Assembly: GCA_964518475.1 (NCBI GenBank)
Contig: CAZFGR010000001.1
Coordinates: 160,001 to 224,000 of the forward strand
Reading direction: 5' to 3'
Source of the DNA: an uncultured Nitrososphaerota archaeon
GTDB lineage: Archaea > Asgardarchaeota > Njordarchaeia > Njordarchaeales > Njordarchaeaceae
DNA length: 64,000 nucleotides
The translations under genes were made by a program, and so were the position numbers. The notes under the pieces are model-generated. The model saw only the letters and a program-made list of their open reading frames with translations. It searched no databases and was not told the DNA's origin. How positions within the stretch are numbered: position 1 is the first letter of the stretch; every line of letters starts with the position of its first letter. Below are positions 1 to 64,000 of this stretch, one piece after another.

Positions 1-909
1 CTAACACTTGCTGACTTCACTAAAGAGGAAATTCTTTACTTACTTGATCTATCTAAGGATTTTAAGAAAAAACTAATGAGAGGAGAACCCCATATATACT
101 TTGCTGGGAAGACTGCAGCACTACTTTTTGAAAAACCAAGTACTAGGACAAGAACATCTTTAGAGGTAGCTTGTGTACACCTTGGTATCCATCCTATTTA
201 TATGCCACGAAGCGAGACCCAACTTGCCCGAGGAGAACCAGTAAAAGACTTTGCGAGGGTTTTAGAGAGATATGTTGATGCAATTATTGCTCGCGTATAT
301 AAACACTCAACACTAGAAGAACTAGCTAAATATGCACGAATACCCGTTATAAATGCATTAAGTGATTACACACATCCTTTGCAAGGCCTTGCTGATTATC
401 TAACAATTATGGAGAAGAAGGGATTCGAAGACACAAAAATAGCTTATGTAGGAGACGGTGACAATAATGTGGCACATACATTACTATTCGGTGCAGCAAT
501 ACTCGGTTTAGAAATTCGGATAGGTTCTCCCAAAGGGTATACACCGAATAAGACCGTGCTTGATCTCGCCGAGAAGCTAGCTAGGAAGAATGGTAATAAG
601 TCTCGAATAATAATCACTAATGACCCTATAGAAGCTGTTAGAAACGCTGACGTAATCTACACAGATGTATGGGTAAGCATGGGTCAGGAAAAAGAAGCAG
701 AAGAGAGGCTTAAAGTATTTGAACCTTTTAGAGTTACTTGGGATCTAGTAAAACATGCCGCAGAAGATTTCATTTTCATGCATTGTCTTCCAAGGCATGA
801 AGAAGTGACTGAAGAAGTATTCGAGTCCTCTCATAGTGTAGTATGGGATCAGGCTGAAAATAGATTACATACTGCAAAGGCAGTAATCGCCGCCTTACTT
901 CCCCATTAA
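1..909 (+). CDS. argF: Ornithine carbamoyltransferase (5'-truncated by window edge)
   Basis: FEKPSTRT, HPLQ, YTDVWVSMG and FMHCLP motifs; the frame is open from base 1 (LTLADFTKEEI...). Confidence 0.95.
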   Translation, partial: LTLADFTKEEILYLLDLSKDFKKKLMRGEPHIYFAGKTAALLFEKPSTRTRTSLEVACVHLGIHPIYMPRSETQLARGEPVKDFARVLERYVDAIIARVYKHSTLEELAKYARIPVINALSDYTHPLQGLADYLTIMEKKGFEDTKIAYVGDGDNNVAHTLLFGAAILGLEIRIGSPKGYTPNKTVLDLAEKLARKNGNKSRIIITNDPIEAVRNADVIYTDVWVSMGQEKEAEERLKVFEPFRVTWDLVKHAAEDFIFMHCLPRHEEVTEEVFESSHSVVWDQAENRLHTAKAVIAALLPH

Positions 910-984
910 TCCTCCCTTTTTATCTCGTGATTTTTAGAACAACAAAATAGCGCTAAAGATTAAAGATTATAAAGGCGTTTCCGA

Positions 985-1317
985 ATGTTGGGAAGAATTA
1001 TAGGAAAGAAAGTATTTACAGTCGATGGAGAAGAAATCGGTATTATAAAGGATCTTATAAGGGACGAGCTAGGGTATGAAATAGCAATCATAAAAACAGT
1101 ATTCAACGAAATCCCCGAAATTAGAACCGTTGCTACAAATCTAAGACGAGCAAAGAGGAATTCTGAAGATATTTATATATTGAGAACTCTCCCTATCAAA
1201 CTCAAACATATATTGAAGGAGATAAAGCGTAGGAAAGAAATTGAGGAATTTGAGAAAAAATTTTTATCCCAGAAAAGAGTGGATGAGGATAAAGGAGAAT
1301 CAAATTCCACGTGTTGA
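985..1317 (+). CDS. PRC-barrel domain protein
   Basis: N-terminal IIGKKVFTVDGEEIGIIKDL is typical of PRC-barrels. Confidence 0.65.
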   Translation: MLGRIIGKKVFTVDGEEIGIIKDLIRDELGYEIAIIKTVFNEIPEIRTVATNLRRAKRNSEDIYILRTLPIKLKHILKEIKRRKEIEEFEKKFLSQKRVDEDKGESNSTC

Positions 1318-1775
1318 TTATGATGAAAAAAACTCCAACACTTCTGCTTCTTATTCTCGCATTAATATTGTACGTGTTAAGTTTAGCTAGTCCTTGGTTA
1401 AGGATATTGTATATGGCGGAGGACACAGTAATCTCCTTGGAAAAAATCTACGTGATTAAAAGCTCCGTTTCTCTACTTTACATAATTAGTTTCATAATCA
1501 TATTTGCAATATTTGTTACAGCAATCGCCTATGTAAAAAATAATCCAGAATACCAAATCCTTAGTGTATTTCTTAGCTTTTTAGCAGTCATGATCTTTAT
1601 AATAGCGTTGTTCGATGGAGTTCTAACATATGCAAACGCTCAATTAAGCACTTACACATCTCCAGATAAGAAAATAAGAGCTATAATCTTCTTAGAGATT
1701 GGAATCTATTTCGTAGTATTAGCAACGTTTCTAAACTCATTATCTCTAGCCCTCGGCGTGTATTCTGAGAAATAA
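1311..1775 (+). CDS. Small integral membrane protein (about 4 TM)
   Basis: Four hydrophobic segments; overlaps the upstream stop. Confidence 0.7.
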   Translation: MLIMMKKTPTLLLLILALILYVLSLASPWLRILYMAEDTVISLEKIYVIKSSVSLLYIISFIIIFAIFVTAIAYVKNNPEYQILSVFLSFLAVMIFIIALFDGVLTYANAQLSTYTSPDKKIRAIIFLEIGIYFVVLATFLNSLSLALGVYSEK

Positions 1776-1803
1776 GAAACAACTAAAAGAGGAAATTCGG
1801 CAC

Positions 1804-3141
1804 TTATACTCCTTTTAATTCTCTTAAAATTGTGACTTGCTTTAGTAATTCATTTGTTCTATCAATGAGATGCCCCCATTTCCCGTATGTGAGGAGAAAG
1901 TGCGCATCTATGCATCTTTCTAAAAACTTTTCAAAGTCTTCAGGTTTCAACTTAACACTCATTTGAGTGGCTTCAATGTCCTCATACGGTCTTGCTGGAC
2001 CCACGATCTTGCCTTCGTACCATATTAACTTATTCTGTTGGAGATCGATCTGAACAATTGTTACGTCCTCACCTATTGGGGGGGGAACACGTATTACACC
2101 ATACACCGGCCTAAATCGATGCTTTAATACTCTTATTTTATCTCTAGACTGTGATAAAAGTGGATTTGCGCATGAGTGAGAAAATACTAATATCTTCTCG
2201 TCCTTTATGATTTTACTAATATCTGCTAACCATACATAGTTTCTAGTTATCTCCTTTAGAAGTAGGATGCCGAAGATTGCGGGGATATCTCTTTGGCAAG
2301 TAATAATATAGCCATCTTCTAGTAATAGGGAGACTGCTAAGCAAGGAGCTACTCCATAATACTTTATAAGATTATAACACTCTATACTAGCGAGCTTTAC
2401 TTTTACTTTTTTACGCTCCATTAATGTGTTGAGTAAGTCCTTAACATTTACATAGATAGTTAATGCCTTTGAAAGACTTTGATCATTTATAGCTTCCGCA
2501 TCATCTATCCAATTTTGTATTCTCCTTATAACTTCTTCTAGGATATCCCTAGGAACAGGCTTAAGAATATTTTTTAACCTAAGAGATTGAACAATATGAT
2601 ACCCTCTAGGAACTCTAACGCCGGTTGTAGGACCAAGTAGTAAGATCTTATGAGATGCGTATGCATAATCTATAGCTTTAGAGATCACCGCAAACTCTTG
2701 GATAGGTTTTATGTCTTCATATACTATTGGAACTGGTATTGGGGTATTAAGGAGATTCTGTATTCTTGATTTCGTATTTAAAGCGCTAGCTAATGAATTG
2801 AATTTGCCAAATGCCCATACTAGAAAAGGTTTTGCCTTAGTTATGTTTATCAACACCTCTAGCGCTAACTTGCTAGTACCCCCAGTTAAATGCATCAGAA
2901 CGATTCCATGGACATCCTCTATCATAGCGTTTATACGTGATAATGCCTTGTCTATATTTTTTTCATCAATAATCTCAGGGAAAAAAGCTATATCGATACC
3001 TCTCAACAATGATTCACTATTCTCTCTCCACTGTTTAAGTAACTCTATTACCTCTTCACGCGGAACAACATTAGATGCCAAGGGAATGATTAGAATCCTA
3101 GGTAATTCTCCCGAAATCGTCACTTTAATCCTCTCCCACAC
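1804..3141 (-). CDS. L-fucose/L-arabinose isomerase-like protein (divergent)
   Basis: TGGT, PCLAVSLL, CQRD (family CEGD-like) and C-terminal H-x-x-L-x-YG motifs. Confidence 0.55.
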   Translation of the reverse strand: MWERIKVTISGELPRILIIPLASNVVPREEVIELLKQWRENSESLLRGIDIAFFPEIIDEKNIDKALSRINAMIEDVHGIVLMHLTGGTSKLALEVLINITKAKPFLVWAFGKFNSLASALNTKSRIQNLLNTPIPVPIVYEDIKPIQEFAVISKAIDYAYASHKILLLGPTTGVRVPRGYHIVQSLRLKNILKPVPRDILEEVIRRIQNWIDDAEAINDQSLSKALTIYVNVKDLLNTLMERKKVKVKLASIECYNLIKYYGVAPCLAVSLLLEDGYIITCQRDIPAIFGILLLKEITRNYVWLADISKIIKDEKILVFSHSCANPLLSQSRDKIRVLKHRFRPVYGVIRVPPPIGEDVTIVQIDLQQNKLIWYEGKIVGPARPYEDIEATQMSVKLKPEDFEKFLERCIDAHFLLTYGKWGHLIDRTNELLKQVTILRELKGV

Positions 3142-3400
3142 TGAAGTATCTTCGCTCTCTCGTTAATTTCTCAATTACACGCTCTTTTGGCGCTCCAACT
3201 TCCACATGAATTAGACCATCTATTTCAAGTTGCATTAAGGCTCTGTTTAGAACTGTAGAGGAGACCTCGCCATAAATCTTTTTCAGTTCATCTCTCAAAG
3301 TACTTTCTGTTATTCTTCCATGATGTTTTTCTAAAATTTCGAGAATTGCTATCTTGATTGGTTTGGCGAACCATACAGATATGCCTTTCCTCTCTACCAT
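3125..3400 (-). CDS. Small winged-helix DNA-binding protein
   Basis: LNRALMQLEIDGLIHV wHTH pattern; start taken at MVERKG. Confidence 0.65.
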   Translation of the reverse strand: MVERKGISVWFAKPIKIAILEILEKHHGRITESTLRDELKKIYGEVSSTVLNRALMQLEIDGLIHVEVGAPKERVIEKLTRERRYFSVGED

Positions 3401-3694
3401 CTTGTATCCCTCGCTTCTTATTCTTCCTAAAACTAACATTATAGAAAACTAAGTATCTTTCTTAGCATTGAAAAATTATAGGCAATTCACAGCGTCGAGG
3501 TATCTCGGGACGATTTGATTCGTATATTTATTTAGGATTAAACGCTATAAGGTAGGAGATAAATTCGCTTATTTATTTGAGGAATAACGACTTAAGCTCC
3601 TACTACTCTTAGAATAGTTTTGATACCAATATTATTCTTCACCTAATGAGACAGAAAGTCTTGTGTTTTTAATATCTTTGAAACGAAACAAATT

Positions 3695-4600
3695 TCAAGA
3701 AAGTGAAAACTTGGCTTTGATTGCATTTGTTGGGCATGCTTCAGCGCACATTAAACACATGATGCATTGAGGGTGTCTTATATCGCTTTTGAACGACAGA
3801 ATAGGAATATTAAGTAAGCAATTTTTCTCACAAAGTCTGCAATGCTCGCCAAGACATTTTTTGGGATCAACATAAATTTTCAGAAAGCTGTACTGGCTAC
3901 CTAGACCCATTAATCCTCCTAGAGGACAGAAAGTTCTGCACCAGAATCGTGGAAGATAGTAGTTTGACAGTATTGCGATGATTATTATGAAAATTCTAAA
4001 CCAGAAAACGCCAGGATATTTTGTTAGTTGAGAGAGATCTTGGAAAGTTTTAGGATACAATCTCCAGTAGATATACCAGAAGAGCATACTAAACAAGCTA
4101 GACGTAGGATCAATTATTGTTGATGGTTCTCTACTAAATTCTCCAAAATAAGATGCGATGCTGGTTCCTATAGCTTCGTTGTAACCAATAGAGAAATCAA
4201 TGAACAAGAATAAAGCTGCCACGAACAAGGATATTTTGAAAAGCCCTATGTTTGTTTTGTTGGACACTCTCATCTTTCGACCTAAATATGATGTTAAGTC
4301 ACTTATGAATCCAAATGGGCAAACCCACCCACAGAAAAATCTTCCAAATATTAGTGATCCGAGGGAGATAACAGCGATTGCTAAGTACGGGAATATAGCC
4401 GCGGTCACCATTATCTCTAGTAATTGCCAAGCTCCCATCACTGTAGTATAGGGATTACCTGCGGGAATCATTACTGGGAGGACTATCACTGATGCGGCTA
4501 TACCAAATACGCCGCCAAATATCACGAAGAATGATATAAATTGAATGATGCTCCTAATTATAGTTATTCTTTTAGAAGGTTCATTTTCTTTCTGCATCAT
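3695..4600 (-). CDS. Membrane polyferredoxin, NapH/YccM-like 4Fe-4S protein
   Basis: GRFFCGWVCPFG, WCRTFCPLG and C-terminal CxxCxxCxxxCP motifs; TM helices. Confidence 0.9.
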   Translation of the reverse strand: MMQKENEPSKRITIIRSIIQFISFFVIFGGVFGIAASVIVLPVMIPAGNPYTTVMGAWQLLEIMVTAAIFPYLAIAVISLGSLIFGRFFCGWVCPFGFISDLTSYLGRKMRVSNKTNIGLFKISLFVAALFLFIDFSIGYNEAIGTSIASYFGEFSREPSTIIDPTSSLFSMLFWYIYWRLYPKTFQDLSQLTKYPGVFWFRIFIIIIAILSNYYLPRFWCRTFCPLGGLMGLGSQYSFLKIYVDPKKCLGEHCRLCEKNCLLNIPILSFKSDIRHPQCIMCLMCAEACPTNAIKAKFSLS

Positions 4601-4618
4601 TTTTTAGTCACCTCTAAC

Positions 4619-4774
4619 TTAAAGAGCTTTTGGTAAACCTCCATTTTCATACTCAATTAGCTTTGAGAGGATTTCTTTCACTATTTCCCATTGCTTGTAT
4701 TTGATGGCCATTACTAAGGAGATGACTCCTATAATCACCAATAGGGCTCTAATACTTATCTTACGGAAACTCAT
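4619..4774 (-). CDS. 51-aa single-TM protein (not in ORF track)
   Basis: MSFRKISIRALLVIIGVISLVMAIKYKQWEIVKEILSKLIEYENGGLPKAL; GGTG upstream; fills the gap between co-oriented genes. Confidence 0.7.
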   Translation of the reverse strand: MSFRKISIRALLVIIGVISLVMAIKYKQWEIVKEILSKLIEYENGGLPKAL

Positions 4775-4783
4775 AGAGGCACC

Positions 4784-5800
4784 TTAGAAAAGTCCGCTAA
4801 TGATATCCCAGCTATACCTAAGAAATTTCTCTCTTGCATCCCTTATATTTTTTAGCATCTTATCGAAGGAGTATTTATTGCTCAGTTCCTTTAATTTTAG
4901 GAGACTAGGATCGTACCCTACTAGCCCTGGAAGACCTCCTTCAATTTCTTCTGGCGGGGATTCTAAGAATTTTTTCTCAGTAATAAGTATTTTGTTGAAG
5001 GTCTCTGGAAGCGCTGAAAGAAATTCAACATCATCAATAACTGCTGGAGCAGATTTTCCAGTTCTGATCATCTTAAAGAACTCCCTTATTACTTCTTTTT
5101 CTTCAGAGAATATCCGCGAATATATACGTGATATAAATGCAGAACGGGTCTGATTATAGCCCGGTGTTCTAAAGTCGATTATGTATACTAATTGACGAAT
5201 TCTTTCGGATACTTCGCTTACAATTTTTGGTGGGCTAGAAAGAGCAGTTTCATACGTAGTATAGAGCATTAATACTCCATGGATTAATTTTGAGTATGTT
5301 ATTGGCTCCTTAGCGTTTTTTAGATAGAACTTGCAGTAATAAACTCCAGGACCCAAGATGAGAATAGCATCCCGACCATACACAGTTTGCCAAGTGATCT
5401 CCTTACTAGAAAGGAGAATAACCTTACTATCGATTATGCGTGATATTACACGACCTTTAAAAGCTCCCATCCACTTAGCTTGAACAAGATCACGCCATTT
5501 TGGAAAAATTATCAGTTTTAATCCCTGCATTAATTCTCTCTTTATAGTAGATATTTCGTGACGAATACGGGCTAGTTCTCTATCTAGAATCGTTCTTGCC
5601 ATGGATACCGACGTTTTTTCACTCTTAACAATCTCGGAAAAAAACCACTCTACTTCTTCCCGTGTCAGAAATTGAGTCTTCTTTATCTCTTCTAAAGTGC
5701 GAATATCTAAAAGCAAGTCTCGGAGAGTCTCTAATACTCTTTCCTTATTCGTTAAATCGATCAATTTCCTTTCAAGATCAATAGTGCTCATTATGCCCAT
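4784..5800 (-). CDS. Hypothetical protein
   Basis: 338-aa ORF with protein-like composition; no recognised motif. Confidence 0.7.
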   Translation of the reverse strand: MGIMSTIDLERKLIDLTNKERVLETLRDLLLDIRTLEEIKKTQFLTREEVEWFFSEIVKSEKTSVSMARTILDRELARIRHEISTIKRELMQGLKLIIFPKWRDLVQAKWMGAFKGRVISRIIDSKVILLSSKEITWQTVYGRDAILILGPGVYYCKFYLKNAKEPITYSKLIHGVLMLYTTYETALSSPPKIVSEVSERIRQLVYIIDFRTPGYNQTRSAFISRIYSRIFSEEKEVIREFFKMIRTGKSAPAVIDDVEFLSALPETFNKILITEKKFLESPPEEIEGGLPGLVGYDPSLLKLKELSNKYSFDKMLKNIRDAREKFLRYSWDIISGLF

Positions 5801-5961
5801 CTCATAGTAATCCTTTTTAGTCAGTAAGGAAACTCACTAATCCTCCTAAAGTGTATTTGATAAATTTAAATCCATAAATCAGTCTTAGCATTAACCAATA
5901 TATCGTTATTTGAAAGAATTAATCATGATCGGAGGAAAAGTTGTTCATTGGGTGAAAAAGT

Positions 5962-7002
5962 ATGCCGAAATATCACGCTCCAAGACGAGGATCGCTAGGG
6001 TTCGTTAGGAAAAGGGCCAGCAGAATATATCCACGTGTATCTACGTGGCCAAAAATTGATGAAGTAGTCCCACTAGGTTTCCCCGCTTATAAGGTTGGTA
6101 TGGTATCGGTTCAAGAACTTTATGAGAGGCCGGGTAGCCTATTTCATGGTATTAAAAGAATGATTGCAGCAACGGTTCTTGAAGCACCACCTATTCGAGT
6201 TATGGGGGTTCGTGTGTACAAATTGACGGCTTACGGATATCAAACTATTGGGGAAATCTGGACACCAGATATAACAGATTTCGAGCGAAAATATCTGGGA
6301 CGAAAAGTAACACTGCCTAAGAAAGAAACATTAAGCGAAGAAGCAGTTAATGAAAGAAAGGAGAAATTCTTGGAAATGGCTAAGATGGGTGAAATTGATA
6401 GGGTAAGGTTAATAATAAGGACAAGACCTGAATTGACAGGAATAGGTAAAAAGAAGCCAGAAGTTATGGAAATTCAGGTAGGCGGGCCCGTATTAGATGC
6501 TTTACAATATGCGTTAGATAAACTAGGAAAAGAAATATCTGTCACAGATGTGTTGAAACCAGGACAATTAGTTGATATCATTGGAGTTACTAAAGGGAAG
6601 GGGTTCCAAGGCGTTGTTAAACGTTTTGGAGTGAAAATTTTGCCTCCTAAAACCAAGAAAGAGAAGAGAGCAGTGGGTTCGCTTGGCCCATGGACTCCGG
6701 GTAGAGTTGCTTGGACAGTGCCTCGATATGGCCAACTAGGATTCTTCAAGAGAACGGAGTATAATAAGCAAATACTAGCTATAATAACAGGTGATGAAAT
6801 TGAGAAATTGAATCCAAAAAGTGGATGGATGCATTATGGAGTGATTCGTAACCCAGCAGTAATTATCAGAGGATCAACGTTTGGTCCACCAAAGCGTATG
6901 ATCTTCTTAAGATATGCGATAAGACCAAGCTTTCAGCCTAGAGAACCTAAGATCTTCGCGATATACTATTCTAAGGAACAGTTACCCATAACTATTAGTT
7001 AG
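5962..7002 (+). CDS. rpl3: 50S ribosomal protein uL3
   Basis: APRRGSLG, YKVGM, TKGKGFQGVVKRFG, RTEYNK. Confidence 0.98.
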   Translation: MPKYHAPRRGSLGFVRKRASRIYPRVSTWPKIDEVVPLGFPAYKVGMVSVQELYERPGSLFHGIKRMIAATVLEAPPIRVMGVRVYKLTAYGYQTIGEIWTPDITDFERKYLGRKVTLPKKETLSEEAVNERKEKFLEMAKMGEIDRVRLIIRTRPELTGIGKKKPEVMEIQVGGPVLDALQYALDKLGKEISVTDVLKPGQLVDIIGVTKGKGFQGVVKRFGVKILPPKTKKEKRAVGSLGPWTPGRVAWTVPRYGQLGFFKRTEYNKQILAIITGDEIEKLNPKSGWMHYGVIRNPAVIIRGSTFGPPKRMIFLRYAIRPSFQPREPKIFAIYYSKEQLPITIS

Positions 7003-7035
7003 AGATCTCATGCATCAGTTTTGGGGTGAGTAGCG

Positions 7036-7866
7036 GTGAAAGTTGGCGTGTATGATCTTTCGGGAAGAAAAATTGAAGAGATAGAATTACCAAAAGTTTT
7101 TCAGACTCCAGTTCGCCCAGATCTCATTTGGAGAGCGTTTCTCGCTATCATGTCTGAAAAATATCAGCCTAAAGGTAAAAGTCCTCTAGCCGGTAAAAAA
7201 CATGTAGTCGAGAGCCCAGGAACGGGATACGATATATCAAGGGTATCTAGAACTGGAGGAGGATTCGGTATAGCTAGATTTATCGCATTAGCAGTTGGTG
7301 GACGCAAGGTTAGGGCTCCAAAATCAAATAAGGTAATTATTGAAAAGATAAACAAGAAAGAAAAGTTGAGAGCTTTAGAGAGTGCTATAGCAGCTACGGC
7401 AGATCCTATCTTAATACAGATGAGGGGACACAAACTAGGAGATGTGAGAGAAGTTCCAATTGTGATAAGTGATGATTTTGAATTATTAAAGAAAACATCA
7501 GAGGTACGTAAAACCCTTTATGTGCTCGGACTAAAGGAGGATCTGGAGAGAGCTTCAGAGGGAAGACGAGTAAGAGCGGGTAAAGGAAAAAGACGGGGAA
7601 GAAAATACAAGCGGAGAAAGGGACCACTAATAGTTGTATCTGGTGAACATGAGGAAATTATTAAGGCAGCAAGAAATATTGAAGGAGTCGATGTAGTACC
7701 AGTTAATTACCTAAGCGTAGTTCATCTCGCTCCTGGGGGGCATCCAGGCAGATTAACTATCTGGACAAAGAAAGCTATTGAAGCAATTCAGAAAAGAATA
7801 GATGACCAATGGGCACGGCTAAGAAGAACTAAAGAAGAAAAAGTCATCATGAAAGCAACTGTCTAA
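7036..7866 (+). CDS. rpl4: 50S ribosomal protein uL4
   Basis: [37 protein letters not shown]. Confidence 0.98.
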
Positions 7867-7879
7867 GGAAGGAAGGTGT

Positions 7880-8209
7880 GTGATAATGGCGAAAGATAAG
7901 AAAGCGAAAGTAAAAACTAGGGCAGTACTTAGAAGAGCTCTTAAAATAGATGATCCCTTCAAAGTAATTAAGAGGATAGTAATTACCGAAAAAGCGATTG
8001 AACTAATTCAAAGAGAAAACAAACTAACACTTATAGTGGATAGAAGAGCTAATAAACCAACAATAAAGAGAGTAGTGGAAAATCTCTTTGATGTAGAAGT
8101 CGAGAAAGTAAACACAATGATAACACCTGAGGGGGAAAAAAAAGCAATTGTGAAGTTAGCGAAGGATTACTCGGCGATAGAGATAGCGTCTAATCTAGGA
8201 ATCCTCTAG
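7880..8209 (+). CDS. rpl23: 50S ribosomal protein uL23
   Basis: [27 protein letters not shown]. Confidence 0.97.
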
Positions 8210-8448
8210 TTCTGTATATTTTTCCCCCACATTAAATCTGTTGGGTACAAAACATTTTTAGAAAAATTGATATTATGTGTCTGATAAACTGTTCTTATTG
8301 ACTAGCTTGTAGCAAGTTGGGTGGTCTCTGATTTTTATTATAATTTGTCGGGATAAATATGCATTCTCCCTGATCATATGTCAATGCTTAGTTTTTTATC
8401 CAGAAGGTACTGCGATTCAAAGAGATTTAAGCTAATTGAGGTGACTTA

Positions 8449-9510
8449 ATGAGACTTCTTGCGGAGACGGAGGAATTTTTCCAGGAATATGCTGCTAAAG
8501 AATTATCACTTATCCTTAGTAAAGAAGTACTAAAGCATGAATACCTGAAAAATATGGTTACCGTCAATACTGATACTCTGACACGAGATTTGGTACTGAT
8601 CACTTTCTTCAGCCATTCCATTTACCGATTTTACCTAGAAGTCGCAGAGCTAATAGTTGAGTCACCTAATGATATGTATAGAAAAGCATTAGAAATCAAT
8701 TGGCACGAATTCTGGGATCCTTCCCAGACTTTCGCCATTAGACCATTCACAGAAAAGCGCGCCATCGAAAGAGATATTGGCGTAAAAGTAGGTCAAGCCA
8801 TTGTGGACGCCTTTTTAAAAGAAACGGGTAAGCGACCAAAAGTGAGACTAGAAAATCCCGATATAGAAATAATGGCTTGGTTAAAAGACGAAAAGTTACT
8901 TTTAGGCATTAATATGTGTGGAGAACCCCTAAACGACCCAGAAATATTATTTGCGCGAAATTTGCTTTTTATTAGTAATTGGGACGAAAAAAGCGATTTA
9001 GCAGAAGTTTTTTGTGATGGAGTAGCGATTTCAGCTCTAAGATTAGCGGTTCGGGACCCGCATAGAGAAAAAATCTTGAAAAGGACTTTCATCAAAACAA
9101 AGATAGTTAATAAAGAGGAAATACTCGAATTAATGAGAACCAATTGGCGAAGAAATTTAGGTGAATTAACAATTAATTGTTATGAAAGAGCAAATAGGAT
9201 CGAAATCGTAAAACAAGAGAATCCGGAAATAAGAAAAGTAGGAATAAGAAGACTTGAAGATTTAAGAATTTCTACAGAGAAATACATCCTCTCGAATACT
9301 TTCTTCGTGATTGAAAAGAAGAGTGAAGAGAAAGAATGGCTTGACAAAATATTTAATCTATTGAAAAATAACGATAGTTGGGAGACGATGTGTGTTTGTG
9401 CTCTCTCAGAGGCTTTCCCACAGGATTATATTGGAGAAAAACTTTATGAACTGAACATTAAATTTAAAGGCAAGAGCGGGAAGATAGTGTGTCTAAGTAA
9501 CAATAGGTGA
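8449..9510 (+). CDS. THUMP-domain protein, Trm14-like with degenerate methyltransferase domain
   Basis: TFAIR...VGQAIVD...PKVRLENPDIEI THUMP signature; no clear SAM-binding motif. Confidence 0.65.
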   Translation: MRLLAETEEFFQEYAAKELSLILSKEVLKHEYLKNMVTVNTDTLTRDLVLITFFSHSIYRFYLEVAELIVESPNDMYRKALEINWHEFWDPSQTFAIRPFTEKRAIERDIGVKVGQAIVDAFLKETGKRPKVRLENPDIEIMAWLKDEKLLLGINMCGEPLNDPEILFARNLLFISNWDEKSDLAEVFCDGVAISALRLAVRDPHREKILKRTFIKTKIVNKEEILELMRTNWRRNLGELTINCYERANRIEIVKQENPEIRKVGIRRLEDLRISTEKYILSNTFFVIEKKSEEKEWLDKIFNLLKNNDSWETMCVCALSEAFPQDYIGEKLYELNIKFKGKSGKIVCLSNNR

Positions 9511-9515
9511 TCATC

Positions 9516-10001
9516 ATGAGTGAAGAAGCGGGAAATGTGGTTAGTACAGAATCTGAGACAAAACAGGAGATTGAGATACCAAGACCTGAAGTTAGTCGAC
9601 AGAGAAAAATTGTACTCGCAGCTGGTAAGCGAAAAACAGCGATTGCCAGAGCAGTAATAATGCCAGGTACAGGCATCGTAAGAATTAATGGTAGAAGACT
9701 AGAGGCCATAGAAAACCCATGGGTAAGAGCTATCATTGAGGAGCCACTTCTTCTTATAGGTCCCCTTAGAAACAAGATTAATATCAAAGTTAGAGTTCAT
9801 GGAGGTGGAGTTTCTGGTCAAGCACAAGCTGCGAGAATAGCCATAGCAAGAGCCATAGTACGATACTTTAATGACCCCCGGATAGAGGAATTATTTAAAC
9901 AATACGATAGATACATGCTGGTAGGTGATCCAAGACGAAAAGAGATGAAGAAATTCGGTGGACCTGGAGCTCGCGCGAGATTCCAGACAAGCTATAGGTG
10001 A
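9516..10001 (+). CDS. rps9: 30S ribosomal protein uS9
   Basis: GKRKTAIARA, GGGVSGQA, DPRRKEMKKFGGPGARARFQTSYR. Confidence 0.98.
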   Translation: MSEEAGNVVSTESETKQEIEIPRPEVSRQRKIVLAAGKRKTAIARAVIMPGTGIVRINGRRLEAIENPWVRAIIEEPLLLIGPLRNKINIKVRVHGGGVSGQAQAARIAIARAIVRYFNDPRIEELFKQYDRYMLVGDPRRKEMKKFGGPGARARFQTSYR

Positions 10002-10082
10002 AAGCAATTACATATTTTCTCTTTTGAAATAAAAAGCTCTCTAAATCTCTCTCCATAACATATTTTTGGAGTCATTAAATAA

Positions 10083-10400
10083 TTAATTCCTGATACTACT
10101 AACTACTTTTTTCACAACAACTACCAAGATAGCGCTTTTTCCAGGAATGATATAGAGACTAAAATCACCTATCCTAACAGAACAAGTCAAGATCTTTCCT
10201 TCATTTAAAGTATCAGATAATTTTACCACTTCTTTAACTATGTCAAGTGTAAGAATCGCCATAGCGTCTCTTGCTTCATCATTTCTTATATCTGAAGAAA
10301 TGGGGAAACCATCCCAATCCAATAGAATTACACCTAAAGCCCCTTTCACCCTATTTCGAATCTCTTTACTTATCTCATCGAACTGGATCATCATCATCAA
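10083..10400 (-). CDS. Roadblock/LC7 domain protein
   Basis: VKGALGVILLDWDGFPISS pattern, about 105 aa. Confidence 0.8.
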   Translation of the reverse strand: MMMMIQFDEISKEIRNRVKGALGVILLDWDGFPISSDIRNDEARDAMAILTLDIVKEVVKLSDTLNEGKILTCSVRIGDFSLYIIPGKSAILVVVVKKVVSSIRN

Positions 10401-11216
10401 CTAATCAGCATCTAATTCGCATTCATATGAAATTCCCAGAATCGAAAGTATTCGTAAAGGCCAGAGACGATTACTATTACCCGATTTTATGATAATCCCT
10501 AACATATTTTTTATCCGCGCTAATCTGATAAGGATTATGATTTTTTCTGTGAGATCCTTGAGTTCGGCTTCGATAATCTCCTTCATACTCCTTTTTTCCC
10601 CCGCCATTGATAAATTCAAAAGATATAATTGGCTTCCATCCTCGCTTTTTGTTACATAATAAGGTTTTTTCTGGAAATTGTTTGCGTAGCTTAGAAATCT
10701 CCTCAGTATATTTTCAAAACCTCCTGGCAGGAAAGAATTTGGAAATGCTATAAGATATATATGTGGATGTTGCCACTGCTTAGGAACATTCTTTGATAAT
10801 TGAAATCCACCTAATATGAGGCCATAGTTCTCCTTTATGAGTTTATTAGATTCATGCACAAAACTTTTAATTCCGCTTCTTGTAAGGATATTTAGCACTT
10901 TACGATCTTCTACATTATGCTTATCAGTTAGAATAATTATTTTCTCCGCACCAATTACTGGTACTTCGCAGACTACTTCTGGATTTTCTCTAAGGAAAAA
11001 TTCCAGAAAGTCCCAAGGAACAAAATCCTTTACTATAGTTTCTGGAAAAAGAAAATGAGTAGACATTATTATTATGTCCTTTCTCTTGGATTTTCTCCGC
11101 TTCTTAGCCTTAATACATAATCTACATTTCCCTACATACTTCCTCAGTAAGTTATCACATGAAAAAACTAGTTTCCATTGCTTTTTCTCCGTATCCCAGC
11201 GTGCGTAAACACCCAT
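10401..11216 (-). CDS. Hypothetical protein
   Basis: Long ORF directly downstream of rps7; start taken at MGVYAR. Confidence 0.6.
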   Translation of the reverse strand: MGVYARWDTEKKQWKLVFSCDNLLRKYVGKCRLCIKAKKRRKSKRKDIIIMSTHFLFPETIVKDFVPWDFLEFFLRENPEVVCEVPVIGAEKIIILTDKHNVEDRKVLNILTRSGIKSFVHESNKLIKENYGLILGGFQLSKNVPKQWQHPHIYLIAFPNSFLPGGFENILRRFLSYANNFQKKPYYVTKSEDGSQLYLLNLSMAGEKRSMKEIIEAELKDLTEKIIILIRLARIKNMLGIIIKSGNSNRLWPLRILSILGISYECELDAD

Positions 11217-11217
11217 T

Positions 11218-11874
11218 CTATCTCGAGGCCTCCGCAATCCTCTCGATCTCAACTTTCTTTCTTATAGCATAGCTATCCATACTATTTCTAGCTGCAAGAA
11301 TTATTTCCTCTGCAAGACACTCCGCTAAGGAGAGAGGACTATTCCAAGCTCGTCTTCTTGCACCAGCTACTATGAATTTTAATGCTAGATCTAATCTTCT
11401 TTGCGGGGCAATGTCAACAGCATATCTCCTAACAATACCTCCTTGTCTTATCTCTACCGTTTCTTCACGAGGCGCTACATTTTCTAGTGCCCTAACGAAT
11501 ACTTGAATTGGATTTTCATTTGTTCTTTTTTCAATTATTTCAAATGCCTGCTTAACTATACCTAGCGCATGGAATTTTTTGCCACCCATCATTCCAATTT
11601 TCTTTGTACCTTTTTCTCTTCCCGGCGCTAATAATCTATTGACAAGTCGCTCCACAATAGGAACATTCGCTTTACCGAACTTTCTTTTCGCATGTCTACC
11701 AAAAGTGTGAGGAAGATACACGGGTTTGAGATTAATATAAGCCCTTAGCCCCGGATCCCGAACTGTGATCCCTTCATAGCTCCACTTACCGAATAGCTTT
11801 AGAGCAGGTTGTAGAGATAATTCTTCCTGCTTCTCACTTTGTGACTCATTATTGCTTTCGTTTTCCTGGCTCAT
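11218..11874 (-). CDS. rps7: 30S ribosomal protein uS7
   Basis: KLFGKW, PIVERLVN, NPIQV, APREE, AVDIAPQRRLDLAL. Confidence 0.98.
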   Translation of the reverse strand: MSQENESNNESQSEKQEELSLQPALKLFGKWSYEGITVRDPGLRAYINLKPVYLPHTFGRHAKRKFGKANVPIVERLVNRLLAPGREKGTKKIGMMGGKKFHALGIVKQAFEIIEKRTNENPIQVFVRALENVAPREETVEIRQGGIVRRYAVDIAPQRRLDLALKFIVAGARRRAWNSPLSLAECLAEEIILAARNSMDSYAIRKKVEIERIAEASR

Positions 11875-12035
11875 CAAGACCCCCAGCTGTTTTAAGCTAT
11901 TACGTGATATACTACTAGTCATATGAAGAGTTTATTTAAAAGTTTGAGAATTATAGGAAATCAACACACATATTTAAATTTGCTAAGAATGGATTATGGA
12001 AAGTATATTACTGAGGTTCTGGATAGGGGGATTTC

Positions 12036-12509
12036 ATGGTAACTAAATCTCCACGTGGTGAATTTGCTGCAAGAGTTTTGCGAAGAAAAAGAAAAAAGCA
12101 GAGATGGGCTGATGTAGAATATAGAAGACGAATGTTGAGGCTTCGAGAAAAATACGATCCCCTAGAGGGCGCTCCTCAAGCAAGCGCCATAGTTTTGGAG
12201 AAAGTGGGTATAGAAGCTAGAAAGCCAACAGGAGCTCTTAGAAAAGCTGTAAGAGTAAAAATAAAGAAAAATGGAAAAATTGTAACAGCTTTCGTGCCTT
12301 ACGATGGAGGATTATTATTCATAGATGAGCACGACGAGGTAATCATTGAGAGGATAGGGGGCAGCCAGGGACGATCAATGGGGGACATGCCCGCGATCAA
12401 ATGATCGCGGGCACCCCAAATCCCAGGAGTTAAGTTCAGAGTCGTCAAAGTAGCTGGCATAGCCCTTAAGGAGTTAGTGACTGGTAGAAAGCGGAAAGAG
12501 AGAAGATAG
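12036..12509 (+). CDS. rps12: 30S ribosomal protein uS12, spliced: join(12036..12386,12420..12509), 146 aa
   Basis: uS12 N-terminal part runs to MGD; after a 33-nt insert the frame continues [29 protein letters not shown]. Confidence 0.95.
12387..12419 (+). other. BHB microintron in rps12 mRNA (33 nt, contains in-frame TGA)
   Basis: GGGG-AC^A-TGCCCGCGATCA-aa-TGATCGCGGGCA-CCCC-AA^A; canonical cuts give GAC ATC (D-I). Confidence 0.92.
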
Positions 12510-12583
12510 TCACTTTCTATATCCACTACTCCGTTTTCAGTGTTTTTCATTAAACACTATTTATTTTTTGTAAGGAAAACGCT

Positions 12584-13624
12584 ATGGAGCCTCTTGCAGA
12601 ATACACTCGCAAAAGAATTTTTAAGATAACCCCTGAAACTGATATCCCATTAATGGGCTGTATCGCTTTTGGTTTGATTGACCGTGGCACTAATCTTATT
12701 CAGGTACGTCCAGTTACTACATGCCCTCTTTCGTGTATTTTTTGTGCAACAGATGCTGGTCCTAGATCCAGAAATAGGCAGACAGAATATATCGTCGAGC
12801 TTGATTATCTTGTTGAGGAATTTAGGAAATTGGTTATGTTTAAGGGTCCAAAAAAGATTGAAGCTCACATAGACACCGTTGGTGACCCATTGACATATCC
12901 CAGAATTGTAGAGCTGGTGCAAGAGCTATCTGAGACTCCAGGAGTTGATGTAATATCTCTTCAAACTCATGGTGTTTTGCTTACCGAGAAGTTAGTGGAT
13001 GAGCTTGATGCTGCTGGGTTATCTAGAATAAATCTCTCAATAGATTCTCTCGACCCCGATTTAGCAAAGTACCTTTCAAATACACCAAGTTATAATCTGG
13101 ACAAGGTATTAGGAATTGCTGAGTATATTGCAAACAGTAGTGGAATAGATCTTTTGATAGCTCCTGTTTGGGTTCCAGGAATTAACGATTCAGAGATCCC
13201 AAAAATTATTGAATTCGCTTTGCGTATTGGGGCTGGAAAACGTTGGCCTCCCCTAGGAATACAGAAATATATACCACATAAAAGAGGCCGTAAACCAAAA
13301 AATGTGAAAGCAATGAGTTGGTCACGTTTTTACAAGCAATTACGGATTTGGGAAAAGAAATATGGTGTAAAGCTAATTTTAAAGCCGGAAGATTTTGGTA
13401 TTCACAGGAGAAAGAGCTTGAAAGCTCCTTTTAAGATTGGTGAAGTAGTTAGAGCGACTGTTGTTGCCCCGGGATGGCTTAAGAACGAGGTAATTGGAAG
13501 AGCTAAGGGATTCTGTATAACGATAGTTAATGCAACTATTGAGGAAATACCTATAGGCACTGATGTTTTTGTTAAGATAGAGAAGACTAAACACAATATT
13601 TTGATTGGTAAGTTAGCTAGATAA
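12584..13624 (+). CDS. Radical SAM protein with C-terminal TRAM-like domain
   Basis: CPLSCIFC CxxxCxxC motif; beta-rich C-terminus (IGTDVFVKIEKTKHNILIG). Confidence 0.9.
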   Translation: MEPLAEYTRKRIFKITPETDIPLMGCIAFGLIDRGTNLIQVRPVTTCPLSCIFCATDAGPRSRNRQTEYIVELDYLVEEFRKLVMFKGPKKIEAHIDTVGDPLTYPRIVELVQELSETPGVDVISLQTHGVLLTEKLVDELDAAGLSRINLSIDSLDPDLAKYLSNTPSYNLDKVLGIAEYIANSSGIDLLIAPVWVPGINDSEIPKIIEFALRIGAGKRWPPLGIQKYIPHKRGRKPKNVKAMSWSRFYKQLRIWEKKYGVKLILKPEDFGIHRRKSLKAPFKIGEVVRATVVAPGWLKNEVIGRAKGFCITIVNATIEEIPIGTDVFVKIEKTKHNILIGKLAR

Positions 13625-14063
13625 TCCGAACGTACTCTACGTCAAAATATTTCGATAGGAAATATCTGGCTCTATACAGTTTATAGCTATTCTTTCCAAG
13701 TGCTTTACCTCGGTCCCATGGAGAAACTTTAACTAATAGAGATTTCCGCCCATTCTTCATAGATCTTGAGAATACGTTCTCTACCTTAGCGGGTTTAAAT
13801 AAGTTCTGAATAAACTTCTCTAAATTCTCTGAATAGACAATAATATCCACTTTTTTCTTAAACTCGTCCGAAAGCATTCTTACAATATCTAGCGTTTTCT
13901 CTCTTATTTTTCTAGCGTCAGCGGGAGTTATTAAAAAAGATATTGTCTCATTCGTCTCATAATAGTCAATAGGTGTGATCCCAGTGAGCGTTGTAAAGAA
14001 TGTGTAGATGAAAATTTTCCGGGGATCATCGAGTTTAAGTTCCTTGTTTGGTTCTTTTCCCAA
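13617..14063 (-). CDS. nusA: Archaeal NusA (two KH domains)
   Basis: FIQNLFKPAKV, DRGKALGKN; follows rpl30e; TTG start after GGGGAGG. Confidence 0.85.
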   Translation of the reverse strand: MGKEPNKELKLDDPRKIFIYTFFTTLTGITPIDYYETNETISFLITPADARKIREKTLDIVRMLSDEFKKKVDIIVYSENLEKFIQNLFKPAKVENVFSRSMKNGRKSLLVKVSPWDRGKALGKNSYKLYRARYFLSKYFDVEYVRII

Positions 14064-14100
14064 TCTCCTCCCCCGATTAATACATAGATGAGAATTATGA

Positions 14101-14472
14101 TTATAGAGTTGGCACCTTGCCCAGTTTGATAATTTCGCTTGTTCCAGGATCAATTACGACTAATGACGAAACTATATGGGGTCGTCTGCATACCTCGCCG
14201 AGTTCTTTAACCGTTCCTGGGAATTTTATATATGGTACATTTGCTAGTGCGCATAGATATTTCAAATATAAGTCTCTCTCCTTAGGTGTGTTAAGAGTCA
14301 CAACCACAGCTTTTGCTTCTCCTCTCTGAAGAGCTCTTACAGTATTTCTGAAACCAAACTTTAATTTCCCAGTATTTAGTACGAGTTGAATTTCCTTGAT
14401 GAGTTTTTCCCTGAATTCTTTTTCTTCTCGCGATAGTTCATAGAACATTGTTTTCATTTGGGTCACCGTCAT
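14101..14472 (-). CDS. rpl30e: 50S ribosomal protein eL30
   Basis: TGKLKFG, ELGEVCRRPH, IDPGTSEI. Confidence 0.93.
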   Translation of the reverse strand: MTVTQMKTMFYELSREEKEFREKLIKEIQLVLNTGKLKFGFRNTVRALQRGEAKAVVVTLNTPKERDLYLKYLCALANVPYIKFPGTVKELGEVCRRPHIVSSLVVIDPGTSEIIKLGKVPTL

Positions 14473-14571
14473 AATTCTTCCGCTAAAATAATGTTCTCAT
14501 TCATGTTGCCTTATAGAGTATTAAAATTATACTGCTAGCTAAGACCCTCTGGGTACTTAGACGTTTCTCTT

Positions 14572-15258
14572 TCATTTTTTCTCTATGCATTCGCGAAAAT
14601 GTTTAAAATTTATCTTCGAAGGCTCAATAATTCTCTCTCTGCATATGATTTCATGAAGCACACTTAAGGCTTTTAATAATCGTTTCATTCTGTTCTTAGT
14701 TCTTTCAAGTAGGTTATTCGCAATGTCTATAATCCTATATAAGTATTCTTTTTCGACTAATAATCCATTAAATTTCGTAGCTACAGGCAAATACATTTTT
14801 TCAGTACTAGTAAAATCCATTATTACGTGCCCTTTATTATGATTGATTGCTCGGATCCCAGAATCCTTAAAACCTAGAAATCTAGCTAATTTAATAAAGA
14901 AAGATGCCCAATCAATACTGCTTACTGCAACAGCTACGATCATACCTTCCAACTTTAGCCACACGATACCTTTTGGTTCGTAATTTTCCAGAATATTCCA
15001 CACAACATCGGGCTTAACTGGTGAGTGCCAACGAGCAACCTTTACACTATCCTTTTTGCTTCCCGTGTAAGGAATATCTATTAGAAGTATTCTTCCAGAA
15101 CACGAAGATGTAGTATATGCAAATGGTAGAAGATTAATCATGTTTAATAAGGGTATAATATCCTCATCTACTTCTCCACGCTCGATAGCTTGCGAGAGTC
15201 TTCTTATGAAAACTTTCTTTCTTTGAATGAACTCTCGCGATATTCTAAAGGTCTCCAT
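14572..15258 (-). CDS. taw3: tRNA wybutosine-pathway methyltransferase Taw3/TYW3
   Basis: GEVDEDIIPLL, YTTSSCSGRI, GFKDSGI. Confidence 0.92.
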   Translation of the reverse strand: METFRISREFIQRKKVFIRRLSQAIERGEVDEDIIPLLNMINLLPFAYTTSSCSGRILLIDIPYTGSKKDSVKVARWHSPVKPDVVWNILENYEPKGIVWLKLEGMIVAVAVSSIDWASFFIKLARFLGFKDSGIRAINHNKGHVIMDFTSTEKMYLPVATKFNGLLVEKEYLYRIIDIANNLLERTKNRMKRLLKALSVLHEIICRERIIEPSKINFKHFRECIEKK

Positions 15259-15349
15259 ACTTACACCAAAAAAGGGAAGAGATAAAAATTCTTTAAGGTT
15301 TTGGAACAATATCTTATTAAAGATTGAGATTTATCGATTAGATTATGGC

Positions 15350-15400
15350 ATGAAGAAGGATCAACCGTCTGAATACAATGATGAACGGTCCACTTTCGGA
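15350..15400 (+). ncRNA. Box C/D guide sRNA
   Basis: C ATGAAGA, 12-nt guide, D' CTGA, C' ATGATGA, 12-nt guide, D CGGA; first guide complements the conserved 16S 5' motif CGGUUGAUCCU. Confidence 0.8.
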
Positions 15401-15405
15401 TTCTT

Positions 15406-18267
15406 CTATCTTTGCCAAAAAACTCTCGTCCTGAAGTACGCAGCTTCTCTCTTACGCAACTCTCTTATTAGCGCTGATCGATCCTCGGCATATCGTTTTA
15501 AAATCTCTATTGCTTGTTTTGGGCCTATTCCCCTAGTTGCTACTGTTATTGCTGTTAATTCTTTATAGGTTTGTAGGAATCTACTTATTTGCTCAGCTAA
15601 TATCAGCTTTTCAACCTCTTTTGCACTTAGCTTCATTTTCTTTTTAAGCTTATCAATTATCATTGGTAACTCTTTTTCATGTTTCTTTGAAACAACAATT
15701 CTCGTTGAATCACACCGCGGACATTTAAGAAGAACATCTGAAACTGGTCTAATCTCTTTATAACCACATGATAAGCAAAGATAGAGAACTTCTTTTCTTA
15801 AGAGCCTCTCCTCATATTTTCTGATGACTAGTTTATCTAGGTCCCTAACAATCACCTGTGGCGTTACTGGTAGGGCCATACCGAGAGGTGAGAGACCACG
15901 TACAAACCAAATATTTATTTGCCCCTCATCAATTTTAAGGAGCATTTCTCTCGTGTGTTTGAGATCTAGATTGTAAAAAATATACTCATGAACAGCCTCT
16001 GCAAAAACCGGTGTGTCAATGTACTCACTTAGTATTCTCGCTAATTTCGTTTTAGATAAGTAAGTCTCGCTTTTTACGAGCCCAAACCGTTTCAAAACTT
16101 GAAGAAAATACCACATTACCTCGTTAAGCTTATTTTCTCTGACTATCTCTATCAGAAATTTCTTCAACGATGTTAGATCCCTAGCATAGTCTATTAAGGT
16201 ATTGAACGCTTCTTCTAAAGCTGTTATAAGAAAATCCTCGCGTAAGTAGAATGTTCGGTAAAGAAAGAATTGAATACGATAAGCGTCACTGTCAAACTCG
16301 GTCATGGGAAAGTTAGGATTCTCGGATAATAATGCAGCTAATAAAATAGCGAGTGTCCTATTTATGTTCGTACCGAAAGGAGAATGAATAATTACTATTC
16401 CCTTAATTTCGTCGATCTCTACTACAATGTTTTTATCGTCCGGAATCGGTCGATCCTTCGGATAACTTTCAGCAATTCCTTTTAACCATTTTTTAGCAAC
16501 GGGAGAGAAGTAACTCTCTTTCAAAGTCTCTTCAAAATTTATCCTCCAAGTTTTTCTGATCTTACCAACTTCTTGCGCCACCTCAAACGAGACAGGAAGG
16601 AGCTCCCCTGTCCACTTAGGCGGAACGGCTTCAATATTGGCAGGAGAGACGAAAACAGCTTTTTTCTCAGCATTAATCTCAAGTACTTCTCTAGGAATAC
16701 CAGCTAAAAGGAAGTGATCTCCTACTTCAGTTTCCAATACGAATTTCTCATCTACTTCTCCAATCTTTCTTCCTTCCTCAATATCAATGACGTCATATTT
16801 CAAAACGGAGGGGATTGTTGAAACATTCTCAAAATAATAACTTAATGCACCTTTTCTGAGAATTATCCGTCCTCGCTCTCTAATAATTAACCTACAGCGT
16901 TGTTCTAAGAAGTTTAGTACCCATTTGAAATCTTCTATTGAAAGCTCTCTAAATGGGTATGCTCTTTTTATTACCTGGTAAACCTCCGATTCTCTCGGAT
17001 AAACTCCTCGATCTAAATATTTTTCCCGTACAATTCCGATTATCTGATGAGCCAGCACGTCATAACTTACGTCTATTACTTTTAAAGGCTCTAATATCCC
17101 CTTCTTGATTAGTCTAGCAATAGCCAACGATTCATATAGATCATCAATTGTCGAAGCTATTATAACTCCCCGAGTTATTAACGATATTCTATGACCAGAT
17201 CGCCCTATTCGCTGAAGCGCTGTCTCAACACGTCGCGGACTCATTACCTGAATTACTAATCCTATCTCTCCAATATCTATTCCAAGCTCCAACGAGGATG
17301 TAGCTATGACACATTTGAGATTTCCTTCTCTGAAATCTCGTTCAATTCCCACTCTTAATTCTCTACTTAGAGAGCTATGATGAATAGCAAAAGGGAAGCG
17401 TGCATATTTCTTCATATAAAGCCCAAGTAGTTCTGCTAGATCTCTTGTATTTGTGAAAACCAGTACCTTACCCCTTTCTTTATCTACGTACTCAACAATT
17501 TTTCGAGCTATCTCGGCCACATTGACTCTTATTCCGAGACCGAAAATATTGGGCGCAGGGGATAACTCTGGTTTTACAGCATCTATTTTCAAATGAATTT
17601 TTTTATATTCCTTTGTTTCAATTATTTTTCCGCCTCTACCTCCCGTGATAAACTCCAATACTTCTCGAGGATTTTGTACAGTCGCGCTGAGGGCGATTAT
17701 TGATAGATCCCGTTGTGCTAATTCCCTCAGTCTCTCTAAACCCACAGCTAATTGGCAACCTCTCTTATTATCAACAAGAGCATGTACTTCATCTATTATA
17801 ACCCAGCGAACATTTTTCAGATATGATCTAATTCTCTTTCCACATAGAATAGATTGGAAAGATTCTGGTGTTGTGATAAGAATTTGAGGAGGTTTTTTTG
17901 CCTGCCTACTTTTCGCTGACTTGGGAGTATCGCTGTGTCTGACTTCAATAGTTATGCCTAAGGCATTTCCGATCTCAACTAATCTCTTGAAAATATCCCT
18001 ATTAAGCGATCGGAGAGGAGTTATGTAAAGTACTAAGATTCCCTTCTCTTTTATCCCTTCCTTACTCAGTAGTATGTGTAAGATAGGAAAAATTGCAGCT
18101 TCGGTCTTTCCAGCGCCAGTGGGGGCGATGAGTAGAAAATTGCCTCGAGGATTCCTAAGTATCTCTGGTATTGCTAATTCTTGTATTTTTGTCGGTTTTT
18201 TGTATCCAAATTTTCTTAGTATACTTTTCAACCTCTCGTCTAACAAGTCAAATACTTGCCTCTCCAC
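15406..18267 (-). CDS. lhr: Lhr-family SF2 helicase with C-terminal Zn ribbon
   Basis: APTGAGKT, DEVH, SAT, ATSSLELGIDIG, QRIGRSGH; C-terminal CxxC...CxxC. Confidence 0.93.
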   Translation of the reverse strand: MERQVFDLLDERLKSILRKFGYKKPTKIQELAIPEILRNPRGNFLLIAPTGAGKTEAAIFPILHILLSKEGIKEKGILVLYITPLRSLNRDIFKRLVEIGNALGITIEVRHSDTPKSAKSRQAKKPPQILITTPESFQSILCGKRIRSYLKNVRWVIIDEVHALVDNKRGCQLAVGLERLRELAQRDLSIIALSATVQNPREVLEFITGGRGGKIIETKEYKKIHLKIDAVKPELSPAPNIFGLGIRVNVAEIARKIVEYVDKERGKVLVFTNTRDLAELLGLYMKKYARFPFAIHHSSLSRELRVGIERDFREGNLKCVIATSSLELGIDIGEIGLVIQVMSPRRVETALQRIGRSGHRISLITRGVIIASTIDDLYESLAIARLIKKGILEPLKVIDVSYDVLAHQIIGIVREKYLDRGVYPRESEVYQVIKRAYPFRELSIEDFKWVLNFLEQRCRLIIRERGRIILRKGALSYYFENVSTIPSVLKYDVIDIEEGRKIGEVDEKFVLETEVGDHFLLAGIPREVLEINAEKKAVFVSPANIEAVPPKWTGELLPVSFEVAQEVGKIRKTWRINFEETLKESYFSPVAKKWLKGIAESYPKDRPIPDDKNIVVEIDEIKGIVIIHSPFGTNINRTLAILLAALLSENPNFPMTEFDSDAYRIQFFLYRTFYLREDFLITALEEAFNTLIDYARDLTSLKKFLIEIVRENKLNEVMWYFLQVLKRFGLVKSETYLSKTKLARILSEYIDTPVFAEAVHEYIFYNLDLKHTREMLLKIDEGQINIWFVRGLSPLGMALPVTPQVIVRDLDKLVIRKYEERLLRKEVLYLCLSCGYKEIRPVSDVLLKCPRCDSTRIVVSKKHEKELPMIIDKLKKKMKLSAKEVEKLILAEQISRFLQTYKELTAITVATRGIGPKQAIEILKRYAEDRSALIRELRKREAAYFRTRVFWQR

Positions 18268-18692
18268 TATTTTGCCTCCTCATAGATTTCCTGCAGAAGC
18301 GCTTCTGCAAAATTTCCTAACGTATTTATTAGAACCTTATCACTCAGAATACTTTGCACTATTCTCTTTATTCTCTCTGGCGACTCTCTAAGCACGTCCT
18401 CTACAACATCTCTTTCATCGAAAGGCAATAAGTTGAGACATTCTCTACTTAATTTATAAATCTCCAAAAAGCTCTGTAATATGATTTCCTTCTTCCCCTC
18501 TCTACAAGCTTCCGACAGTTTACTAAGCATATATCTTAGTTTAAGCATGTATTCTGGAGGGATCCGTTCATCATCAAGAACACTTTCTAAGACAAAAGAT
18601 ATAGCGTCTAGAAGTTCTAAGAAAAGTTGTTGAGTTTTTCTCAATATATCTTCCCTCCTGAGCCTCTGGGGAGAACTCAGAGCTGGTGCCAT
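18267..18692 (-). CDS. Hypothetical helical protein
   Basis: 141-aa ORF whose stop abuts the lhr start. Confidence 0.65.
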   Translation of the reverse strand: MAPALSSPQRLRREDILRKTQQLFLELLDAISFVLESVLDDERIPPEYMLKLRYMLSKLSEACREGKKEIILQSFLEIYKLSRECLNLLPFDERDVVEDVLRESPERIKRIVQSILSDKVLINTLGNFAEALLQEIYEEAK

Positions 18693-18751
18693 TCTTCATT
18701 TTTCAGTCGAAACACTCCCTCTTCATCGTTCTCTTCCCCGGCGTTGGATCG

Positions 18752-18802
18752 TCAGGCGGCCCATCAGCTCATCACGAAATCAGTAGCGCTGGGATTCATC
18801 AT
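18752..18802 (-). ncRNA. Box C/D guide sRNA
   Basis: Minus strand ATGATGA-ATCCCAGCGCTA-CTGA-tttc-GTGATGA-GCTGATGGGCCGC-CTGA; all four boxes canonical; D guide complements the 16S motif GCGGCCCAUCAG. Confidence 0.9.
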
Positions 18803-18886
18803 CTTGTTACTGCTGGATAACAAAATTAGTACCTGTTCTTAAAAAATAAGTTGGTTTATTCTGTAAGGGACCAAATCATAATTCAG

Positions 18887-19438
18887 TTAGTGATATATAA
18901 TAAAATCTTTTTTCTTAAAATTGCTTTTACCCGCCACCGCTAAGAAAACCATGAAAGCCTGTAAAAAATGCGCAATTCCCGCTTTTCCTTTGAAATTAAA
19001 CCACCACGCTCTAAAAACCGGTGGCATACAAAAAGGTTTATAATTAGTCCACTTTCGAAGCATCATTATGAATTCTCTATCCCATCTAGGATCTCCTATT
19101 GTGGGAGGATGTTTAGGATAACTTATTGGGACGTTTATTGTTACTGTTAACCAGTATTCTCGTCCCATATTAAAGAGTTCACCAACATTAACATCTACAA
19201 GGAATCTTTGCGGATTATTCTTTGCGATACGGAGATTCTTGAAAGGTACATTAGCATTGAATAATCTCCATGTTTCGAATACTCTAATTTCTTCCTTGAC
19301 TCTGTCGAGCCATTTATTTGTACGTGGAGAAGCTATTATTTGAAGCGATGGGATATCTGTATAGAAATTCCACACGAGAGGAATACCACGAGCTTTTTTC
19401 TGCCTTAAGACGATCTTTAGAGACGGGAGGTCTTTCAA
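18887..19438 (-). CDS. UFC1-like (UFM1-conjugating-type) E2 enzyme
   Basis: [11 protein letters not shown]...[31 protein letters not shown]...GIAHFL are collinear with UFC1 motifs; Cys at the catalytic position. Confidence 0.75.
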   Translation of the reverse strand: [183 protein letters not shown]

Positions 19439-19818
19439 CGTCTAACTCCTTCTTTTAATGTACTGAAATCTATACTTCCCCTTATAGCTGGCTTTATTAG
19501 TTTTGCCCCTTTTTTGAAACATAAATCACAGTGTTCTTCATTATTCTCGTTAACAACTTCAAAATCGTTCCACACATTTTTCTTACCCCGTTCATTTAAA
19601 CATTCATCACAGACCCAGATGCCTCTCTCTATAGGTATAACGACAAAAGATGCTTCACTTTCACAAATATCACACTGCACCATATCCTCACTTTCGACTT
19701 TTAGAATAAAGCTATCTTTCAGCGCGCCTCTGAGAGTAAGCAGGATTAAACAATCTGGACATACATATGTTTTATCAGAAATTCTCTCTCCAGAATTAAT
19801 GGTTATTTCATTAAGCAT
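19435..19818 (-). CDS. Tandem Zn-finger protein (four CxxC pairs)
   Basis: CPDC..CDIC and CDEC..CDLC in two similar units of about 45 aa; stop overlaps the start of the E2-like gene. Confidence 0.75.
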   Translation of the reverse strand: MLNEITINSGERISDKTYVCPDCLILLTLRGALKDSFILKVESEDMVQCDICESEASFVVIPIERGIWVCDECLNERGKKNVWNDFEVVNENNEEHCDLCFKKGAKLIKPAIRGSIDFSTLKEGVRR

Positions 19819-19937
19819 TTAGTTTCCCTCAGTATATTTCATGTTTTAATAAACTCTTGCCACATGAATCTTTAGGAGACGCATTTTATTTAAATTACTT
19901 TTGGATTAAAAATCAGCCAGTCTCTGGGTGATAGTAT

Positions 19938-20051
19938 ATGGGTGCGGACGAAATTTTACGACAATGGCACGAATTTATGCGTGCTTTCCGAGCAAAAAAG
20001 AAAGCAAAAAGAAGCAGATCGCATAGAAAGAAACGGCCCAAGAAAAAATAG
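19938..20051 (+). CDS. 37-aa highly basic protein (not in ORF track)
   Basis: GGGTGA RBS, then MGADEILRQWHEFMRAFRAKKKAKRSRSHRKKRPKKK*. Confidence 0.65.
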   Translation: MGADEILRQWHEFMRAFRAKKKAKRSRSHRKKRPKKK

Positions 20052-20243
20052 AACCATTTTTTAAGCACTCAAATCGTTATCTTATATCTTGCTATTTTCT
20101 AAATTTCTTGTTCTGAAAATGTGCCTACTTCATCAATTATTAATTATCTTTAAAACCGTTAATCATTAAAAGTATTTTAACTCAGTTTGATTTTAAGAAA
20201 GATCCTTATTAAAGATCATTGCTTAGCTACTGAGAGGATCACA

Positions 20244-22115
20244 ATGTCATTGCAAGGTATATTAAAGGGTATTCTTAGAAAAGAAGAAAGCTTTGAGCGA
20301 AGATGTAAGTATCTTGAACGTCTTCTCGATGCTGACATAAAGCAACTTGAAACAAATATTCTTGGTATAACAAAAACTATTGAACTAATAGAGTACAGAG
20401 TACGAGCAGGAGATGTTCAGGAAAAGGTAGTTCTAGTAGAATTTCTAAGAGTATTAAGCGAAGTCTCTGTGCGATCACAAAGATTAAGCTCGGTGGTATT
20501 GGATTTCCTCATTAGTCGTTTGAAAAAATTGGCTGATTTTCTAATAGCAGATGACTACTTATTATCAAACTATATTGCTGCTCTTCGAATTCCTCTAAAA
20601 AATGAGACTTGGCGAGTTTTTGAGTTAATTGATACTTTAAGAGGTATCGTGCTCACAGACAGATTTGAGGAATCTAGAAAAGCTGTTTTAAGAACTTTAA
20701 ATGATATAGCCTGGAACCTCCCTTACATAATAAGTGATTTTAAAGATGCACTCCCGAAACTGCTCAAAGAATCGCCACCAGATATAAAATCGCTTACTAT
20801 TCATTTTATAGCCCGTATCCTTTCCAGAAATCTCTATGCAACAAAATCTCTCATAACAGAGCTTCTAGCCAGTGATCTAAGCCTTATTTCGGAGATACTA
20901 GACGTAGCCACGTACTTGCCTATTCCTCTTCAACACAAAGAAATTGCTGAATCCTTCTTTAATGTAATCTATGAGAGATATTTAGTTTCCTCTGAACCGA
21001 GTGAACAGATGAAATTGCTTAGGGAACTCTCTAAGATCATTAGAATTAATCCCTTCCCAGATCTTCAAAATAAGTTTCTAGAAATCGCTCTTGATAAACT
21101 ACTTAAAGGAGGAGCCGAAAATCTTGACATTAAGGCGAATTTATTAGAAATTTTATCGTCAATATCTTGGCATCCAGAGGTTCGTATTGATAAATTAGTT
21201 GATACATTAATTAATGCTCTTCACAATCCATTAGAAAGAGAAGAGATCCGAGGAAAAGTTATAGAAGCTTTAATGAAGACGATCATTCGTTATCCTCAAT
21301 TCATTTCAGAAGCGTATTCTGCCCTGCTAGATGCTTACGAGTTATGCTCATCCGCAGAGAATAAAACACGTTTAATAAAGAGTTTACAAGCATTGCTTAA
21401 CCTTGTCCGTGACAGAGCTCTTGCATTAAGAACTACGACATTATTGCTTAACATCATGCAGGATGTAGGGGAAGAAGAAAGTGTTAGGGTTAATGCTTCT
21501 GAGTTATTAACAGAACTATCAAAACGTTTTCCAGACATTATAGCAGAGTTGAGTTCTAATATTCTGTCTATTTTCAATTCATTAAACGAATGGGATTTAA
21601 GGGATTCCCTCGTAAGAATTGCTGGAGAAGCTGTAAAGAAAGGATTTTCGGATGAATATTTAGTGGACATTCTGGTAAATGCTCTTAGTGATGAGTGGAT
21701 CTATAGTACTGCTCTTGATTATCTAGTCGTCTTGGCTTATAACAAACCTGAAAGCCTACTCGAAAAAATATCGAAACTAAGAAAATTCTTAGAAGTGATT
21801 AGTTCTGTGGAAAAGGAAATCCTTGAAGAGGAAAATATGGAGGCTTACTATTACCATATTGAAACACCCAAGCGTATTTTCTATAGAATTCTGCGAGAAA
21901 TAGTAACAAGAACTAAACAAGCACTAGAGGAGATTCTAGAAATATTGATTATCGGGTCAAAAGAAGAAACTAATGAGATAATTATTAGAGATATTGCTCA
22001 GACAATAAAAGATATCATCGAAATCGATGAAGAATTCAAAGAAAAACTTAATTTGAATGAGTTAAATCCCCTTCTACTAGATACACTTAAACAGTTCGGT
22101 TTAAATATAAGTTAA
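20244..22115 (+). CDS. HEAT/ARM-repeat alpha-solenoid protein
   Basis: Repeated helical units (ESRKAVLRTL, EIRGKVIEAL, SVRVNASELL, DLRDSLVRIAG). Confidence 0.75.
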   Translation: MSLQGILKGILRKEESFERRCKYLERLLDADIKQLETNILGITKTIELIEYRVRAGDVQEKVVLVEFLRVLSEVSVRSQRLSSVVLDFLISRLKKLADFLIADDYLLSNYIAALRIPLKNETWRVFELIDTLRGIVLTDRFEESRKAVLRTLNDIAWNLPYIISDFKDALPKLLKESPPDIKSLTIHFIARILSRNLYATKSLITELLASDLSLISEILDVATYLPIPLQHKEIAESFFNVIYERYLVSSEPSEQMKLLRELSKIIRINPFPDLQNKFLEIALDKLLKGGAENLDIKANLLEILSSISWHPEVRIDKLVDTLINALHNPLEREEIRGKVIEALMKTIIRYPQFISEAYSALLDAYELCSSAENKTRLIKSLQALLNLVRDRALALRTTTLLLNIMQDVGEEESVRVNASELLTELSKRFPDIIAELSSNILSIFNSLNEWDLRDSLVRIAGEAVKKGFSDEYLVDILVNALSDEWIYSTALDYLVVLAYNKPESLLEKISKLRKFLEVISSVEKEILEEENMEAYYYHIETPKRIFYRILREIVTRTKQALEEILEILIIGSKEETNEIIIRDIAQTIKDIIEIDEEFKEKLNLNELNPLLLDTLKQFGLNIS

Positions 22116-22159
22116 GAATTGTTGAATGTTAAATTCCAAATGATTAGTTGGTGAAGTAG

Positions 22160-23002
22160 ATGATAAGAGCCGTAGCAATATATGATGCGTTAGATAATCA
22201 GATATTTTATACAGACTTTGCACAATATGCACTAAACCTTTCATTTATAACAAACTCATTATTCGAAATGAAGGAACTTATCAGTAAGCAGTTAGAAGAT
22301 ATCACTATAAGCAGATATCGCGTAGGCGCATTATTTGAGCCCGATTATACAATAGTAGTATTAGCCGATAGAACTAATAGGAAGGAAGAATTAGAAGAAT
22401 TTACTCTGAATCTAAACATACTTGTAAAGAAGATATTTGGGGAGGATATTTCGAGCGAAAGCTTTCAAGATGAAGAAAAAGTTGATAAATTCTCTGATGA
22501 ATTAGAGAAACTCGTTGGTAAAATACCTGTTAAGATAACCTTTGTAGGATCTGGTGGTGTTGGAAAAACTACTATGGTAAGACTACTAGCGAGAGGAATA
22601 ATAACGTCCGAGTACACACCAACAATTTTTGCAGATGTCGAACATATAGACGTTCTTATCCCACCATTCACGATATCTCTTTTCACAGTAGCTGGACAGG
22701 AAAGATATAGAAAAACATGGGATATTGTCTCTGAAGCCACAGATATCGTAGTACTCGTACTTGACAGCACGAAAAGTAATCTAAAAGAAACAAGAGAAGT
22801 TATTTATCCAAAGATCCGCCAACTAGCTCCCTATGCACGATATGTGGCTATTGCAAATAAACAGGACTTACCTGAAGCATTGCCGCCAGCGATTATTGAA
22901 GAGGAAATAGGACTACCCACCTATGGAATGATCGCGATAAGAGAAGACGCTCGAGAAAGGTTATCAACAATTATTAAACAGATATTAACCACGATTCCTT
23001 AA
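22160..23002 (+). CDS. Small Ras/Arf-like GTPase with N-terminal longin/roadblock-like domain
   Basis: G1 GSGGVGKT, G2 PT, G3 variant TVAGQ, G4 NKQD; N-terminal alpha/beta domain of about 120 aa. Confidence 0.85.
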   Translation: MIRAVAIYDALDNQIFYTDFAQYALNLSFITNSLFEMKELISKQLEDITISRYRVGALFEPDYTIVVLADRTNRKEELEEFTLNLNILVKKIFGEDISSESFQDEEKVDKFSDELEKLVGKIPVKITFVGSGGVGKTTMVRLLARGIITSEYTPTIFADVEHIDVLIPPFTISLFTVAGQERYRKTWDIVSEATDIVVLVLDSTKSNLKETREVIYPKIRQLAPYARYVAIANKQDLPEALPPAIIEEEIGLPTYGMIAIREDARERLSTIIKQILTTIP

Positions 23003-23116
23003 AGCGATAAATAAAAAATTAGAATAGTGTGGTAGACAGTAAATAGTACAACTAGAACCCCAAGCTGTTGTTCAAAAATTAGACATCATGTTTCTCGCAT
23101 AATGTATTTTCATTCC

Positions 23117-24112
23117 TCACAAATAACCTATTTTCTTATACCAATCTATCGTTATTTTCATGCCCTCTTCAAACTTGTATCGAGGATTGTAATTCAGTTC
23201 TCTCCTAGCTTTCTCAATACTATAAACTCTGTCTGTTAACATATCTTCAACAACGGATACATGAAACACAAAATCATCAATTCCCTTAATGGCATTCCAT
23301 TTCTCAATTAGCCATACTACCGCTTTAGCAAGCCATACTGGCATGGATCCCCTTGGAGGTGGAACACCAAGAGTATTTGCGATTATTGTAAAAGCCTCTT
23401 TATATGTATAGTAGTCTTCACTAGTAATTATGTATATTTCTCCAATAGCTTTATCTCTATGTTGCAACGCCCTTAAGTAACCTTGGACAACATCCTTAAC
23501 GAAAACAAATTGAATGTAATGATTTCCACCACTAGGTAGTCTCTTCAATAGTCCCTTCGCAATAGCTCTGATAACTGAATACGTGACATATAGATCCCCA
23601 GGACCATAGACCCCCGATGGTCTTATAATCGTGACCGGTAATCCTTCTCTATGATAGTAATTTAGGGCTAACTCCTCTGCTAAGAGTTTAGAACGACCAT
23701 AATCATATACCGGGTTCGTGGGGGAATTCTCGTCAGCTGGAATCTTCTCAACAGGTCCTATTACCTCGGTAGTACTTGTAAGAATGAAATGATCCACATC
23801 CGCCCTTAAGGCTTCTTTTATGATGTTTTCCGTTCCAAGAACGTTTACTCTATACAGATCTTCCCATTTCACACCATGGAATTTCATTAACGCTGCGAGA
23901 TGAACAACTGCTTCGACACCTTTCGCTATTCCTTTCAACGTTTCTGGCTTTGTAATATCCCCTTTAACTAGCTTAGCCCCCATTTCCTCTAATTTTTTAG
24001 CCATTTCAAGACTTCTTACCAACGCTTTTACGGAGTATCCCTCATTTATAAGACTCTCTACAAGATGTTTACCTATGAAACCCGTGCCTCCAGTAACTAG
24101 GACTTCTGTCAT
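23117..24112 (-). CDS. Extended SDR (NAD-dependent epimerase / 3-beta-HSD-like)
   Basis: TGGTGFIG, HLAA, YGRSK, RPSGVYGPGD. Confidence 0.92.
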   Translation of the reverse strand: MTEVLVTGGTGFIGKHLVESLINEGYSVKALVRSLEMAKKLEEMGAKLVKGDITKPETLKGIAKGVEAVVHLAALMKFHGVKWEDLYRVNVLGTENIIKEALRADVDHFILTSTTEVIGPVEKIPADENSPTNPVYDYGRSKLLAEELALNYYHREGLPVTIIRPSGVYGPGDLYVTYSVIRAIAKGLLKRLPSGGNHYIQFVFVKDVVQGYLRALQHRDKAIGEIYIITSEDYYTYKEAFTIIANTLGVPPPRGSMPVWLAKAVVWLIEKWNAIKGIDDFVFHVSVVEDMLTDRVYSIEKARRELNYNPRYKFEEGMKITIDWYKKIGYL

Positions 24113-24119
24113 AATACTT

Positions 24120-25670
24120 TCACCCAGAAATAAGTTTACCTTCTCTTAGGGCTTCTAGATTATTACTAAGTTTCTCCAATTCAGCATCAATATCCTTAGC
24201 ATTTATACTAATCCAATGTACGTAATCTTCATCAAGCATGAATTCTAGAACAGGATAATTTCCATCCCAACTCTCACCCAGCCTAGGTAAAGTAACTGTG
24301 CCAACTACTCTAAGGTTGCTAACACCCAGTCTCGCTACTTTATCGGCAAATTCGAATAGTTTCTCATTAGGAATCGCTACACCTATTGTCTGTAAATATT
24401 CTTTCCAAGGCTTCAATGTTCGGACAACGTCAAAGATGCTCTTTATTGGATACACTTTGAGAAGTCTGTTTTGCCCATCCGGCACTAGTTTGGGTTCTGG
24501 ATCAAATATTACGGCACAACCATTGTTTTCTGGAAGAAATACTTCGATTTTTCCCATTGCTTCTAATGATAAGTATTTTTGCAATTCTTGCTCCCTATAT
24601 TTTCTGAACAAATCAGATTGTTGAATTATTTTCGTGATCCATTCCGCTTCCTCTGCCATATATTTTGCAAACTTTCTTGCTAATCCTGTGCCATCATCCT
24701 CCACAAAGAAACCAAACGCTGGTGACGCACACATGTACCCCTCGTACCCTATTCCATCAATTACAGATAGTGCTGCCACATCTCTCCTCACATATTCCTT
24801 AGCTACGACACTTAACCCAAATTTTCCACCATGGTAACATCCCTTAATTCTGTATCCTCGTTTCCTTAATTCATCAACTCTCCGTTTCACAGACAAGACA
24901 GTTTCAGTGCTCCCTACTACGCTTATAGCATCAGATTCCCGAAATAGTACAGCCTCAATGTTTTTGTCACCACCTTTCCATGGGAGAACCGCTATTGTTT
25001 CTCCAAGCTCCTCATCAATCTCCCTCAAAGATTCAGCAAACACGGGGCCAAAAACCGGTTGTTTTGACGGAGTCTTTATAATCATTCCAGTCCTAGAGCA
25101 TACGCTCAGCAACACCCCTATGGCTTCTATTAACCCTGGCACATTTGATGGGGTTATGAAAGTCACTAATTTCGGTCTTCTCAGATTTTTGATTGCTTTC
25201 CCAAATTTTAGTTTATTCATAAAGGATGCGTATCCTCTTAACCACACATTAGCGTCTTCTAGTAGAATAAATTTATCAAGGACCTTCTTGTCAATTTTTA
25301 GATTTGATAGAAATTTCACGACATTTTTGTTCATTTTTCTGATTGTACCGAACTGGTAATATATTATCACCTCTTTTGATAACCCCGTTAATTTAGGTAG
25401 TATCTCTAGAGCGATCTTTCTTTTCTCGTAATCTGGGTTCATCCAAAGATCTCGAACCTTTTGAATAACTTCCGCTAAGTACTCTGTATCCTTATTCTCG
25501 TAAATACTTTTAGCCGCATTCTTGATGGCTTCTGCAATTCTCTTCATTTGTTCCGGCGATATTTTTGGATAAAGAATTCTATACCCATCTACCTCAAGTT
25601 CCCTAAATTCGAAGTCCTCTTCGAGATCATCAAGAGAGGGGGGAAGGTAGAAAGCTTTTAATATCATCAT
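24120..25670 (-). CDS. luxC: LuxC-like acyl-CoA reductase
   Basis: ALDH-like PSNVP, IKTPS, WKGGD; Cys in GYMCASP; YLQTIG; WDG. Confidence 0.8.
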   Translation of the reverse strand: MMILKAFYLPPSLDDLEEDFEFRELEVDGYRILYPKISPEQMKRIAEAIKNAAKSIYENKDTEYLAEVIQKVRDLWMNPDYEKRKIALEILPKLTGLSKEVIIYYQFGTIRKMNKNVVKFLSNLKIDKKVLDKFILLEDANVWLRGYASFMNKLKFGKAIKNLRRPKLVTFITPSNVPGLIEAIGVLLSVCSRTGMIIKTPSKQPVFGPVFAESLREIDEELGETIAVLPWKGGDKNIEAVLFRESDAISVVGSTETVLSVKRRVDELRKRGYRIKGCYHGGKFGLSVVAKEYVRRDVAALSVIDGIGYEGYMCASPAFGFFVEDDGTGLARKFAKYMAEEAEWITKIIQQSDLFRKYREQELQKYLSLEAMGKIEVFLPENNGCAVIFDPEPKLVPDGQNRLLKVYPIKSIFDVVRTLKPWKEYLQTIGVAIPNEKLFEFADKVARLGVSNLRVVGTVTLPRLGESWDGNYPVLEFMLDEDYVHWISINAKDIDAELEKLSNNLEALREGKLISG

Positions 25671-26966
25671 TCACCCCTCGAACGTTCTCGATAGAACACC
25701 CGCACATCCTCGTTCTTCAACACCAGTAATCCTCTCAACATTTAGAATAACAGGCCCATTTAAGTTATCCTGGTCACAACCATCCCAGTCGACAGTTATT
25801 CTATCTCCCGTCAATATGAATCCTGGGAAAGACAAACTTGATGGCTCTATGAATCCGTACCGCCCAACAGTTTTACCATATGGTTCAATTGGCTCTAGTT
25901 GGTCATCAAATAGTATAGGTTCTATCCATGGTGGAAAATGTTTAACATGCCCGGCAAAGCATTCCATGATAATAGAATTACTCTCTGTCATCCCGTATAG
26001 GTCGACGTATCTATCAGCACTAACACCAAAGGCCTCTTCTATCAATCTGTTAAGCTCCTTTCTGTCTATTGGTTTTCTTCCCTTAAAACCTCCCGTGCTA
26101 GCAATTATGCTATCTTCTTTTAGCCTAGCATCGATACCTTTTTCTATTACCTTTCTAGCAACATTGGCTATCATCCACGGAGGAGCTAAGAAAATCACTC
26201 TCCTTCTCTTAAACTCCTGAAGCTTTTTAATTAATTTTTCTTCAGCTTTGCGTTCAACCCTTGGAAGCATAAAGGATATTAGTCGACGCGTGATTCTCTC
26301 TTTGAGATTTTTGATTTTTCCAGTCCTTATGCGAACAATATCGGCCGATAATTCTTCGAATGCAAAAAATACGTTGCCAGGCGAAATCGCATTAGCTACG
26401 CTTCTACCGTTCCAAGCTATCTGTAGGTAAGATTTTTTAGGAATTCCCAATATGAAGTACTCCTTACCTTTCTCCAGTTCAACGTGTGCGTCTACTGTTG
26501 CTACGTAGGATTTTACAAGCATCTCTTGAGTAAATTTATCTCTTGGGAGAAAAGTCATCCTACCAGATGTACCACTGCTAAATCCCAGTAATAATCCCTT
26601 CATGTCGAATCTCCTAAGCATATCATCGAGAGATTTTGGTTTTCCTTCAATCTCTGGAATATCTATGCTAGCTACTCCTCTAAGCCAATTAGTGAACTCT
26701 CTAACATTTTCCTCTGGGAAATCCATTGGGTAAGACTTATAGACCTCCGCTTGAATTAGTAATTTAGGTAAATCTTTCTTTGTTATTTCGTCACCAATCC
26801 CTTTTGATTTGCAATGCTTTCTATAGAACTGGTTGTTCTCATAATGATATTTATGTGCGGCCTTAATTGCTTTGAACCTTAACTCTCTAATCTCTTTTGC
26901 GTCAGCATAGTAAGATTCTGGACGGATAAGTTTGTCTAATAGTTCCATTATAACTTTCCTGTCCAA
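25671..26966 (-). CDS. luxE: LuxE-like acyl-protein synthetase
   Basis: SSGTSG, TGGFKG, DLYGMTE, PGFILTGD and C-terminal RGC acyl-acceptor Cys. Confidence 0.85.
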   Translation of the reverse strand: MDRKVIMELLDKLIRPESYYADAKEIRELRFKAIKAAHKYHYENNQFYRKHCKSKGIGDEITKKDLPKLLIQAEVYKSYPMDFPEENVREFTNWLRGVASIDIPEIEGKPKSLDDMLRRFDMKGLLLGFSSGTSGRMTFLPRDKFTQEMLVKSYVATVDAHVELEKGKEYFILGIPKKSYLQIAWNGRSVANAISPGNVFFAFEELSADIVRIRTGKIKNLKERITRRLISFMLPRVERKAEEKLIKKLQEFKRRRVIFLAPPWMIANVARKVIEKGIDARLKEDSIIASTGGFKGRKPIDRKELNRLIEEAFGVSADRYVDLYGMTESNSIIMECFAGHVKHFPPWIEPILFDDQLEPIEPYGKTVGRYGFIEPSSLSFPGFILTGDRITVDWDGCDQDNLNGPVILNVERITGVEERGCAGVLSRTFEG

Positions 26967-27444
26967 ATAATCACCAGTCTCTGGCTACCGTATGAAAGAT
27001 TACCAAAAGATTCCAACCATTTATTACTAGACAACGTCCTTATGACAGCACCCTTCCTTATGACATATCGCAATTCGATTTAAAGTTATTACAAGAGATA
27101 AACCTTACGGGAGTGCGAAGAAGTTACCTCGGTCCGTAAACGAAGATAGAAACTTAGAGGAAATGTTACACTGCGATTCAAAAACAACTTAGAAAATTCT
27201 AGCTGGAAACTCTCGTTTATCAATACCGGGAAAGCATAAAGATGCGTAGCGTTGCTGGAGATACTCTCTTAAGGAAGTGGTGAGAGAATTATGGTAGGAA
27301 TATTTCCGACAAAAATACAGTACTTATTTTCTCAGAAACCCTCCTAAATCCTTTCTCGCTCATCTCACTTGAAGTTCCCTTTATAGGTCAGCTTTTAATC
27401 TATCGAAACATTTCATTATTCTCCTGTTTATGAGCTTAGATGCT

Positions 27445-28527
27445 TCATAAAAAGGTCTTTAGAAGTTCAAATTTTTTGAGAAACTTTTCTTTAAGTTTGA
27501 AGTATGTTTCGGAATCGATATCCCCCATTTTATGAAGATTCTCTAATTCTCTCAGTAACAGCGTTATAACTTTCGTATTAGCCCTATAAATGTTCGTACT
27601 TTCCATTCCACCAGCGATCCTTTTCTCTAATTGCTCATTCGAAATTCCTTTATCAACATTTCTTTTCTCACTTGGACTAGATTCTATCAATAATTTCTGT
27701 TTTAATTTGAGAAATTCCTGACGTATAACGTTGAAGTTAGGTCTCACGGCGTTCTTCTCTGCTATGAAAAAAGATGCGTCTCTGGAGAGTACGTCTCCTT
27801 CTCTGACCATCTCTAGTGCGGATTCTATTACCTCCTTTAAATACGCATTTGGAATTTTTATTTCCGCACTAATTGTTTTAATCACTGTTCCACGGAAAAA
27901 TAGAGACTTTTTTTGCTCAACTTCTATTACGTCGGGAAGATGAATGCGATGCTTAACCCCTTTCCTATTATCATACAAGTAAAGATCTTTTGCTGAAATT
28001 ACACAAAGTTGTCTCATATCTTGAGAGATAAAGATAAGGAGATCTTCTTGATCTAGCAAGTTTTCTAATAAACCGCTCTGGATTATTTTTTCGTAAATCC
28101 TCATTAGATTTTTAAATCGATTCTTTATTGGTTTGATAAAGAACTTCACTAAATCTACGATTTCTTTTCTCACTTCTTGTATAAAATTGAGGTATAACTC
28201 TCTATATTCTTCAACTTTTTCGCTTTCAATCACATGATTAAGGAATTCTCTAATTTTTTCAAATATTCTGCCCGTTAAGCTATAGCTCTTTAGAATTTCA
28301 TCTTCTAAACCATAGTCTATAAGAATTCGCTTCTTCCTAATGTTTATGAGCTTATTTGACATCATGTCTAGATTTTGAAGTATACGCTGAAGCGCGCTCA
28401 AGATTTTTTCTAACTCCTCTAGACTAAGAGAAAATAGTTGCTGAGTACTTTTCATCTCATTTTTCCTAGATTCTGGTTTTTCCTCTTTTATTGATGATAT
28501 TGATTCATCAAGTAAATAGCGATGCAT
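27445..28527 (-). CDS. Coiled-coil protein with central PH-like region and C-terminal SHOCT-like helix pair
   Basis: LCVISAKDLYLY...IHLPDVIEVEQKKSLF beta pattern; ELENLHKMGDIDSETYFKLKEKFL. Confidence 0.55.
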   Translation of the reverse strand: MHRYLLDESISSIKEEKPESRKNEMKSTQQLFSLSLEELEKILSALQRILQNLDMMSNKLINIRKKRILIDYGLEDEILKSYSLTGRIFEKIREFLNHVIESEKVEEYRELYLNFIQEVRKEIVDLVKFFIKPIKNRFKNLMRIYEKIIQSGLLENLLDQEDLLIFISQDMRQLCVISAKDLYLYDNRKGVKHRIHLPDVIEVEQKKSLFFRGTVIKTISAEIKIPNAYLKEVIESALEMVREGDVLSRDASFFIAEKNAVRPNFNVIRQEFLKLKQKLLIESSPSEKRNVDKGISNEQLEKRIAGGMESTNIYRANTKVITLLLRELENLHKMGDIDSETYFKLKEKFLKKFELLKTFL

Positions 28528-28686
28528 TACGTTAGCACCTTAGATGTTATTAGCAATAAAACAAAGGAAAAAAGCCTAAATGCCACCAGATTTATAGCTA
28601 TTATCTAGAACTTAAGCACCAGAAAAAAGCTATATTAAAGACTAATAATATCCCAGTATTTTGCTAAGCAGCCCTTTTCAATATCA

Positions 28687-28722
28687 ATGATGAGATCGCC
28701 ACCATCGGACGAATACGGATGA
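28687..28722 (+). ncRNA. Possible partial box C/D sRNA upstream of rsmA
   Basis: ATGATGA, 12 nt, CGGA, spacer, GGATGA; no terminal D box found. Confidence 0.3.
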
Positions 28723-28744
28723 CGAACTTTTAAGAAGTGGTAAT

Positions 28745-29596
28745 ATGAGTTTGCTAGCTGAGATCCAACACCTTTGCCAGCTATTTGACATACGTCTCAA
28801 ACCTGAAAAAGGACAACATTTTATAATTTCTCGGAGAATTCTCCAGTTAGAAGTAGAGATATCTGGTGTATCAAGTAATGATTACGTATTGGAAATAGGC
28901 GCTGGTTTCGGATTTTTAACAGAAGAAATCGCAAAAAAAGCCAATAAGGTTTTCACAATAGAGGTAGATACTAAAATCATAGAAGTTTTTAGATTCAGGT
29001 TACAGAGACTTTTAGCGAGTGGTAAAATAATCCTGATAGAAGATGATGCTCTAAAGGTACCATTCCCCACAGAAATAGACTATCTAATTTCTAACCCTCC
29101 TTATCATATAATATCGCCTCTCATTATACGCATTCTTAGGGAATTATTTCCCCTAGAGAGATTTCGAGGTGCAGTGATGATACTTCAGAGAGAATACGTG
29201 AGAAAACTCTTCGCTAAACCAGGAAGTAAATATTGGGGGCGACTCCCAGCGGCTTTTAGATATTTTGCAAAAGGAAAGATCATTAAAGTAATTCCAGCAA
29301 AAGTATTTTTCCCGCGCCCAGAAGTAGATTCTGTTCTTGTAAAAATATGGCCAGATAGAAAACAACATCTAGTGGACTTTTCGACTTACGAAAAGACAAC
29401 TCAGATAATTTTCCAATCAGCTAATAAAAAAGTAAGAAGAGTGATGAAAGATTTTCTTAGGCAAAAAACACATTCCTGGCGGAGCCTCTTAACGCAGCTT
29501 TCTCAATCGATTAATTTAGAAAAACGCGTAAGAGAATTAACTGTAGAGGATCTTGAAAAGATAGCGTTCTTTTTACGAGAAAAAGAAATAATTTAA
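28745..29596 (+). CDS. rsmA: 16S rRNA adenine dimethyltransferase KsgA/Dim1
   Basis: GQHF, VLEIGAGFGFLT, SNPPY, FFPRPEVDS. Confidence 0.95.
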   Translation: MSLLAEIQHLCQLFDIRLKPEKGQHFIISRRILQLEVEISGVSSNDYVLEIGAGFGFLTEEIAKKANKVFTIEVDTKIIEVFRFRLQRLLASGKIILIEDDALKVPFPTEIDYLISNPPYHIISPLIIRILRELFPLERFRGAVMILQREYVRKLFAKPGSKYWGRLPAAFRYFAKGKIIKVIPAKVFFPRPEVDSVLVKIWPDRKQHLVDFSTYEKTTQIIFQSANKKVRRVMKDFLRQKTHSWRSLLTQLSQSINLEKRVRELTVEDLEKIAFFLREKEII

Positions 29597-29610
29597 AAAG
29601 GAAGGGAAAG

Positions 29611-30597
29611 TTATTCAAAACCAGCTAGTTTTAGAAGATAATGCCACTCTTTCATAACTCTATCTTGTATCTGCTTGATTAAGTCGTCTCTTCTTACTGG
29701 TCTAAATAGGTGAGCAAAGCGTCCTTGTCTTTTCAAGTACTCCTCTACCGGAATAATCTTGTCCGGATTCTTGGCAAGGTACAAGCTTCTATCTGTTATT
29801 CTGTACTCTCTTGTTTCTGGATCAAATTCCCACAATGGATGAAGGCAGGTATCTGTAGCTAATCTTGCTATTTCCATAGAGATGCCTGGATCAAATCTCC
29901 AGCCCCTATCACAGGGTGAGATAGCATGAATGAATGCAGGTCCGTCGTACTCAGCAGCTTTTCTAACCTTTTTCATGAAATCTATCCAGTAGTAGGGATT
30001 TGCTGTAGCCACGTATGCATTGTGATGCGCTGAAATTATAAATCCTATGGGTTTCTTCCACTCTAGTTTCCCAGGAATAACTTTACCCGCTGGACTCGTT
30101 GTTGTTGCTGCATACTGAGGCGTACTTCCAGATCTCTGAATACCAGTATTCATGTAAGCCTCATTATCGTATAGAATATATACAAACTTATGACCTCTTT
30201 CTATGGCTCCAGAAAGTGACTGAAGTCCTATATCATATGTTCCACCATCTCCGCCAAAAACTACGATTGTAGGCAATTCATCTTTCCAAATTCCCTTACG
30301 TTTCAAGACTTTAAAAGCAGCCTCTACTCCTGAGGCCGTTGCTGCAGCGTTTTCAAAAGCATTGTGTATCCATGGTCGTTTCCAAGCTGTGTATGGGAAA
30401 ATCGTTGTTGCTACTTCTAAACAACCTGTAGCATTAACTATGACTGTATTTTCTGGATCAGGTAACGCTCTAAGTGCTAACTTAACTATTACTGGAGCCA
30501 CACAGCCAGCACACATTCTATGGCCAGGGAGAATATAATCTGGTATTTTAGCTATTTCAAAAAGATTAGGCGTCCATTCTTTAGATGTCTTGGCCAT
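29611..30597 (-). CDS. porB: Pyruvate/2-ketoisovalerate:ferredoxin oxidoreductase beta subunit
   Basis: [31 protein letters not shown]. Confidence 0.95.
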
Positions 30598-30609
30598 ATA
30601 ATCATCACC

Positions 30610-31851
30610 TCACTCTCTTACACCGAGATACTTTCTCCTAAATGGCTTAATCTTGCCTTTTGCAATATCTACTAACTCATCAAATGCGCTTCTGATCATC
30701 TCTGGTGTTGTATCTCTGCCTCCTAAACCATACACATAGTTAACAACAATTGGTCTCTCAGGTAAATCGTATAATGAGGCCCTAGTCTCGATGAATAATG
30801 GCCCGCCAACTAGACCAGCATCTTGAACTCTATCGAATACTCCTACTACTTTTGCTCTGCTTAAGTACTTAGCTAATCGGTCGTAAGGGAAGGGTCTGTA
30901 CGTCCTAACTCTTAATACTCCGATCTTAATACCCTCCTCCCTCATCTCATCCACAACATATCTCATAGTACCAGCTGTGCTTCCCATAACAACTGCTATA
31001 ATTTCAGCATCTTCTGTTCTATAAGGCACAACAAAACCATCCCCATATCGTCTACCACTAATCTCTGCGTACTGCTCGTGAACTTCCTCGATTACCTTGT
31101 ATGCGTTTTCCATAGCTTCAAATTGCTGTCGTTTGTGCTCAAAATAATAATCGAACAAGTCTAGAGGACCAAAAGTGACCGGTACTGGATTCTTAGGATT
31201 CAGGGACAACTCGACTTCCTTACCCATGAGATTTATTTTAGCAACCTTCCGGGGCCCACCGAGAAACTCTTGGACTACTTTCTCGTCTTTGAAGATCTTT
31301 ATTCGCTCAGCAGTATGGCTTATCAGAAAACCGTCGAAACTAACCATAACGGGCAATAAAACGCGCGGATTTTCAGCAATTTTGTATGCTTGGATTATAG
31401 TATCGTAAACTTCTTGTGCATTCTCACAGAAAAACATTAACCAACTAGCTAGGAAAGCGGAACCTATCGCATCTGTATGATCACAGTGAATGTTTATCGG
31501 TCCAGAAACAGCCCTATTCGCTACTGCCATTACGATGGGTAAACGAAGACTACTAGCTATGTATAGAATTTCATGCATCAGATTGAGACCATTAGCAGCG
31601 GTTGCTGTAAACGCTCTGGCGCCCGCTGCCGCGGCCCCTACACATGCGCTTAAGGCGGAGTGCTCAGATTCCACTGATATGAATTCACAATCTACCTCTC
31701 CGTTCGCAACGAATTCTGAGAACCTCTCTACAATAATTGTCTGTGGAGTAATTGGATACGCAGCAACCACGTCTACGTTACAATGCCTCGCAGCCCAGGC
31801 AGCCGCCTCATCACCATTTAATAGCATATCAATCTGCTCGGCTGGGGACAT
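30610..31851 (-). CDS. porA: 2-oxoacid:ferredoxin oxidoreductase alpha subunit
   Basis: AYPITPQT, VESEHSA, YGLGGRD. Confidence 0.95.
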   Translation of the reverse strand: MSPAEQIDMLLNGDEAAAWAARHCNVDVVAAYPITPQTIIVERFSEFVANGEVDCEFISVESEHSALSACVGAAAAGARAFTATAANGLNLMHEILYIASSLRLPIVMAVANRAVSGPINIHCDHTDAIGSAFLASWLMFFCENAQEVYDTIIQAYKIAENPRVLLPVMVSFDGFLISHTAERIKIFKDEKVVQEFLGGPRKVAKINLMGKEVELSLNPKNPVPVTFGPLDLFDYYFEHKRQQFEAMENAYKVIEEVHEQYAEISGRRYGDGFVVPYRTEDAEIIAVVMGSTAGTMRYVVDEMREEGIKIGVLRVRTYRPFPYDRLAKYLSRAKVVGVFDRVQDAGLVGGPLFIETRASLYDLPERPIVVNYVYGLGGRDTTPEMIRSAFDELVDIAKGKIKPFRRKYLGVRE

Positions 31852-32156
31852 TATTCCTCACCTCCCTCAGGTATCATTGTAATCGCTTTAACGGGACAAA
31901 CATTCGCACAAATTCCACATCCTTTACAGTGATCATAATCGTAATATACTCTCTTTGGTTTCTTGCCATCTGGCTCCCATTCAATCCTTATGGACATATC
32001 TGGACAATAGAGCCAGCACTGGAGGCAACGAGTACATTTTTTATCATCGATAACAGGTCTGAAAGCTCGCCAATCTCCTGTTTTATATTCCGTACTCGGC
32101 TTAAAGGGCACTCCAGCAATAGGTATTTCCTTCCAACTTTTCAGTTCGCTACTCAT
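31851..32156 (-). CDS. porD: 2-oxoacid:ferredoxin oxidoreductase delta subunit
   Basis: KTGDWR and two 4Fe-4S motifs. Confidence 0.95.
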   Translation of the reverse strand: MSSELKSWKEIPIAGVPFKPSTEYKTGDWRAFRPVIDDKKCTRCLQCWLYCPDMSIRIEWEPDGKKPKRVYYDYDHCKGCGICANVCPVKAITMIPEGGEE

Positions 32157-32734
32157 GCCTTTTTCACCTCTTCATATGCTTTCTTAATCGCTTGAATATT
32201 TCTTTCAACAATTTCTTCGGGGAGTCTCGCTCCGAGGACTTTCTTAACCGCCTCGATTAAGCTATTTAACTTAATGATTTTTTCTTCCGTCGCCTTAACG
32301 AAAGCTCCTAACATAGCAGTATTAGCTATCGGTCTACCAATGATGTCAAGAGCTATTTTTACAGCGTTAACACTCCAGATTTCAACATTCTCGTCAACAC
32401 CAAGTTCTTTTCTAAGGACTTCTGGTGGTTTAGGATACGTAGCAATGATCTTACCTCCTTCTCTAATACCGCTTTTAGCTCTATCTACCAATGTGGGATC
32501 GATGACAATTATATAATCAGCCTCTGTTATACCACAATGCATGTGAATGGGCTCTTCACCAATCCTAGCATAGGCGGTTACTGGTGCCCCTGATCTCTCA
32601 GGTCCAAACTCTGGAAAACTCTGAGCATACTTCCCCTCTATAACAGCTGCCTGCGCAAGAATTAAGCTAGCAGTCCATGCACCCTGACCACCACGTCCAT
32701 GAATACGTATTTCGTAGAAATTACGCTTCACCAC
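32153..32734 (-). CDS. porG: 2-oxoacid:ferredoxin oxidoreductase gamma subunit
   Basis: EIRIHGRGGQG, FGPERSGAPV, NTAMLGA. Confidence 0.95.
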   Translation of the reverse strand: MVKRNFYEIRIHGRGGQGAWTASLILAQAAVIEGKYAQSFPEFGPERSGAPVTAYARIGEEPIHMHCGITEADYIIVIDPTLVDRAKSGIREGGKIIATYPKPPEVLRKELGVDENVEIWSVNAVKIALDIIGRPIANTAMLGAFVKATEEKIIKLNSLIEAVKKVLGARLPEEIVERNIQAIKKAYEEVKKA

Positions 32735-33021
32735 GATCCACCTTACCCAAAACACTAAATTAGTTACTTAAATTACAATTTCGAAAAGCTTGAGAAAAAT
32801 ACATAAAAAAAGATTATGTTATATATTCTAAAAATAAGGATAAGAATACGGGAAAAATTCTTTAATGAAAAGTTGTTTTGTTAAAAAGAATGAACTGAAA
32901 TTATTCTTAAATGATTGAGCAGACAAGTTACCAGAAAACAAGCATAAAATTTAAAAGACAATCAGAAGGACGTGTAGTATATATTTTAGAAGAGTATGGG
33001 CCGGTAGCTCAGCCCGGGTAG

Positions 33022-33040
33022 ACCGAGCTATCGGGCTCAT
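33022..33040 (+). other. tRNA intron at non-canonical position 22/23 (19 nt)
   Basis: GGGT-AG^A-CCGA-gcta-TCGG-GCTC-AT^A; central helix has two G.U pairs. Confidence 0.8.
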
Positions 33041-33055
33041 AGCGTCCGGCTCTTA

Positions 33056-33091
33056 AACCCACCAGAGTATTACTCTGGTGGGTCTAGAGAA
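33056..33091 (+). other. tRNA intron at canonical position 37/38 (36 nt)
   Basis: CTCT-TA^A-ACCCACCAGAGT-att-ACTCTGGTGGGT-ct-AGAG-AA^A; relaxed BHB. Confidence 0.9.
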
Positions 33092-33230
33092 ACCGGATGG
33101 TCGCGGGTTCAAATCCCGCCCGGCCCGCCAAAACGCTTCTTTAAGTATGTTCTTATCTCCTCCTATTGTCTATCCCTACTCCCCAAAGCACTCTCTACAC
33201 TCTACTTTTGTGCATAGTATAGGTTATGTT

Positions 33231-33971
33231 CTATTTTTCCACGCCGTAGACCCCTTTTAGATATACAAAGCGTACTGGTTCCAGTTTCTCAATGAGGATG
33301 TCGTCTTCTTTTTCTCCTTTTTTAGTTACTCTTATTAGATCTTGCCAAAATCCCTTCCCAAGAGGCATTATTAATTTTCCACCGACTTTTAATTGTTTTA
33401 TTAGGGGAGGTGGTATTTGATCGCCTGCAGCTGTGACGATTATTGCGTCAAATTTTCTGGAGGTGTCAGGCCATCCTAATGTACCATCGCCGTGTATGAT
33501 TTCTATACATCTTGTATAGCATAATCTCTCTAAGTTTTCCTTCGCATAGCGGTATAATCGTTCAGAAATTTCTATTGTGCAAACGGGTTTTTTCTCTTTG
33601 CACTCTATTATTTCCCCTTCCTGATTTTTTTCACATACAATTTCGGCTATTAAAGCTGCTTGATAACCGCTACCAGTTCCTATTTCTAGCACTTCATCTC
33701 CTTCTTTTAATCCGGCATACTCGCAGAGAAGAAGAGACATGCTTATAGCTGAAATCGTAGCACCGTCCATCAATGGCAAAGGCTCATCCACATACGCGTA
33801 CCTTAAATACTTGGGGAGCACAAACTCTTCTCTAGGGACTCTAAGAAAGGCTCTTAAAACACGATCGGAAACTAATTTGATCCTCTTGAAAAACTCATAA
33901 AGATCTTTTTTATCTTCTTGCAGTTTTTTCCTTAGATCCTCGGGTATCTGGCGTCTTGCTTTACATCTCAC
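33231..33971 (-). CDS. pcm: Protein-L-isoaspartate O-methyltransferase
   Basis: VPREEFV, AYVDEPL, VLEIGTGSGYQAA, GDGTLGW, FDAIIVTAA. Confidence 0.95.
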   Translation of the reverse strand: MRCKARRQIPEDLRKKLQEDKKDLYEFFKRIKLVSDRVLRAFLRVPREEFVLPKYLRYAYVDEPLPLMDGATISAISMSLLLCEYAGLKEGDEVLEIGTGSGYQAALIAEIVCEKNQEGEIIECKEKKPVCTIEISERLYRYAKENLERLCYTRCIEIIHGDGTLGWPDTSRKFDAIIVTAAGDQIPPPLIKQLKVGGKLIMPLGKGFWQDLIRVTKKGEKEDDILIEKLEPVRFVYLKGVYGVEK

Positions 33972-34098
33972 TAGACTCCCCGCTCTTTACTCTAAACCTT
34001 GTAATTTCATGAAGACTTCTTACTCATTTATATAATCTGAAAAAATAATTGTAGTTTTATGAGTAGTTATCATTCCCTGGTGACAAATTTTGTCTTCT

Positions 34099-36102
34099 AT
34101 GAGATCATCCAAAGATGAGAAAAAAGAGAAAGAAGAAGTTATTTCAGAGGAAGAGTTGATTGAGTCATTACTATCAGGAGTAAGATTAGCTGAAAAGGAA
34201 CGCATAGAGAATAAAGATGCTATTGTGATAAAAGCGGATGCCATAGAAATCGAGGAAGGCTTCACTCCTAAGATCCCAGGGGAGGAGATAATCTCATTCG
34301 ATCAAGTCTTTCATGAAAAAATGAATAAAATAACCGATGAGATTGGCCAAACACTTCAAACGTTTCAAAAAGATTTCAAAGACATGCTACGCTCTCAGTT
34401 AATGGATTTACGTTCTGCTCTTAGACAATTAGGAGCTGATATTGCAAGATCTTTTGCTGAAAAACTACGACTACGATTTACGGAACGTCATCTTAAAAAA
34501 TTGTACCAAGATGTTACTGAACGTGTACTATCTGGAAGGGAAAGGGAAATATTTACATCTCTTATTAACTCTGTGAAACCCCTCTATGCTAAATTAAACG
34601 ACCGCTTAAAAACTCTTCAGAGAGATCTATATGACATCAAGAGATTATACGAGGAGTGGATCTTTGGATACACTTCTCTACTTTCTGAAGAGATAAGACG
34701 ATCAAAAGAAGAGATAGATGAGCTCGTAGAAAGACAGAGAGAGTTATTAAGTGAGATAGAGCACTGGAAGAATAAAGTTACAGAACTTGAAAAGTTGCTT
34801 AGAGAAAAAGAAGCTGAAATAGAACAATTAAGGAAGGCCACTCACATAGCGCCTCCCCAAGAATTATCAGAGTTACAAGAGACTATAAAGAATCTCAAAG
34901 TAAAGATTGCTGAAAGAGAGAAAATAATCTCCGATCTGCGTAATGAGCTAGAAAAAGTCAAGCGCGAATACGATTCTGTTCTTAAAAACCTAGAAACAAA
35001 AATAAAGTTGTTAGAGAAAGCTAGAGACCTATTGAAAACGCAGACACGGCTATTCTACGAGAGAACTCAGGAGTTGAAAAAAGAAATTGCCAAACGTGAC
35101 AATGAGATAAAGCAACTCCGAGAAAAAATAGAGACGTTGATCAGTAGAGAATATGCCAAGAAACTGCAGGATAGAATAAGAGAACTTGAAGAAGAACTTA
35201 ACAAAAAGGAAGAAGAGATTAGGAAGCTTAGCGAGAAACTCATAAAGATCAAAGAAGAAACAGTTCCATTAGAGGATTATAATGAATTAAAAGCTGAGTA
35301 TGACGAGCTAAAGAAAAGGTATGAAGAATCCATGGAGAAGCTTCATGAAAAAGAACTAAGAATAAAAGAATTAGAAGGAAGATTAAAAACACTTCAAGAA
35401 GAACTGGGTGGTTTAGAAGAATTAAGTAAGATAAAAGAAACCTATGAACATCAACTTCGTGAAAAGGAAGCCAAAATAAGAGAGCTGGAAGGAAAACTAG
35501 CGGAACTCCAAAATGTTAGACAGTTATTAGAAAGTTGGTTTAGCGAGTTAAAGGGGCTAAGAGAAGTTGGTAAAGTCGTCGAAGAAGAAGCTATGAGAGA
35601 AGAAATGCGGTTAAGATACGATGAGGTATTATCTGAGATAAGAAGAGAGTTCTCAGAACTCCATGAGGAACTATCTCAAAAATCTAAAGAAATAGCTAGA
35701 TTAAGAGCAGATAATAAAGCTCTCCAAGAGCAAATCAATGTATTAAAGTCGCAAATAGAAGAGGCAAAGAAGAGAGAAGAAGAACTTGTTAAGGAATTAG
35801 AGGAGTATAGGACTAAAGCATTAAGATTGGAGAGTGAAAATAACCAATTAAAAGCTAAACTAGCTGAACTAGAAAATAATGTGAAGGATTCTACTAAAGC
35901 ATTAGAAGAGCTGAAAAAAATTCTAGAGAAGACTCTTATCGGAAAGGCTTTCCTTATAATCAGGGACTTAAAGTCGATTCCCCTAGACTCCCTAGCAGCC
36001 ACACTAGGCGTAAATAAATTACAACTCCAGAGGGAGCTCTTAAAACTTGTTAGAGAAGGACTATTAAAGATTGAAGGCGATAGAGTCACTTATAGCGGAT
36101 AA
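34099..36102 (+). CDS. Long coiled-coil protein with C-terminal winged helix
   Basis: About 500 aa of E/K/L heptads; LAATLGVNKLQLQRELLKLVREGLLKI. Confidence 0.8.
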   Translation: MRSSKDEKKEKEEVISEEELIESLLSGVRLAEKERIENKDAIVIKADAIEIEEGFTPKIPGEEIISFDQVFHEKMNKITDEIGQTLQTFQKDFKDMLRSQLMDLRSALRQLGADIARSFAEKLRLRFTERHLKKLYQDVTERVLSGREREIFTSLINSVKPLYAKLNDRLKTLQRDLYDIKRLYEEWIFGYTSLLSEEIRRSKEEIDELVERQRELLSEIEHWKNKVTELEKLLREKEAEIEQLRKATHIAPPQELSELQETIKNLKVKIAEREKIISDLRNELEKVKREYDSVLKNLETKIKLLEKARDLLKTQTRLFYERTQELKKEIAKRDNEIKQLREKIETLISREYAKKLQDRIRELEEELNKKEEEIRKLSEKLIKIKEETVPLEDYNELKAEYDELKKRYEESMEKLHEKELRIKELEGRLKTLQEELGGLEELSKIKETYEHQLREKEAKIRELEGKLAELQNVRQLLESWFSELKGLREVGKVVEEEAMREEMRLRYDEVLSEIRREFSELHEELSQKSKEIARLRADNKALQEQINVLKSQIEEAKKREEELVKELEEYRTKALRLESENNQLKAKLAELENNVKDSTKALEELKKILEKTLIGKAFLIIRDLKSIPLDSLAATLGVNKLQLQRELLKLVREGLLKIEGDRVTYSG

Positions 36103-36236
36103 TGCGGTCTTCTATTCTTCCTCCTAAAACCCAGTAAAAGCGTAAAAAATTACTACAAATCTGACTCTACCTTTTAATAGTTCCAAAATTCGAAAGATTT
36201 TTCCAGGGTCAAAAAGCAACTATTGTGTGAAAGAGA

Positions 36237-38528
36237 ATGCGAAAAGCCATTAAATTCATCATCGTAAGTATGCTAGTGTTATCTTTCATGATTCACGCAC
36301 CTAATAATGACAGAACTATACAGATTGAGAAGAATAAAGAAGAAGCAAGCCATCACCACTATTCTCTATCCCCTTTAGGATCAATTATTGTGACTCATTA
36401 TACTATTGCCCAAGCAGCGGCGGATAATTATCTTGGAGCGTATGTTCGTGGAGAAGATGCTGTAAGAATTACTGGTACACTCCTTGATAGTACGACTGGA
36501 GAGCCAATAACTGGGGCTATTGTTTATCTATATCTTAATGTCATAGATAATGATCACCTCTTAGCAGAAAACACAACCGATTCGCAGGGAAGATTTTATT
36601 TCAGTGTTACTCTCCCGATTAATGCACCCCTTGGTAATTCCACACTAATTGTGCATTTTCCTGGTGATATAGAAAAACCGTATGGCCCTGCTAACTCTAC
36701 GTATATCGTAACGATTTATGGACGTGTTTTTGTGACCCTTTCGGCTTCAGCAAATTTAGTCCCGCTCTTCATGAAAAATACTACATGTACTGCTCGCGTT
36801 CTTTGGGATAATGGAACATTAGTGAGTGGAAGACCTTTACCACTAAATATCTCGGTCGCACTAGAAAACACGATTCTTAATAATTTCTTGGTTAATACTA
36901 CTAGTGGTTACGTAACGTTTCCAGTAAATTTCACCGATCCTGGTAATTATTATGTTACTGCCACGCTTCACATAGATACTGTCCGAAAAACCATAACTCC
37001 TTACGTTCTTACTGATAGTCAGATTCTCTTTTCAAACGGCACTGTTGTTGGCCCTCCAGAATCCTCTGATAACTTAACCGTACAAGTTTATTTAGCTAAT
37101 AAGATAGATCTCTCGTTCCAGCAAGGCACACTGGTAGATGTTTTTCATGCTAGTAGATTAGGGAATATCGTAATAATCTATGGAAAATTCTATAATGTGA
37201 CTGGAGACCCTACAACCGCTGATATTTCTATAGTGATCTATAATGAGGAGTTCCTCAGAGTGTTCAATATAACAACAGCTGATGATGGCTCGTTTAGTTT
37301 ACAACTAATCATCAATGAAACCTATCGGGCTGGGAAATATTTTATTTACGCAAGGGATCTCAACCCAACAACCGTGGATCTTAGTACTAACCTAACTCTT
37401 TATGTTCAAACGGTGGCCAAAATTATCAATTTCTCAACTAACGGAACTGGTAGAATGGTTCGCTCTGGATCTATAATATACTATACGGGAGCAGTGATTG
37501 ATGCAATTGACCAAGTTGCTCTTGCTAATTTATCCTTGTTAGTTACTGTCTCTATAGGCCAAATAAGAACTGAAAAAACCATTATTACAGATTCTTTGGG
37601 CAACTTTTATGATTATCTCAAACTACCCGATGATATCCCATTCCCTAATATTGTGTTATCAGTAACAGTCGTTTCTAATGACACGCTTATAGGGGATAGC
37701 GTATACGCTGATATCACCGTATATAACTTTCTTATTTTAGAGGTACACATAAATGACACGCTATTTTTATGGAATTATCGCCAAGGAAATTTACTAGCGT
37801 ATAATCAAACATCGTTAAGTGTACCTTCTAACACGACCTTAATATTAAAGCTCAAATTCTTTAATGATTTCAATCAATCAATACCCAAAGCATTAGTCAT
37901 AGTAAGTGTCGCTAATAGAACATATGTTGACCACTTAAATGAGAACGGGGAACTTTCCTGGTCTTTTAGGCTAATAAATGAAAGTTTGTTAAAAGTAACT
38001 TTGCCAGACTTCAATATATCCGTAGCCATTGATTTAATACCCCAATTCGAAGAGACACCACAACAATTTATTATTCGAGGACCCTTCTATTATATTCTCT
38101 TTGCCTTTATAATTATAGGCATTGCTTCGATGATTGCTACACGGGAATACCAGCTTAGCTTAACAAATATCCGAAAAATCTTTCGAAAGAATCCAGAGTG
38201 GTTAGTTTTGTTTGAGGAGGCTAAAAATTATCTACTAGGAAATGATATAATAGGTGGATTATTGACTATTAGAAAAGCTCTTATAGAACTCTCAAGGGAA
38301 TTCAACTTACATATCGAGAACTGGATGACACTCAGGGAAATCATAAGAGAATACTCAGAGAAAATTAAAGACAAGAAATTATTATCGATGATCACTCAGT
38401 TAGGTATGCTATATGAGAGTGTTATTTATGGATTAAAGAAACCTCATCAGAAAGATATCTTAGAGACAATAAATGTAATTGATAATCTAATAAATTCTGT
38501 ACAGACAATACTCAGTGAGGAGAAATGA
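36237..38528 (+). CDS. Secreted/membrane-anchored Ig-like glycoprotein with C-terminal DUF4129-like domain
   Basis: Signal peptide, beta-rich repeats (TTDSQGRF, TADDGSF, TDSLGNF), many N-x-S/T sites, TM helix, WMTLRE. Confidence 0.75.
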   Translation: MRKAIKFIIVSMLVLSFMIHAPNNDRTIQIEKNKEEASHHHYSLSPLGSIIVTHYTIAQAAADNYLGAYVRGEDAVRITGTLLDSTTGEPITGAIVYLYLNVIDNDHLLAENTTDSQGRFYFSVTLPINAPLGNSTLIVHFPGDIEKPYGPANSTYIVTIYGRVFVTLSASANLVPLFMKNTTCTARVLWDNGTLVSGRPLPLNISVALENTILNNFLVNTTSGYVTFPVNFTDPGNYYVTATLHIDTVRKTITPYVLTDSQILFSNGTVVGPPESSDNLTVQVYLANKIDLSFQQGTLVDVFHASRLGNIVIIYGKFYNVTGDPTTADISIVIYNEEFLRVFNITTADDGSFSLQLIINETYRAGKYFIYARDLNPTTVDLSTNLTLYVQTVAKIINFSTNGTGRMVRSGSIIYYTGAVIDAIDQVALANLSLLVTVSIGQIRTEKTIITDSLGNFYDYLKLPDDIPFPNIVLSVTVVSNDTLIGDSVYADITVYNFLILEVHINDTLFLWNYRQGNLLAYNQTSLSVPSNTTLILKLKFFNDFNQSIPKALVIVSVANRTYVDHLNENGELSWSFRLINESLLKVTLPDFNISVAIDLIPQFEETPQQFIIRGPFYYILFAFIIIGIASMIATREYQLSLTNIRKIFRKNPEWLVLFEEAKNYLLGNDIIGGLLTIRKALIELSREFNLHIENWMTLREIIREYSEKIKDKKLLSMITQLGMLYESVIYGLKKPHQKDILETINVIDNLINSVQTILSEEK

Positions 38529-39952
38529 AAAAATTAAGCTTTGTCAAATTAGTGTTTATCTTAGCCATTGTTTTTTCTACGTATCCTATTCTAGCTGGTT
38601 ACTTTAACCTAATGGTCGGTTCTGCTCAATTTTCAATACTAAATGATGGAGAGAATGGGTTATCCTTGCTAAGGAGAGAGTTGGAAAATTCTGGGTTTAA
38701 GACGAAGATAATAGTGTCTTCATTGAATATTCTCAGAAGAATAAACGAAAGTTCTGTTCTAGTTATTATAGCTCCTACATTATCTTTCACAATCGAGGAA
38801 GCGATAACAATATTAGACTTCCTCATGCGTGGAAATGGTGTTTTGATAGTTGATGATTTCTCGAAAGCAAATTCTCTTCTCCAACATGTATGGACAATAA
38901 TAAGTCTCTCACAAAAGTTCCTACAAGGGACTCAAGATGTCATTTTTGAGGGCATATTCTTTAATACCACAGCCACATTGGTAGATGCAGGAAGCTTCTA
39001 TAAAACACCAACGAATCCCGTGATCACAAACTTTAATGATTTTTATGGAATACTTTCCCCTACCGTGAAAAAGATCGTGACATCATTTCCTTCCATTCTC
39101 TCATTAAGAATTAAGATACGCCATGGAAATCAATGGATCTCGATAACTACTCCGCTTCCAGGATTTATAGGATTACTATCAAGTACTGAATATAGTTGGC
39201 TAGAAACTAACTTAACTTCAGCGATAAATGGAGAAATGACACCAGATCCTTGGGAATGGGGAGGTATCCCCTTTTCCTTAGGTATAGCAGTAGAGTTACC
39301 ATCCATGGGTAGATTAGTGCTGATATCTGATCCTGATATCTTTTCAAATAAACTTTTAGAACTGCAAGAGTTTGATAACGCCGATTTCTCCACCAGCATT
39401 ATTAGATGGCTCGCGAAGGATCAACCTGCTCTCGTGTTATTTGATGAAAGCCATCTCTCTCACGCAATATATGATCCATTGTATGGATTTTCACTCGTAT
39501 ACAAAGCCGTTATTTTTCTCTCATATTCATGGCTTGTAGCCCCCGCTGTTCCTTTATCTATAATCTCTACGCTTTTAGCTTATGTTCCTCGTAGAACTAG
39601 ATTTAGACCAAGGATAATGAGTAGAGTAGAGAGATTGCTGGGTTCTCCATGGCTGGAAAGCAGAATTTCCTGGTATAAACGTTCCCGCAACTATAGACAT
39701 ATGGCATCAGTGCTGTTAAGTTCGATTCTATTTGATATTAAAAGGCTCTATGGTATATGGAGTGAAAGGCTGGATGATGTTCTTGATGAATTATTTGCTT
39801 ATCATCCCGAGATTGCAAAGTATGCATCAGATATTAAGGAAACTCTTCAAACTCTTGATGAAATATCACATGGTAAGCAAAAAATAAATGAGGAAAAACT
39901 CACTGTTCTTGTTGAGAAAGTAAAACAAATTAGAACAATTCTGAGGAGATAA
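38525..39952 (+). CDS. DUF4350-like membrane protein of MoxR locus
   Basis: FSILNDGENGLS, GRLVLISDPDIFSN, LFDESH. Confidence 0.75.
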   Translation: MKKLSFVKLVFILAIVFSTYPILAGYFNLMVGSAQFSILNDGENGLSLLRRELENSGFKTKIIVSSLNILRRINESSVLVIIAPTLSFTIEEAITILDFLMRGNGVLIVDDFSKANSLLQHVWTIISLSQKFLQGTQDVIFEGIFFNTTATLVDAGSFYKTPTNPVITNFNDFYGILSPTVKKIVTSFPSILSLRIKIRHGNQWISITTPLPGFIGLLSSTEYSWLETNLTSAINGEMTPDPWEWGGIPFSLGIAVELPSMGRLVLISDPDIFSNKLLELQEFDNADFSTSIIRWLAKDQPALVLFDESHLSHAIYDPLYGFSLVYKAVIFLSYSWLVAPAVPLSIISTLLAYVPRRTRFRPRIMSRVERLLGSPWLESRISWYKRSRNYRHMASVLLSSILFDIKRLYGIWSERLDDVLDELFAYHPEIAKYASDIKETLQTLDEISHGKQKINEEKLTVLVEKVKQIRTILRR

Positions 39953-39955
39953 TCT

Positions 39956-40945
39956 ATGGAAGATAGTCGAGTAGAAAGCATAATTGGAACAGAGGAAGAC
40001 ATAGATGTTAGTCTTGTTAGGGATACATGGATAAGAATCAAAGATGAGCTTAAGAAGGCCGTAATAGGAATGGACGATGTCATAGAATTTATGTTCATAG
40101 CTCTCTTATCAGAGGGTCATGTTCTTCTAGAAGGACCTCCTGGAATAGCTAAAACATACGCTGCACAAAACTTCTCAGCCACTTTAGGACTAGATTTTAG
40201 ACGAGTTCAAATGACTCCTGATTTATTACCGTCAGATATTATAGGAACTATGATTTATGATCAAAAAGAGGCTACGTTCAAATTTAAGCGAGGTCCAATC
40301 TTTACGAATGTATTACTGGTTGATGAGATAAATAGAGCGCCCCCAAAAACTCAGGCAGCCCTCTTAGAGGCTATGGAGGAAAAACAGGTAACAGTAGAGG
40401 GTGTTACATATCCGTTGCCTAAGCCATTCATTGTTTTAGCAACGCAGAACCCTATAGAGATGGAAGGAACTTATCCATTACCTGAAGCACAAGTCAGCAG
40501 ATTTATGCTTTATCTCAAGCTTAGTTACCCAGACTCTGAAACAGAACTCGAAATAATAAAGCTTAAGCACCGTACTATGAAGCGCGTTCTCGTAGAACAA
40601 GTAACAAGTGAAAAAACCATTTTGCTATTACAAAGGATTGTTCAACAAAGAATCCATGTTTCAGAGAGTGTAATGAGATATATAAGGGACATAGTTATTG
40701 CTTGTCGCAAGGATGCTAGGGTACTACTTGGCTGTTCCCCTAGAGCATCAATAGCTCTCTTGTTGGCCTCTAAAGCCTATGCAGCAATGCAAGGTCGTGA
40801 CTATGTTATCCCAGATGATGTTAAATATGTTGCTCTTCCAGCATTAAGACATAGAATAATCCTAAAGCCTGAGATAGAGTTAAGTGGTGTTACGACTGAC
40901 AATGTAGTACTTTCAATCTTACGATCTATAAGTATTCCCGAATAA
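39956..40945 (+). CDS. moxR: MoxR-family AAA+ ATPase
   Basis: GHVLLEGPPGIAKT, TPDLLPSD, DEINRAPPKTQAALLEAM, ATQNPIE. Confidence 0.97.
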   Translation: MEDSRVESIIGTEEDIDVSLVRDTWIRIKDELKKAVIGMDDVIEFMFIALLSEGHVLLEGPPGIAKTYAAQNFSATLGLDFRRVQMTPDLLPSDIIGTMIYDQKEATFKFKRGPIFTNVLLVDEINRAPPKTQAALLEAMEEKQVTVEGVTYPLPKPFIVLATQNPIEMEGTYPLPEAQVSRFMLYLKLSYPDSETELEIIKLKHRTMKRVLVEQVTSEKTILLLQRIVQQRIHVSESVMRYIRDIVIACRKDARVLLGCSPRASIALLLASKAYAAMQGRDYVIPDDVKYVALPALRHRIILKPEIELSGVTTDNVVLSILRSISIPE

Positions 40946-40957
40946 GGTGAAAAGTTC

Positions 40958-42361
40958 TTGTTGACTAAGAGAGGAGGCTTATTACTCTTACTAGGTGCAT
41001 CCTCAGAGCTTCTTGCACTATCCTTCTATGGTTTAAAAGACTTTCATGCATTTATTCTCCAGACACTTCATTTTGATTTGAAGACATTCGTGCCAAATAT
41101 CGATTCGATGATACTTATCTCACCTTTCCTACTAATACTAGGCAGTATGATTCTATCTAGTGTCCTTTTTTCTTATATATCGTTTAGTAAGACAGCTAAA
41201 ATAGAAAGCATCGAGATAGAGAGAAAGATTTCTGATCAAAGAAGATTTGCAGGTGATCTCGTCTTAGTTGAACTAACAATTAGAAACAAAACTATGTTTT
41301 GGATTAGCAACTTGTTTATCAGCGATATTGTCCCCGATACATTTGATATAGTATTTGGAGAAAATTACGCATCACTCACACTTCCTCCTAGGGGAGAGGT
41401 TACATTTTCCTATGTCCTTCGTTGCGGCACTAGGGGTGTCTACTATATTGGACCTTTGCAAGTTGTGTTTCAGGATAAGGTATCCCTATTCATGAAAGAA
41501 CATCTCGTAGAAAATAAAACGGAGATCATTGTTTATCCTTCGTATGAAGATGTTAGGAGATTTGAATTTCTCCAAAAGATGTATGGGGGATTACTATTTG
41601 GACGATACAGAGTGCGAGAGAAGGGCCATGGATACGATTTTTGGGGCTTAAGGAAGTATCAAATAGGGGATAGTCTAAAATTCGTTGATTGGAAGACAAC
41701 AGCAAAAAAAGGAGAGTTATACGTAAAAGAATATGAAAGCGAGAAGAATGTAAAGATGTATATTTTCATAGATTGTGGCCTAAGCATGGGCGTGGGTTCT
41801 AAAAGATTTACCAAGCTTGACTATGCAACAAGAGCTGCTATCTTACTTGCTTATATAGCTAATCGAGGACAAGATTTCTTTGGCCTTGTCGCTTATTCAG
41901 ATAAATTAATAGACTTTTTGCCAGCTCGTAGAGGAAGACGCCATTTTTATAACCTACTAGATAAAATGGCTAGACTTGAACCGAGAGGAGTTTCTAACCT
42001 CCAAATAGCCATGCGAGAATTCATTCTTAGAGAACCCAGATTTTCATTAGCAGTGATAATATCGGACCTTGAAGGAGACCCTTCAAACATAGAGGAGGGC
42101 ATTAGAATAGCCTTAGCTCACAAAGTTTACCCTATAATAATAGCCCCCATAGGTCCTCTTTTTGAACGCTTATATGGAGATAAATACACAGAAGCTCTAA
42201 AGGAAATTGCTTTAGCCGAATACATGAAACAGCGCTATGAAATAAAAGAAAAATTAGCTAAATATGGAGTTTTTGTCATAGATGTAGGACCAGAAGATAT
42301 CTTGGCCGCGACACTAGAGGTATTTCTGAGGGCAAAAGGTAGAAGTATTGCTATTGTGTAG
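40958..42361 (+). CDS. DUF58 / vWA-domain protein
   Basis: RGVY, LRKYQIGD, VDWK, DCGLSM, IISD. Confidence 0.9.
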   Translation: MLTKRGGLLLLLGASSELLALSFYGLKDFHAFILQTLHFDLKTFVPNIDSMILISPFLLILGSMILSSVLFSYISFSKTAKIESIEIERKISDQRRFAGDLVLVELTIRNKTMFWISNLFISDIVPDTFDIVFGENYASLTLPPRGEVTFSYVLRCGTRGVYYIGPLQVVFQDKVSLFMKEHLVENKTEIIVYPSYEDVRRFEFLQKMYGGLLFGRYRVREKGHGYDFWGLRKYQIGDSLKFVDWKTTAKKGELYVKEYESEKNVKMYIFIDCGLSMGVGSKRFTKLDYATRAAILLAYIANRGQDFFGLVAYSDKLIDFLPARRGRRHFYNLLDKMARLEPRGVSNLQIAMREFILREPRFSLAVIISDLEGDPSNIEEGIRIALAHKVYPIIIAPIGPLFERLYGDKYTEALKEIALAEYMKQRYEIKEKLAKYGVFVIDVGPEDILAATLEVFLRAKGRSIAIV

Positions 42362-42376
42362 GAGGAGACGCAATAT

Positions 42377-43579
42377 ATGAGTATACTATCTCCTTTAACC
42401 GAAAGACTTCGCAAAGAAAGAAAGATTCTCTTTGCATTCGTAATTTTAATAAAGGCAATTCTCTTTTTCGGTGGTTTATATCTGGTTTATTTATTTCTTA
42501 ACGTGTTAAATATTGGTTTTGAGCCATTGCTTTTTTTGCTTCAATTCTTTCAGACATTGAAAATGTATCTAATTCTTATCTTGCTATACTTAATTACGTT
42601 CGTGGTATACCTTCTCTCACCTAATGCTGACTTTACAAAATTATTCTTTAGCACTCTACTGGCTTACTTCATAACAATTTTTAATACCCAGCCATCAACG
42701 GACTTACTCACTAATCCAGCTCTTCTACTTGAGTTTATATTGCAGCATTACTTAGAAATGTTAGAAGCAACAGTACTCATACTTATCATACTTGCCACTC
42801 TCACGATAATAGGATTCTCAAGAACATTAAGATATGAAAAGCTACTCAATGCTTGCTTATTAGTGCTTTTTGCATACATTTTAGGAGTTATGTTCACTCC
42901 AACTCTTTCGTTAGAGGAATTCCCTTACACCTCTATTCAATCTGTATTCTCCTTAGAAGGAATAACAACTTTACTAAGTCTAAGAGAAATAATCTTTATC
43001 CTTTACTTCTTCATCTATGTAGAACTATCTGCCCATTTAGCCTACGCTGCTCAACAATTGAACGCTATTGCCGAAAAACATAAGAGAATCTCTAGGCAAT
43101 TAACGCGCATACAAAAGGAATCTAGTAAGGGAGCGAAAATAGAGATATCTCTTCCTCAAAATTTCACCGAAATCCTAAGCCCCTTAGCTACTACGATACT
43201 ACGGGATGCTTATGAAGGATACGCCTTTCTAGGCGAGGGTACATCGCTGTATGTTACCTCAAAAGTAATTGGATACATAGAGGAGATGTCAAAGAAACGA
43301 CCAGAGATCATTCCTCAAATAACGGGTCGAAAACTAGTATCCTCTACTTTACGCTTCCTTGGATACGTTCTTCTACCATCCCTTATTCTAAGAATATTCT
43401 TCGGAATATTTGTGATTATCAGCAGCTTCCTCGTAGCGGCTCAAATTATAGCGCGTCTTGCTAGCGGATATATCTTTGAAAGTACACTTATTCAATCATT
43501 TGTGTATGCGACCCTAGCTGTGATGTCTCTAGCTTATATAATCTCCACATTACCATCTGTCATTAGTAAAAGGAAGTAA
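42377..43579 (+). CDS. Polytopic membrane protein
   Basis: Multiple TM segments; last gene of the MoxR cluster. Confidence 0.75.
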   Translation: MSILSPLTERLRKERKILFAFVILIKAILFFGGLYLVYLFLNVLNIGFEPLLFLLQFFQTLKMYLILILLYLITFVVYLLSPNADFTKLFFSTLLAYFITIFNTQPSTDLLTNPALLLEFILQHYLEMLEATVLILIILATLTIIGFSRTLRYEKLLNACLLVLFAYILGVMFTPTLSLEEFPYTSIQSVFSLEGITTLLSLREIIFILYFFIYVELSAHLAYAAQQLNAIAEKHKRISRQLTRIQKESSKGAKIEISLPQNFTEILSPLATTILRDAYEGYAFLGEGTSLYVTSKVIGYIEEMSKKRPEIIPQITGRKLVSSTLRFLGYVLLPSLILRIFFGIFVIISSFLVAAQIIARLASGYIFESTLIQSFVYATLAVMSLAYIISTLPSVISKRK

Positions 43580-43684
43580 TTCAGGCACCGAGTGGAGCCG
43601 TTGATTACTACATTATTCGGAAATTTTTTATGATGATATCGACCGATGTTTCCATAAGCTAGGTGCTCTTAAATTGGTGAAGAA

Positions 43685-44602
43685 GTGATGTTAGATGTTA
43701 CAGCAATAGGTAATCCCGTATATGACATAATAATAACACCATATATAAGGACTAATGGACGTGTACTATCTGGCTGTAGCACGAACTCCGCCTTAGCTAT
43801 CGGAAAACTTAGTGGTAAAGCGAGCATCGTAGGTAGAATAGGCAATGATTATTTGCCTGATTTTACACACGTTGCAGCAAGATATAACGTAAAGGTATAT
43901 CCGATTATTTCAGAAGAGACTGGCGGTTTCTATCTGAGATACTTTGATGAGACAATGAATGATAGGGAGTTAAGAATCTTAGGAATCGCCGGAAAAATAT
44001 ATTTCAAAGACGTACCACCCGAAGCATTAAACGCTAGAGCTATAATCCTTGGCCCAATCCTAAAAGAAATAGACCTGGAGTTTGTTAAAGAGCTAACTAG
44101 GGAGACTGACGTTCCCATCCTCGTGGATCCTCAGGGATTAATAAGAGAAATTAGAGAGAACAGAATTGTCAGAATAGCCAATGATGATGTGTATGAAATA
44201 ATTAAATTAACTCATATAACAAAACCAAACGAGCACGAAGCAGAAGTACTATTTCCCAATATGGAGCCGGCGAAAATAGCTAAGAAGATTTATCTGTTAA
44301 ATAAATTCGCTGGAATCGTCACTTTAGCGGAGAAAGGATCAATTATAGCTTTCGACAAGGGAGTGTATCATATACCTGCGTATAGAACTATTGAAAGAGA
44401 CCCAACGGGTTGCGGAGACGTATACGCGGGTGCTTTCATGTACTATTATCTCAAAAACGAAGATCTTTTAGAAGCAGGCGTTTTTGCATCAGCAGCAGCA
44501 TCTTTTATGGTAGAAACTACGGGGCCTCATTTTAGATTGGAATTAGGAGAAGTTATTAAACGTTTTGAAGTGCTAATCGAGAAAGTCAGGAGGATAGAGT
44601 GA
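43685..44602 (+). CDS. PfkB/ribokinase-family kinase
   Basis: VDPQG, KPNEHE, DPTGCGDVYAGAF. Confidence 0.92.
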   Translation: MMLDVTAIGNPVYDIIITPYIRTNGRVLSGCSTNSALAIGKLSGKASIVGRIGNDYLPDFTHVAARYNVKVYPIISEETGGFYLRYFDETMNDRELRILGIAGKIYFKDVPPEALNARAIILGPILKEIDLEFVKELTRETDVPILVDPQGLIREIRENRIVRIANDDVYEIIKLTHITKPNEHEAEVLFPNMEPAKIAKKIYLLNKFAGIVTLAEKGSIIAFDKGVYHIPAYRTIERDPTGCGDVYAGAFMYYYLKNEDLLEAGVFASAAASFMVETTGPHFRLELGEVIKRFEVLIEKVRRIE

Positions 44603-45198
44603 TGACTCGATTACGGGAATGGTATGAGAGAACTACTCTCCCTCTTGGACGAGCACTAGCGAAACTTCATATTACTCCGAATCAGATTACAATCTTATCA
44701 ATTCTAGTTGGTCTATTTCCTCTCTATTTCTTATGGCAGAGAAGAATCCTTCTCGGTCTCGCGACTCTATTACTTGCAGTTTTTATGGATATTCTAGATG
44801 GATCCTTAGCAAGAGCAACAGGAAAAGTGAGCGAATTTGGACAAATACTTGACCACTTCGCCGATAGAACGGTTGAGTTTGAGATAGTCCTTGGTTTAAT
44901 CCTTGGAGGCTATGTAACTGGATGGTTGGGAACACTAATGTATTTTACTATGATAATGCCCAGCTACATAAGAGCAAGAGGAGAAGCGGTATCGGGTATA
45001 TCAGCACAGGGTGTTGGATTATTCGAGAGAAAAGAGAAAATTTCTTCCATAGTCTTTGGTCTAATTCTGGAAAAATACTTACCAGGCACTTTCTACTACG
45101 TAGCTCTGGTCATCTCTGTATTATCCTTCATTACATCAATTCAGAGATTAATGTATTTCAGACGGAACTTAAGAGAGAAAAAAACTTGTTCCCAATGA
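44599..45198 (+). CDS. CDP-alcohol phosphatidyltransferase (archaetidylinositol phosphate synthase-like)
   Basis: TPNQIT, DILDGSLAR...FGQILDHFADR, SYIRARGE, GLFERKE. Confidence 0.9.
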   Translation: MMTRLREWYERTTLPLGRALAKLHITPNQITILSILVGLFPLYFLWQRRILLGLATLLLAVFMDILDGSLARATGKVSEFGQILDHFADRTVEFEIVLGLILGGYVTGWLGTLMYFTMIMPSYIRARGEAVSGISAQGVGLFERKEKISSIVFGLILEKYLPGTFYYVALVISVLSFITSIQRLMYFRRNLREKKTCSQ

Positions 45199-45386
45199 TG
45201 TTAACTATTATCACTTTTCCTATAAAATCTGAGATGTGTCTTAAGATAGAAAACTAAAGGTTTTTTATGAGATGTCTGCTTAATATGCCTGACGAAAAAC
45301 TGTAAATAATTAAAAAATAATAAAAAATGAGAACAGAAACTTATCATCCAATTCGTTAATATACTAATGCAGCGACTGCAAAACTC

Positions 45387-46177
45387 TTACTTCTTTCTGC
45401 GTCCCGTTCTCCTAGGAGCAATAGCTCCAACTTTTCTGCCAGGTGGTGCATGTCGCGAGACACTCTTGGGCTTGCCAGGGCTCTGATCTCGCCCGCCTCC
45501 AAAGGGGTGGTCACAGGCACTGATGGGACGGGAGCCCCCACGAGTGTGTAGTGGGACTCCCGTCCTTTCATCGCCACTCCTCTGGTTCTTGGCCATTTGT
45601 GTGCTTTTACTCTCCATTTGTGGTAGGCGTTGCCTGCTTTTACTAGTGGTAGTTCGTCTTTTCCTGTTCCGGCTACTATTCCTATTTGTGCTCTGCTGTT
45701 CCAGTTTATCCTTATTATTCTTTTTCCGGGGAGTTCTAGTTCTGTTTGTTCTAGGTGCGCGTGGTGGGCTCTTATTATTGCGTATGTTCCTGCTGCTCTT
45801 GCTATTTTTCCTCCATCGCCTGGTCTTATCTCTATGTTATATACGGGTGTTCCTTCTGGAATCTTTCTTAGTGGTAGCGCGTTCCCTATATCGATTTCCG
45901 CATTCTCTCCGATTTGAATCTCCTTCCCCGTGTATAATCCTTCTGGAGCTATTAGCCAGATTTTTTCTATCACTCCATTGGCTCTTACAAACTTCACTAA
46001 TGCTAGTGGGGCATACCTTCCGGGTTCCTTATACAATTTAAGCACTGTGCCTCTGGCAACATCTTTCATAGCTTCTGGCCAGTCTGGGATTTTTACATCC
46101 GCTACTCTTATTCCTGGAGGAGCTCTGTATACTGATGTTCCTCTCCCTACCCTTTGAGCTCTTATGCGCTTACCCAT
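45387..46177 (-). CDS. rpl2: 50S ribosomal protein uL2, spliced: complement(join(45387..45519,45567..46177)), 247 aa
   Basis: MGKRIRAQR...WPRTRGVAM in one frame and DHPFGGG...PPGRKVG...RRTGRRKK in another; removing 47 nt gives [15 protein letters not shown]. Confidence 0.95.
45520..45566 (-). other. BHB microintron in rpl2 mRNA (47 nt, frameshifting)
   Basis: Minus strand ggc-GATG-AA^A-GGACGGGAGTCCCAC...GTGGGGGCTCCCGTCC-CATC-AG^T-gcc; strict hBHBh'. Confidence 0.95.
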
Positions 46178-46440
46178 TACTATCACCTTTGTACTATTGC
46201 TTAGATTCAATAAAGGCTAGTGAATATAAATTGTATAGTTTGTGATTCCATTCCAAAGGTTTTACTGGATTACCATTCTCACCAATTATTTGCACACAGC
46301 ACTTTTGTTTCCGAATAGTTCCAACTTATTGCTTTCCTAAAATACTTTCTGATCATTATGATTAAAAGCACAGAGAAGCTTCTAGTCTTGGTAAGGAAAA
46401 ATATTTTAATACTCTCCTACTGTTACCTCTAAAGTTATGT

Positions 46441-46470
46441 GCTGAGCCGGGAATAGAGCCCGGTCTCGGC
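46441..46470 (+). promoter_or_regulatory. GC-rich 5'-leader hairpin just before the rps6e RBS
   Basis: GCTGAGCCGGG-aatagag-CCCGGTCTCGGC, then GGTGGTGA and ATG at 46484. Confidence 0.5.
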
Positions 46471-46483
46471 TGGTGGTGATACC

Positions 46484-47401
46484 ATGTCCTCGCGCAAGAC
46501 TCATCCTCTTCAGTTAGTAATTAATGATAGTTCAACATTTTTGGGCACTGGTATTTCGGTTAAGTTTGAGATAGAGGACGAAAATGTAAAGACCTTTTTC
46601 TATAGTAAGCGAGTTGGCGACATTATAGAAGGGGATTCGATAGGCTTTCCAGGATACAAGTTTCAGATTCGCGGTGGAAGCGATATCGCTGGTTTTCCTC
46701 ACCTAAAAGGGATTCCCGGTACTGGTCTTAAACAGGTTCTTAAAAGTGGCCCCCCGGGTTATAGACCGAGGAAATATAAGGTCGAGAAGAAGACGGGAGG
46801 TTATAAAATCATTAACCTTAAAGGTGTTAAAAAGAAGAAGACTGTTCGCGGAGAGGAGCTTTCAGAATGGACAAGACAAGTAAATATGGTCATTCTAGAG
46901 AGAGGTGGGAGAGCCGTCCATGAGTTAAATGAGAACGAAATGCTTAATGATCACATACTAGATCAATTATGTTTCAGATTAGGAAAAACTGTGCTCAAAT
47001 GGGGTTTAGAAGGCGTTGTAATCATAAGTGATGGCTCAGAGGAAACCTTAGAAAAGGTCCTTGAGAACTATAACATAAGGCAGGACAGTGATTTTTTCAT
47101 TAAACTCGCTAAAAAATTAGGCGTTAGATTAGTAAAACTTGGCAAAGAAAATTTGAAACGCGTGTTTGAGCCACTTAGAAAAGTTAGTAGAAAGCACCCT
47201 CACCCATTGGGTCGCTATATTGCTTGGACTTTATATAACTTCTACAATGCTTTGAAGGAAAATAAGATCGACCTCTCAAAAGAAGATGAAGTCACAGAAG
47301 ATCTAGTTAATAAGATCATGCAAGGCGTTAACGATTGGCTTTCGGGTAAAATGAAAAGAGGCCCCAAATTTAGTTTTAGGATAGTAGAGACTCCTCAGTA
47401 G
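46484..47401 (+). CDS. rps6e: 30S ribosomal protein eS6 with long C-terminal extra domain
   Basis: LVIND, GYKFQIRGGSDIAGFP, KTVRG, QVN; about 165 extra C-terminal residues. Confidence 0.9.
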   Translation: MSSRKTHPLQLVINDSSTFLGTGISVKFEIEDENVKTFFYSKRVGDIIEGDSIGFPGYKFQIRGGSDIAGFPHLKGIPGTGLKQVLKSGPPGYRPRKYKVEKKTGGYKIINLKGVKKKKTVRGEELSEWTRQVNMVILERGGRAVHELNENEMLNDHILDQLCFRLGKTVLKWGLEGVVIISDGSEETLEKVLENYNIRQDSDFFIKLAKKLGVRLVKLGKENLKRVFEPLRKVSRKHPHPLGRYIAWTLYNFYNALKENKIDLSKEDEVTEDLVNKIMQGVNDWLSGKMKRGPKFSFRIVETPQ

Positions 47402-47693
47402 ACTCGCCTAAAATGTCCGATATGGGATAAATCGTTATTCTCAATTTATATCTCTCAGCGACTTCTTCTAACTTTTTTCTTAGGCGTAAATATAGAGTTT
47501 CGGGCTCTCTAGAAGCTGTAACTAGCAATGATATATTTGCAATCTTCTTTCCTGGCCCTATGAAAATTGTATGCCCTCTTATATCTTCTATATTCCCATT
47601 AAGTTCGCTTATTATGGAAGATATCTCAGCAAGTAATCCTGGTCGATCTCTTCCTATTATAGTAATTATCACGCTACTATTCATTTTGATCAC
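47376..47693 (-). CDS. ACT-domain protein
   Basis: ITIIGRDRPGLLAEIS...GNIEDI. Confidence 0.9.
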   Translation of the reverse strand: MIKMNSSVIITIIGRDRPGLLAEISSIISELNGNIEDIRGHTIFIGPGKKIANISLLVTASREPETLYLRLRKKLEEVAERYKLRITIYPISDILGESTEESLLS

Positions 47694-47705
47694 TCAATAA
47701 ATTAC

Positions 47706-48005
47706 TCAGATATTTTCTTCATATTTTAACCATTGTATTGGAATATTCTGGTACCTCCCATCTGGTAGCCATCTTTGAACGGTTATAGGTAATAATCCAA
47801 GCCTAAGTTCTAGCTTTGCTATGTCGACTTCATTCATTCGACTTATATCAACATTTGATAAGGGTACTAGAATAGGAGCTCCAAAGGCTATTTGCGTTGC
47901 GCGTGCACCTATTATTCTGGCTATCTCATAGATTGTTAACCTTGGCGGCCCTATCTCTACTTTATTGGACTTTATCTCTATCGGTTTTTTCGAATTAAAA
48001 CTCAT
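47706..48005 (-). CDS. rpoK: RNA polymerase subunit Rpo6 (K)
   Basis: GPPRLTIYEIARIIGARATQIAFGAP, LPITVQR-LPDG. Confidence 0.96.
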   Translation of the reverse strand: MSFNSKKPIEIKSNKVEIGPPRLTIYEIARIIGARATQIAFGAPILVPLSNVDISRMNEVDIAKLELRLGLLPITVQRWLPDGRYQNIPIQWLKYEENI

Positions 48006-48155
48006 TCCATAAGCCCTCCTCCGAAGAATAACTCCCTAGAAAAGAGCCTTTTCTATACTAACTCTGTGCTATTTAAAAATTATCTCTTAATCAGTGCTAT
48101 ATCGATCTATTAGCAAAATGATTTTAATGGTTATAATAAATCTACTTGTTTAAGC

Positions 48156-49994
48156 TTATTGAATTTGATAGCAATTTCCTTTTTCGCACTTTAATACGTT
48201 AATCTCGTAAGTGTTTAAATCGATAACTGGAACTATACCAGGAGTTGGTTTTATGCCTAATTGTCTCTGCCAAATTGTTAGACCCTGAAAAGATCCACTA
48301 CTCAAGAGAACTACCCCTCCCCTGGAAATTCTTATATCAGCTATGTGGAGATGCCCGATTGCTAAGATGTCAGGAACATCATCTATAACGAGATAATCCT
48401 CTTTCGTTGGTATAATCGGAATTTTTCCCCATATAGGCATGAGATGTCTATTTCTAAGCAATTCTACTAAAATTCGCGTTGGCTCCTGAATCGATAATTC
48501 AAGATCAGCTGCTATATGCTCTATACCATAACCATGATAAAGAAGGATCTTAACTCCGTTTATTCGTATCCACGCAGGATTTCCAAGAATCTTCACATTA
48601 GGTAAGCTATAGAGACCTTCTGCTATCTTCTCCGATATTGGTGGTTGTGGGACAAATTTTCCCGCCGCATCATGATTTCCAGGAATTATCACTATCGTTT
48701 TATCCTTTGGAATAAGCTCTAGAAACTTGCTAGCTTCCTCATATTGCTTATATATATCAACTATTTCAAGCTCACTTTTTTGTTCTGGGTAAACTCCTAT
48801 TCCATCGACTAGATCTCCATTGATAATCACGTATTTTACATCTTTAGCTAATCTTTTTAATTCATCGTCTTCTACACGCTGGTTTAGGAAATTTATAAAG
48901 CTGAGAAATTCCTCTCGTAGAAATTTTGCGCTTCCTACGTGTATGTCAGATATGAATGCCACTTTAGTCGGAAATGGCGCTCTATTGCGTTCCCTTAAAA
49001 TAGGAGTTTCTGGGAATATTATGTCTTCAGCGATTAAGTATTTCCTGTTGTCTCTAGTTTTACCTTCTATAGCTATAACAGTGTCCAGTAAAACATAATT
49101 GAATTTTGTTCTTAATTCATTCTCTAAGGGGACTATTACCTTAATTTCTTTTTCTGGCGTATCGCCAATAATTATCCCAATGTTTTTCTTTCTATCATAT
49201 CTTTTTTCTTTAACAAGTATTATCACGTAAGTGCTTCTTCTAGTCTTTTCAATTCCATTTAATTTATAATTTCTTTGTACTCCATAATTTCGTTTGAGAA
49301 GAATCTCTTTTATCTTATGATAGCGATCCTCAAAATATTGTCTAAAAATTTCGGCTGAGTCTTCGACTACTATTTTTTCTGGCACTTTAATAACTTCAAT
49401 CTGAAGCACCGTTCTTTCCTTTTCACTTATGTCAGCTTGTATTTTTTTCTCTAATTTTTGATGCAATTTCTCACTGAAATTATCCTCTTTTTCTTCCCTA
49501 ATTGATATTTCTAGTTGCTGTTTTCTTTCTTTCACTTCTGATTTTCTATGTTTCTTCTCCTCAGGAACTTCTTTAATATCCTTATCTTCTAATAGGTATT
49601 CTTCAATACTTTTCTTGATAAGACTCTCTAATTGTGGTTTCTTCTTATTGCTAGTAACTACTTTTTGTATAACTTTTCGCCCTTGCTTCTTCGGTAGGTT
49701 ATTCTCTCTAGCATATGGTTTACTAGCTTTACTTTGCTTTTCAGAGATCCTCGAAAATCTTTCTAGTATCAGTTTAAGAATTTCAATAGTAATTGTATTA
49801 CTTTCAACTTGCACTGTGCTATCTCTTAGACTTTTTAGAAAATCTTCCCAAGATTCTTCATCTAATAGTTCCTTTCTTAATAGAAGTAGAATAAATAAGG
49901 CATCGGGCGCCACTCGTTTTCTTGTAACTCTAATAATATCCCTGAGAAGCTCTTCTGTCTCTTTTAGGGCCAATCTATACGCCGCTAGGGACAT
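48156..49994 (-). CDS. DNA polymerase D small subunit DP1
   Basis: YFEDRY, SDIHVGS, GDLVDGIGVYPEQ, PGNHD, YHG, GHLH, FQGLT. Confidence 0.95.
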   Translation of the reverse strand: MSLAAYRLALKETEELLRDIIRVTRKRVAPDALFILLLLRKELLDEESWEDFLKSLRDSTVQVESNTITIEILKLILERFSRISEKQSKASKPYARENNLPKKQGRKVIQKVVTSNKKKPQLESLIKKSIEEYLLEDKDIKEVPEEKKHRKSEVKERKQQLEISIREEKEDNFSEKLHQKLEKKIQADISEKERTVLQIEVIKVPEKIVVEDSAEIFRQYFEDRYHKIKEILLKRNYGVQRNYKLNGIEKTRRSTYVIILVKEKRYDRKKNIGIIIGDTPEKEIKVIVPLENELRTKFNYVLLDTVIAIEGKTRDNRKYLIAEDIIFPETPILRERNRAPFPTKVAFISDIHVGSAKFLREEFLSFINFLNQRVEDDELKRLAKDVKYVIINGDLVDGIGVYPEQKSELEIVDIYKQYEEASKFLELIPKDKTIVIIPGNHDAAGKFVPQPPISEKIAEGLYSLPNVKILGNPAWIRINGVKILLYHGYGIEHIAADLELSIQEPTRILVELLRNRHLMPIWGKIPIIPTKEDYLVIDDVPDILAIGHLHIADIRISRGGVVLLSSGSFQGLTIWQRQLGIKPTPGIVPVIDLNTYEINVLKCEKGNCYQIQ

Positions 49995-50185
49995 ACTGAC
50001 ACCTACGAAGTTTCCTTCTTGGCTTATTATTTAAACATCTGAATTTCTCCAATAACATACTCTTACCAAAAAATCTTAGTTCTAAGTACTTTTTTACCCT
50101 TAATTCTGGACATTTACGTTTATTACCACTTATATCTTTTCTTTTTCAGATACTAATATGAAAGTTAAAATTTTGGTGATTCAGT

Positions 50186-50935
50186 TTGTCCTTAGCCCCA
50201 AGAGAGAAAAAACTTTACTTCTTTGACAGCGATTCATTAATTGTTATTAATAATCTAAGCATCAGTAAGTTGACAATTTTTAGAATGAGAACCTTCTTGC
50301 TTGATCTACTTAGGGAACTTGGAGAGGATGTCCATGCATTATATACGCTTATACAAGAGACAATTTCTATCGCATTGAGATTATTACCTCTGAAGAAGAA
50401 GTACTCTTCGACATTATATGAATTATCCTTAGCAACTCTATGGTTAGTATTACGCGAACGAGGAATTAATAAATATACGTTATACCGATTGGTAGAGACC
50501 GCAAAAAAGAAAATGAAAAAAAGGATTCTCATGAAACGCCTCTTATTAATTTTATCCGATATTAGGTACATTTTTCGTGAACTAGATGCAAAAGATGAGA
50601 TAAAGAAAGTCGTTATGAAAACGCTTCCTAAGTTATTCAAGCATCCATCTATGATGCAAAGAACAGTAAAAATCCTCGGAGAAAAAGCCCCAGCATACAT
50701 TCGGCTACTCAGACTTAGCATCTTTCGAATACTAAATAGCTTAAACGTTCAGGATGTCTCTGGTAAATCAAGAACCGTTCTATCAGCAATATGCATTTAT
50801 GCAGCTGATAAAGTAGCTTGCAAAGAACTTAATATAAGACCATTAATCTCAGCAAAAATGCTTGAAGATCTTTTAGGAATTAGTCAATTCACAGTCTTAC
50901 GACATTACAAAAAATATCTTTGCAAGTTGCGTTAG
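50186..50935 (+). CDS. TFIIB/cyclin-fold protein lacking Zn ribbon
   Basis: SGKSRTVLSAICIYAA...ISAKMLEDLLGISQFTVLRHYK. Confidence 0.65.
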   Translation: MSLAPREKKLYFFDSDSLIVINNLSISKLTIFRMRTFLLDLLRELGEDVHALYTLIQETISIALRLLPLKKKYSSTLYELSLATLWLVLRERGINKYTLYRLVETAKKKMKKRILMKRLLLILSDIRYIFRELDAKDEIKKVVMKTLPKLFKHPSMMQRTVKILGEKAPAYIRLLRLSIFRILNSLNVQDVSGKSRTVLSAICIYAADKVACKELNIRPLISAKMLEDLLGISQFTVLRHYKKYLCKLR

Positions 50936-50981
50936 ATTATGGTTATTTCGGGTTATTCGAAGGATATTCTCCTTATTATTT

Positions 50982-52490
50982 TTGGTGAAATTATTGCCTC
51001 TCAAATGTTTACATTCGTATTATATTGGTTCCTTATTCCATTGTTGTATTTATGAAGATTCTACGGGATATGTTTATTCAATATTCTTAGATAAAGAGAT
51101 AGAAGTACTAGGGGCTTTGCTAACGTACGAACTAGCGAGAATTGTCAAAAAAACCGCTTATTTAAGATACATAACCAGCTTCCATGATTTTATAGTTGAA
51201 ATGCGAAAACTTGTAGAAAAAAGAGTCGAAAAGAAATTAGAGAAATTCGGGTTGCACAAGAAACTTAAGGACAAGGCTCTAGAGACCTTTATAAAGTACG
51301 TGACCTATCGGTGTATAGGATTCCAAAATCTTATCCCTGTACTACTAGATAACAATGTTGATGAAATATATCTAGATACACCATTTAATGAGATATATAT
51401 TGATCACCAGCATTTTGGGAGATTAAAGGTCTATCCAAAAGCCACAATGGAGGAAGTTGAAAAATTATTATTTATCTCAAAATTCGAATCTGATCATACT
51501 GTTAGTTATGAAAATCCATCCCTTAAAACGGTTCTTCTATCTCCAGACTTTAAAGTTCGAGTAGCTGTTGATTTTCCTCCTCTATGTCCCCAAGGCCCAA
51601 GTATTGATATCAGGCGACTCCGAGAAAAACCATTACCTCCTACTTCATGGCTTCGTAAACGTGCTGATTTAGATTTTCTATCCTTTTTAATTACAAGCCT
51701 TGCTATGAGACCTAATATTGTAATAGTCGGAGAACCTGGTTCTGGAAAAACTTCTTTATTAATTTTTTTGCTAGCTTTACTCCCAGATAAATGGAGGATA
51801 GTAGCTATTGAAGATACTAGAGAAATACCTAATTTGACACCATATGGTAAAAGGATAGTCTACATTAAAGTAAAGCCATTCGAGGCTGAAAGAGTACAAT
51901 ATAGCAAGGAAAAAGAAATAATAAAACTCCTTCATCGTTCGCCTGATTATGTGGCTATAGGGGAACTACAATCTAAAGCCGATAATTTAGCATTTTTCCA
52001 TGCTTTGTCTGCTGGTATTCGAGGAATGGGAACTATACATGCAACAAGTATTGATGAACTATTCGATAGATGGATTAATATCTTCCATATTAAGTCATCC
52101 CTAATAAAGAATCTCGACATCATAGTATTCATGAAGAAAATTATTCTACACAAAAAAATTCTTCGTGGATTAAACGATATCATCTTGCACATTGACCAAG
52201 CAAACCTTTCGAAAGGCGTTCGTTTTGATTTGAACATAAATAGTGTTCATAAAACCATAGCTTTCTGGCAGCCGTTTCGTCCCGAAAATTCTAAGGTTTA
52301 TATACAAGCTCTGATCAACAAAAGAATAAAGAAGAAGAACAGCTTACCAGAAAAAGTCAATCTTTTCCAGAAATATCAAAGTATAATAAGAGAGGAACTA
52401 AAGAGTTCTAGTAACATTGGTGATGAACGAAAATTTTTCATAACCATTTCTAGATTGTTATCCGAGTTACACGATGCTCTTTACTCCTAG
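50982..52490 (+). CDS. Type II/IV secretion-system ATPase (VirB11/TadA-like)
   Basis: SIDIRR, GEPGSGKT, IEDTRE, PDYVAIGE, GTIHA. Confidence 0.88.
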   Translation: MVKLLPLKCLHSYYIGSLFHCCIYEDSTGYVYSIFLDKEIEVLGALLTYELARIVKKTAYLRYITSFHDFIVEMRKLVEKRVEKKLEKFGLHKKLKDKALETFIKYVTYRCIGFQNLIPVLLDNNVDEIYLDTPFNEIYIDHQHFGRLKVYPKATMEEVEKLLFISKFESDHTVSYENPSLKTVLLSPDFKVRVAVDFPPLCPQGPSIDIRRLREKPLPPTSWLRKRADLDFLSFLITSLAMRPNIVIVGEPGSGKTSLLIFLLALLPDKWRIVAIEDTREIPNLTPYGKRIVYIKVKPFEAERVQYSKEKEIIKLLHRSPDYVAIGELQSKADNLAFFHALSAGIRGMGTIHATSIDELFDRWINIFHIKSSLIKNLDIIVFMKKIILHKKILRGLNDIILHIDQANLSKGVRFDLNINSVHKTIAFWQPFRPENSKVYIQALINKRIKKKNSLPEKVNLFQKYQSIIREELKSSSNIGDERKFFITISRLLSELHDALYS

Positions 52491-52542
52491 ACTCGAAAAG
52501 AATTATCCAGCAGATAATAAGTATAAAGCCCGTTGATAAATC

Positions 52543-53487
52543 ATGCCTGAGCCTATCACGATTCACTTCCTAGGCACTGGCGGTACAGCTCCCTTTAAAA
52601 AGAGAAAAATGCCATGTATAGCTGTGAAATTCTTGGATAAGTTAATAATTATGGATATTGGCGAGGGATGCCAATACTCTCTTCTCACAGAAAAATTTCA
52701 CCCAAAACGATCTAAAGTAATAATACTTATTTCTCATTTTCATGCCGATCATACAACAGGCCTTCCAGGATTCCTCAATTCTCTAAAGCTTATGAATAAA
52801 ACAGATCCTATAATAGTTATAGGCCCTAGAGGATTAAGCACATTTTTGAGCCATGTAGAAAAAGCTTTCCAACTAGAAGATAAGCCATACGAACTATTTC
52901 TCAAGGAAATACAAACTGAAAAAACAGACACCCTTATCCAGGCATACGAAGATAAAGAGATAAAGATACTATGTTTTAGAACAATACACCCAAACACTTC
53001 TTCTTTGGGATTTATATTAATGGAAAAAGAGAGCCATAAAACTCTAGCCATCAGGAATAGAGAAGAATTCATGAAACTAAGTTATAACCAAAAAAGAAGA
53101 TTCCTATGCCAAGACTCTTCGTTCGTAGTTATTAGACCCCCTCGTAGTATTGTATACACTGGAGATACACGCCCAATATATTTTTTAAAAGACCTAGTAC
53201 CTACACCTCCAGATTTGATAATACATGATGCGACGTTTATTGGAGATGCACACTATGAGGAAGCTTTGAAAACTGGTCACTCGAGTATTGAAGAGGCATT
53301 AGATATCGCCTCACTATTACGTGCTAGTACGCTTGCACTTGTTCACATCTCACCTAGATACGAATTAGACACGGTAATTAATGCAATTTTGAAGTCTATA
53401 AGAGGGAAAATAGAGAAAGGTCTTCCCGAAAAATTTCTACCAAATATAATAATTCCATGCGATGGTGACATAGTTACGATTAGGTGA
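52543..53487 (+). CDS. rnz: Ribonuclease Z
   Basis: FLGTGG, DIGEG, SHFHADH, YTGDT, HDATF, GHS, HISPRY. Confidence 0.93.
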   Translation: MPEPITIHFLGTGGTAPFKKRKMPCIAVKFLDKLIIMDIGEGCQYSLLTEKFHPKRSKVIILISHFHADHTTGLPGFLNSLKLMNKTDPIIVIGPRGLSTFLSHVEKAFQLEDKPYELFLKEIQTEKTDTLIQAYEDKEIKILCFRTIHPNTSSLGFILMEKESHKTLAIRNREEFMKLSYNQKRRFLCQDSSFVVIRPPRSIVYTGDTRPIYFLKDLVPTPPDLIIHDATFIGDAHYEEALKTGHSSIEEALDIASLLRASTLALVHISPRYELDTVINAILKSIRGKIEKGLPEKFLPNIIIPCDGDIVTIR

Positions 53488-54823
53488 GAGAAAGTCCCTC
53501 TTTAACGCATTTAATGATTTCTCTGTAATTTCTTTCGATATTCACCTCGGATCTAGAAATACTTTTACTAAGCAGAGCTCTGAGAATATTTTGCTTAAAG
53601 AATTCCCGCAATACAATTGTCGCATATTCACCTTTTCTTAAAGAAAATTGAAGAATAACTTTTCGTAATCCTCTCACATCTTCCGAATTTATGAAAATAT
53701 AGTGAAATATGGGTTTAAGAAAAGCAGGCCTTAGTGTACCTTTAAAGGAGAGAGGAGGAAAATCATTATTTTTAAACATACTGATAGAAATACCTTCCTC
53801 TTCAAGTACTTCTTTTATAATTTCAGATATATGATCATCTCTTAATTTTGTTTGATAGCCCGGAATTATAATTAGGAAGTTCTGCTTCACATCCTTGGGA
53901 AAGACTCCCTCTAATAGGCTTTTGCTAAGTATTTTATTGAAAATATATGCTTGGTACGCTTCTCCTAACATCCTCAATAGGTAAGCTGGCAACCTTCTTA
54001 AAGCTTCTTTAGGATTTAATCCTTTTAACAGTGCTTTAAGTAGCACTTTTTCGAATAAAAAACCTCTCGTAGGTAGTTCCTTAAGCGCCTGTTCATAATT
54101 CCCATTCTCTATCTCTCGCTTAATTTCTAACATTTTGTTATCATCAACTATTGAAGGCGAAGTTAAGTAAATCCTAATGGCTTCTTCGTATTTTCTGAGG
54201 AATAGGAGCTTACCAACAACATGTGTTATTGGTCTAATTATGCCAAACCGTTGATATCCAAAAAAATTTGGAACCATTATATCTACTAGCTCATCATATG
54301 TTTTTTCCATTTTCAAAATATCCTGACTAGGTATGTCTCTGATTGTAATTGTGAACCTGTTCCCTAAATGCTCACCAATATGTACTCTTCTCAGTTCTCT
54401 AATCGGGGAGAAAATTTTTATTTCTTTGAAGGAACCGGCTATCTCCAGCAATTTACTTGGAGGAACTCCCCAGACAGCGACTCTCTGTACCGTAACCGCT
54501 TCTCTATCTTTGTTTCCACTATAAAAGAAGAATCCCACGGGGACATTTAGTTTCTCAGCAAGCATCCATAGGGCTTCGAAATTCCCAATGTTTCTTTTTA
54601 CTAATACAAAATGAGTGAATAATCCCTCATATCCGGATGATCTCAAAGTCGGTCTCTCTAGAGTTAATATAGTACCATCGGGTAATATTTCTTCTACAAT
54701 AAAGTCTTCAGGTACTGTCTTGAGAACTCCCAAAATTCCGTCAGTTGTCGTCACCCAGCAGTACATTCCGAACAACTTGTCATATTCTGGAACGTCTTTT
54801 CGCAAATTACTCACCCTTTTCAT
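53480..54823 (-). CDS. truD: tRNA pseudouridine(13) synthase TruD/Pus7
   Basis: PEDFIVEE, GNKDREAVTVQ, GNRFTITIR, PNFFGYQRFG, GEYAT. Confidence 0.95.
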   Translation of the reverse strand: MKRVSNLRKDVPEYDKLFGMYCWVTTTDGILGVLKTVPEDFIVEEILPDGTILTLERPTLRSSGYEGLFTHFVLVKRNIGNFEALWMLAEKLNVPVGFFFYSGNKDREAVTVQRVAVWGVPPSKLLEIAGSFKEIKIFSPIRELRRVHIGEHLGNRFTITIRDIPSQDILKMEKTYDELVDIMVPNFFGYQRFGIIRPITHVVGKLLFLRKYEEAIRIYLTSPSIVDDNKMLEIKREIENGNYEQALKELPTRGFLFEKVLLKALLKGLNPKEALRRLPAYLLRMLGEAYQAYIFNKILSKSLLEGVFPKDVKQNFLIIIPGYQTKLRDDHISEIIKEVLEEEGISISMFKNNDFPPLSFKGTLRPAFLKPIFHYIFINSEDVRGLRKVILQFSLRKGEYATIVLREFFKQNILRALLSKSISRSEVNIERNYREIIKCVKEGLSLT

Positions 54824-55188
54824 AAAAGCTTCAATCCTCTCGTAATATTATCGACTAAACGGGCTGGTGCCGGTCCTATACCAATACACGTAATTGTACC
54901 CGGCGGAACTACGGTCAATCCAGCATCCTTAATTAGACAGCAAGGCAATCCAGCATTTTTTGCTTTGTTGTAGATACTTAGTAATTCCTCTAAGGACTTC
55001 ACTTTTACAACAATTTTTTTCTGACCACTATTTAACCATGCATCCGCCCATTCTTTTCGTATCTTTAAGGCTTCAAGATAAGCTGTTATAGCAGCATGTG
55101 CTACTTGTACACACAGTTTGCCTTTAGGTAAACCTAAATCAGTTCTAACCACTATAACTTGTTTGTAATCTTCTCCCAATGATACCAA
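54820..55188 (-). CDS. pth2: Peptidyl-tRNA hydrolase Pth2
   Basis: KQVIVVRTDL, GKLCVQVAHA, GQKKIVVK, DAGLT, GIGP; TTG start after GGTGA. Confidence 0.95.
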   Translation of the reverse strand: MVSLGEDYKQVIVVRTDLGLPKGKLCVQVAHAAITAYLEALKIRKEWADAWLNSGQKKIVVKVKSLEELLSIYNKAKNAGLPCCLIKDAGLTVVPPGTITCIGIGPAPARLVDNITRGLKLL

Positions 55189-55198
55189 TTGTTTCACC

Positions 55199-55744
55199 GT
55201 GAATATTATGTTATCTCTTAAACAAGAATTTATCCGAAGATACTTGAAATACTTGTTAACAGACGTTACTGTTGTGCCCATTGAAGATTTTGAAGTAGAA
55301 ACTCTTAGTAAAAACTATAGATTCGTAGTTGGGGAGGAAATAAAAATACCTCGATGGTTAGCAAAAATCCTTGAGAAAAAAGGAAAAGTAAAAATTAAGG
55401 ATGAGACGGATGTAAGAGAGACTCTTGGAAGATTGCCATATTATATAGTTAGAGAATCAGAAGGGGCTTCTATAGAGATAGAACTGGATTTGTATCTTAA
55501 AGCTAAAGAATACCTCGAAAAGCTCGAAAACTCCAACGTAAAAGAACGTATAAGAGAGATGATTATGCGGTTTATCCGTATAAGATTGCCTAAATTGCTT
55601 CGAAAAGCAATAGTTCCGGGAAGTGAAAAAGAAGCACTCATATGGGAAGATGTACTAATAGCCCTCATCAGAAATGCGCACGAACATTGGGTAAAAACTT
55701 TTTTGGAAACAGATCTATCCAAGCTTCGCGACTTTATACTCTAA
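55199..55744 (+). CDS. GINS subunit Gins23 (Psf2/Psf3-like)
   Basis: IPRWLAKIL B-domain, IRLPKL A-domain; directly upstream of mcm. Confidence 0.8.
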   Translation: MNIMLSLKQEFIRRYLKYLLTDVTVVPIEDFEVETLSKNYRFVVGEEIKIPRWLAKILEKKGKVKIKDETDVRETLGRLPYYIVRESEGASIEIELDLYLKAKEYLEKLENSNVKERIREMIMRFIRIRLPKLLRKAIVPGSEKEALIWEDVLIALIRNAHEHWVKTFLETDLSKLRDFIL

Positions 55745-55950
55745 CATCAACTTTTATGATTTTTACTTTTACTTTGCGTTCTAATATTATGAATTCTAGA
55801 GTAAAAATTTTATTCTACAAGTATCTACTAACTAACTTCTTGAAAATGTCTTATGCCCATATTATGACTCTAAAAATAATAATGATTACTACTTAGTCAC
55901 TTATTCAGTTTGATAGTGACTCAAAAGTTATGAGGAAGAAGGGATAATAA

Positions 55951-58059
55951 GTGGCTTTAGAAGAGGACATGGAAATATCAGAGAAGGAACTAGAGGACAG
56001 ATTCTTAGACTTTCTCCTGAACTTTACTACTCCCGATGACCGGGGACGGGCTCATAATAAATATGCTGACGAGATACAGTTAATAGCTACCGACGAAACT
56101 AGGAGATCGCTACTAGTTGACTACACGGACCTAGCATTATATGATCCAGACCTTGCTGAAAAATTTATGCAAGAGCCCGAGAAAGTTCTAAGGATCTTTG
56201 AGAGAGCTTTTAGACGAGCCTTAAAGATGATGAACGAGGATTTAACAGACTCTCTTCTTAGAAGGTATAGACTTCGATTTAAAAATATTGGAAAACCGTT
56301 ATCTATCCGAGAATTGCATAGAGCTGAGAATTTAGGAAAAATTGTTAGTTTTAAAGGAATCGTAGTAAAAGCGATTAAAGTAAAACCAATTTTGCGTAGA
56401 GCCCTGTTTCGCTGTATGTCTTGTGGTTTTGTATTTCCTCTAGAATTTGAAGGCGAATATCAAAAACCTTCAGAGTGTCCTAACCCTGCTTGTGATAATA
56501 CTACTAGATTCGAAATGCTTAGAGAAGGCATGGAATTTGAAGAATTTCAGGAATTATCTATCCAAGAATTGCCGGAGGAATTGCCTCCTGGGCAGCTTCC
56601 TCAGAGCATCAATGTAACAGTTTGGGGAGATTTAGCTGGGAAAATAAGGCCTGGTGAGAGAGTAACCGTTTATGGAATTGTTAAGACTGTTTTGGAAAAA
56701 CCGTTAAAAGCTGGTCGAAGACCCCTGTTCGATATTTTCGTTGATGCCTTATATATTGATAGTGAATCAGGAGAACTGGGAGAAATCGAGATTACTGAGG
56801 AAGAAAAGGAAAAGATTTTAGCACTAAAAAAGGATCAAAAACTCGAGGAAAAAATTATCAAAAGTATTGCTCCGTCTATTTACGGATATGATATGATAAA
56901 GAAGGCCATAGCTGCTTTGCTTTTCGGTGGTGTACCTAAAGTATTACCTGATGGAACAAAAATCCGAGGAACAATCAACGTATTACTCGTCGGAGATCCC
57001 GGTACCGGAAAATCACAACTCCTCAAATATGTAGCCCAGATTGCGCCTAGGGCGATATATACATCGGGCAAAGGAGCTTCCGCTGCTGGCCTTACTGCAG
57101 CAGTGGTTAAGACAGCTGATGGGTGGGCTCTCGAAGCAGGAGTTCTTGTCCTTGCGGATAAAGGCATAGCTTGTATTGATGAGTTCGATAAAATGTCAAC
57201 TGATGATAGACGAGCACTTCACGAAGCGATGGAACAACAAACTGTCTCTATAGCAAAAGCTGGTATTGTGGCTACATTAAATGCACGAACATCGATTTTA
57301 GCGGCCGCTAATCCGAAGTTTGGTCGATATTTACCTAATAGAGAACTTGGGGAGAACATCGATTTGCCCCCCACTATACTATCTAGATTTGACTTAATAT
57401 TTGTCCTTATCGACCGTCCTGATAAGATGAAAGATTCTGAGCAAGCTTCATACATTCTTGGTCTTCACACAAAAACGATCAAACCAGAGCCTCCTCTGCC
57501 ACCAGAATTTTTAAGAAAATATATTCAGTACGCTCGGGAGTATATTATGCCTGTTTGGACAAAAGAGGCTGCTGAAAAAATAAAAGAATTCTACATAAAA
57601 ATGCGCGCATCCAGTAAGGCTGCTGAGGAGGAATCTCTAGAAATTAGCCCTATAGCTATTACTGCTAGGCAATTAGAAGCTCTAGTAAGGTTAGCGGAAG
57701 CTCATGCGAGGATGTTATTGAAGGAAGTCGTCGATGAGAAGGACGCTGAATTCGCTATAGAGTTAATGAGATATTCTCTTTCTCAAGTAGGTCGTGATCC
57801 ATATAGTGGAAAAATAGACATTGATATTGTCTCCACGGGTGTTTCTCATACGAAGAGAGCAAAATACTTAGAAGTCTTAGATATCATAAGAGATCTCCAG
57901 CAAGAGTATCCGGAAGGTGTACCAGTAAAAAGAATAGTTGAAGAAGCGGCTAAAAGGAATATCTCTGAACAATTTGTGATGGAAATTCTTTCAAGAGAAA
58001 AAGCTCGTGGTAGTATCTATGAGCCTAAGCCTGGCAGATATAAGTTAATCCCCCATTAG
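55951..58059 (+). CDS. mcm: Replicative helicase MCM (no intein seen)
   Basis: C4 Zn finger, GDPGTGKSQ, IDEFDKM, AAANP, SRFDL, TARQLEAL. Confidence 0.98.
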   Translation: MALEEDMEISEKELEDRFLDFLLNFTTPDDRGRAHNKYADEIQLIATDETRRSLLVDYTDLALYDPDLAEKFMQEPEKVLRIFERAFRRALKMMNEDLTDSLLRRYRLRFKNIGKPLSIRELHRAENLGKIVSFKGIVVKAIKVKPILRRALFRCMSCGFVFPLEFEGEYQKPSECPNPACDNTTRFEMLREGMEFEEFQELSIQELPEELPPGQLPQSINVTVWGDLAGKIRPGERVTVYGIVKTVLEKPLKAGRRPLFDIFVDALYIDSESGELGEIEITEEEKEKILALKKDQKLEEKIIKSIAPSIYGYDMIKKAIAALLFGGVPKVLPDGTKIRGTINVLLVGDPGTGKSQLLKYVAQIAPRAIYTSGKGASAAGLTAAVVKTADGWALEAGVLVLADKGIACIDEFDKMSTDDRRALHEAMEQQTVSIAKAGIVATLNARTSILAAANPKFGRYLPNRELGENIDLPPTILSRFDLIFVLIDRPDKMKDSEQASYILGLHTKTIKPEPPLPPEFLRKYIQYAREYIMPVWTKEAAEKIKEFYIKMRASSKAAEEESLEISPIAITARQLEALVRLAEAHARMLLKEVVDEKDAEFAIELMRYSLSQVGRDPYSGKIDIDIVSTGVSHTKRAKYLEVLDIIRDLQQEYPEGVPVKRIVEEAAKRNISEQFVMEILSREKARGSIYEPKPGRYKLIPH

Positions 58060-58581
58060 TAGCTTTTTCTTTTTAGCTTTTTTAGGTTTCCTAACAATTA
58101 CTACATCCCCTAATGTTAACTGGCTTACTCTCTTCTTCTGATGAGAGGTTTTATACTGTTCTGCAAATTCATCTGGTTCAATGGGTCGTCTTAAGGAAAT
58201 TTTTAAAACCTTCTCTATTTTCGTAATTACGTGTTCTGGCGGTATGATTTTTTCTCTCTCAATTTTTTTGATAAAACTTAATGGCTCTCCTATCAATCTT
58301 GCCAAATCCTCTTGAGACAACTTCATCCTTTCTCTTGCTAATCGTATTTTTTCACCATAATTATCTACTAAATCCCAAGAAAAAACCTCTAATATTCGTA
58401 TTTTATGAGATTTAGTACTACTTCTCGTAAAAGTTCTCTTCCTTTGTCTATTAGAAGATGAAACTGGAGACCCATACTTAGCACACTCGTCACATAGAAT
58501 TAAAACTGCTCCTTCAACTTCGTAATACTTAGGTTTTAAAATCGGTCTTCCACATATCTCACAATAGTAGGTTGTACTCAC
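58045..58581 (-). CDS. mbf1: Archaeal multiprotein bridging factor aMBF1
   Basis: CEICG...CDECAKYG Zn ribbon, HTH, TLGD. Confidence 0.93.
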   Translation of the reverse strand: MSTTYYCEICGRPILKPKYYEVEGAVLILCDECAKYGSPVSSSNRQRKRTFTRSSTKSHKIRILEVFSWDLVDNYGEKIRLARERMKLSQEDLARLIGEPLSFIKKIEREKIIPPEHVITKIEKVLKISLRRPIEPDEFAEQYKTSHQKKRVSQLTLGDVVIVRKPKKAKKKKLLMGD

Positions 58582-58680
58582 AAGTCACACCGGAAATTTT
58601 TAAGTTTATATTAATAATAGAAAATGTAACGGTGTTGAATATAAAGTTGAATATAAATATTAGAAATCGAGGGGCTTCTT

Positions 58681-59247
58681 TTGCGAATAGTTCTCCTTGG
58701 CCCTCCGGGAGCTGGTAAAGGTACTCAAGCCGCACTTTTAAAAGAAAAGTTTGGTATTCCTCATATCTCTACTGGAGAAATATTTCGAGAAGAAATAGAG
58801 AAAGGCTCAGCATTAGGAATCAGAATCAGAGAGTTTGTCTCTAAAGGGATTTTAGTACCCGATGAAATCGTCGTAGAAGTTGTCAAGAATCGTTTATCCG
58901 CCTCAGATTGTATTAATGGCTGGATTTTAGACGGTTTTCCTCGTACTCTTAATCAAGCAAAACTTCTTGACAAAATTCTCCAAAATATGGAACAAAAAAT
59001 AGATATCGCAATTTATATTGATGTGCCAGAAGAAGAAGCTATAAGAAGACTTCTGAGTAGAGGTAGGGGAGACGATAAAATTTGTACACTTAAACGACGA
59101 TTCAAAGAGTATCTAAATAAAACAGCTCCCGTAATAGAGTACTATAAGGAGAAGGGCTTACTAGTAATGATTAATGGTGTGGGGAGTATAGAAGAAGTTC
59201 ATCTAAGAATATTAAATGCTTTGAAAGAAAAGAGAATTATCAATTAA
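58681..59247 (+). CDS. adk: Adenylate kinase (bacterial-type, short LID)
   Basis: GPPGAGKGTQ, HISTG, LDGFPR, RGRGDD. Confidence 0.93.
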   Translation: MRIVLLGPPGAGKGTQAALLKEKFGIPHISTGEIFREEIEKGSALGIRIREFVSKGILVPDEIVVEVVKNRLSASDCINGWILDGFPRTLNQAKLLDKILQNMEQKIDIAIYIDVPEEEAIRRLLSRGRGDDKICTLKRRFKEYLNKTAPVIEYYKEKGLLVMINGVGSIEEVHLRILNALKEKRIIN

Positions 59248-59282
59248 TCTAGTCTATAACTAGTACGGCAATCAGTAACTCG

Positions 59283-59900
59283 TTACTTAATCAATATTAC
59301 TAAATATGCTATTTCCCCCGTGTCATCAATAACGAGCTGACCTAAAGATGCTAAGTCATTTAGAACAACCTTTAACACTTGTTTGTCAATCTCTAACATA
59401 TTTATTAACTCTTTGAAGGAAACCTTTTTTCTTTCTTTAAGAACATGTAATATTTTCTTCGCTACATCACTTTCAGCGGGTCTTTTAATAAAGATAACAT
59501 TATTCATTGATCCAATAACGCCTTTCTTATTTAAAGTCTTTAAAACTTCCCTTAAATCATTCTCACTTATTCCTAGCTTCGTCATGAGATTATTTATTAG
59601 TTCATCCTCTAATAACACGCCTCCTGACTCTTTTAAATTGTCAATAATTAGTTCTTGTAGAGTTTCCTCATTTGTCTTGTTTGTTTCAAGATTTCCAAAT
59701 TCTCTCTTAATATTTTCGAGGAGAGAAACTGCTTTGAATGGCACATAATTTCTTTTGAATAATCGTTCCTCTAACTGATTAAGATGCTTACGAATTAACT
59801 CTTTCTCAGCCCTAATTTCTTTATTAATTTTCTGTGATGTCCTTTCAAGCCATTGTTTTTTGCTCTCTCTTATGGCTTGATTATTCCTTCTCTTGTTCAC
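59283..59900 (-). CDS. Tandem winged-helix protein, ESCRT-II (Vps22/Vps36)-like
   Basis: N-terminal helix plus two wH units (SGGVLLEDEL...ISENDLREVLKTL); overlaps the ESCRT-III gene. Confidence 0.5.
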   Translation of the reverse strand: MNKRRNNQAIRESKKQWLERTSQKINKEIRAEKELIRKHLNQLEERLFKRNYVPFKAVSLLENIKREFGNLETNKTNEETLQELIIDNLKESGGVLLEDELINNLMTKLGISENDLREVLKTLNKKGVIGSMNNVIFIKRPAESDVAKKILHVLKERKKVSFKELINMLEIDKQVLKVVLNDLASLGQLVIDDTGEIAYLVILIK

Positions 59901-60432
59901 TTTCTAAAACCTCCTCTGAAGCCTCTTCTACAATTTCTGGTAACTCCTCCTTCAACATTTCTTCAGCAATACTCTCTGCCCGTTTAAGAAACTCCGCAAC
60001 TTCGTATTCACTGACACTTAAATCATGCTCATCCACAACTACTCCAACATTTCTTAATGCGTATTTTATTTGCTCTATTGCATCGATAAGTCCCACCTTA
60101 TTCAAAGATTTTTCAATAGATAACAAAGCTTTAGCTGCTGAAAGTAAGGCTTTTTCCGTTTCCCTAGCTAAATAAACGGATTCCAAATCTAACCTAACAG
60201 ATCTAAGTTTCGATAGGTATTTTCGTAACAGATTTTTTCTCTTTCTTATCATTAGGATATCTCTAGCATAATCTCTAGCCGCTTCCTCATCCTTATTCAA
60301 AATGGCTTCTACTAACTTCTCACGTAACTTTTTCTCCTCCAAATTCATTCTTTTAAGCGTGTTTTCCACTCTCTTTTCGAGAAATTTTAATGAAAAAACA
60401 GTATCCCCTACATTTTTTTTCAATATCTTCAC
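59881..60432 (-). CDS. ESCRT-III (Snf7/Vps2/CdvB-like) protein
   Basis: Basic helical hairpin with AARDYARDILMIRK...SKLRSVRLDLES and acidic tail. Confidence 0.8.
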   Translation of the reverse strand: MKILKKNVGDTVFSLKFLEKRVENTLKRMNLEEKKLREKLVEAILNKDEEAARDYARDILMIRKRKNLLRKYLSKLRSVRLDLESVYLARETEKALLSAAKALLSIEKSLNKVGLIDAIEQIKYALRNVGVVVDEHDLSVSEYEVAEFLKRAESIAEEMLKEELPEIVEEASEEVLESEQEKE

Positions 60433-60554
60433 CGTTAAGCTTTATTGAATGAGAAACTGCACCCCTACAAAGTATGTGTATTGATCGAAACTATTAAAAA
60501 CATCTAGTGAACTTGTTCATAAGTATTAACACTTGCCTAGGAAGGTTGCCTTCA

Positions 60555-60797
60555 ATGATAATCCCAGTTAGATGTTTTACCTGCGGGAAAGTCATTGGTC
60601 ATCTATGGGAAGAATACAAAAAGAGGATAGACGCGGGCGAGGATCCCGGCAAGGTACTTGATGAACTAGGTATTAAAAAAGAATGTTGCAGACGAATGTT
60701 TATCTCCCACATCGATATGATTGATGAGATAATCTTATATGAGTTAACACCCACTGCAAAAAGAAAGATACTAAAAAAGGAGGAGTCTAAGAAATGA
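60555..60797 (+). CDS. rpoN: RNA polymerase subunit Rpo10 (N)
   Basis: [12 protein letters not shown]...CCRRM. Confidence 0.97.
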
Positions 60798-61447
60798 GTG
60801 TTAGGAGAAAAGGAGTTTCGATCTCTGAGGAATTTGAAGAGATAGCTCCAAAGGAAGAAATGCTAGTTCCTATGAAGACATACATAAGATACGGAACTCA
60901 TATAGGAACCAATAAGAAGACAAAAGACATGGAACGCTTCATCTTTAAGCGCAAGGGAGGAGTCTACCTAATAAACATTGTAAAGACCGATGAAAGATTA
61001 CGATTAGCAGCGAGATTACTGGCAAAATATGAGCCTAATGAAGTGGCGGTATTCGGAAGCAGGTTGTATGCACAGAAACCAATTATAAAAATGGGTGAGT
61101 GGACAAAATTCACTATATTTCCGGGTCGTTATTTACCTGGAACACTCACAAATCCTGAACTAGTAACATATACGGAGCCAGAGATAATACTTGTCTCAGA
61201 TCCGATAAAGGAGAGACAAGCCATACAGGAAGCATTCATGATAGGAATCCCTGTGATCGCACTCTGTGATACTAATAATGTGCTATCGAATATAGATCTA
61301 GCAATACCTGCTAATAATAAGGGCAGGAAAAGTCTAGCACTGATCTTTTGGCTTTTAACAAACCAGGTGCTAAGAGAGAGAGGAGAACTCGGCAAAGATG
61401 AGACAATCAAAGAAACACCAGAGGACTTCATGATAATGCTTTCATAA
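60794..61447 (+). CDS. rps2: 30S ribosomal protein uS2
   Basis: [32 protein letters not shown]. Confidence 0.97.
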
Positions 61448-61524
61448 GAAATAAATAGAGTTGAGCCATTAAGCTTATCTTTCAAAAGCCACTAAAGGGT
61501 TTATTCTAACTGAGGTGAAAAGAA

Positions 61525-62058
61525 ATGCCTACTAAACGTCCAGCTTACTGTTATAAAGTTCCTCCAAAAAAGCCGTATACTAGGAGGGAATACATCAAAT
61601 CGATCCCTCAGTCGGATATAAGGATATTTGAACTAGGTAATCCAAACTACAAATATGATTATGTTGTATTACTAGTTTCAGAGCAGAGAGCTATGATATT
61701 AGACAGAGCTCTAGAAGCCGCCAGAATCGCTGCAAACAGATTCCTTACGAAAAAAATTGGTCGAGGAAACTATTTCATGAGAATAAGACCATACCCCCAC
61801 CATATAATTCGTGAAACGAAATTCCTAGGTGTTGCTGGAGCCGACAGAATTCAACAGGGAATGCGAAAAGCTTTTGGCAAACCTGTAGATCGAGCAGCCA
61901 TTGTCCGCGTAAACCAGATAATTATGGAGATATGGGTAACTGCTGATGGTTTAGAATTAGCTAAAGAAGCTGCAAGGAGATCTGCTCATAAACTGGGAAT
62001 CGACCATAGGATAGAGATAAAGAAATTCGAGGAAATGTATCCAAAATTGGCGAGATAG
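61525..62058 (+). CDS. rpl10e: 50S ribosomal protein uL16 (L10e)
   Basis: RPAYCY, ALEAARIAAN, YPHHIIRE, AGADRIQQGMRKAFGKP. Confidence 0.97.
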   Translation: MPTKRPAYCYKVPPKKPYTRREYIKSIPQSDIRIFELGNPNYKYDYVVLLVSEQRAMILDRALEAARIAANRFLTKKIGRGNYFMRIRPYPHHIIRETKFLGVAGADRIQQGMRKAFGKPVDRAAIVRVNQIIMEIWVTADGLELAKEAARRSAHKLGIDHRIEIKKFEEMYPKLAR

Positions 62059-63273
62059 CTATCCCCGAGCCCCTGCTGCCACTATTTTTATTACATCTCT
62101 ATTCCTTAGTACATAATCTTCGGGTAGCTTCTTCTTTGAACGCACATCAATAGCGTATAGAAAAGTTTTTGCTAACTCTGTATGAATTAATGCAGCAAAT
62201 TCGCGAACAGTTGTTCCTTTCTTAACTAGGAACACGTCTGGTAAAACATTTCCTTTTTTGTCACTCAATCTATTGATATCCTCCACAGGATATACCGCTA
62301 TCATTTGCCCAACATCAAAAACCGCCTTATTTATCGCTTTCTGTACCCCAGTTCCTTTCCACTTTTCAAGCAATTCTTCTATTTTTTGAAAAAGTTTCTT
62401 CTCTCTTTCAGATAAAGCATTAGGCTTAAGTATCTCGAAATGATCGCTCCCTCTAACATATTTGATTATTCCTTTCTCAGCATACCTTACTAATGCTAAT
62501 TCTGCAAGCGCTGAGGCAGGAACTGCATCTATTCCCGAATCTAGCATTCTCTTAAAGTTTTCTTCGGCCACTGGGATATCAATCTTATTAGCAACTACGA
62601 CTATTGGTTTCGAAACCTCCCTTAACTTCCTAGCAAATTCATATAACTCTTCATCGCTCCATGATCTCGGTTTTTCCACATTAAGATCTAGCATCTCTAC
62701 CACTTTCTTGATGTGCTCTACTCTTATACCTAATCCAGATAATCTCTCAGCAAGAGCCTCCGCTAAATCTAATTTCTCGACCTCGATTCTTCTAGCCCAT
62801 CTCCCCCAATCTCTCTTTAATATCTGGAAAAACCATCGTGCTATTTCTTCCTCCAAGAAAGCAACATCTTTTAAAGGATCCCACATTCCCGGCTTTCCAA
62901 GAGGCCTTCCATCAGCGTCAAAAGAGCCAGAAGCGTCAACAATATGTAATAAGACGTCTGCTTGTCTTAAATCATCAAGAAATTTATTTCCAAGCCCACG
63001 ACCTTTCCAAGCATCTGGCACCAAGCCGGCTACATCAATCATTTTAACAGGTATATGCCTTATCCCTTCTATGCATAATGAGTTGCGAGGATTATCCTTT
63101 ACATTGAAATCTCTACAAACACATAATTGCGTAGCGAACGCCGTTCCAAGGTTAGGTTCGATCGTTGTGAATGGATAATCGGCTGTTTTCGCTTCAGAAG
63201 CGGTCGCTGCATTAAAGAATGTTGTCTTACCCGAATTAGGTTTTCCAACAATACCAATCAGCATTTCATCCAC
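62059..63273 (-). CDS. ychF: YchF/Obg-family translation-associated NTPase with TGS domain
   Basis: GKPNSGKTT, YPFTTIEPN, DVAGLV, GLGNKFL, NKID. Confidence 0.92.
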   Translation of the reverse strand: MDEMLIGIVGKPNSGKTTFFNAATASEAKTADYPFTTIEPNLGTAFATQLCVCRDFNVKDNPRNSLCIEGIRHIPVKMIDVAGLVPDAWKGRGLGNKFLDDLRQADVLLHIVDASGSFDADGRPLGKPGMWDPLKDVAFLEEEIARWFFQILKRDWGRWARRIEVEKLDLAEALAERLSGLGIRVEHIKKVVEMLDLNVEKPRSWSDEELYEFARKLREVSKPIVVVANKIDIPVAEENFKRMLDSGIDAVPASALAELALVRYAEKGIIKYVRGSDHFEILKPNALSEREKKLFQKIEELLEKWKGTGVQKAINKAVFDVGQMIAVYPVEDINRLSDKKGNVLPDVFLVKKGTTVREFAALIHTELAKTFLYAIDVRSKKKLPEDYVLRNRDVIKIVAAGARG

Positions 63274-63275
63274 CT

Positions 63276-63995
63276 TTAAATAATAACCCCTCTTGACTTG
63301 ATTAATCTTCTTACAGCGGGATTTTTACTCTCTAATTCTCTTAATACTGTATCGAAAGATTCATCAGGAGAAAGAACCCGCTTGATAAAAACTCCGGTTC
63401 TACCAATTTGATCTCTCCGGGTAAGGACGTATATCCTTTCTTTTACAATATCAATGGATATACCAAGCATCTTAGCAACTTCCTCTTCTCTCCCTATGAT
63501 AGAATATTCAACATGACCATCGTCTCTCGGTATTATTAGTACTAATCTCTTGTCAACTCCTGGTACTCTGTTTTTATAATTTCTCGCTCTTGCTAAGTCA
63601 ATAATCCCTCCAAACTTATAAAATTCCTGCTCCAAATTATTGAGCGGAGTTAAGGGAAATGTTATTATTGTCTCGGGATCTATGTAAATGTGGGCCTTTA
63701 TAGCATGGCGTGGCGTAGCTTGCACAATTTCTCGAGCATAAATTCTACCAAATGCCTCTTCGATAATATACTCTAAACGATATGCAGGTGGTGGAGTGAA
63801 TATTATGATGTCAATGTCGCTTGTCTTCTTTACATCCCCTCTAGCTAGTGATCCGTAAAGATAAGCTTTGATATTATTTTCATCAAGCAGTTCAAGAATT
63901 TTAACTGCTTTCTCTCGTTTTAGTCTTAATAATGTCCAATGTTCATCATCATAGATCACTCTTTTATACCAGTTTCTCAGAACTTTCTCTCGCAT
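63276..63995 (-). CDS. Archaeal nucleotidyltransferase-domain protein
   Basis: YGSLARGDV..SDIDI, RVPGVDKRL, GRTGVF. Confidence 0.85.
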   Translation of the reverse strand: MREKVLRNWYKRVIYDDEHWTLLRLKREKAVKILELLDENNIKAYLYGSLARGDVKKTSDIDIIIFTPPPAYRLEYIIEEAFGRIYAREIVQATPRHAIKAHIYIDPETIITFPLTPLNNLEQEFYKFGGIIDLARARNYKNRVPGVDKRLVLIIPRDDGHVEYSIIGREEEVAKMLGISIDIVKERIYVLTRRDQIGRTGVFIKRVLSPDESFDTVLRELESKNPAVRRLIKSRGVII

Positions 63996-64000
63996 TAGAA

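Follow-up and report, generated by a model that had tools for sequence, protein, structure and literature searches.

Background

The closest described systems are found in a crenarchaeal protein gene and in archaeal tRNA genes. The pre-mRNA of crenarchaeal cbf5 carries a bulge-helix-bulge (BHB) intron (Watanabe 2002; Yoshinari 2006; Yokobori 2009, PMC2738675). Non-canonical and multiple tRNA introns occur in Thermoproteales and Asgard archaea (PMC5829648; PMC11291895; bioRxiv 10.64898/2026.10.13.758758), and Asgard archaea possess an (alpha-beta)2 EndA with an L1 loop (PMC5829648). In the papers that could be searched, among them one on these enzymes in NAR (2025), splicing of archaeal coding regions by the tRNA endonuclease is cited for cbf5 only.

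The DNA analyzed here is a stretch of 64,000 nucleotides (the window) from G000, a metagenome-assembled genome (MAG) of the Njordarchaeia (Asgard/Promethearchaeati) that comprises 2.33 Mb in 121 contigs and is 91% complete with 5.8% contamination. The organism occurs in hydrothermal sediments. A preliminary description of the window held that the genes for ribosomal proteins uS12 and uL2 are each broken by a hairpin insert with a 4-bp helix and two 3-nt bulges. The motifs were located in both genes, and the observation of BHB inserts in uS12, uL2, and tRNA-Lys is confirmed as real. The inserts in the two protein genes are very probably archaeal BHB (splicing-endonuclease) introns within coding regions. 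The presence of the introns was compared among genomes G001 to G006, metagenome contigs from JGI and ENA, and other families of the order.

Results

Removal of the inserts restores both ribosomal proteins to the nucleotide. The features of uS12 are as follows.

12036..12386, plus strand: uS12 exon 1, 117 codons, ending ...GRSMGD; PF00164, E 2.4e-26, profile positions 2-81
12387..12419, plus strand: uS12 insert of 33 nt, probable BHB intron; contains an in-frame TGA (12402-04)
12420..12509, plus strand: uS12 exon 2, 29 codons and TAG; PF00164 profile positions 82-110

The unspliced uS12 reading frame (12036..12404, plus strand) ends at the TGA, which lies within a perfect palindrome. Removing 33 nt yields a protein of 146 amino acids with the junction GD/IPGV restored (a slash marks a junction or cut), and the two exons abut exactly in the PF00164 profile. 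The central helix pairs GGGG (12381-84) with CCCC (12414-17), the bulges are ACA (12385-87) and AAA (12418-20), and the inner hairpin (12388-12413) has an 11-bp inner stem. The 5' bulge, the central helix, and the inner helix are strict. The outer helix in G000 is weak, consisting of one G.U pair only, so the 3' bulge has no proper closing helix. This relaxed HBh'-type motif would need a broad-specificity enzyme.

In uL2 the motif is a strict hBHBh'.

45567..46177, minus strand: uL2 exon 1, 203 codons and the AA of an Asn codon; PF03947, E 1.2e-30
45520..45566, minus strand: uL2 insert, probable BHB intron, 47 nt, frameshifting
45387..45519, minus strand: uL2 exon 2, the T of the Asn codon, 43 codons, and TAA

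Its outer helix is GGC/GCC (45575-73/45518-16), its central helix is GATG/CATC (45572-69/45525-22), and its bulges are AA/A (45568-66) and AG/T (45521-19). The inner hairpin (45565-45526) has a 13-bp inner stem with three more pairs. Removing 47 nt gives a uL2 of 247 amino acids in which GVAMN/ACDHPFGGG is restored and the Asn codon is rebuilt from AA and T. The earlier claim that cutting after the second bulge base restores the conserved proteins thus holds for both genes, at GD/IPGV and GVAMN/ACDHP, and in uS12 also by the contiguous profile coordinates.

The window also contains a tRNA gene with two such introns, as the preliminary description had stated.

32998..33130, plus strand: tRNA-Lys(CTT) with two BHB introns; Rfam tRNA, 44 bits
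33022-33040, plus strand: tRNA-Lys intron in the D arm, 19 nt
33056-33091, plus strand: tRNA-Lys intron at position 37/38, 36 nt

With the introns left in, ARAGORN wrongly calls the gene Asn(att). After removal of both introns at the BHB positions the tRNA is canonical and is called tRNA-Lys(ctt). The two tRNA-Lys introns and the EF-1alpha case described below serve as internal positive controls.

Three protein genes of the genome are interrupted by BHB motifs. The whole 2.33-Mb genome was scanned for strict BHB motifs, and the matches were ranked by G-C pairs in the inner helix. The top three matches are uL2, EF-1alpha, and uS12, each oriented in the sense direction of its own gene. EF-1alpha lies elsewhere on the same contig as uS12 and uL2 and has a 31-nt BHB intron at RD/MGQ. 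The strict and relaxed scans, which were anchored on motif structure and would pass over introns with weak motifs, together found these three genes only. The suggestion that two cases in 64 kb point to more in the genome was therefore borne out by one further case, but the number is modest at three per 2.33 Mb. A repeat-family test found the uS12 and uL2 introns each in single copy in the genome. A mirror-topology control gives a background of about two matches per genome for a BHB-like motif with a strong hairpin, and so the weight of the argument rests on exact protein restoration and comparative data. A reversed-sequence control is not independent and gives a rough background only, as it recovers the complements of true motifs.

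Most of the other candidates were rejected. Most matches of the relaxed genome-wide scan are gene boundaries with ribosome-binding sites. Pfam assigns the DUF1512/HisRS and unknown/PyrK-like candidates from that scan to separate adjoining genes. The cation-efflux gene at C4:77720-78435 has an apparent 20-nt BHB-like split and is better explained as a pseudogene or error, with a frameshift in an A run and an in-frame TAA. Within the window, the candidate at 34823-34860 (minus strand) is antisense to a coiled-coil gene, and that at 58687-58720 (plus strand) lies within the start of an intact adenylate kinase gene. A 21-nt element at C22:12707-12727 stays a candidate; the gene around it is an orphan that lacks homologs elsewhere in the genus.

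Both introns recur at the same sites in related genomes, and their structure is conserved. The uS12 intron, with 33 or 34 nt, is found in G000, G001, G002, G006, and two metagenome contigs (n = 6), while it is absent from G003, G004, G005, and the other families of the order. The GGGG/CCCC central helix is invariant in six of six. Across the six introns 96.1% of cells are paired, compared with at most 51% when the partners are slid, and double-sided (compensatory) changes occur at 6 of the 11 inner pairs. A metagenome uS12 of 124 amino acids (L104) has a one-base frameshift in a G run and no intron. The uL2 intron is found at the same site in G000 and G002, where it is identical, and in G004 (47 nt) and G005 (53 nt). 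It is absent from G001, G003, one metagenome relative, and other families. Its inner stem exists in three different versions, that of G004 being different and that of G005 AT-richer, with GATG/CATC and the bulges unchanged. All of these lengths (33 and 34 nt in uS12, 47 and 53 nt in uL2) restore the frame, both uL2 lengths being 2 mod 3. The earlier statement that introns without reading frames occupy conserved codons agrees with this same-site conservation, with its compensatory changes and its absence from some congeners.

Exon sequence varies with the presence of the introns. In both genes, whether the intron is present is reflected in those synonymous sites of the exons that form part of the central and outer helices. 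The Gly codon in the uS12 helix is GGG in six of six intron-bearing genes and GGA, GGT, or GGC in five of five intron-less genes, while the Val-Ala codons of uL2 are GTG GCG in all intron-bearing genes and GTT or GTA followed by GCA in intron-less congeners. Selection on the protein is seen downstream of the uL2 intron. In the spliced frame, synonymous and non-synonymous differences in exon 2 number 9/0 (G000 versus G002), 20/4, and 20/5 among the intron-bearing genomes; read in either of the remaining two frames, the differences are almost all non-synonymous. Purifying selection on uL2 exon 2 acts solely in the spliced frame.

These features bear on the possibility of programmed translational bypassing, in which the RNA stays unspliced and the ribosome hops across the hairpin in the manner of T4 gene 60. 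The gaps are short, they have a stable hairpin at the start, and a stop codon lies inside the uS12 gap. In G006 and in metagenome contig L105 the start of the insert repeats the start of exon 2 (ATACC...), loosely like matched take-off and landing sites. However, matched take-off and landing codons are absent from uL2 and from the uS12 of G000, the stop does not directly follow the take-off codon, and hopping cannot assemble the uL2 Asn codon from AA and T across the gap. What is conserved is the BHB, with its 4-bp helix, two 3-nt bulges, and tuned synonymous sites, and the same geometry operates in the tRNA-Lys of the window. Bypassing is highly unlikely, and splicing of the RNA is the better reading.

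The interrupted genes appear to be the working copies. The MAG is incomplete and partly contaminated, so a second, intron-less copy of uS12 or uL2 is possible. With the genome in 121 contigs and both unspliced reading frames defective, the present genes could be silent pseudogenes whose functional counterparts lie in unassembled parts of the genome. Yet G000 and every relative searched have one match each for uS12 and uL2, and the intact intron-free copies whose presence elsewhere would have weakened the original proposal were not found among them. Strong purifying selection acts on the exons on either side, as seen in the 9/0 count for uL2 exon 2 and in uS12 exon 1, where the protein is 100% identical at 83% nucleotide identity, and compensatory changes have kept the structure of the inserts. 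It is extremely unlikely that these are pseudogenes. Annotation is harmed as the preliminary description had expected, since public protein sets carry a truncated uS12 of 122 amino acids and a read-through uL2 of 273. A full-length uS12 of 146 amino acids with at least 95% identity was not found in the protein collection, which holds only truncated forms of 121-137 amino acids from intron-bearing lineages.

The chance that the inserts arose by misassembly or sequencing error, through a hairpin-induced insertion or a chimeric join, is practically negligible. In run X1, which matches this DNA best, contigs end on either side of the uL2 intron, and the uL2 gene of G000 alternates between stretches that resemble G002 and stretches that resemble G004. 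Against an artefact, a unitig of 151 nt from X2, an independent DNA run, spans the uL2 intron with no differences and has the variants specific to G000 on both flanks. The inserts also recur, differing from lineage to lineage, in independently assembled MAGs and in JGI and ENA contigs of metagenomes from other samples. The search for sequencing runs that contain this DNA yielded no RNA run, X1 and X2 both being DNA runs.

The genome encodes the enzymes for removal of BHB introns. The EndA alpha subunit (C1:372297-372944, minus strand, 215 amino acids) has as its best match the catalytic subunit of Aeropyrum pernix (3P1Z_B, E 6e-50), with the loop region aligned. A second EndA paralog (C26:10217-10828, minus strand) appears to lack the catalytic His and is interpreted here as the structural beta subunit. 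RtcB is also encoded (500 bits). The identification of the EndA type and of rtcB that had been proposed was thus achieved, and the sequences support an alpha/beta-type EndA with the crenarchaeal/Asgard (broad-specificity) L1 loop region. The action of EndA at the uS12 and uL2 sites is predicted, and the inserts might be removed from the RNA by another route, such as self-cleavage or a different nuclease and ligase pair, leaving EndA and RtcB uninvolved. In the Rfam search the only match was the tRNA; no ribozyme or group I/II intron core was found in the 33- and 47-nt inserts, which at 33-47 nt could not accommodate either. What is conserved corresponds exactly to the recognition elements of EndA, and the cut sites implied by the proteins are canonical. 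Removal by another route is very improbable, and EndA with RtcB is the preferred pair.

Discussion

It is almost certain that the mRNAs of uS12, uL2, and EF-1alpha need the tRNA-splicing enzymes to cut and rejoin them. The idea that this lineage needs EndA and RtcB for housekeeping mRNAs is favored by the single-copy genes, the presence of both enzymes, and the conserved introns, and would extend the role of these enzymes beyond tRNAs. Cleavage and ligation are predicted from features observed in the DNA, namely its structure, the single copies, motif conservation and covariation, frame-specific selection, and the enzyme genes. In the proposed mechanism the pre-mRNA would fold into the BHB, and a heterotetrameric (alpha-beta)2 EndA would cleave each 3-nt bulge between its second and third bases. 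RtcB would then join the exons and probably circularize the intron. Only the spliced mRNA would encode full-length uS12 (146 amino acids) and uL2 (247 amino acids).

Within the genus the introns are distributed patchily, which suggests that they were recently gained, lost, or replaced laterally through homologous recombination. A tract of 110 nt, made up of the intron and a little exon sequence on each side, suggests the same, as it is identical in two uL2 genes that are otherwise about 20% diverged. A tentative and rather doubtful extension is that BHB mini-introns without reading frames are an actively mobile class of elements in Njordarchaeia, transferred laterally among co-occurring lineages through gene conversion of short tracts and inserted into those codons of translation genes that are most conserved (uS12 GD/IP, uL2 AMN/A, EF-1alpha RD/MG). 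If so, mRNA splicing by EndA and RtcB would be essential to an Asgard-affiliated lineage and could control how much ribosomal protein and elongation factor is supplied. The coupling of ribosome supply to tRNA-splicing capacity that had been proposed is speculation.

Dependence of three core translation genes of one Asgard-affiliated archaeon on splicing by the tRNA endonuclease would make EndA and RtcB essential for making ribosomes. Congeners with and without the introns provide a natural system for the study of intron gain, loss, and transfer in relatives of eukaryotes. Gene callers give wrong proteins for universal marker genes, leading to errors in phylogenomic marker sets and completeness estimates. 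The findings also prompt the question of how splicing and coupled translation compete. Folding of the BHB would have to contend with transcription coupled to translation, and this is equally true of cbf5.

Comparison with known systems

Non-spliceosomal splicing of mRNA is known from HAC1/XBP1, where cuts are made in the loops of a small structured element and an RtcB-type ligase acts in metazoa. The uS12 and uL2 case resembles it in that endonucleolytic cuts in loops would be followed by ligation. It differs in that HAC1/XBP1 splicing relies on Ire1 instead of the tRNA endonuclease, is a regulated stress response, and acts on a non-homologous RNA motif. T4 gene 60 is similar in having a hairpin-containing coding gap of about 50 nt in an essential gene, but uS12 and uL2 have no matched codons, the uL2 codon is rebuilt across the gap, and the BHB geometry is conserved.

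The tRNA introns of Thermoproteales and Asgard archaea share with these introns the motif, the cut positions, the (alpha-beta)2 EndA with L1 loop, and the range of lengths. In contrast to tRNA introns, the substrate in uS12 and uL2 is a translated mRNA, and excision must restore the frame to the nucleotide.

The cbf5 intron is likewise a short BHB intron without a reading frame in a protein-coding sequence, and it is similarly associated with a hetero-oligomeric EndA and a patchy distribution with gains and losses among relatives. Splicing of cbf5 has been shown experimentally, whereas that of uS12 and uL2 is inferred from DNA. The cbf5 gene of G000 (C11:12928-13266) is itself uninterrupted, with one open frame of 340 amino acids (TruB_N 2-149). 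Unlike cbf5, the hosts here are uS12, uL2, and EF-1alpha, the lineage is the Asgard-affiliated Njordarchaeia, and at least three essential translation genes of a single genome appear to rely on the pathway.

Inserts in the uS12 and uL2 genes

The sequence evidence supports the view that the inserts in the uS12 and uL2 genes are new cases of the known class of bulge-helix-bulge (BHB) pre-mRNA introns, and their splicing is predicted. The window DNA is archaeal, with a G+C content of about 37%, and forms positions 160001-224000 of contig C1 in a 2.33-Mb metagenome-assembled genome (MAG) of 121 contigs (completeness 91%, contamination 5.8%). The closest public records over uL2 are Candidatus Njordarchaeota MAGs, with 96% and 86% identity, and a 'Promethearchaeati archaeon' MAG. 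The uS12 ORF from 12036 (+) reaches a TGA after 122 codons, inside a perfect palindrome, and the uL2 frame from 46177 (-) leads into a non-homologous tail, the true C-terminus being in a different frame. The preliminary description held that cuts after the second bulge base restore both proteins, and this is confirmed for the following inserts:

12387-12419, + strand: uS12 intron, 33 nt; excision gives a 146-aa uS12
45566-45520, - strand: uL2 intron, 47 nt; excision gives a 247-aa uL2

The joined uS12 exons are contiguous in the Pfam profile PF00164 (positions 2-81, then 82-110). The order of elements is the same in both inserts: central-helix strand, 3-nt bulge, inner hairpin, central-helix strand, and 3-nt bulge. 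The uL2 insert is a strict hBHBh' motif with outer helix GGC/GCC, central helix GATG/CATC, and bulges AA-A and AG-T (hyphens mark the cuts). The uS12 insert has central helix GGGG/CCCC, bulges AC-A and AA-A, and an inner stem of 11 bp; the outer helix consists of a single G.U pair in this genome. At the uL2 junction a conserved Asn codon is reassembled from AA + T. Translational bypassing instead of splicing fails as an explanation because this codon is split and there are no matched codons. Ribozyme introns fail as well, the inserts being of the wrong size and the Rfam search also speaking against them. The window tRNA does carry two such introns, 19 nt in the D arm and 36 nt at 37/38, with geometry equal to that of the mRNA inserts; their removal leaves a canonical tRNA-Lys(CTT) (ARAGORN).

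Regarding gene order, a uS7-like ORF (11218-11922, - strand; assigned by eye from its translation) lies upstream of uS12 (12036, +) in divergent orientation, not downstream of it; uS7 is downstream of uS12 in the metagenome relative L105. The uL2 gene is separate from the usual uL3-uL4-uL23-uL2-uS19 string.

Selection, copy number, and annotation

Differing codons of uL2 exon 2, spliced frame, between the genome under study (G000) and relatives of the same genus (G002, G004, G005)
G000 vs G002: 9 synonymous, 0 non-synonymous
G000 vs G004: 20 synonymous, 4 non-synonymous
G004 vs G005: 20 synonymous, 5 non-synonymous

Almost all differences are non-synonymous in the remaining two frames. The synonymous bias therefore indicates that translation of exon 2 uses a frame reachable only through removal of the insert. 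In both genes, synonymous exon sites that form the helices track intron presence. All 6 intron-bearing uS12 genes have GGG for the Gly that precedes the intron, and the 5 intron-less genes inspected have GGA, GGT, or GGC. For the Val-Ala pair preceding the uL2 intron, every intron-bearing gene uses GTG GCG, and intron-less genus members use GTT/GTA plus GCA. Selection on the exons and single-copy status (PF00164 and PF03947 each match once in this genome and once per relative searched) contradict the reading of these genes as pseudogenes.

An assembly artefact is contradicted by the recurrence of the inserts in independent assemblies, both MAGs and JGI/ENA contigs. In addition, a 151-nt unitig from a second metagenome run, X2, covers the uL2 intron with 0 differences and includes flanking variants that separate G000 from G002. 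The annotation miscalls predicted earlier do occur: public protein collections hold a 122-aa truncated uS12 and a 273-aa read-through uL2 of this organism, and likewise truncated uS12 forms of sister lineages.

Genome-wide count

A scan of both strands for the strict motif yielded 1873 matches whose inner helix has six pairs. When these are ordered by the number of G-C pairs in the inner helix, uL2, EF-1alpha, and uS12 come first, and the other strong matches are mostly tRNA bodies. The EF-1alpha case is:

C1:93853-93883: EF-1alpha intron, 31 nt; RD-MGQ junction, leaving an exon 2 of 17 codons

Additional scans started from strong hairpins or from weaker motifs, and their output was screened with a codon model and by joining ORFs; they turned up no other convincing intron in this genome. 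The total is thus three mRNA BHB introns in 2.33 Mb, a count that would miss introns with weak inner helices; all are in translation genes on contig C1. The cbf5 gene is uninterrupted. A cation-efflux (CDF) gene at C4:77720-78435 was rejected, since its A-run frameshift and in-frame TAA point to a pseudogene or sequence error. A 21-nt BHB-like candidate with an in-frame TAG (C22:12707-12727) lies between 96- and 195-codon frames of an orphan gene with no Pfam match and no homolog in the genus.

Distribution among relatives

Across relatives the introns occupy the same sites and are patchy within the genus.

Intron presence (+) and absence (-); G001-G006 are relatives of the same genus
G000: EF-1alpha +, uS12 +, uL2 +
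G002: EF-1alpha +, uS12 +, uL2 +
G001: EF-1alpha +, uS12 +, uL2 -
G006: EF-1alpha -, uS12 +, uL2 not found
G004: EF-1alpha -, uS12 -, uL2 +
G005: EF-1alpha fragmented, uS12 -, uL2 +
G003: EF-1alpha broken at site, uS12 -, uL2 -
Other families of the order: EF-1alpha -, uS12 -, uL2 -

The uS12 intron, at one shared site, is 33 nt in G000, G001, and G002, 34 nt in G006, and 33 and 34 nt in two metagenome contigs. Among these six sequences the central helix is invariant and 6 of the 11 inner-stem pairs have both-sided changes; 96.1% of cells are paired versus 33-51% with partners slid, counts that are descriptive and carry no probability because the related sequences are so few. The uL2 intron, also absent from the metagenome relative L066, is identical in G002 and G000, has 47 nt and a different inner stem in G004, and is 53 nt, AT-richer, and of about 16 bp in G005. 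All three relatives retain GATG/CATC and the bulges, and both lengths are 2 mod 3. The EF-1alpha C-termini of G004 and G006 are near-identical, yet only G006 has the uS12 intron; accounting for the pattern therefore requires multiple gains or losses, or else lateral replacement.

A uS12 called at 124 aa on a metagenome contig (L104, ENA k141_396595) has a G run one base shorter at the GD codons and no intron. In G003, EF-1alpha homology is lost exactly after RD, the relatives' intron site (L092, G003:C39, around locus position 2100), and the frame ends 10 codons on. A search over 1.5 kb and one with a degenerate pattern did not recover exon 2 in this genome, which is 66% complete; a split gene, a misassembly, or a long insertion could each account for the break.

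Possible recombination at uL2

The uL2 gene of G000 looks like a recombinant mosaic. Compared with G002, about 20% of exon 1 nucleotides differ, as do about 20% of sites over the gene outside a 110-nt tract (45468-45577, - strand; gene positions 600-709). This tract is identical in the two genomes; it takes in the last 12 nt of exon 1, spans the 47-nt intron, and continues for 51 nt into exon 2, after which differences restart. The 3' third of exon 1 is G004-like, with 87% identity in the last 251 nt versus 72% in the first 360 nt and windows at 92-97% near the 3' end. The 110-nt tract may reflect short-tract gene conversion (co-conversion) around the intron; alternatively, its identity could come from strong structural constraint on the intron flanks. 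As to codon usage, third positions in the last 82 codons of exon 1 (45569-45814, -) are A 55, C 19, G 8, and T 0, and 20 of the first 121 codons have third-position T; the G004 ortholog has a single such codon among 203, and they are numerous in G002.

Splicing enzymes

The genome encodes two EndA paralogs and RtcB. The 215-aa paralog is of alpha type, matching catalytic alpha subunits of crenarchaeal heterotetramers (3P1Z_B, E 6e-50; also 3AJV_B, 2CV8, and 2ZYZ_B) in an alignment that extends through the N-terminal loop region. The 203-aa paralog is a more distant match, lacks the catalytic His by our own reading, and is probably a structural beta subunit. Asgard archaea are reported to have (alpha-beta)2 EndA with an L1 loop, and relaxed motifs to be cut by such enzymes only (PMC5829648). 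RtcB is seemingly divided by an assembly break (C18 end/C5 start). A second, partial RtcB-like stretch (C55:1173-1589; profile positions 47-183) has two TAA stops. Selection, covarying stems, and the encoded EndA and RtcB uphold the proposal of BHB introns in housekeeping mRNAs, but the density extrapolated from the window holds only modestly genome-wide.

Comparison with known BHB introns

A literature search for BHB introns in coding regions found cbf5 alone (PMC2738675); its coverage is incomplete and a prior report is possible. A 2025 NAR paper cites three cbf5 papers for pre-mRNA and no others, and the Asgard tRNA intron papers searched do not mention mRNA introns. The uS12 and uL2 inserts have the same topology as the BHB of pre-tRNA. 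They place predicted BHB pre-mRNA introns in genes for ribosomal proteins, in a lineage affiliated with Asgard archaea.

Follow-up and report, generated by a model that had tools for sequence, protein, structure and literature searches.

A predicted BHB intron in the ribosomal protein uS12 gene of a Njordarchaeales archaeon

The gene for ribosomal protein uS12 of an archaeon of the Njordarchaeales very probably carries a real BHB pre-mRNA intron with a relaxed outer helix, as judged from its sequence, its predicted fold and its occurrence in related genomes. The uS12 mRNA is, on this prediction, almost certainly cut and rejoined by the enzymes of tRNA splicing. The 33-nt insert lies within a 64,000-nt stretch of DNA that was analysed as a whole (the window), and a sequence-only reading of the window had already proposed a BHB intron at this site. 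The geometry of the insert, the in-frame junction, the intron-less orthologues, the compensatory changes, a 34-nt allele in one congener and the enzyme genes of the genome all agree with that proposal.

The uS12 gene and the geometry of its insert

The uS12 gene starts at 12036 on the + strand and is preceded by a GGGGGA Shine–Dalgarno-like run and an AT-rich TATA-like box. Its open frame at the DNA level (12036-12404) encodes 122 aa and ends at a TGA inside the insert, with the 29-codon exon 2 lying beyond it, as the sequence-only reading had stated. Removal of the insert joins 117 and 29 codons into a 146-codon frame for a uS12 of 146 aa, the length proposed earlier, and the two exons then abut exactly at positions 81|82 of the Pfam profile PF00164 (Table 1). 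Both exons can be aligned from end to end, with 0 gaps, to the uS12 of two intron-less congeners and to E. coli rpsL, and GD|IPGVKF falls over KD|LPGVRY of E. coli. The last residue of exon 1 is thus the Asp equivalent to that of the bacterial KDLPG motif, in line with the original placement of the site; in bacterial S12, this Asp is the methylthiolated residue. Oligo-T tracts, which are typical of archaeal terminators, are found 3' of exon 2, and none follows the intron. uS12 is present in a single copy (one match) in this 91%-complete genome. Exon 1 is 100% identical to the nearest named record, 'Candidatus Njordarchaeota archaeon B77_G9', and genome kinship assigns the window to the same genus, within Asgardarchaeota. 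DNA matching the stretch occurs in hydrothermal-vent and sediment metagenomes.

The uS7 gene (11218-11922, - strand) is arranged head-to-head with uS12, with 113 nt between them, whereas in the usual order S12-S7-EF-2 uS7 follows uS12; the uS7 of the window also has an additional N-terminal stretch of ~45 residues. Immediately 3' of uS12, the window encodes a radical-SAM and TRAM-domain protein (12584-13624, + strand). Its assignment as a RimO/MiaB methylthiotransferase was rejected by comparison with NCBIfam, which gave sub-threshold MoaA-like matches only, and a role as a RimO-like enzyme for the junction Asp is therefore unsupported.

Table 1. Coordinates of the uS12 exons, of the elements of the predicted uS12 intron and of two further predicted introns
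Feature	Location	Strand	Remarks
uS12 exon 1	12036..12386	+	codons 1-117, ends ...GRSMGD; PF00164 profile positions 2-81
uS12 exon 2	12420..12509	+	29 codons and TAG stop; PF00164 profile positions 82-110
BHB intron (predicted), 33 nt	12387..12419	+	61% GC vs 38% in the genome; absent at this junction in intron-less orthologues
Central 4-bp helix, exon strand GGGG	12381..12384	+	Gly codon GGG and G of GAC; pairs with 12414-17
Central 4-bp helix, intron strand CCCC	12414..12417	+	from sequence and fold
5' bulge ACA	12385..12387	+	predicted cut 12386|12387
3' bulge AAA	12418..12420	+	predicted cut 12419|12420
Inner (intron) helix	12388..12413	+	arms 12388-99 and 12402-13, 12-nt perfect inverted repeat
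In-frame TGA	12402..12404	+	stops the unspliced frame at 122 aa
Outer (exon-exon) helix	12380..12421	+	single G.U pair (12380 with 12421); 2 bp in 3 congeners
uL2 intron (predicted)	45520..45566	-	47 nt; GAUG:CAUC, bulges AAA/AGU, 13-bp GC-rich stem
EF-1alpha intron (predicted)	contig C1:93853-93883 (L194:1454-1484)	+	31 nt; CGGG:CCCG, bulges AUA/AAA

The GGGG and CCCC strands, the ACA and AAA bulges and the G.U pair are all present at the coordinates reported in the sequence-only reading. Two 3-nt bulges on opposite strands, with the 4-bp helix between them, constitute the BHB geometry, and a one-base shift of the register gives a structure of about the same stability. This alternative register (UGGGG:CCCCA with a 4-nt bulge) is slightly favoured by the free-energy fold and by RNAalifold, but it is not BHB-like, and an in-frame product results only from the BHB register. 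The 12-bp perfect inverted repeat described earlier holds in so far as the 12-nt arms match perfectly; however, since only AA separates the arms, the actual stem has 11 bp and a 4-nt loop. The 71-nt region around the insert folds with -33.7 kcal/mol, in comparison to -18.9 +/- 3.0 for shuffled sequences (z = -4.9, with 0 of 200 shuffles as good).

The outer helix of the three intron-bearing congeners consists of G.U plus U-A. With only one G.U pair in this genome, the 3' site has to be regarded as a relaxed, non-canonical BHB motif. Many introns of cbf5 and of crenarchaeal tRNAs have relaxed motifs of this kind (PMC2738675, PMC5829648). An outer GGGA/UCCC pairing that appears in the minimum-energy fold of the window was discounted, as it is not kept in the congeners.

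The rule that cleavage occurs after the second bulge base was checked on six canonical tRNA introns of the genome against the mature tRNAs given by aragorn, and it reproduced the predicted mature tRNA in all six. The cut sites proposed for uS12 are thus calibrated on the tRNA introns of the same genome. The junctions in the uL2 and EF-1alpha genes, which are described below, also follow from this rule.

Occurrence of the insert in relatives and in other translation genes

Six congeners (G001 to G006; the present genome is G000) were searched for the uS12 insert. An insert at the identical site is found in three of them, with 33 nt in G002 and G001 and 34 nt in G006, while in G003, G004 and G005 it is missing and the sequence is continuous across the predicted splice junction. 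All three 33-nt inserts (G000, G001 and G002) contain an in-frame TGA, and the 34-nt insert of G006 shifts the frame into an early stop. Therefore, a full-length uS12 can be obtained from any intron-bearing allele only if exactly the predicted bases are removed. In the four intron-bearing species, both exons differ by 0.006-0.14 nonsynonymous changes per site, compared to 0.6-0.9 at synonymous sites, which indicates strong purifying selection on the sequence of both exons. The conservation of the protein in spite of saturated synonymous sites further indicates that exon 2 is still coding, although it is located downstream of the TGA.

The 4-bp helix and the bulge positions are invariant across the four inserts, and 6 of the 12 hairpin pairs have changed on both sides. 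In this comparison of only four, mutually related sequences, 95.8% of the cells are paired; sliding the partners by 1-3 columns lowers this to 33-49%. No shuffle matched either the pairing or the covariation score. The same uS12 hairpin is recovered independently by RNAalifold. The peptides encoded by the four inserts are not conserved, in contrast to the pairing of the RNA. Furthermore, the Gly codon of the exon that contributes to the central helix is GGG in all four intron-bearers but GGA or GGT in the intron-less congeners.

A comparison with ~184 other archaeal uS12 loci, drawn from collections of genomes and metagenomes, revealed no insert, and scans of these collections yielded no intron-bearing uS12 gene beyond the genus. 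Among 146 Asgard genomes from 51 genera, in which interruption was judged by the length of the open frame, the only short uS12 frames are those of the three intron-bearers whose insert has an in-frame stop and of one gene that is cut by a contig end. The insert is not an artefact: it is present in the DNA contigs of three sequencing runs, including a divergent G002-like variant, and no intron-less joint was detected in those contigs. In a rough three-gene tree, the intron-bearing G006 pairs with the intron-less G004 with full support, so that the intron must have been precisely lost at least once in recent times or, alternatively, gained a second time.

Both strands of the 2.33-Mb genome were scanned for BHB motifs with strict geometry and a GC-rich hairpin, and the three strongest matches in coding sequences are located in the genes for uS12, uL2 and EF-1alpha. 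A filter for open-frame continuity was of no use as a detector, as it gave 908 candidates that were mostly gene boundaries; strict geometry combined with GC content performed better. The single uL2 gene is interrupted within an Asn codon ahead of the DHPFGGG motif. Inserts of 47 nt are also found in G002 and G004 and one of 53 nt in G005, with covarying stems, while the insert is absent from G001, G003 and the remainder of the order. Removal of the EF-1alpha insert yields ...GRFAVRD|MGQLVAVGVV, with a last exon of 17 codons; this insert is shared with G002 and G001 and absent from G004, G005, G006 and the remainder of the order. As in uS12, compensatory changes are observed in the uL2 and EF-1alpha inserts among the congeners that carry them, and in all three genes alleles with and without the intron have different bases at the exon positions involved in pairing with it. 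The GC content of the uS12, uL2 and EF-1alpha introns is 61-74%, in comparison to 38% for the genome, which fits a structure that needs to remain folded at high temperature.

Across the seven genomes, the presence of the three introns forms a mosaic. G000 and G002 contain all three, G001 those of uS12 and EF-1alpha, G006 only that of uS12 (its uL2 insert was not found), and G004 and G005 only that of uL2, whereas G003 lacks both the uS12 and the uL2 inserts and is unclear for EF-1alpha. In the EF-1alpha gene of G003 (L213, after position 1857), the frame runs past the junction Asp and terminates in AT-rich sequence, and the last exon was not found in the 1.5 kb downstream of the junction. The predicted introns are located at the Asp of the decoding loop in uS12, before the DHPxGGG motif in uL2 and in domain 3 of EF-1alpha. 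The wider proposal, that several essential translation genes of Njordarchaeales carry GC-rich BHB micro-introns in their most conserved motifs and that these introns are gained and precisely lost between congeners, can be given slightly better than even chances.

Predicted splicing enzymes and alternative explanations

The sequence-only reading had argued that the weak outer helix would require an endonuclease of relaxed specificity, and the enzymes encoded in the genome are of the expected kind. Two EndA paralogues are present. The 215-aa EndA (alpha), located around 372324-372578 of contig C1, contains both endonuclease domains, the catalytic one with a score of 101.8 bits. Its nearest counterpart is the catalytic subunit of the heterotetrameric enzyme of Aeropyrum pernix (3P1Z_B, E = 6e-50), and the alignment extends through the crenarchaeal-specific loop, broken only by one single-residue gap, with Lys at the positions of A. 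pernix K44 and R46. In vitro, K44 and this loop enable the A. pernix enzyme to cleave non-canonical as well as bulge-helix-loop motifs (PMC3241643). The 203-aa paralogue (beta-like), located around 10277-10534 of contig C26, gives a weak score and has Gln in place of the catalytic-subunit His of the DHAPF motif. Its matches are to 'subunit beta' models and to the structural, N-terminal half of fused endonucleases. A predicted crenarchaeal-type two-subunit EndA with the broad-specificity loop is thus encoded, and an (alpha-beta)2 EndA with the crenarchaeal-specific loop has been reported for Asgard archaea (PMC5829648).

An RtcB ligase is also encoded. The main RtcB gene is seemingly split across two contig ends (C18:30073-30752, then C5:1-1212), and a second RtcB-like stretch (C55:1173-1589) contains two in-frame TAA stops. 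Introns are present in 20 of the 45 predicted tRNA genes, some of them at non-canonical positions. Within the window, aragorn reports a 98-nt 'tRNA-Asn (att)' without a marked intron (33033-33130, + strand), which is probably an intron-containing tRNA that was misread by the program.

In the proposed mechanism, uS12 would be transcribed as one unit (12036-12509), and the insert together with four exon bases would form the 4-bp helix and the two 3-nt bulges, adjoining the very stable GC-rich hairpin. EndA alpha plus beta would then cut after the second base of each bulge, and RtcB would join the exons to ...GGGGAC|AUCCCAGGA..., which codes for the complete uS12. The excised intron would probably leave as a small circle. 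Cleavage and ligation in the cell are inferred steps, and splicing would have to outrun translation of the unspliced message, which would otherwise stop at the TGA.

There is only a slim chance that enzymes other than EndA and RtcB, for example a different structure-specific nuclease and a ligase, remove the hairpin insert from the RNA. The near absence of the outer helix and the non-BHB register favoured thermodynamically would suit such a pathway, but the frame is restored by precisely the cuts that the BHB rule specifies, the same rule fits the tRNA introns of the genome and the uL2 and EF-1alpha inserts, and EndA enzymes with this loop act in vitro on relaxed motifs and on bulge-helix-loop motifs (PMC3241643). 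The prospects are slimmer still for programmed translational bypassing, in which the ribosome would hop over the insert and the RNA would stay uncut. In phage T4 gene 60, too, an essential gene contains a coding gap of tens of nt with a stable hairpin and a downstream in-frame stop, and in G001 and G006 a hop would yield the same protein because AUA is both the first intron codon and the first codon of exon 2. However, gene 60 depends on a take-off codon that matches the landing codon and on a stop beside the take-off site, and the window offers neither: its codons are mismatched (AUG versus AUC; GAC versus CAA), as are those of G002 (AUG versus AUA), and the stop follows five codons past the junction. 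The uL2 insert interrupts a codon and has no matching codons either. Bypassing also leaves the invariant 4-bp helix, the two 3-nt bulges and the association of the GGG codon with the intron unexplained.

That the open frame available for annotation stops at 122 aa could also mean that uS12 is disrupted, yielding a truncated product or a pseudogene with the hairpin as an inert palindromic insertion. This is highly improbable, because the gene is the sole uS12 copy of the 91%-complete genome, the protein sequence of exon 2 is conserved in four intron-bearing species in spite of saturated synonymous sites, the universally conserved PGV[KR][FY] loop lies in the segment that would be lost, and compensatory changes maintain the hairpin. 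In three of the four species the insert has 33 nt and keeps the frame, so it could in principle be translated as 11 residues with TGA read as Sec or Trp or read through, but the likelihood of this is close to negligible. It is contradicted by the frame-shifting 34-nt allele of G006, and TGA is an ordinary stop in this genome, where it terminates a quarter of the long ORFs (299 of 1184). In addition, the peptides vary while the RNA pairing is conserved, and the decoding-centre loop is uninterrupted in every other archaeon searched. A BHB intron that would be excised by EndA and sealed by RtcB is hence the explanation preferred here.

Known systems and implications

The closest known counterpart of the uS12 intron is the cbf5 pre-mRNA intron of the Desulfurococcales and Sulfolobales in the Crenarchaeota (Watanabe 2002, Yoshinari 2006, Yokobori 2009 = PMC2738675). 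Both are short BHB-type introns within a protein-coding gene, with a motif that is often relaxed in cbf5 as well. Their hosts contain a hetero-oligomeric splicing endonuclease, and in both cases the patchy distribution implies gain and precise loss. They differ in the host gene, which is here a ribosomal protein gene, and in the lineage, Njordarchaeales of the Asgard archaea instead of Crenarchaeota. Moreover, such introns are predicted here in no fewer than three translation genes of a single genome, unlike the situation for cbf5. Splicing of cbf5 has been demonstrated experimentally, while that of uS12 is predicted. The TruB_N match of this genome, which corresponds to cbf5, lies within an uninterrupted 340-aa frame; thus, the uS12 and cbf5 introns are analogous and not homologous.

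With archaeal tRNA introns, whose BHB motifs are canonical or relaxed (hBHBh', HBh', hBH and BHL), the uS12 intron has the motif, the predicted cut positions and the enzymes EndA and RtcB in common. In contrast to these, it is located in the coding region of an mRNA, its inner helix of 11-12 bp is longer and more GC-rich than usual, and its outer helix is made of coding sequence and almost absent. A tRNA-type ligation of mRNAs is also found in eukaryotes: the HAC1/XBP1 mRNA is cut by IRE1 at stem-loop sites and joined by tRNA ligase or RtcB, independently of the spliceosome. There, as here, a short mRNA intron determines which C-terminus is translated, but cleavage is carried out by IRE1 instead of EndA/TSEN, the recognition motif is different, and splicing is regulated by stress.

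Up to 2009, archaeal pre-mRNA splicing had been confirmed for no gene besides cbf5 (Yokobori et al. 2009, PMC2738675), and the documented cases are confined to Crenarchaeota. A literature search revealed no further confirmed archaeal protein gene spliced like cbf5 after 2009, nor any publication describing a BHB intron in Njordarchaeota or in the mRNA of a ribosomal protein. That uS12 would constitute the second kind of host gene for archaeal tRNA-type mRNA introns, after cbf5, is well supported. The host in this case is an essential ribosomal protein that would be cut at its most conserved loop, in a heat-vent archaeon of the Asgard lineage. As illustrated by the uS12 frame that ends at 122 aa, gene callers truncate such essential genes. 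The predicted intron also raises the question of how an unspliced but translatable mRNA fares against ribosomes in a cell that couples transcription with translation. If the multi-gene reading is true, the production of ribosomes and elongation factor depends on the tRNA-splicing endonuclease and RtcB, and translation capacity might be coupled to the state of the tRNA-splicing machinery. Splicing of the mRNAs of multiple genes by protein enzymes would then be routine in archaea that are closely related to eukaryotes.

The distribution in the genus suggests that BHB introns in coding sequences can be gained and precisely lost over short evolutionary distances. In G006, the uS12 intron (L005:493-526, - strand) begins with 8 nt, AUACCUGG, that are identical to the first 8 nt of exon 2, and the 3' arm with the central helix forms a near-tandem CCCCAGGUA/CCCCAGAUA. 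These repeats may hint at an origin by local duplication, and they are weaker in the other three uS12 introns. In another Asgard genome (G142), an 18-kb segment of a single contig (C2:16828-34956) contains one complete and three partial uS12-like matches.

Follow-up and report, generated by a model that had tools for sequence, protein, structure and literature searches.

UFC1 is the carrier enzyme (E2) of the eukaryotic UFM1 protein-tagging pathway, and has Thr-Ala-Lys (TAK) at the position where ordinary E2s have the motif HPN. The E1 of the pathway, UBA5, binds UFM1 and UFC1 through a long C-terminal tail. As far as we are aware, UFMylation is considered to have been invented by eukaryotes. 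An evolutionary survey observed UFC1, UFM1, and UFSP2 in eukaryotes only (Picchianti et al. 2023, PMC10183829). Structure-based searches have since identified Ufm1 homologs in nine Asgard clades (Koestlbacher et al., bioRxiv 10.1101/2024.07.03.601958; Nat Microbiol 2026, PMC12962969); the text of neither version mentions UFC1, UBA5, or the string "conjugat." A literature search for the full name of UFC1 together with archaea, with subscription papers outside its scope, found no paper, and a public protein database already holds automatic matches to the UFC1 profile PF08694 for the archaeal proteins considered here.

Among described archaeal systems, the ubiquitin-type E1/E2/RING-E3 operons of Caldiarchaeum and Asgard archaea resemble the one described here in comprising an archaeal E1-E2 cascade, a small zinc protein, and a JAMM-type protease. 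They differ in that their E2s are canonical UBC-type enzymes and their modifiers ubiquitin-like, all encoded in a single operon, whereas the Njord system has a UFC1-type E2, a UFM1-type modifier, and a UBA5-type E1, the genes for which are dispersed. The DNA analyzed is a 64-kb stretch, hereafter the window, corresponding to bases 160001-224000 of a 402-kb contig in a genome of 2.33 Mb that is 91 % complete. The MAGs of its nearest named relatives are labeled Candidatus Njordarchaeota, Njordarchaeales, or Njordarchaeia (Asgard), with one labeled Korarchaeota. Our preferred reading, which we hold to be reasonably probable, is that one gene of the window encodes a catalytically competent UFC1-family E2 of a Njord-group Asgard archaeon and that the adjacent gene encodes a zinc protein that would act as its dedicated partner.

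Family, fold, and active site of the E2

The E2 gene ("NjA" clade) lies at 18887-19438, the exact coordinates given in a first-pass annotation made from the sequence without database searches; it is on the minus strand and encodes 183 aa between a TTG start codon at 19438 and a TAA stop codon at 18887. That annotation also described the product as UFC1-like, and the description is borne out. The Pfam UFC1 profile (PF08694) matches residues 27-160 over positions 6-134 of its 155, with a score of 30.1 bits (E 4.4e-7) that exceeds the curated cut-off of 25 bits. No other Pfam family was matched at E<=1, and a comparison with PF00179 (UQ_con), the canonical E2 profile, likewise gave nothing at E<=1. 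All 26 matches found in a sequence search of the PDB are UFC1 (best E 4.4e-6), and the resulting alignment reproduces the motif pairs that the annotation had listed, namely I-P-S-L-Q with I-P-V-L-K, K-E-E, Y-P, P-F-C-M-P-P with K-I-C-L-T-D, and G-I-A-H with G-L-A-H. A profile search of 1.84 billion representatives returned 23 proteins at E<=0.001, genuine eukaryotic UFC1s included, and the hhalign comparison of 18 archaeal orthologs with four eukaryotic UFC1s gave a probability of 97.7 % (E 1.5e-12). Identity between the window E2 and eukaryotic UFC1 is 22-27 %.

The fold predicted by AlphaFold2 (pLDDT 83.6, pTM 0.77) points in the same direction. With Foldseek, UFC1 fills the top 28 rows listed (E 2.6e-6 to 4.9e-4), canonical E2s starting at E 7e-3, and with VIA-align, UFC1 entries reach Z 11.4-15.2 (the best about 14-15) versus 8.9 for the top canonical E2. 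The VIA alignment to UFC1 covers 141 residues at an rmsd of about 3.2 and 26 % identity. The likeness to eukaryotic UFC1 (PF08694; PDB 2Z6O, 3EVX, 8BZR) takes in the E2 core and the UFC1-specific N-terminal part. On the evidence of profile, sequence, and fold, the window E2 is a genuine member of the UFC1 family, apart from the canonical UBC enzymes; profile and structure searches of UFC1 versus UBC, which the annotation had named as the way to check its claim, both placed UFC1 ahead.

Cys137, the sole Cys of the protein (codon TGT, 19028-19030, minus strand), is presumed to be the active-site residue that forms the thioester. Its column was located by phmmer, MAFFT, and hhalign: it pairs with Cys116 of UFC1 in the hhalign alignment and with the Cys of K-I-C-L-T-D in that from phmmer, such that by sequence and profile alignment it falls on the UFC1 active site. 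In a MAFFT alignment of 27 archaeal and eukaryotic relatives, which takes in three archaeal paralog groups as well as eukaryotes, the invariant columns are R46, E50, Y107, P108, C137, G154, and H157. The catalytic Cys that the annotation had called intact is thus conserved in 27 of 27 sequences. Shared with UFC1, besides this column, are an R-x-K-E-E helix, Y-P, G-(I/L)-A-H, and the absence of HPN. The last of these had also been claimed from the sequence, and a scan confirms it; an H-P-P at residues 110-112 is, according to hhalign, part of a Y-P-x-x-P-P region and not at the HPN position.

Several features of the catalytic region distinguish the window E2 from eukaryotic UFC1. T106-A107-K108 of UFC1, whose Thr and Lys do not vary among the four eukaryotic UFC1s compared, faces Phe123-Ile124-Met125 in the hhalign alignment, and these three positions vary among the archaeal orthologs. 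Ahead of Cys137 there are a 4-residue insert (129-132, containing the invariant Thr131) and a helix confidently predicted by AlphaFold2 at residues 121-130, and around it the sequence Pro-Phe-Cys-Met-Pro-Pro is a signature of the window-type clade. With TAK missing, and with the insert and predicted helix ahead of the Cys, the geometry of catalysis may depart from that of UFC1. Because TAK is not kept, the protein is filed in the wider UFC1 family, outside the strict eukaryotic ortholog group. Among proteins of the UFC1 kind it represents an archaeal variant, set apart by its catalytic-loop architecture and by the co-inherited zinc partner discussed below. The N-terminal 25 residues (window 19364-19438) are modeled with low confidence, yet P5, L7, W23, and N24 are invariant in close orthologs; this segment is possibly a short linear motif for a partner, either the E1 or the zinc protein.

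The absence of TAK raises the question of whether the protein is an enzyme at all. Pseudo-E2s of the UEV/RWD type have the E2 fold without the catalytic Cys, and a non-catalytic protein of this kind, forming no thioester, might bind a ubiquitin-like protein (Ubl) or scaffold the zinc protein. Both oxyanion-type motifs, HPN and TAK, are indeed missing, and one paralog gives a weak match to RWD. We nevertheless regard such a role as distinctly improbable. The Cys is present in 27 of 27 relatives, exactly on the active-site column of UFC1, and its invariance across three archaeal paralog groups and eukaryotes argues against a pseudo-E2; furthermore, it is the only Cys that the protein has, and on either side of it the G-I-A-H and Y-P motifs of UFC1 persist. 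As small and probably thermostable proteins, the catalytically competent enzymes that we favor would offer a simple system for studying E2 chemistry that proceeds with neither HPN nor TAK.

The putative zinc-protein partner and the surrounding genes

Immediately upstream of the E2, at 19435-19818 on the minus strand, lies a gene for a protein of 127 aa with eight invariant Cys residues and predicted zinc binding. The two genes overlap in the tetranucleotide TTGA (19435-19438, minus strand, read directly), in which the TGA stop of the zinc protein lies over the TTG start of the E2, an arrangement that suggests translational coupling of the two. An overlap of a few bases recurs in the orthologs, as judged from the coordinates of 12 genomes. 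Two further elements, both read by eye, are compatible with a possible two-gene transcription unit: a Shine-Dalgarno-like GAGGGA (19825-19830, minus strand) 7 nt ahead of the ATG of the zinc protein, and a run of six T (18841-18846, minus strand) about 40 nt past the E2 stop, which is possibly an archaeal terminator. The pair is no assembly artifact, because fragments identical to this stretch occur in contigs of other hydrothermal-vent metagenomes, two of which bridge the gene junction with 0 differences.

The eight Cys residues of the zinc protein form four CxxC pairs (C20/23, C49/52, C70/73, and C97/100, in an alignment of 12 sequences), and a CxxC-x23-25-CxxC unit is tandemly repeated within the protein, scoring 48 against 21 +/- 4 in shuffled sequences. 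Pfam gives zinc-ribbon and RING-type matches, all of them sub-threshold; the RING matches are found in four of the 12 zinc proteins, with a best E of 9.8e-4. An atlas search returned generic zinc-ribbon clusters as weak leads. RING-type E3s are characterized by a cross-braced zinc site of the C3HC4 type with eight ligands, and the tandem CxxC repeat appears to fit two sequential zinc modules better than it does a cross-braced RING.

The zinc protein is encoded immediately upstream of the E2 ortholog in all 12 E2-bearing genomes of the order, the pair occurring in 12 of 14 genomes from that order. When 400 Asgard genomes were searched with a profile of the zinc protein, one copy was recovered from each of these same 12 and no credible match from elsewhere, the lone extra being weak (E 4e-4) and interrupted by stop codons. 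This strict co-inheritance of the zinc protein and E2 is a new, locus-specific trait, and the possession of an eight-Cys zinc partner is a further point on which the window E2 departs from eukaryotic UFC1. We infer that the zinc protein is a dedicated partner of the E2, acting perhaps as an E3-like adaptor, a substrate recruiter, or a bridge between E1 and E2. This co-inherited protein offers a concrete candidate for a factor of the UFM1 pathway without counterpart in eukaryotes.

The other neighbors do not share this history. A gene for a 141-aa helical protein of no known family (18267-18692, minus strand) lies downstream of the E2, and where it ends there begins a large Lhr-type helicase (15406-18267, minus strand) with DEAD, WH_Lhr, and DEAD_assoc domains, after which comes the wybutosine methyltransferase TYW3 (14572-15309, minus strand). 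The adjacency of these three genes to the E2 is not conserved outside the genus, and the 141-aa gene, kept within the genus only, was accordingly rejected as a member of the locus. On the other side, a 642-aa helical-repeat protein (20187-22115), which matches no family, adjoins the pair in one genome of family f3 of the order and not in another, and was also rejected. Within the genus, it is itself adjoined by a gene on the plus strand (22160-23002) for a 280-aa protein, typical of the Asgard "eukaryotic signature" type, in which an N-terminal extension of some 110 aa precedes a C-terminal small GTPase domain of the Arf/Ras type (Arf 60 bits, Ras 45.5 bits). For the Lhr helicase, the 141-aa protein, the helical-repeat protein, and the small GTPase alike, conservation beside the pair ends at the genus or at a single genome. 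A third rejected candidate, a gene for 249-251 aa, comes directly after the E2 in two f3 genomes (L029 5799-6548, minus strand; L030 7004-7759, plus strand) and has a homolog (C1:84214-84906, 27 % identity) about 95 kb away from the E2 in the genome of the window; a Pfam scan of the L029 copy was blank.

E1s, modifiers, and JAMM-like proteins of the genome

The first-pass annotation raised the inference that an archaeal UFM1-type conjugation pathway may exist, and remarked that neither a Ubl nor an E1 gene is visible in the window. The remark was correct, as both types of gene are situated 111-136 kb upstream within the same contig (C1), and the inference gains support from them, in that they encode UBA5-like E1s and UFM1-like modifiers. 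The genome-wide search for pathway partners that it had proposed therefore succeeded in respect of the tags and the E1s, whereas the protease UFSP (PF07910) was not found over the cut-off.

According to a search with an ortholog profile, the genome encodes three UFC1-like E2s, these being the window copy and others at C1:24.2-24.7 kb and C1:74.0-74.4 kb. The first of these others sits in a complete minus-strand operon in which a JAMM-like gene (361 aa) comes first, then a ThiF-family E1 (272 aa), then this E2, and last a gene for a 96-aa protein that has the look of a modifier, with a conserved Leu-Gly followed by three residues. A second E1, of 255 aa, is part of a block comprising PriL, the E1, and a coiled-coil gene; next come a 103-aa protein that ends in Leu-Gly (L006 362-907, G000:C1:46726-47271) and, directly downstream of it, Sec61beta. 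Across 24 modifier sequences the terminal Leu-Gly never varies, whether it closes a mature protein or is trailed by 1-5 further residues. In one protein, P0033 (178 aa), the modifier and Sec61beta are fused, and the Sec61beta Pfam domain is recognized.

Both E1s find their best PDB match in UBA5, with 92.8 and 96 bits versus 71.9 and 61.3 for ThiF, and neither reaches the cut-off of any NCBIfam ThiF/MoeB/UbaA model. Both retain the catalytic Cys motif, which the alignment of the second E1 to UBA5 covers as the stretch C-x-A-S-L-P-T-T. Because they are only 255-272 aa long, the archaeal E1s are without a C-terminal tail of the UBA5 type, in which respect they differ from the eukaryotic system.

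The modifiers match neither Pfam families nor PDB sequences, and a search of the six-frame translation of the genome with the Pfam Ufm1 profile gave nothing at E<=1. Their likeness to UFM1 is one of predicted fold, the 103-aa protein being the one folded (pLDDT 83.7). For this model, the best Foldseek row is UFM1 (TM 0.85, rmsd 1.6), and the ten best VIA rows are all UFM1 at Z 10.6-12.2, with ubiquitin, SUMO, and ISG15 at about 9, a margin over ubiquitin that, for the model, is modest but consistent. The 103-aa protein fits the Asgard Ufm1-like proteins of PMC12962969, in both lineage and pathway. For the operon modifier, an atlas search gave ubiquitin/Rad60-SLD clusters at 0.85-0.87 as weak leads. 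The 361-aa operon protein was blank in Pfam and PDB sequence searches and is termed JAMM-like on account of an H-x-H...S-x-x-D-like motif, read by eye, and of a sub-threshold Prok-JAB match in a shorter relative from family f3.

Other expected components did not emerge. A search of the genome (91 % complete) brought up no canonical UQ_con E2 over the cut-off, and the UFC1-like proteins are therefore the only E2-fold enzymes detected in it. UFL1, DDRGK1, and UFSP (PF09743, PF09756, and PF07910) gave nothing over the cut-off at the same completeness; two of the four profiles (UQ_con, UFL1, DDRGK1, and UFSP) were also blank in controls, PF07910 being one, so that its search cannot show absence. 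The non-detection of UFL1-DDRGK1 may be another difference from eukaryotic UFC1 and its surroundings.

A combination of JAMM-like, E1, E2, and Ubl genes also recalls bacterial Bil/Bub operons, and this genome could on that account carry a prokaryotic defense-type Ubl system (Bil, Bub, or CBASS Cap2-like), the resemblance to UFC1 reflecting shared ancestry of the E2 fold. The E1s match PADLOC E1-E2 models at 56-71 bits, and bacterial Ubl structures figure among the fold matches of the modifier (Z 9.3-10.0). On the other hand, UFC1, UBA5, and UFM1 each rank above their bacterial counterparts; PADLOC, in a library of 2023 from which Bil/Bub E2 models may be missing, was blank for the E2, the zinc protein, the operon E2, the JAMM-like protein, and the modifier; and the genes are conserved and single-copy and stand among the housekeeping genes PriL, Sec61beta, Lhr, and TYW3, not in a variable island. 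A defense function is, in our estimation, very improbable.

The occurrence of the window E2 in the same genome as a UBA5-type E1 and a UFM1-type modifier instead suggests a cascade along the following lines. A UBA5-like E1, encoded elsewhere, would adenylate a UFM1-like modifier at its C-terminal Gly and load it onto the conserved Cys of the E1, the likeliest combination being the E1 of the PriL block with the 103-aa modifier encoded next to Sec61beta. From there the modifier would be handed to Cys137 of the window E2 and from there pass to its targets, with the co-translated zinc protein acting as partner of the E2. JAMM-type proteases may stand in for the cysteine protease UFSP. Because a UFC1-family E2 with its catalytic Cys, UBA5-like E1s, and UFM1-like modifiers share genomes, the whole core of E1, E2, and modifier may predate eukaryotes.

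One point against assigning this role to the window E2 is that it adjoins no E1 or modifier gene. Physical linkage to an E1, a pro-modifier, and a JAMM-like gene belongs to its operon paralog, which could be the main E2 of the genus. The window E2 would then be a specialized side branch, with the zinc protein as its private substrate or regulator and the operon paralog responsible for bulk conjugation. The presence of three paralogs in the genome is in keeping with specialization, as are features peculiar to the clade of the window E2, namely P-F-C-M-P-P, an invariant Thr131, and L-P-x-L and W-N, both conserved near the N terminus. The genomes of family f3 suggest otherwise. The operon-type E2 has been seen in families f1 and f4 only and was not found in the five f3 genomes, which still keep an E1, a modifier, and the window-type E2. 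A broad UFC1 profile detects one gene per genome in each of these five, of the window type and with its zinc protein. The four f3 genomes that were searched for E1s and modifiers have one high-scoring E1 each (E 1e-67 to 1e-70), besides weaker ThiF-family matches, flanked by PriL and a coiled-coil gene as is the second E1 of the window's genome, and one modifier each, of the 103-aa type, beside a short JAMM-like gene. The window-type clade is, moreover, the one most widely kept in the order (12/14 genomes). We therefore rate the side-branch role as unlikely. The window-type E2 is apparently the sole UFC1-like E2 of the f3 genomes (75-83 % complete), where a single high-scoring E1 and a single tag accompany it, so that it probably forms the core E2 of the order's UFM1-like system, with the operon as an extra module.

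As to the f3 genes themselves, three of the four modifiers have 2-5 residues past the Leu-Gly and look like pro-forms. The JAMM-like genes (L046-L049) encode 232-246 aa; one scored 19 bits with Prok-JAB, under the cut-off, and the others match the JAMM-like protein of the operon by BLAST.

Paralogs, distribution, and descent of the family

The two paralogs of the window E2, at C1:24.2-24.7 kb and C1:74.0-74.4 kb (the latter with a short loop), belong to the same family and share its invariant Cys, R, E, Y-P, G, and H columns. They are otherwise distant from it, with 23-27 % identity, placement in separate clades, other neighbors, and no zinc partner. Among 400 sampled Asgard genomes, UFC1-like genes were found in 34, representing 18 of 85 genera, with strong matches in seven families. 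Orthologs of the window E2 itself occur in 11 other genomes of the order, at 32-61 % identity and with conserved local synteny.

A quick maximum-likelihood tree recovers the window-type clade with full support (SH-aLRT 100). The eukaryotic UFC1s form a long branch of their own, joined to the archaeal clades at weak forks. This separateness argues against recent transfer from eukaryotes, although it names no donor lineage. It is true that the closest structurally solved relatives are eukaryotic, as they would be for a gene recently acquired from a eukaryote or for a contaminant of the bin. The gene, however, sits on a 402-kb archaeal contig; its 11 orthologs span 32-61 % identity with local synteny kept; identity to eukaryotic UFC1 is as low as 22-27 %; and there are several deep archaeal clades, to which the eukaryotes are a separate long branch and not the parent group. 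Recent transfer or contamination is, on this evidence, scarcely credible.

A bolder reading of the same data may be put forward tentatively, as one that we find doubtful though by no means negligible. The zinc protein and E2 would constitute a minimal, pre-eukaryotic E2-E3 module that, together with an E1 linked to PriL and SMC and a modifier linked (in relatives fused) to Sec61beta, would be the mark of an ancestral UFMylation, older than the recruitment of UFL1-DDRGK1 and UFSP, whose site of action was the translocon, the ribosome, or the replication/SMC machinery. If true, Asgard archaea are the source of the entire UFM1-UBA5-UFC1 core.

Two other Asgard lineages have UFC1-like genes clustered with a gene for a UFM1-sized Leu-Gly protein and with E1, JAMM-like, AAA ATPase, and SMC genes. 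The clusters in question (L061, G245:C3:656000-674000; L062, G243:C36:1-16000) contain two or three UFC1-like E2s, a JAMM-like gene, a ThiF-family E1, a protein of 540-560 aa (an AAA ATPase in L061), and SMC, followed by two small genes; an 88-aa protein of L061 ends in Q-L-G-F. Each looks like a UFM1-like cascade that is physically tied to SMC genes. The family also occurs in fusions, carried by two metagenomic relatives. P0022 (456 aa) combines Roadblock/LC7 and Ras-family GTPase domains with a C-terminal UFC1-like domain, detected by the family profile at residues 311-446 (Pfam gives no UFC1 match for this protein), and P0026 (278 aa) joins an N-terminal domain of no family to a UFC1-like domain. 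These architectures hint at a link between small-GTPase signaling and this family of E2s.

Follow-up and report, generated by a model that had tools for sequence, protein, structure and literature searches.

A putative bulge-helix-bulge intron interrupts the gene for ribosomal protein uL2 in a Njordarchaeota-related archaeon

The gene for ribosomal protein uL2 (rpl2) in an archaeal metagenome-assembled genome (MAG) whose closest named relatives are Candidatus Njordarchaeota MAGs is broken by an insert of 47 nt, which very probably represents a bulge-helix-bulge (BHB) intron of the tRNA type in the uL2 pre-mRNA. As read from the sequence, the uL2 mRNA would almost certainly need splicing for a working protein to be produced. 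The DNA analysed, referred to here as the window, is a stretch of 64,000 nt (G000:C1:160001-224000) belonging to G000, a 2.33-Mb MAG that consists of 121 contigs and is 91% complete with 5.8% contamination.

The uL2 gene and its insert

Exon 1 of uL2, on the minus strand of the window, is normal up to ...PRTRGVAM, and the match of the Pfam family Ribosomal_L2_C on it (E 1.2e-30) stops at profile position 101 of 126, which is the exon end. The remainder of uL2 lies beyond the insert in a different frame and runs to a stop at 45387 (Table 1). Excision of 45520-45566 joins AA to T, forming an Asn codon, and yields a coding sequence of 247 codons (744 nt) in which the AMN-x-x-DHP-x-GGG motif of uL2 is regained; homologues carry the name 50S ribosomal protein L2. 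This Asn is found in neither of the unspliced frames, since that of exon 1 reads AMK-GRESHY... and that of exon 2 reads ...RPIS-ACDHP. The unspliced exon-1 frame stays open through the insert and gives a 273-aa ORF with a frameshifted tail. A preliminary description, made from the sequence of the window, had placed a 47-nt insert of strict hBHBh' geometry in uL2 on the minus strand, with a GGC/GCC outer helix, a GATG/CATC central helix and two 3-nt bulges, AAA and AGT; its length and position were borne out, and every one of these structural elements was matched. Translation of the joined exons and reading of both frames likewise upheld what had been said of the coding sequence, namely that canonical cuts join AA to T in AAT, that this codon for Asn exists in neither unspliced frame and that the spliced product measures 744 nt.

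The predicted exon-exon junction is GCGAUGAA joined to UGCCUGUG, also written GCGAUGAA joined to UGCCUGUGAC, and a circularised 47-nt intron is predicted to carry the back-spliced junction ...CCCAUCAG joined to AGGACGGG.... Only one uL2 locus is present per genome, in G000 and in every intron-bearing relative. Public protein collections hold unspliced, frameshifted uL2 products of 229-276 aa with nonsense tails from intron-bearing lineages (P0002, P0003, P0004, P0010-P0012 and P0016), database entries of 266-276 aa among them; this gene and those of uS12 and aEF-1alpha are mis-annotated by gene callers.

Table 1. Features of the uL2 gene and its predicted intron, and of the two further candidate introns of the same genome. 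Positions are those of the window unless another contig range is given; nt, nucleotides; PTC, peptidyl-transferase centre.
Feature	Position	Strand	Description
uL2 (rpl2) exon 1	45567..46177	-	611 nt, from ATG (46177-46175) to ...GTG GCG ATG AA; from Pfam and translation
Predicted 47-nt BHB intron	45520..45566	-	From nt 3 of the 5' bulge to nt 2 of the 3' bulge; 66% G+C, against 37% in the window
uL2 exon 2	45387..45519	-	133 nt including the TAA stop; PTC-proximal extension and C-terminus; ends ...RRKK
Outer helix h, 5' strand	45573..45575	-	GGC, exonic; partner GCC at 45516-45518
Central helix H, 5' strand	45569..45572	-	GATG, exonic (final G of an Ala codon, then the Met codon); partner CATC
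5' bulge	45566..45568	-	AAA; predicted cut 45567/45566; invariant in 8/8 alleles
Inner helix h', 5' strand	45551..45565	-	Hairpin of 13-15 bp, of which 13 pairs are contiguous; 8/10 pairs with compensatory changes across alleles
Inner hairpin loop	45542..45550	-	
Inner helix h', 3' strand	45526..45541	-	Partner 45551-45565
Central helix H, 3' strand	45522..45525	-	CATC, intronic; allele variants CGTC, CATT (G-U wobble) and CACC (one A.C mismatch)
3' bulge	45519..45521	-	AGT; predicted cut 45520/45519; alleles carry AGT, AAT, AGC or AAC
Outer helix h, 3' strand	45516..45518	-	GCC, which encodes Ala in exon 2
uS12 exon 1	12036-12386	+	
Candidate uS12 intron	12387-12419	+	33 nt, BHB
uS12 exon 2	12420-12509	+	
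Candidate aEF-1alpha intron	G000:C1:93853-93883 (locus L050 1854-1884), outside the window	+	31 nt, strict BHB

Insert alleles and uninterrupted relatives

Inserts at the same uL2 codon were found in eight alleles, drawn from genomes and metagenomes of several studies and brought together in an alignment, A1. They comprise allele A (47 nt) in G000, G002 and L074, allele B (47 nt) in G004, allele C (53 nt) in G005, allele D (53 nt) in L069, allele E (53 nt) in L068, allele F (44 nt) in L072, allele G (46 nt) in L075 and allele H (32 nt) in L076. None of these lengths, which range from 32 to 53 nt, is divisible by three (0/8), and the inner hairpins sort into five groups that are unrelated to one another in sequence (A/B/G, C/D, E, F and H). 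The BHB is nevertheless kept in the same register in all eight. In the central helix, GATG faces CATC, CGTC or CATT, and in allele F it faces CACC with one A.C mismatch, so that 31 of 32 cells are paired; in some alleles the outer helix is down to two pairs. The third nucleotide of the 3' bulge is T or C throughout (8/8), and the junction codon is therefore always AAT or AAC, that is, Asn.

Over the whole of A1, 91.1% of the cells are paired and 9 of the 17 pairs are changed on both sides. None of 500 shuffles of the alignment attained the observed values of paired fraction, double changes or covariation score, and pairing falls to 37-52% when the 3' partner is slid by 1-3 columns. A separate register test gave 83 of 88 paired, against 28-48 of 88 in other registers, and nine compensatory pairs were reported by RNAalifold. 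The 80-nt region of G000 folds at -39.3 kcal/mol in RNAfold (z = -3.0), and 2 of 200 shuffled sequences were equally stable. In the minimum of both RNAfold and RNAalifold the outer part of the structure is slid by one register with respect to the two canonical 3-nt bulges; the canonical BHB register can form but does not have the lowest computed energy, and such a slid register is common for BHB motifs.

Relatives that lack the intron read ...GVAMN-A[VC]DHP... without a gap, and include G001 and G003 of the same genus, G007, G008 and G013 of the same order, L091-L094 and other Asgard families. When 400 Asgard genomes were searched with an intronless homologue, an interruption was seen, among the matches listed, only in G000, G002, G004 and G005. 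In these interrupted genomes of the window's genus the match is cut at residue ~204 and a second piece is found; the match in G001 ends at the contig end and the other matches listed are full length. An alignment of uL2 with that of relatives was one of the checks put forward in the preliminary description, and the intronless homologues proved to be continuous at exactly the predicted boundaries.

On a tree of the exon-1 protein, intron-bearing and intronless alleles are interleaved, as illustrated by P0004, which has the intron and is sister to P0006, which has none (support 100/97); the uL2 element has therefore been repeatedly lost or gained. Between G000 and G002 the exon-1 protein is 96% identical and the DNA ~80%, and both uL2 exons are clearly under purifying selection.

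Predicted splicing and its enzymes

In the proposed mechanism, the transcript would fold so that exonic GGC-GATG-AA faces intronic CATC-AG and exonic U-GCC around the stable intronic hairpin. The 3' strand of the central helix (CATC) would come from the intron itself and pair with the coding GATG. An EndA endonuclease, most likely of the crenarchaeal (alpha-beta)2 type, would then cut after nucleotide 2 of each 3-nt bulge, the exons would be joined by RtcB, and the 47-nt intron would probably be circularised by the same ligase. The mature mRNA would encode a normal uL2 of 247 aa, whose Asn codon (AA+U) would be made by the ligation itself, and translation of an unspliced mRNA would lead into a frameshifted tail without the D-H-P extension towards the peptidyl-transferase centre. 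The Asp-His-x-His/Phe tip of the L2 extension adjoins helix 93 and the P site, and mutants in it impair peptidyl transfer (PMC2330241); the unspliced 273-aa product should be non-functional because this tip is lost. Cleavage, ligation and the fate of the unspliced uL2 message are steps that we infer. Counted against the intron reading are the A.C mismatch of allele F, the outer helices of two pairs and the slid register of the computed fold. It also demands that, with transcription and translation coupled, ribosomes be kept from reading the unspliced uL2 message.

The genome encodes an EndA alpha subunit of crenarchaeal type, 215 aa long (G000:C1, ORF at L043:1474-2121; Pfam, 101.8 bits), which contains both Pfam domains and in which the Tyr, His and Lys are visible; its best PDB matches are the catalytic chain of the heterotetramer from Aeropyrum pernix (3p1z_B/3ajv_B, E 6e-50). 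A second, divergent EndA-like protein of 203 aa (L044:1441-2052; 31 bits) is beta-like and without the His, and RtcB is matched at 500 bits. To judge from these sequences, the gene layout of G000 is that of the (alpha-beta)2 EndA enzymes, which have been reported to accept non-canonical substrates (PMC5829648). The intron interpretation of the preliminary description is thus supported by the two predicted enzymes, the single-copy state of the gene, the seamless relatives and the eight covarying alleles with their Asn junction.

ARAGORN placed an intron in 20 of the 45 tRNA genes that it found in G000. One tRNA gene with an intron lies within the window (32998-33130, plus strand), where a 71-position Rfam tRNA model is matched over 130 nt and ARAGORN gives an intronless tRNA-Asn of 98 nt whose anticodon, ATT, is odd; since the two disagree, the intron or introns of this gene are probably non-canonical.

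Other candidate introns in the same genome

Genome-wide scans of G000 for the BHB motif returned ~47,000 matches under loose criteria and many false positives under open-reading-frame criteria. Among the scan candidates, only uL2, aEF-1alpha and uS12 regain recognisable conserved motifs; the others, such as G000:C5:56605-56641, C8:36095-36122 and C9:29568-29596, are motif candidates and are not put forward as introns. Earlier scans required at least two outer pairs, and uS12 was found only in a later one from which the outer-helix requirement had been removed.

The aEF-1alpha insert has a CGGG/CCCG central helix, bulges ATA and AAA and a 9-bp hairpin. It shifts the frame 17 codons ahead of the stop, and its removal gives ...PPLGRFAVRD joined to MGQLVAVGVVQEIKKAQ and the stop (RFAVRD joined to MGQLVAVG). 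G002 and G001 carry this insert too, differing in small or compensatory ways; it is missing in G004, in G006 and in every order-level relative. In the uS12 insert the central helix is GGGG/CCCC, the bulges are ACA and AAA, the hairpin measures 12 bp and the outer helix is weak. This insert contains an in-frame TGA; once it is removed, the protein reads ...GRSMGD joined to IPGVKF. It recurs in G002 and G001, where the helix is compensated, and at this site G003-G007 run on without a seam.

The three introns are distributed unevenly. All of them are present in G000 and G002; G001 has those of aEF-1alpha and uS12 and lacks that of uL2; G004 has that of uL2 and lacks the other two; and in G005 the uL2 intron is present, the uS12 intron is absent and the aEF-1alpha gene is fragmented. 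Each lies 80-96% along its coding sequence, within a very conserved motif. They are unrelated to one another in sequence, and blastn-short detected no second copies of them in G000. The cbf5 gene of G000 gave a TruB_N match without a stop or break.

The aEF-1alpha gene of G003 (locus L053, G003:C39, ~2100) has an abnormal end, in that right after ...RFAIRD, at the intron site of its relatives, it passes into A+T-rich sequence. Its exon 2 was not found by a degenerate pattern anywhere in G003, which is 66% complete. Misassembly could account for this end, as could a large insertion or a gene that is split.

Mosaic similarity, codon usage and alternative readings

The uL2 genes of G000 and G002 (45387-45577 of the window, minus strand, compared with locus L002) are mosaics in their similarity. 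In exon 1 the identity is 72-83% per 60-nt window, the intron is 100% identical, and exon 2 runs from 97 to 90% (93% overall). The jump in identity precedes the 5' splice site by ~10 nt, and the flanks of the gene are unalignable. The same mosaic is found in aEF-1alpha of the two genomes, with 80-84% in exon 1, 30 of 31 positions identical in the intron and 52 of 54 in exon 2; the corresponding comparison of uS12 revealed no such mosaic. The mosaic could result from structural constraint on the introns, or from recent recombination exchanging an intron together with its 3' exon.

A boundary in codon usage lies at nearly the same place. Over ~200 codons of uL2 exon 1, the share of T-ending codons is 0-5% in several lineages (L004, L068, L072 and L091-L093), with fractions of 0.00-0.02 in G004, L068, L072 and L092; in G000 it is 0.01 over the last 83 codons of exon 1 (45569-45814, minus strand). 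In exon 2 the share is 28-49% in every allele. The switch occurs no more than a few codons from the intron site in both intron-bearing and intronless alleles, and where S6e adjoins upstream, the T-depleted zone starts in the last ~40 codons of S6e. No such depletion was seen when it was looked for in aEF-1alpha and uS12. A link between the depletion and the presence of the uL2 intron was considered and rejected, both allele types being found in both codon styles. A 172-codon antisense ORF (45523-46041, plus strand) was opened as a by-product of the depletion of T-ending codons.

It has been considered that the BHB micro-introns of Njordarchaeales translation genes are mobile, in the sense that recombination would carry an intron and the downstream exon together in a tract resembling co-conversion, followed by repeated loss. 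The uL2 and aEF-1alpha mosaics of G000 and G002 would fit such mobility, and the codon-usage boundary, even in intronless alleles, could be a legacy of intron and exon exchanges; as an account of these elements it is nonetheless judged rather unlikely.

Another reading accepts a BHB intron and adds that its splicing is deliberately incomplete or conditional, so that it would act as a switch tying the output of uL2, uS12 and EF-1alpha to the activity of EndA and RtcB. That three translation genes of one genome carry introns so far along their coding sequences and in such conserved motifs speaks for a switch, as does the complete identity of the uL2 intron in two species whose exon 1 differs by ~20%. 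Each of the three introns is, however, missing in close relatives, and that of uL2 is patchy on the uL2 tree, a distribution that fits dispensable elements better; regulated splicing of this kind is considered distinctly improbable.

Translational recoding would dispense with splicing altogether, either by a programmed frameshift within the insert or by ribosomes hopping over the hairpin in the manner of phage T4 gene 60. The insert is indeed a stable hairpin within a coding sequence, and with the exon-1 frame open throughout it an internal frameshift could in principle regain the frame. A frameshift would, however, put a stretch of 10-17 unconserved residues at the PTC-proximal tip, between AM and DHP, and would lose the Asn, which is invariant in nearly all relatives. 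For hopping, no codon was seen ahead of the hairpin that could serve for take-off and recurs at a landing site beyond it. The eight alleles conserve BHB geometry and the T or C at position 3 of the 3' bulge, not coding content, and the uS12 insert of the same genome contains an in-frame stop. Recoding therefore seems very improbable.

An error of assembly or sequencing, or a uL2 pseudogene in the G000 MAG, can scarcely be credited, since, against the fragmentation and contamination of this MAG and the contigs of DNA run X1, which leave the insert uncovered, there stand a contig of DNA run X2 that covers 45449-45599 with zero differences, the identical 47-nt allele in three assemblies (G000, the Guaymas-type Njordarchaeota MAG G002 and a JGI metagenome contig, L074), of which the two further ones practically exclude an assembly artefact, seven more alleles in independent metagenomes, and a gene that is universal, single-copy here and under purifying selection in both exons.

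Relation to known introns and significance

The BHB intron reading of the uL2 insert has one close precedent. In the literature searched, the archaeal protein-coding intron confirmed at the RNA level is that of cbf5 in Crenarchaeota (Aeropyrum, Sulfolobales and Desulfurococcales; Watanabe 2002; Yokobori 2009, PMC2738675), and other cases of archaeal mRNA introns have been predicted and never confirmed (PMC2738675). Like the uL2 insert, the cbf5 intron is a short BHB element in a protein-coding gene, situated in the codon of a conserved residue, and it is cut between bulge nucleotides 2 and 3, where the cuts in uL2 are predicted. It goes with a heteromeric EndA, such as is predicted for G000, and both are patchily distributed, which suggests gain and loss. 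The two differ in host, cbf5 encoding a pseudouridine synthase in Crenarchaeota and uL2 a ribosomal protein in Njordarchaeota/Asgard, and in structure, cbf5 introns having mostly been described as unconventional, whereas the uL2 intron is a strict hBHBh'. The uL2 intron, unlike that of cbf5, also belongs to a set of at least three that one genome has in its translation genes. The splicing of cbf5 was demonstrated by cDNA, whereas that of uL2 is predicted here from DNA. In mechanism the proposed uL2 intron does not depart from cbf5, and its novelty lies in the host gene, in the lineage and in the concentration of such introns in genes for translation.

The BHB introns of archaeal pre-tRNA and rRNA share with the uL2 insert the motif, the predicted enzymes (EndA and RtcB) and the cleavage rule. 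In comparison with pre-tRNA introns, the host in uL2 is an mRNA whose junction must hold the reading frame, and the 5' half of the BHB consists of coding Ala-Met-Asn codons. A BHB-type intron has also been described in an mRNA of Haloferax volcanii, in its 5' UTR (Schwarz 2020, PMC7714728). It resembles the present case in that an mRNA would serve EndA as substrate; its site is reportedly an untranslated leader, where the reading frame is not interrupted. A further parallel is offered by HAC1/XBP1 of eukaryotes, in which a short, frame-changing mRNA intron with sites defined by stem-loops is removed in the cytoplasm independently of the spliceosome, the ends are joined by tRNA ligase or RtcB and splicing alters the C-terminus of the protein. 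The endonuclease there is IRE1, the recognition motif is another and the process is stress-regulated. Searches of the literature on Asgard or uL2 mRNA introns returned no relevant paper, and in the main text of a recent Asgard tRNA-intron preprint, as covered by a term search, neither mRNA nor ribosomal-protein genes are mentioned.

Within the literature searched, cbf5 is the only confirmed instance of EndA-type splicing of an archaeal protein-coding message. The present case would place such splicing in an Asgard-affiliated archaeon, in the gene of an essential and universal ribosomal protein that would have no functional product unless spliced, and the same would hold for uS12 and aEF-1alpha. 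Eight natural alleles with intronless controls provide a test set for the specificity of EndA, for the coordination of splicing with coupled translation and for intron gain and loss. In relatives of the ancestor of eukaryotes, gene expression may thus regularly involve the splicing of mRNA by the machinery that serves tRNA.
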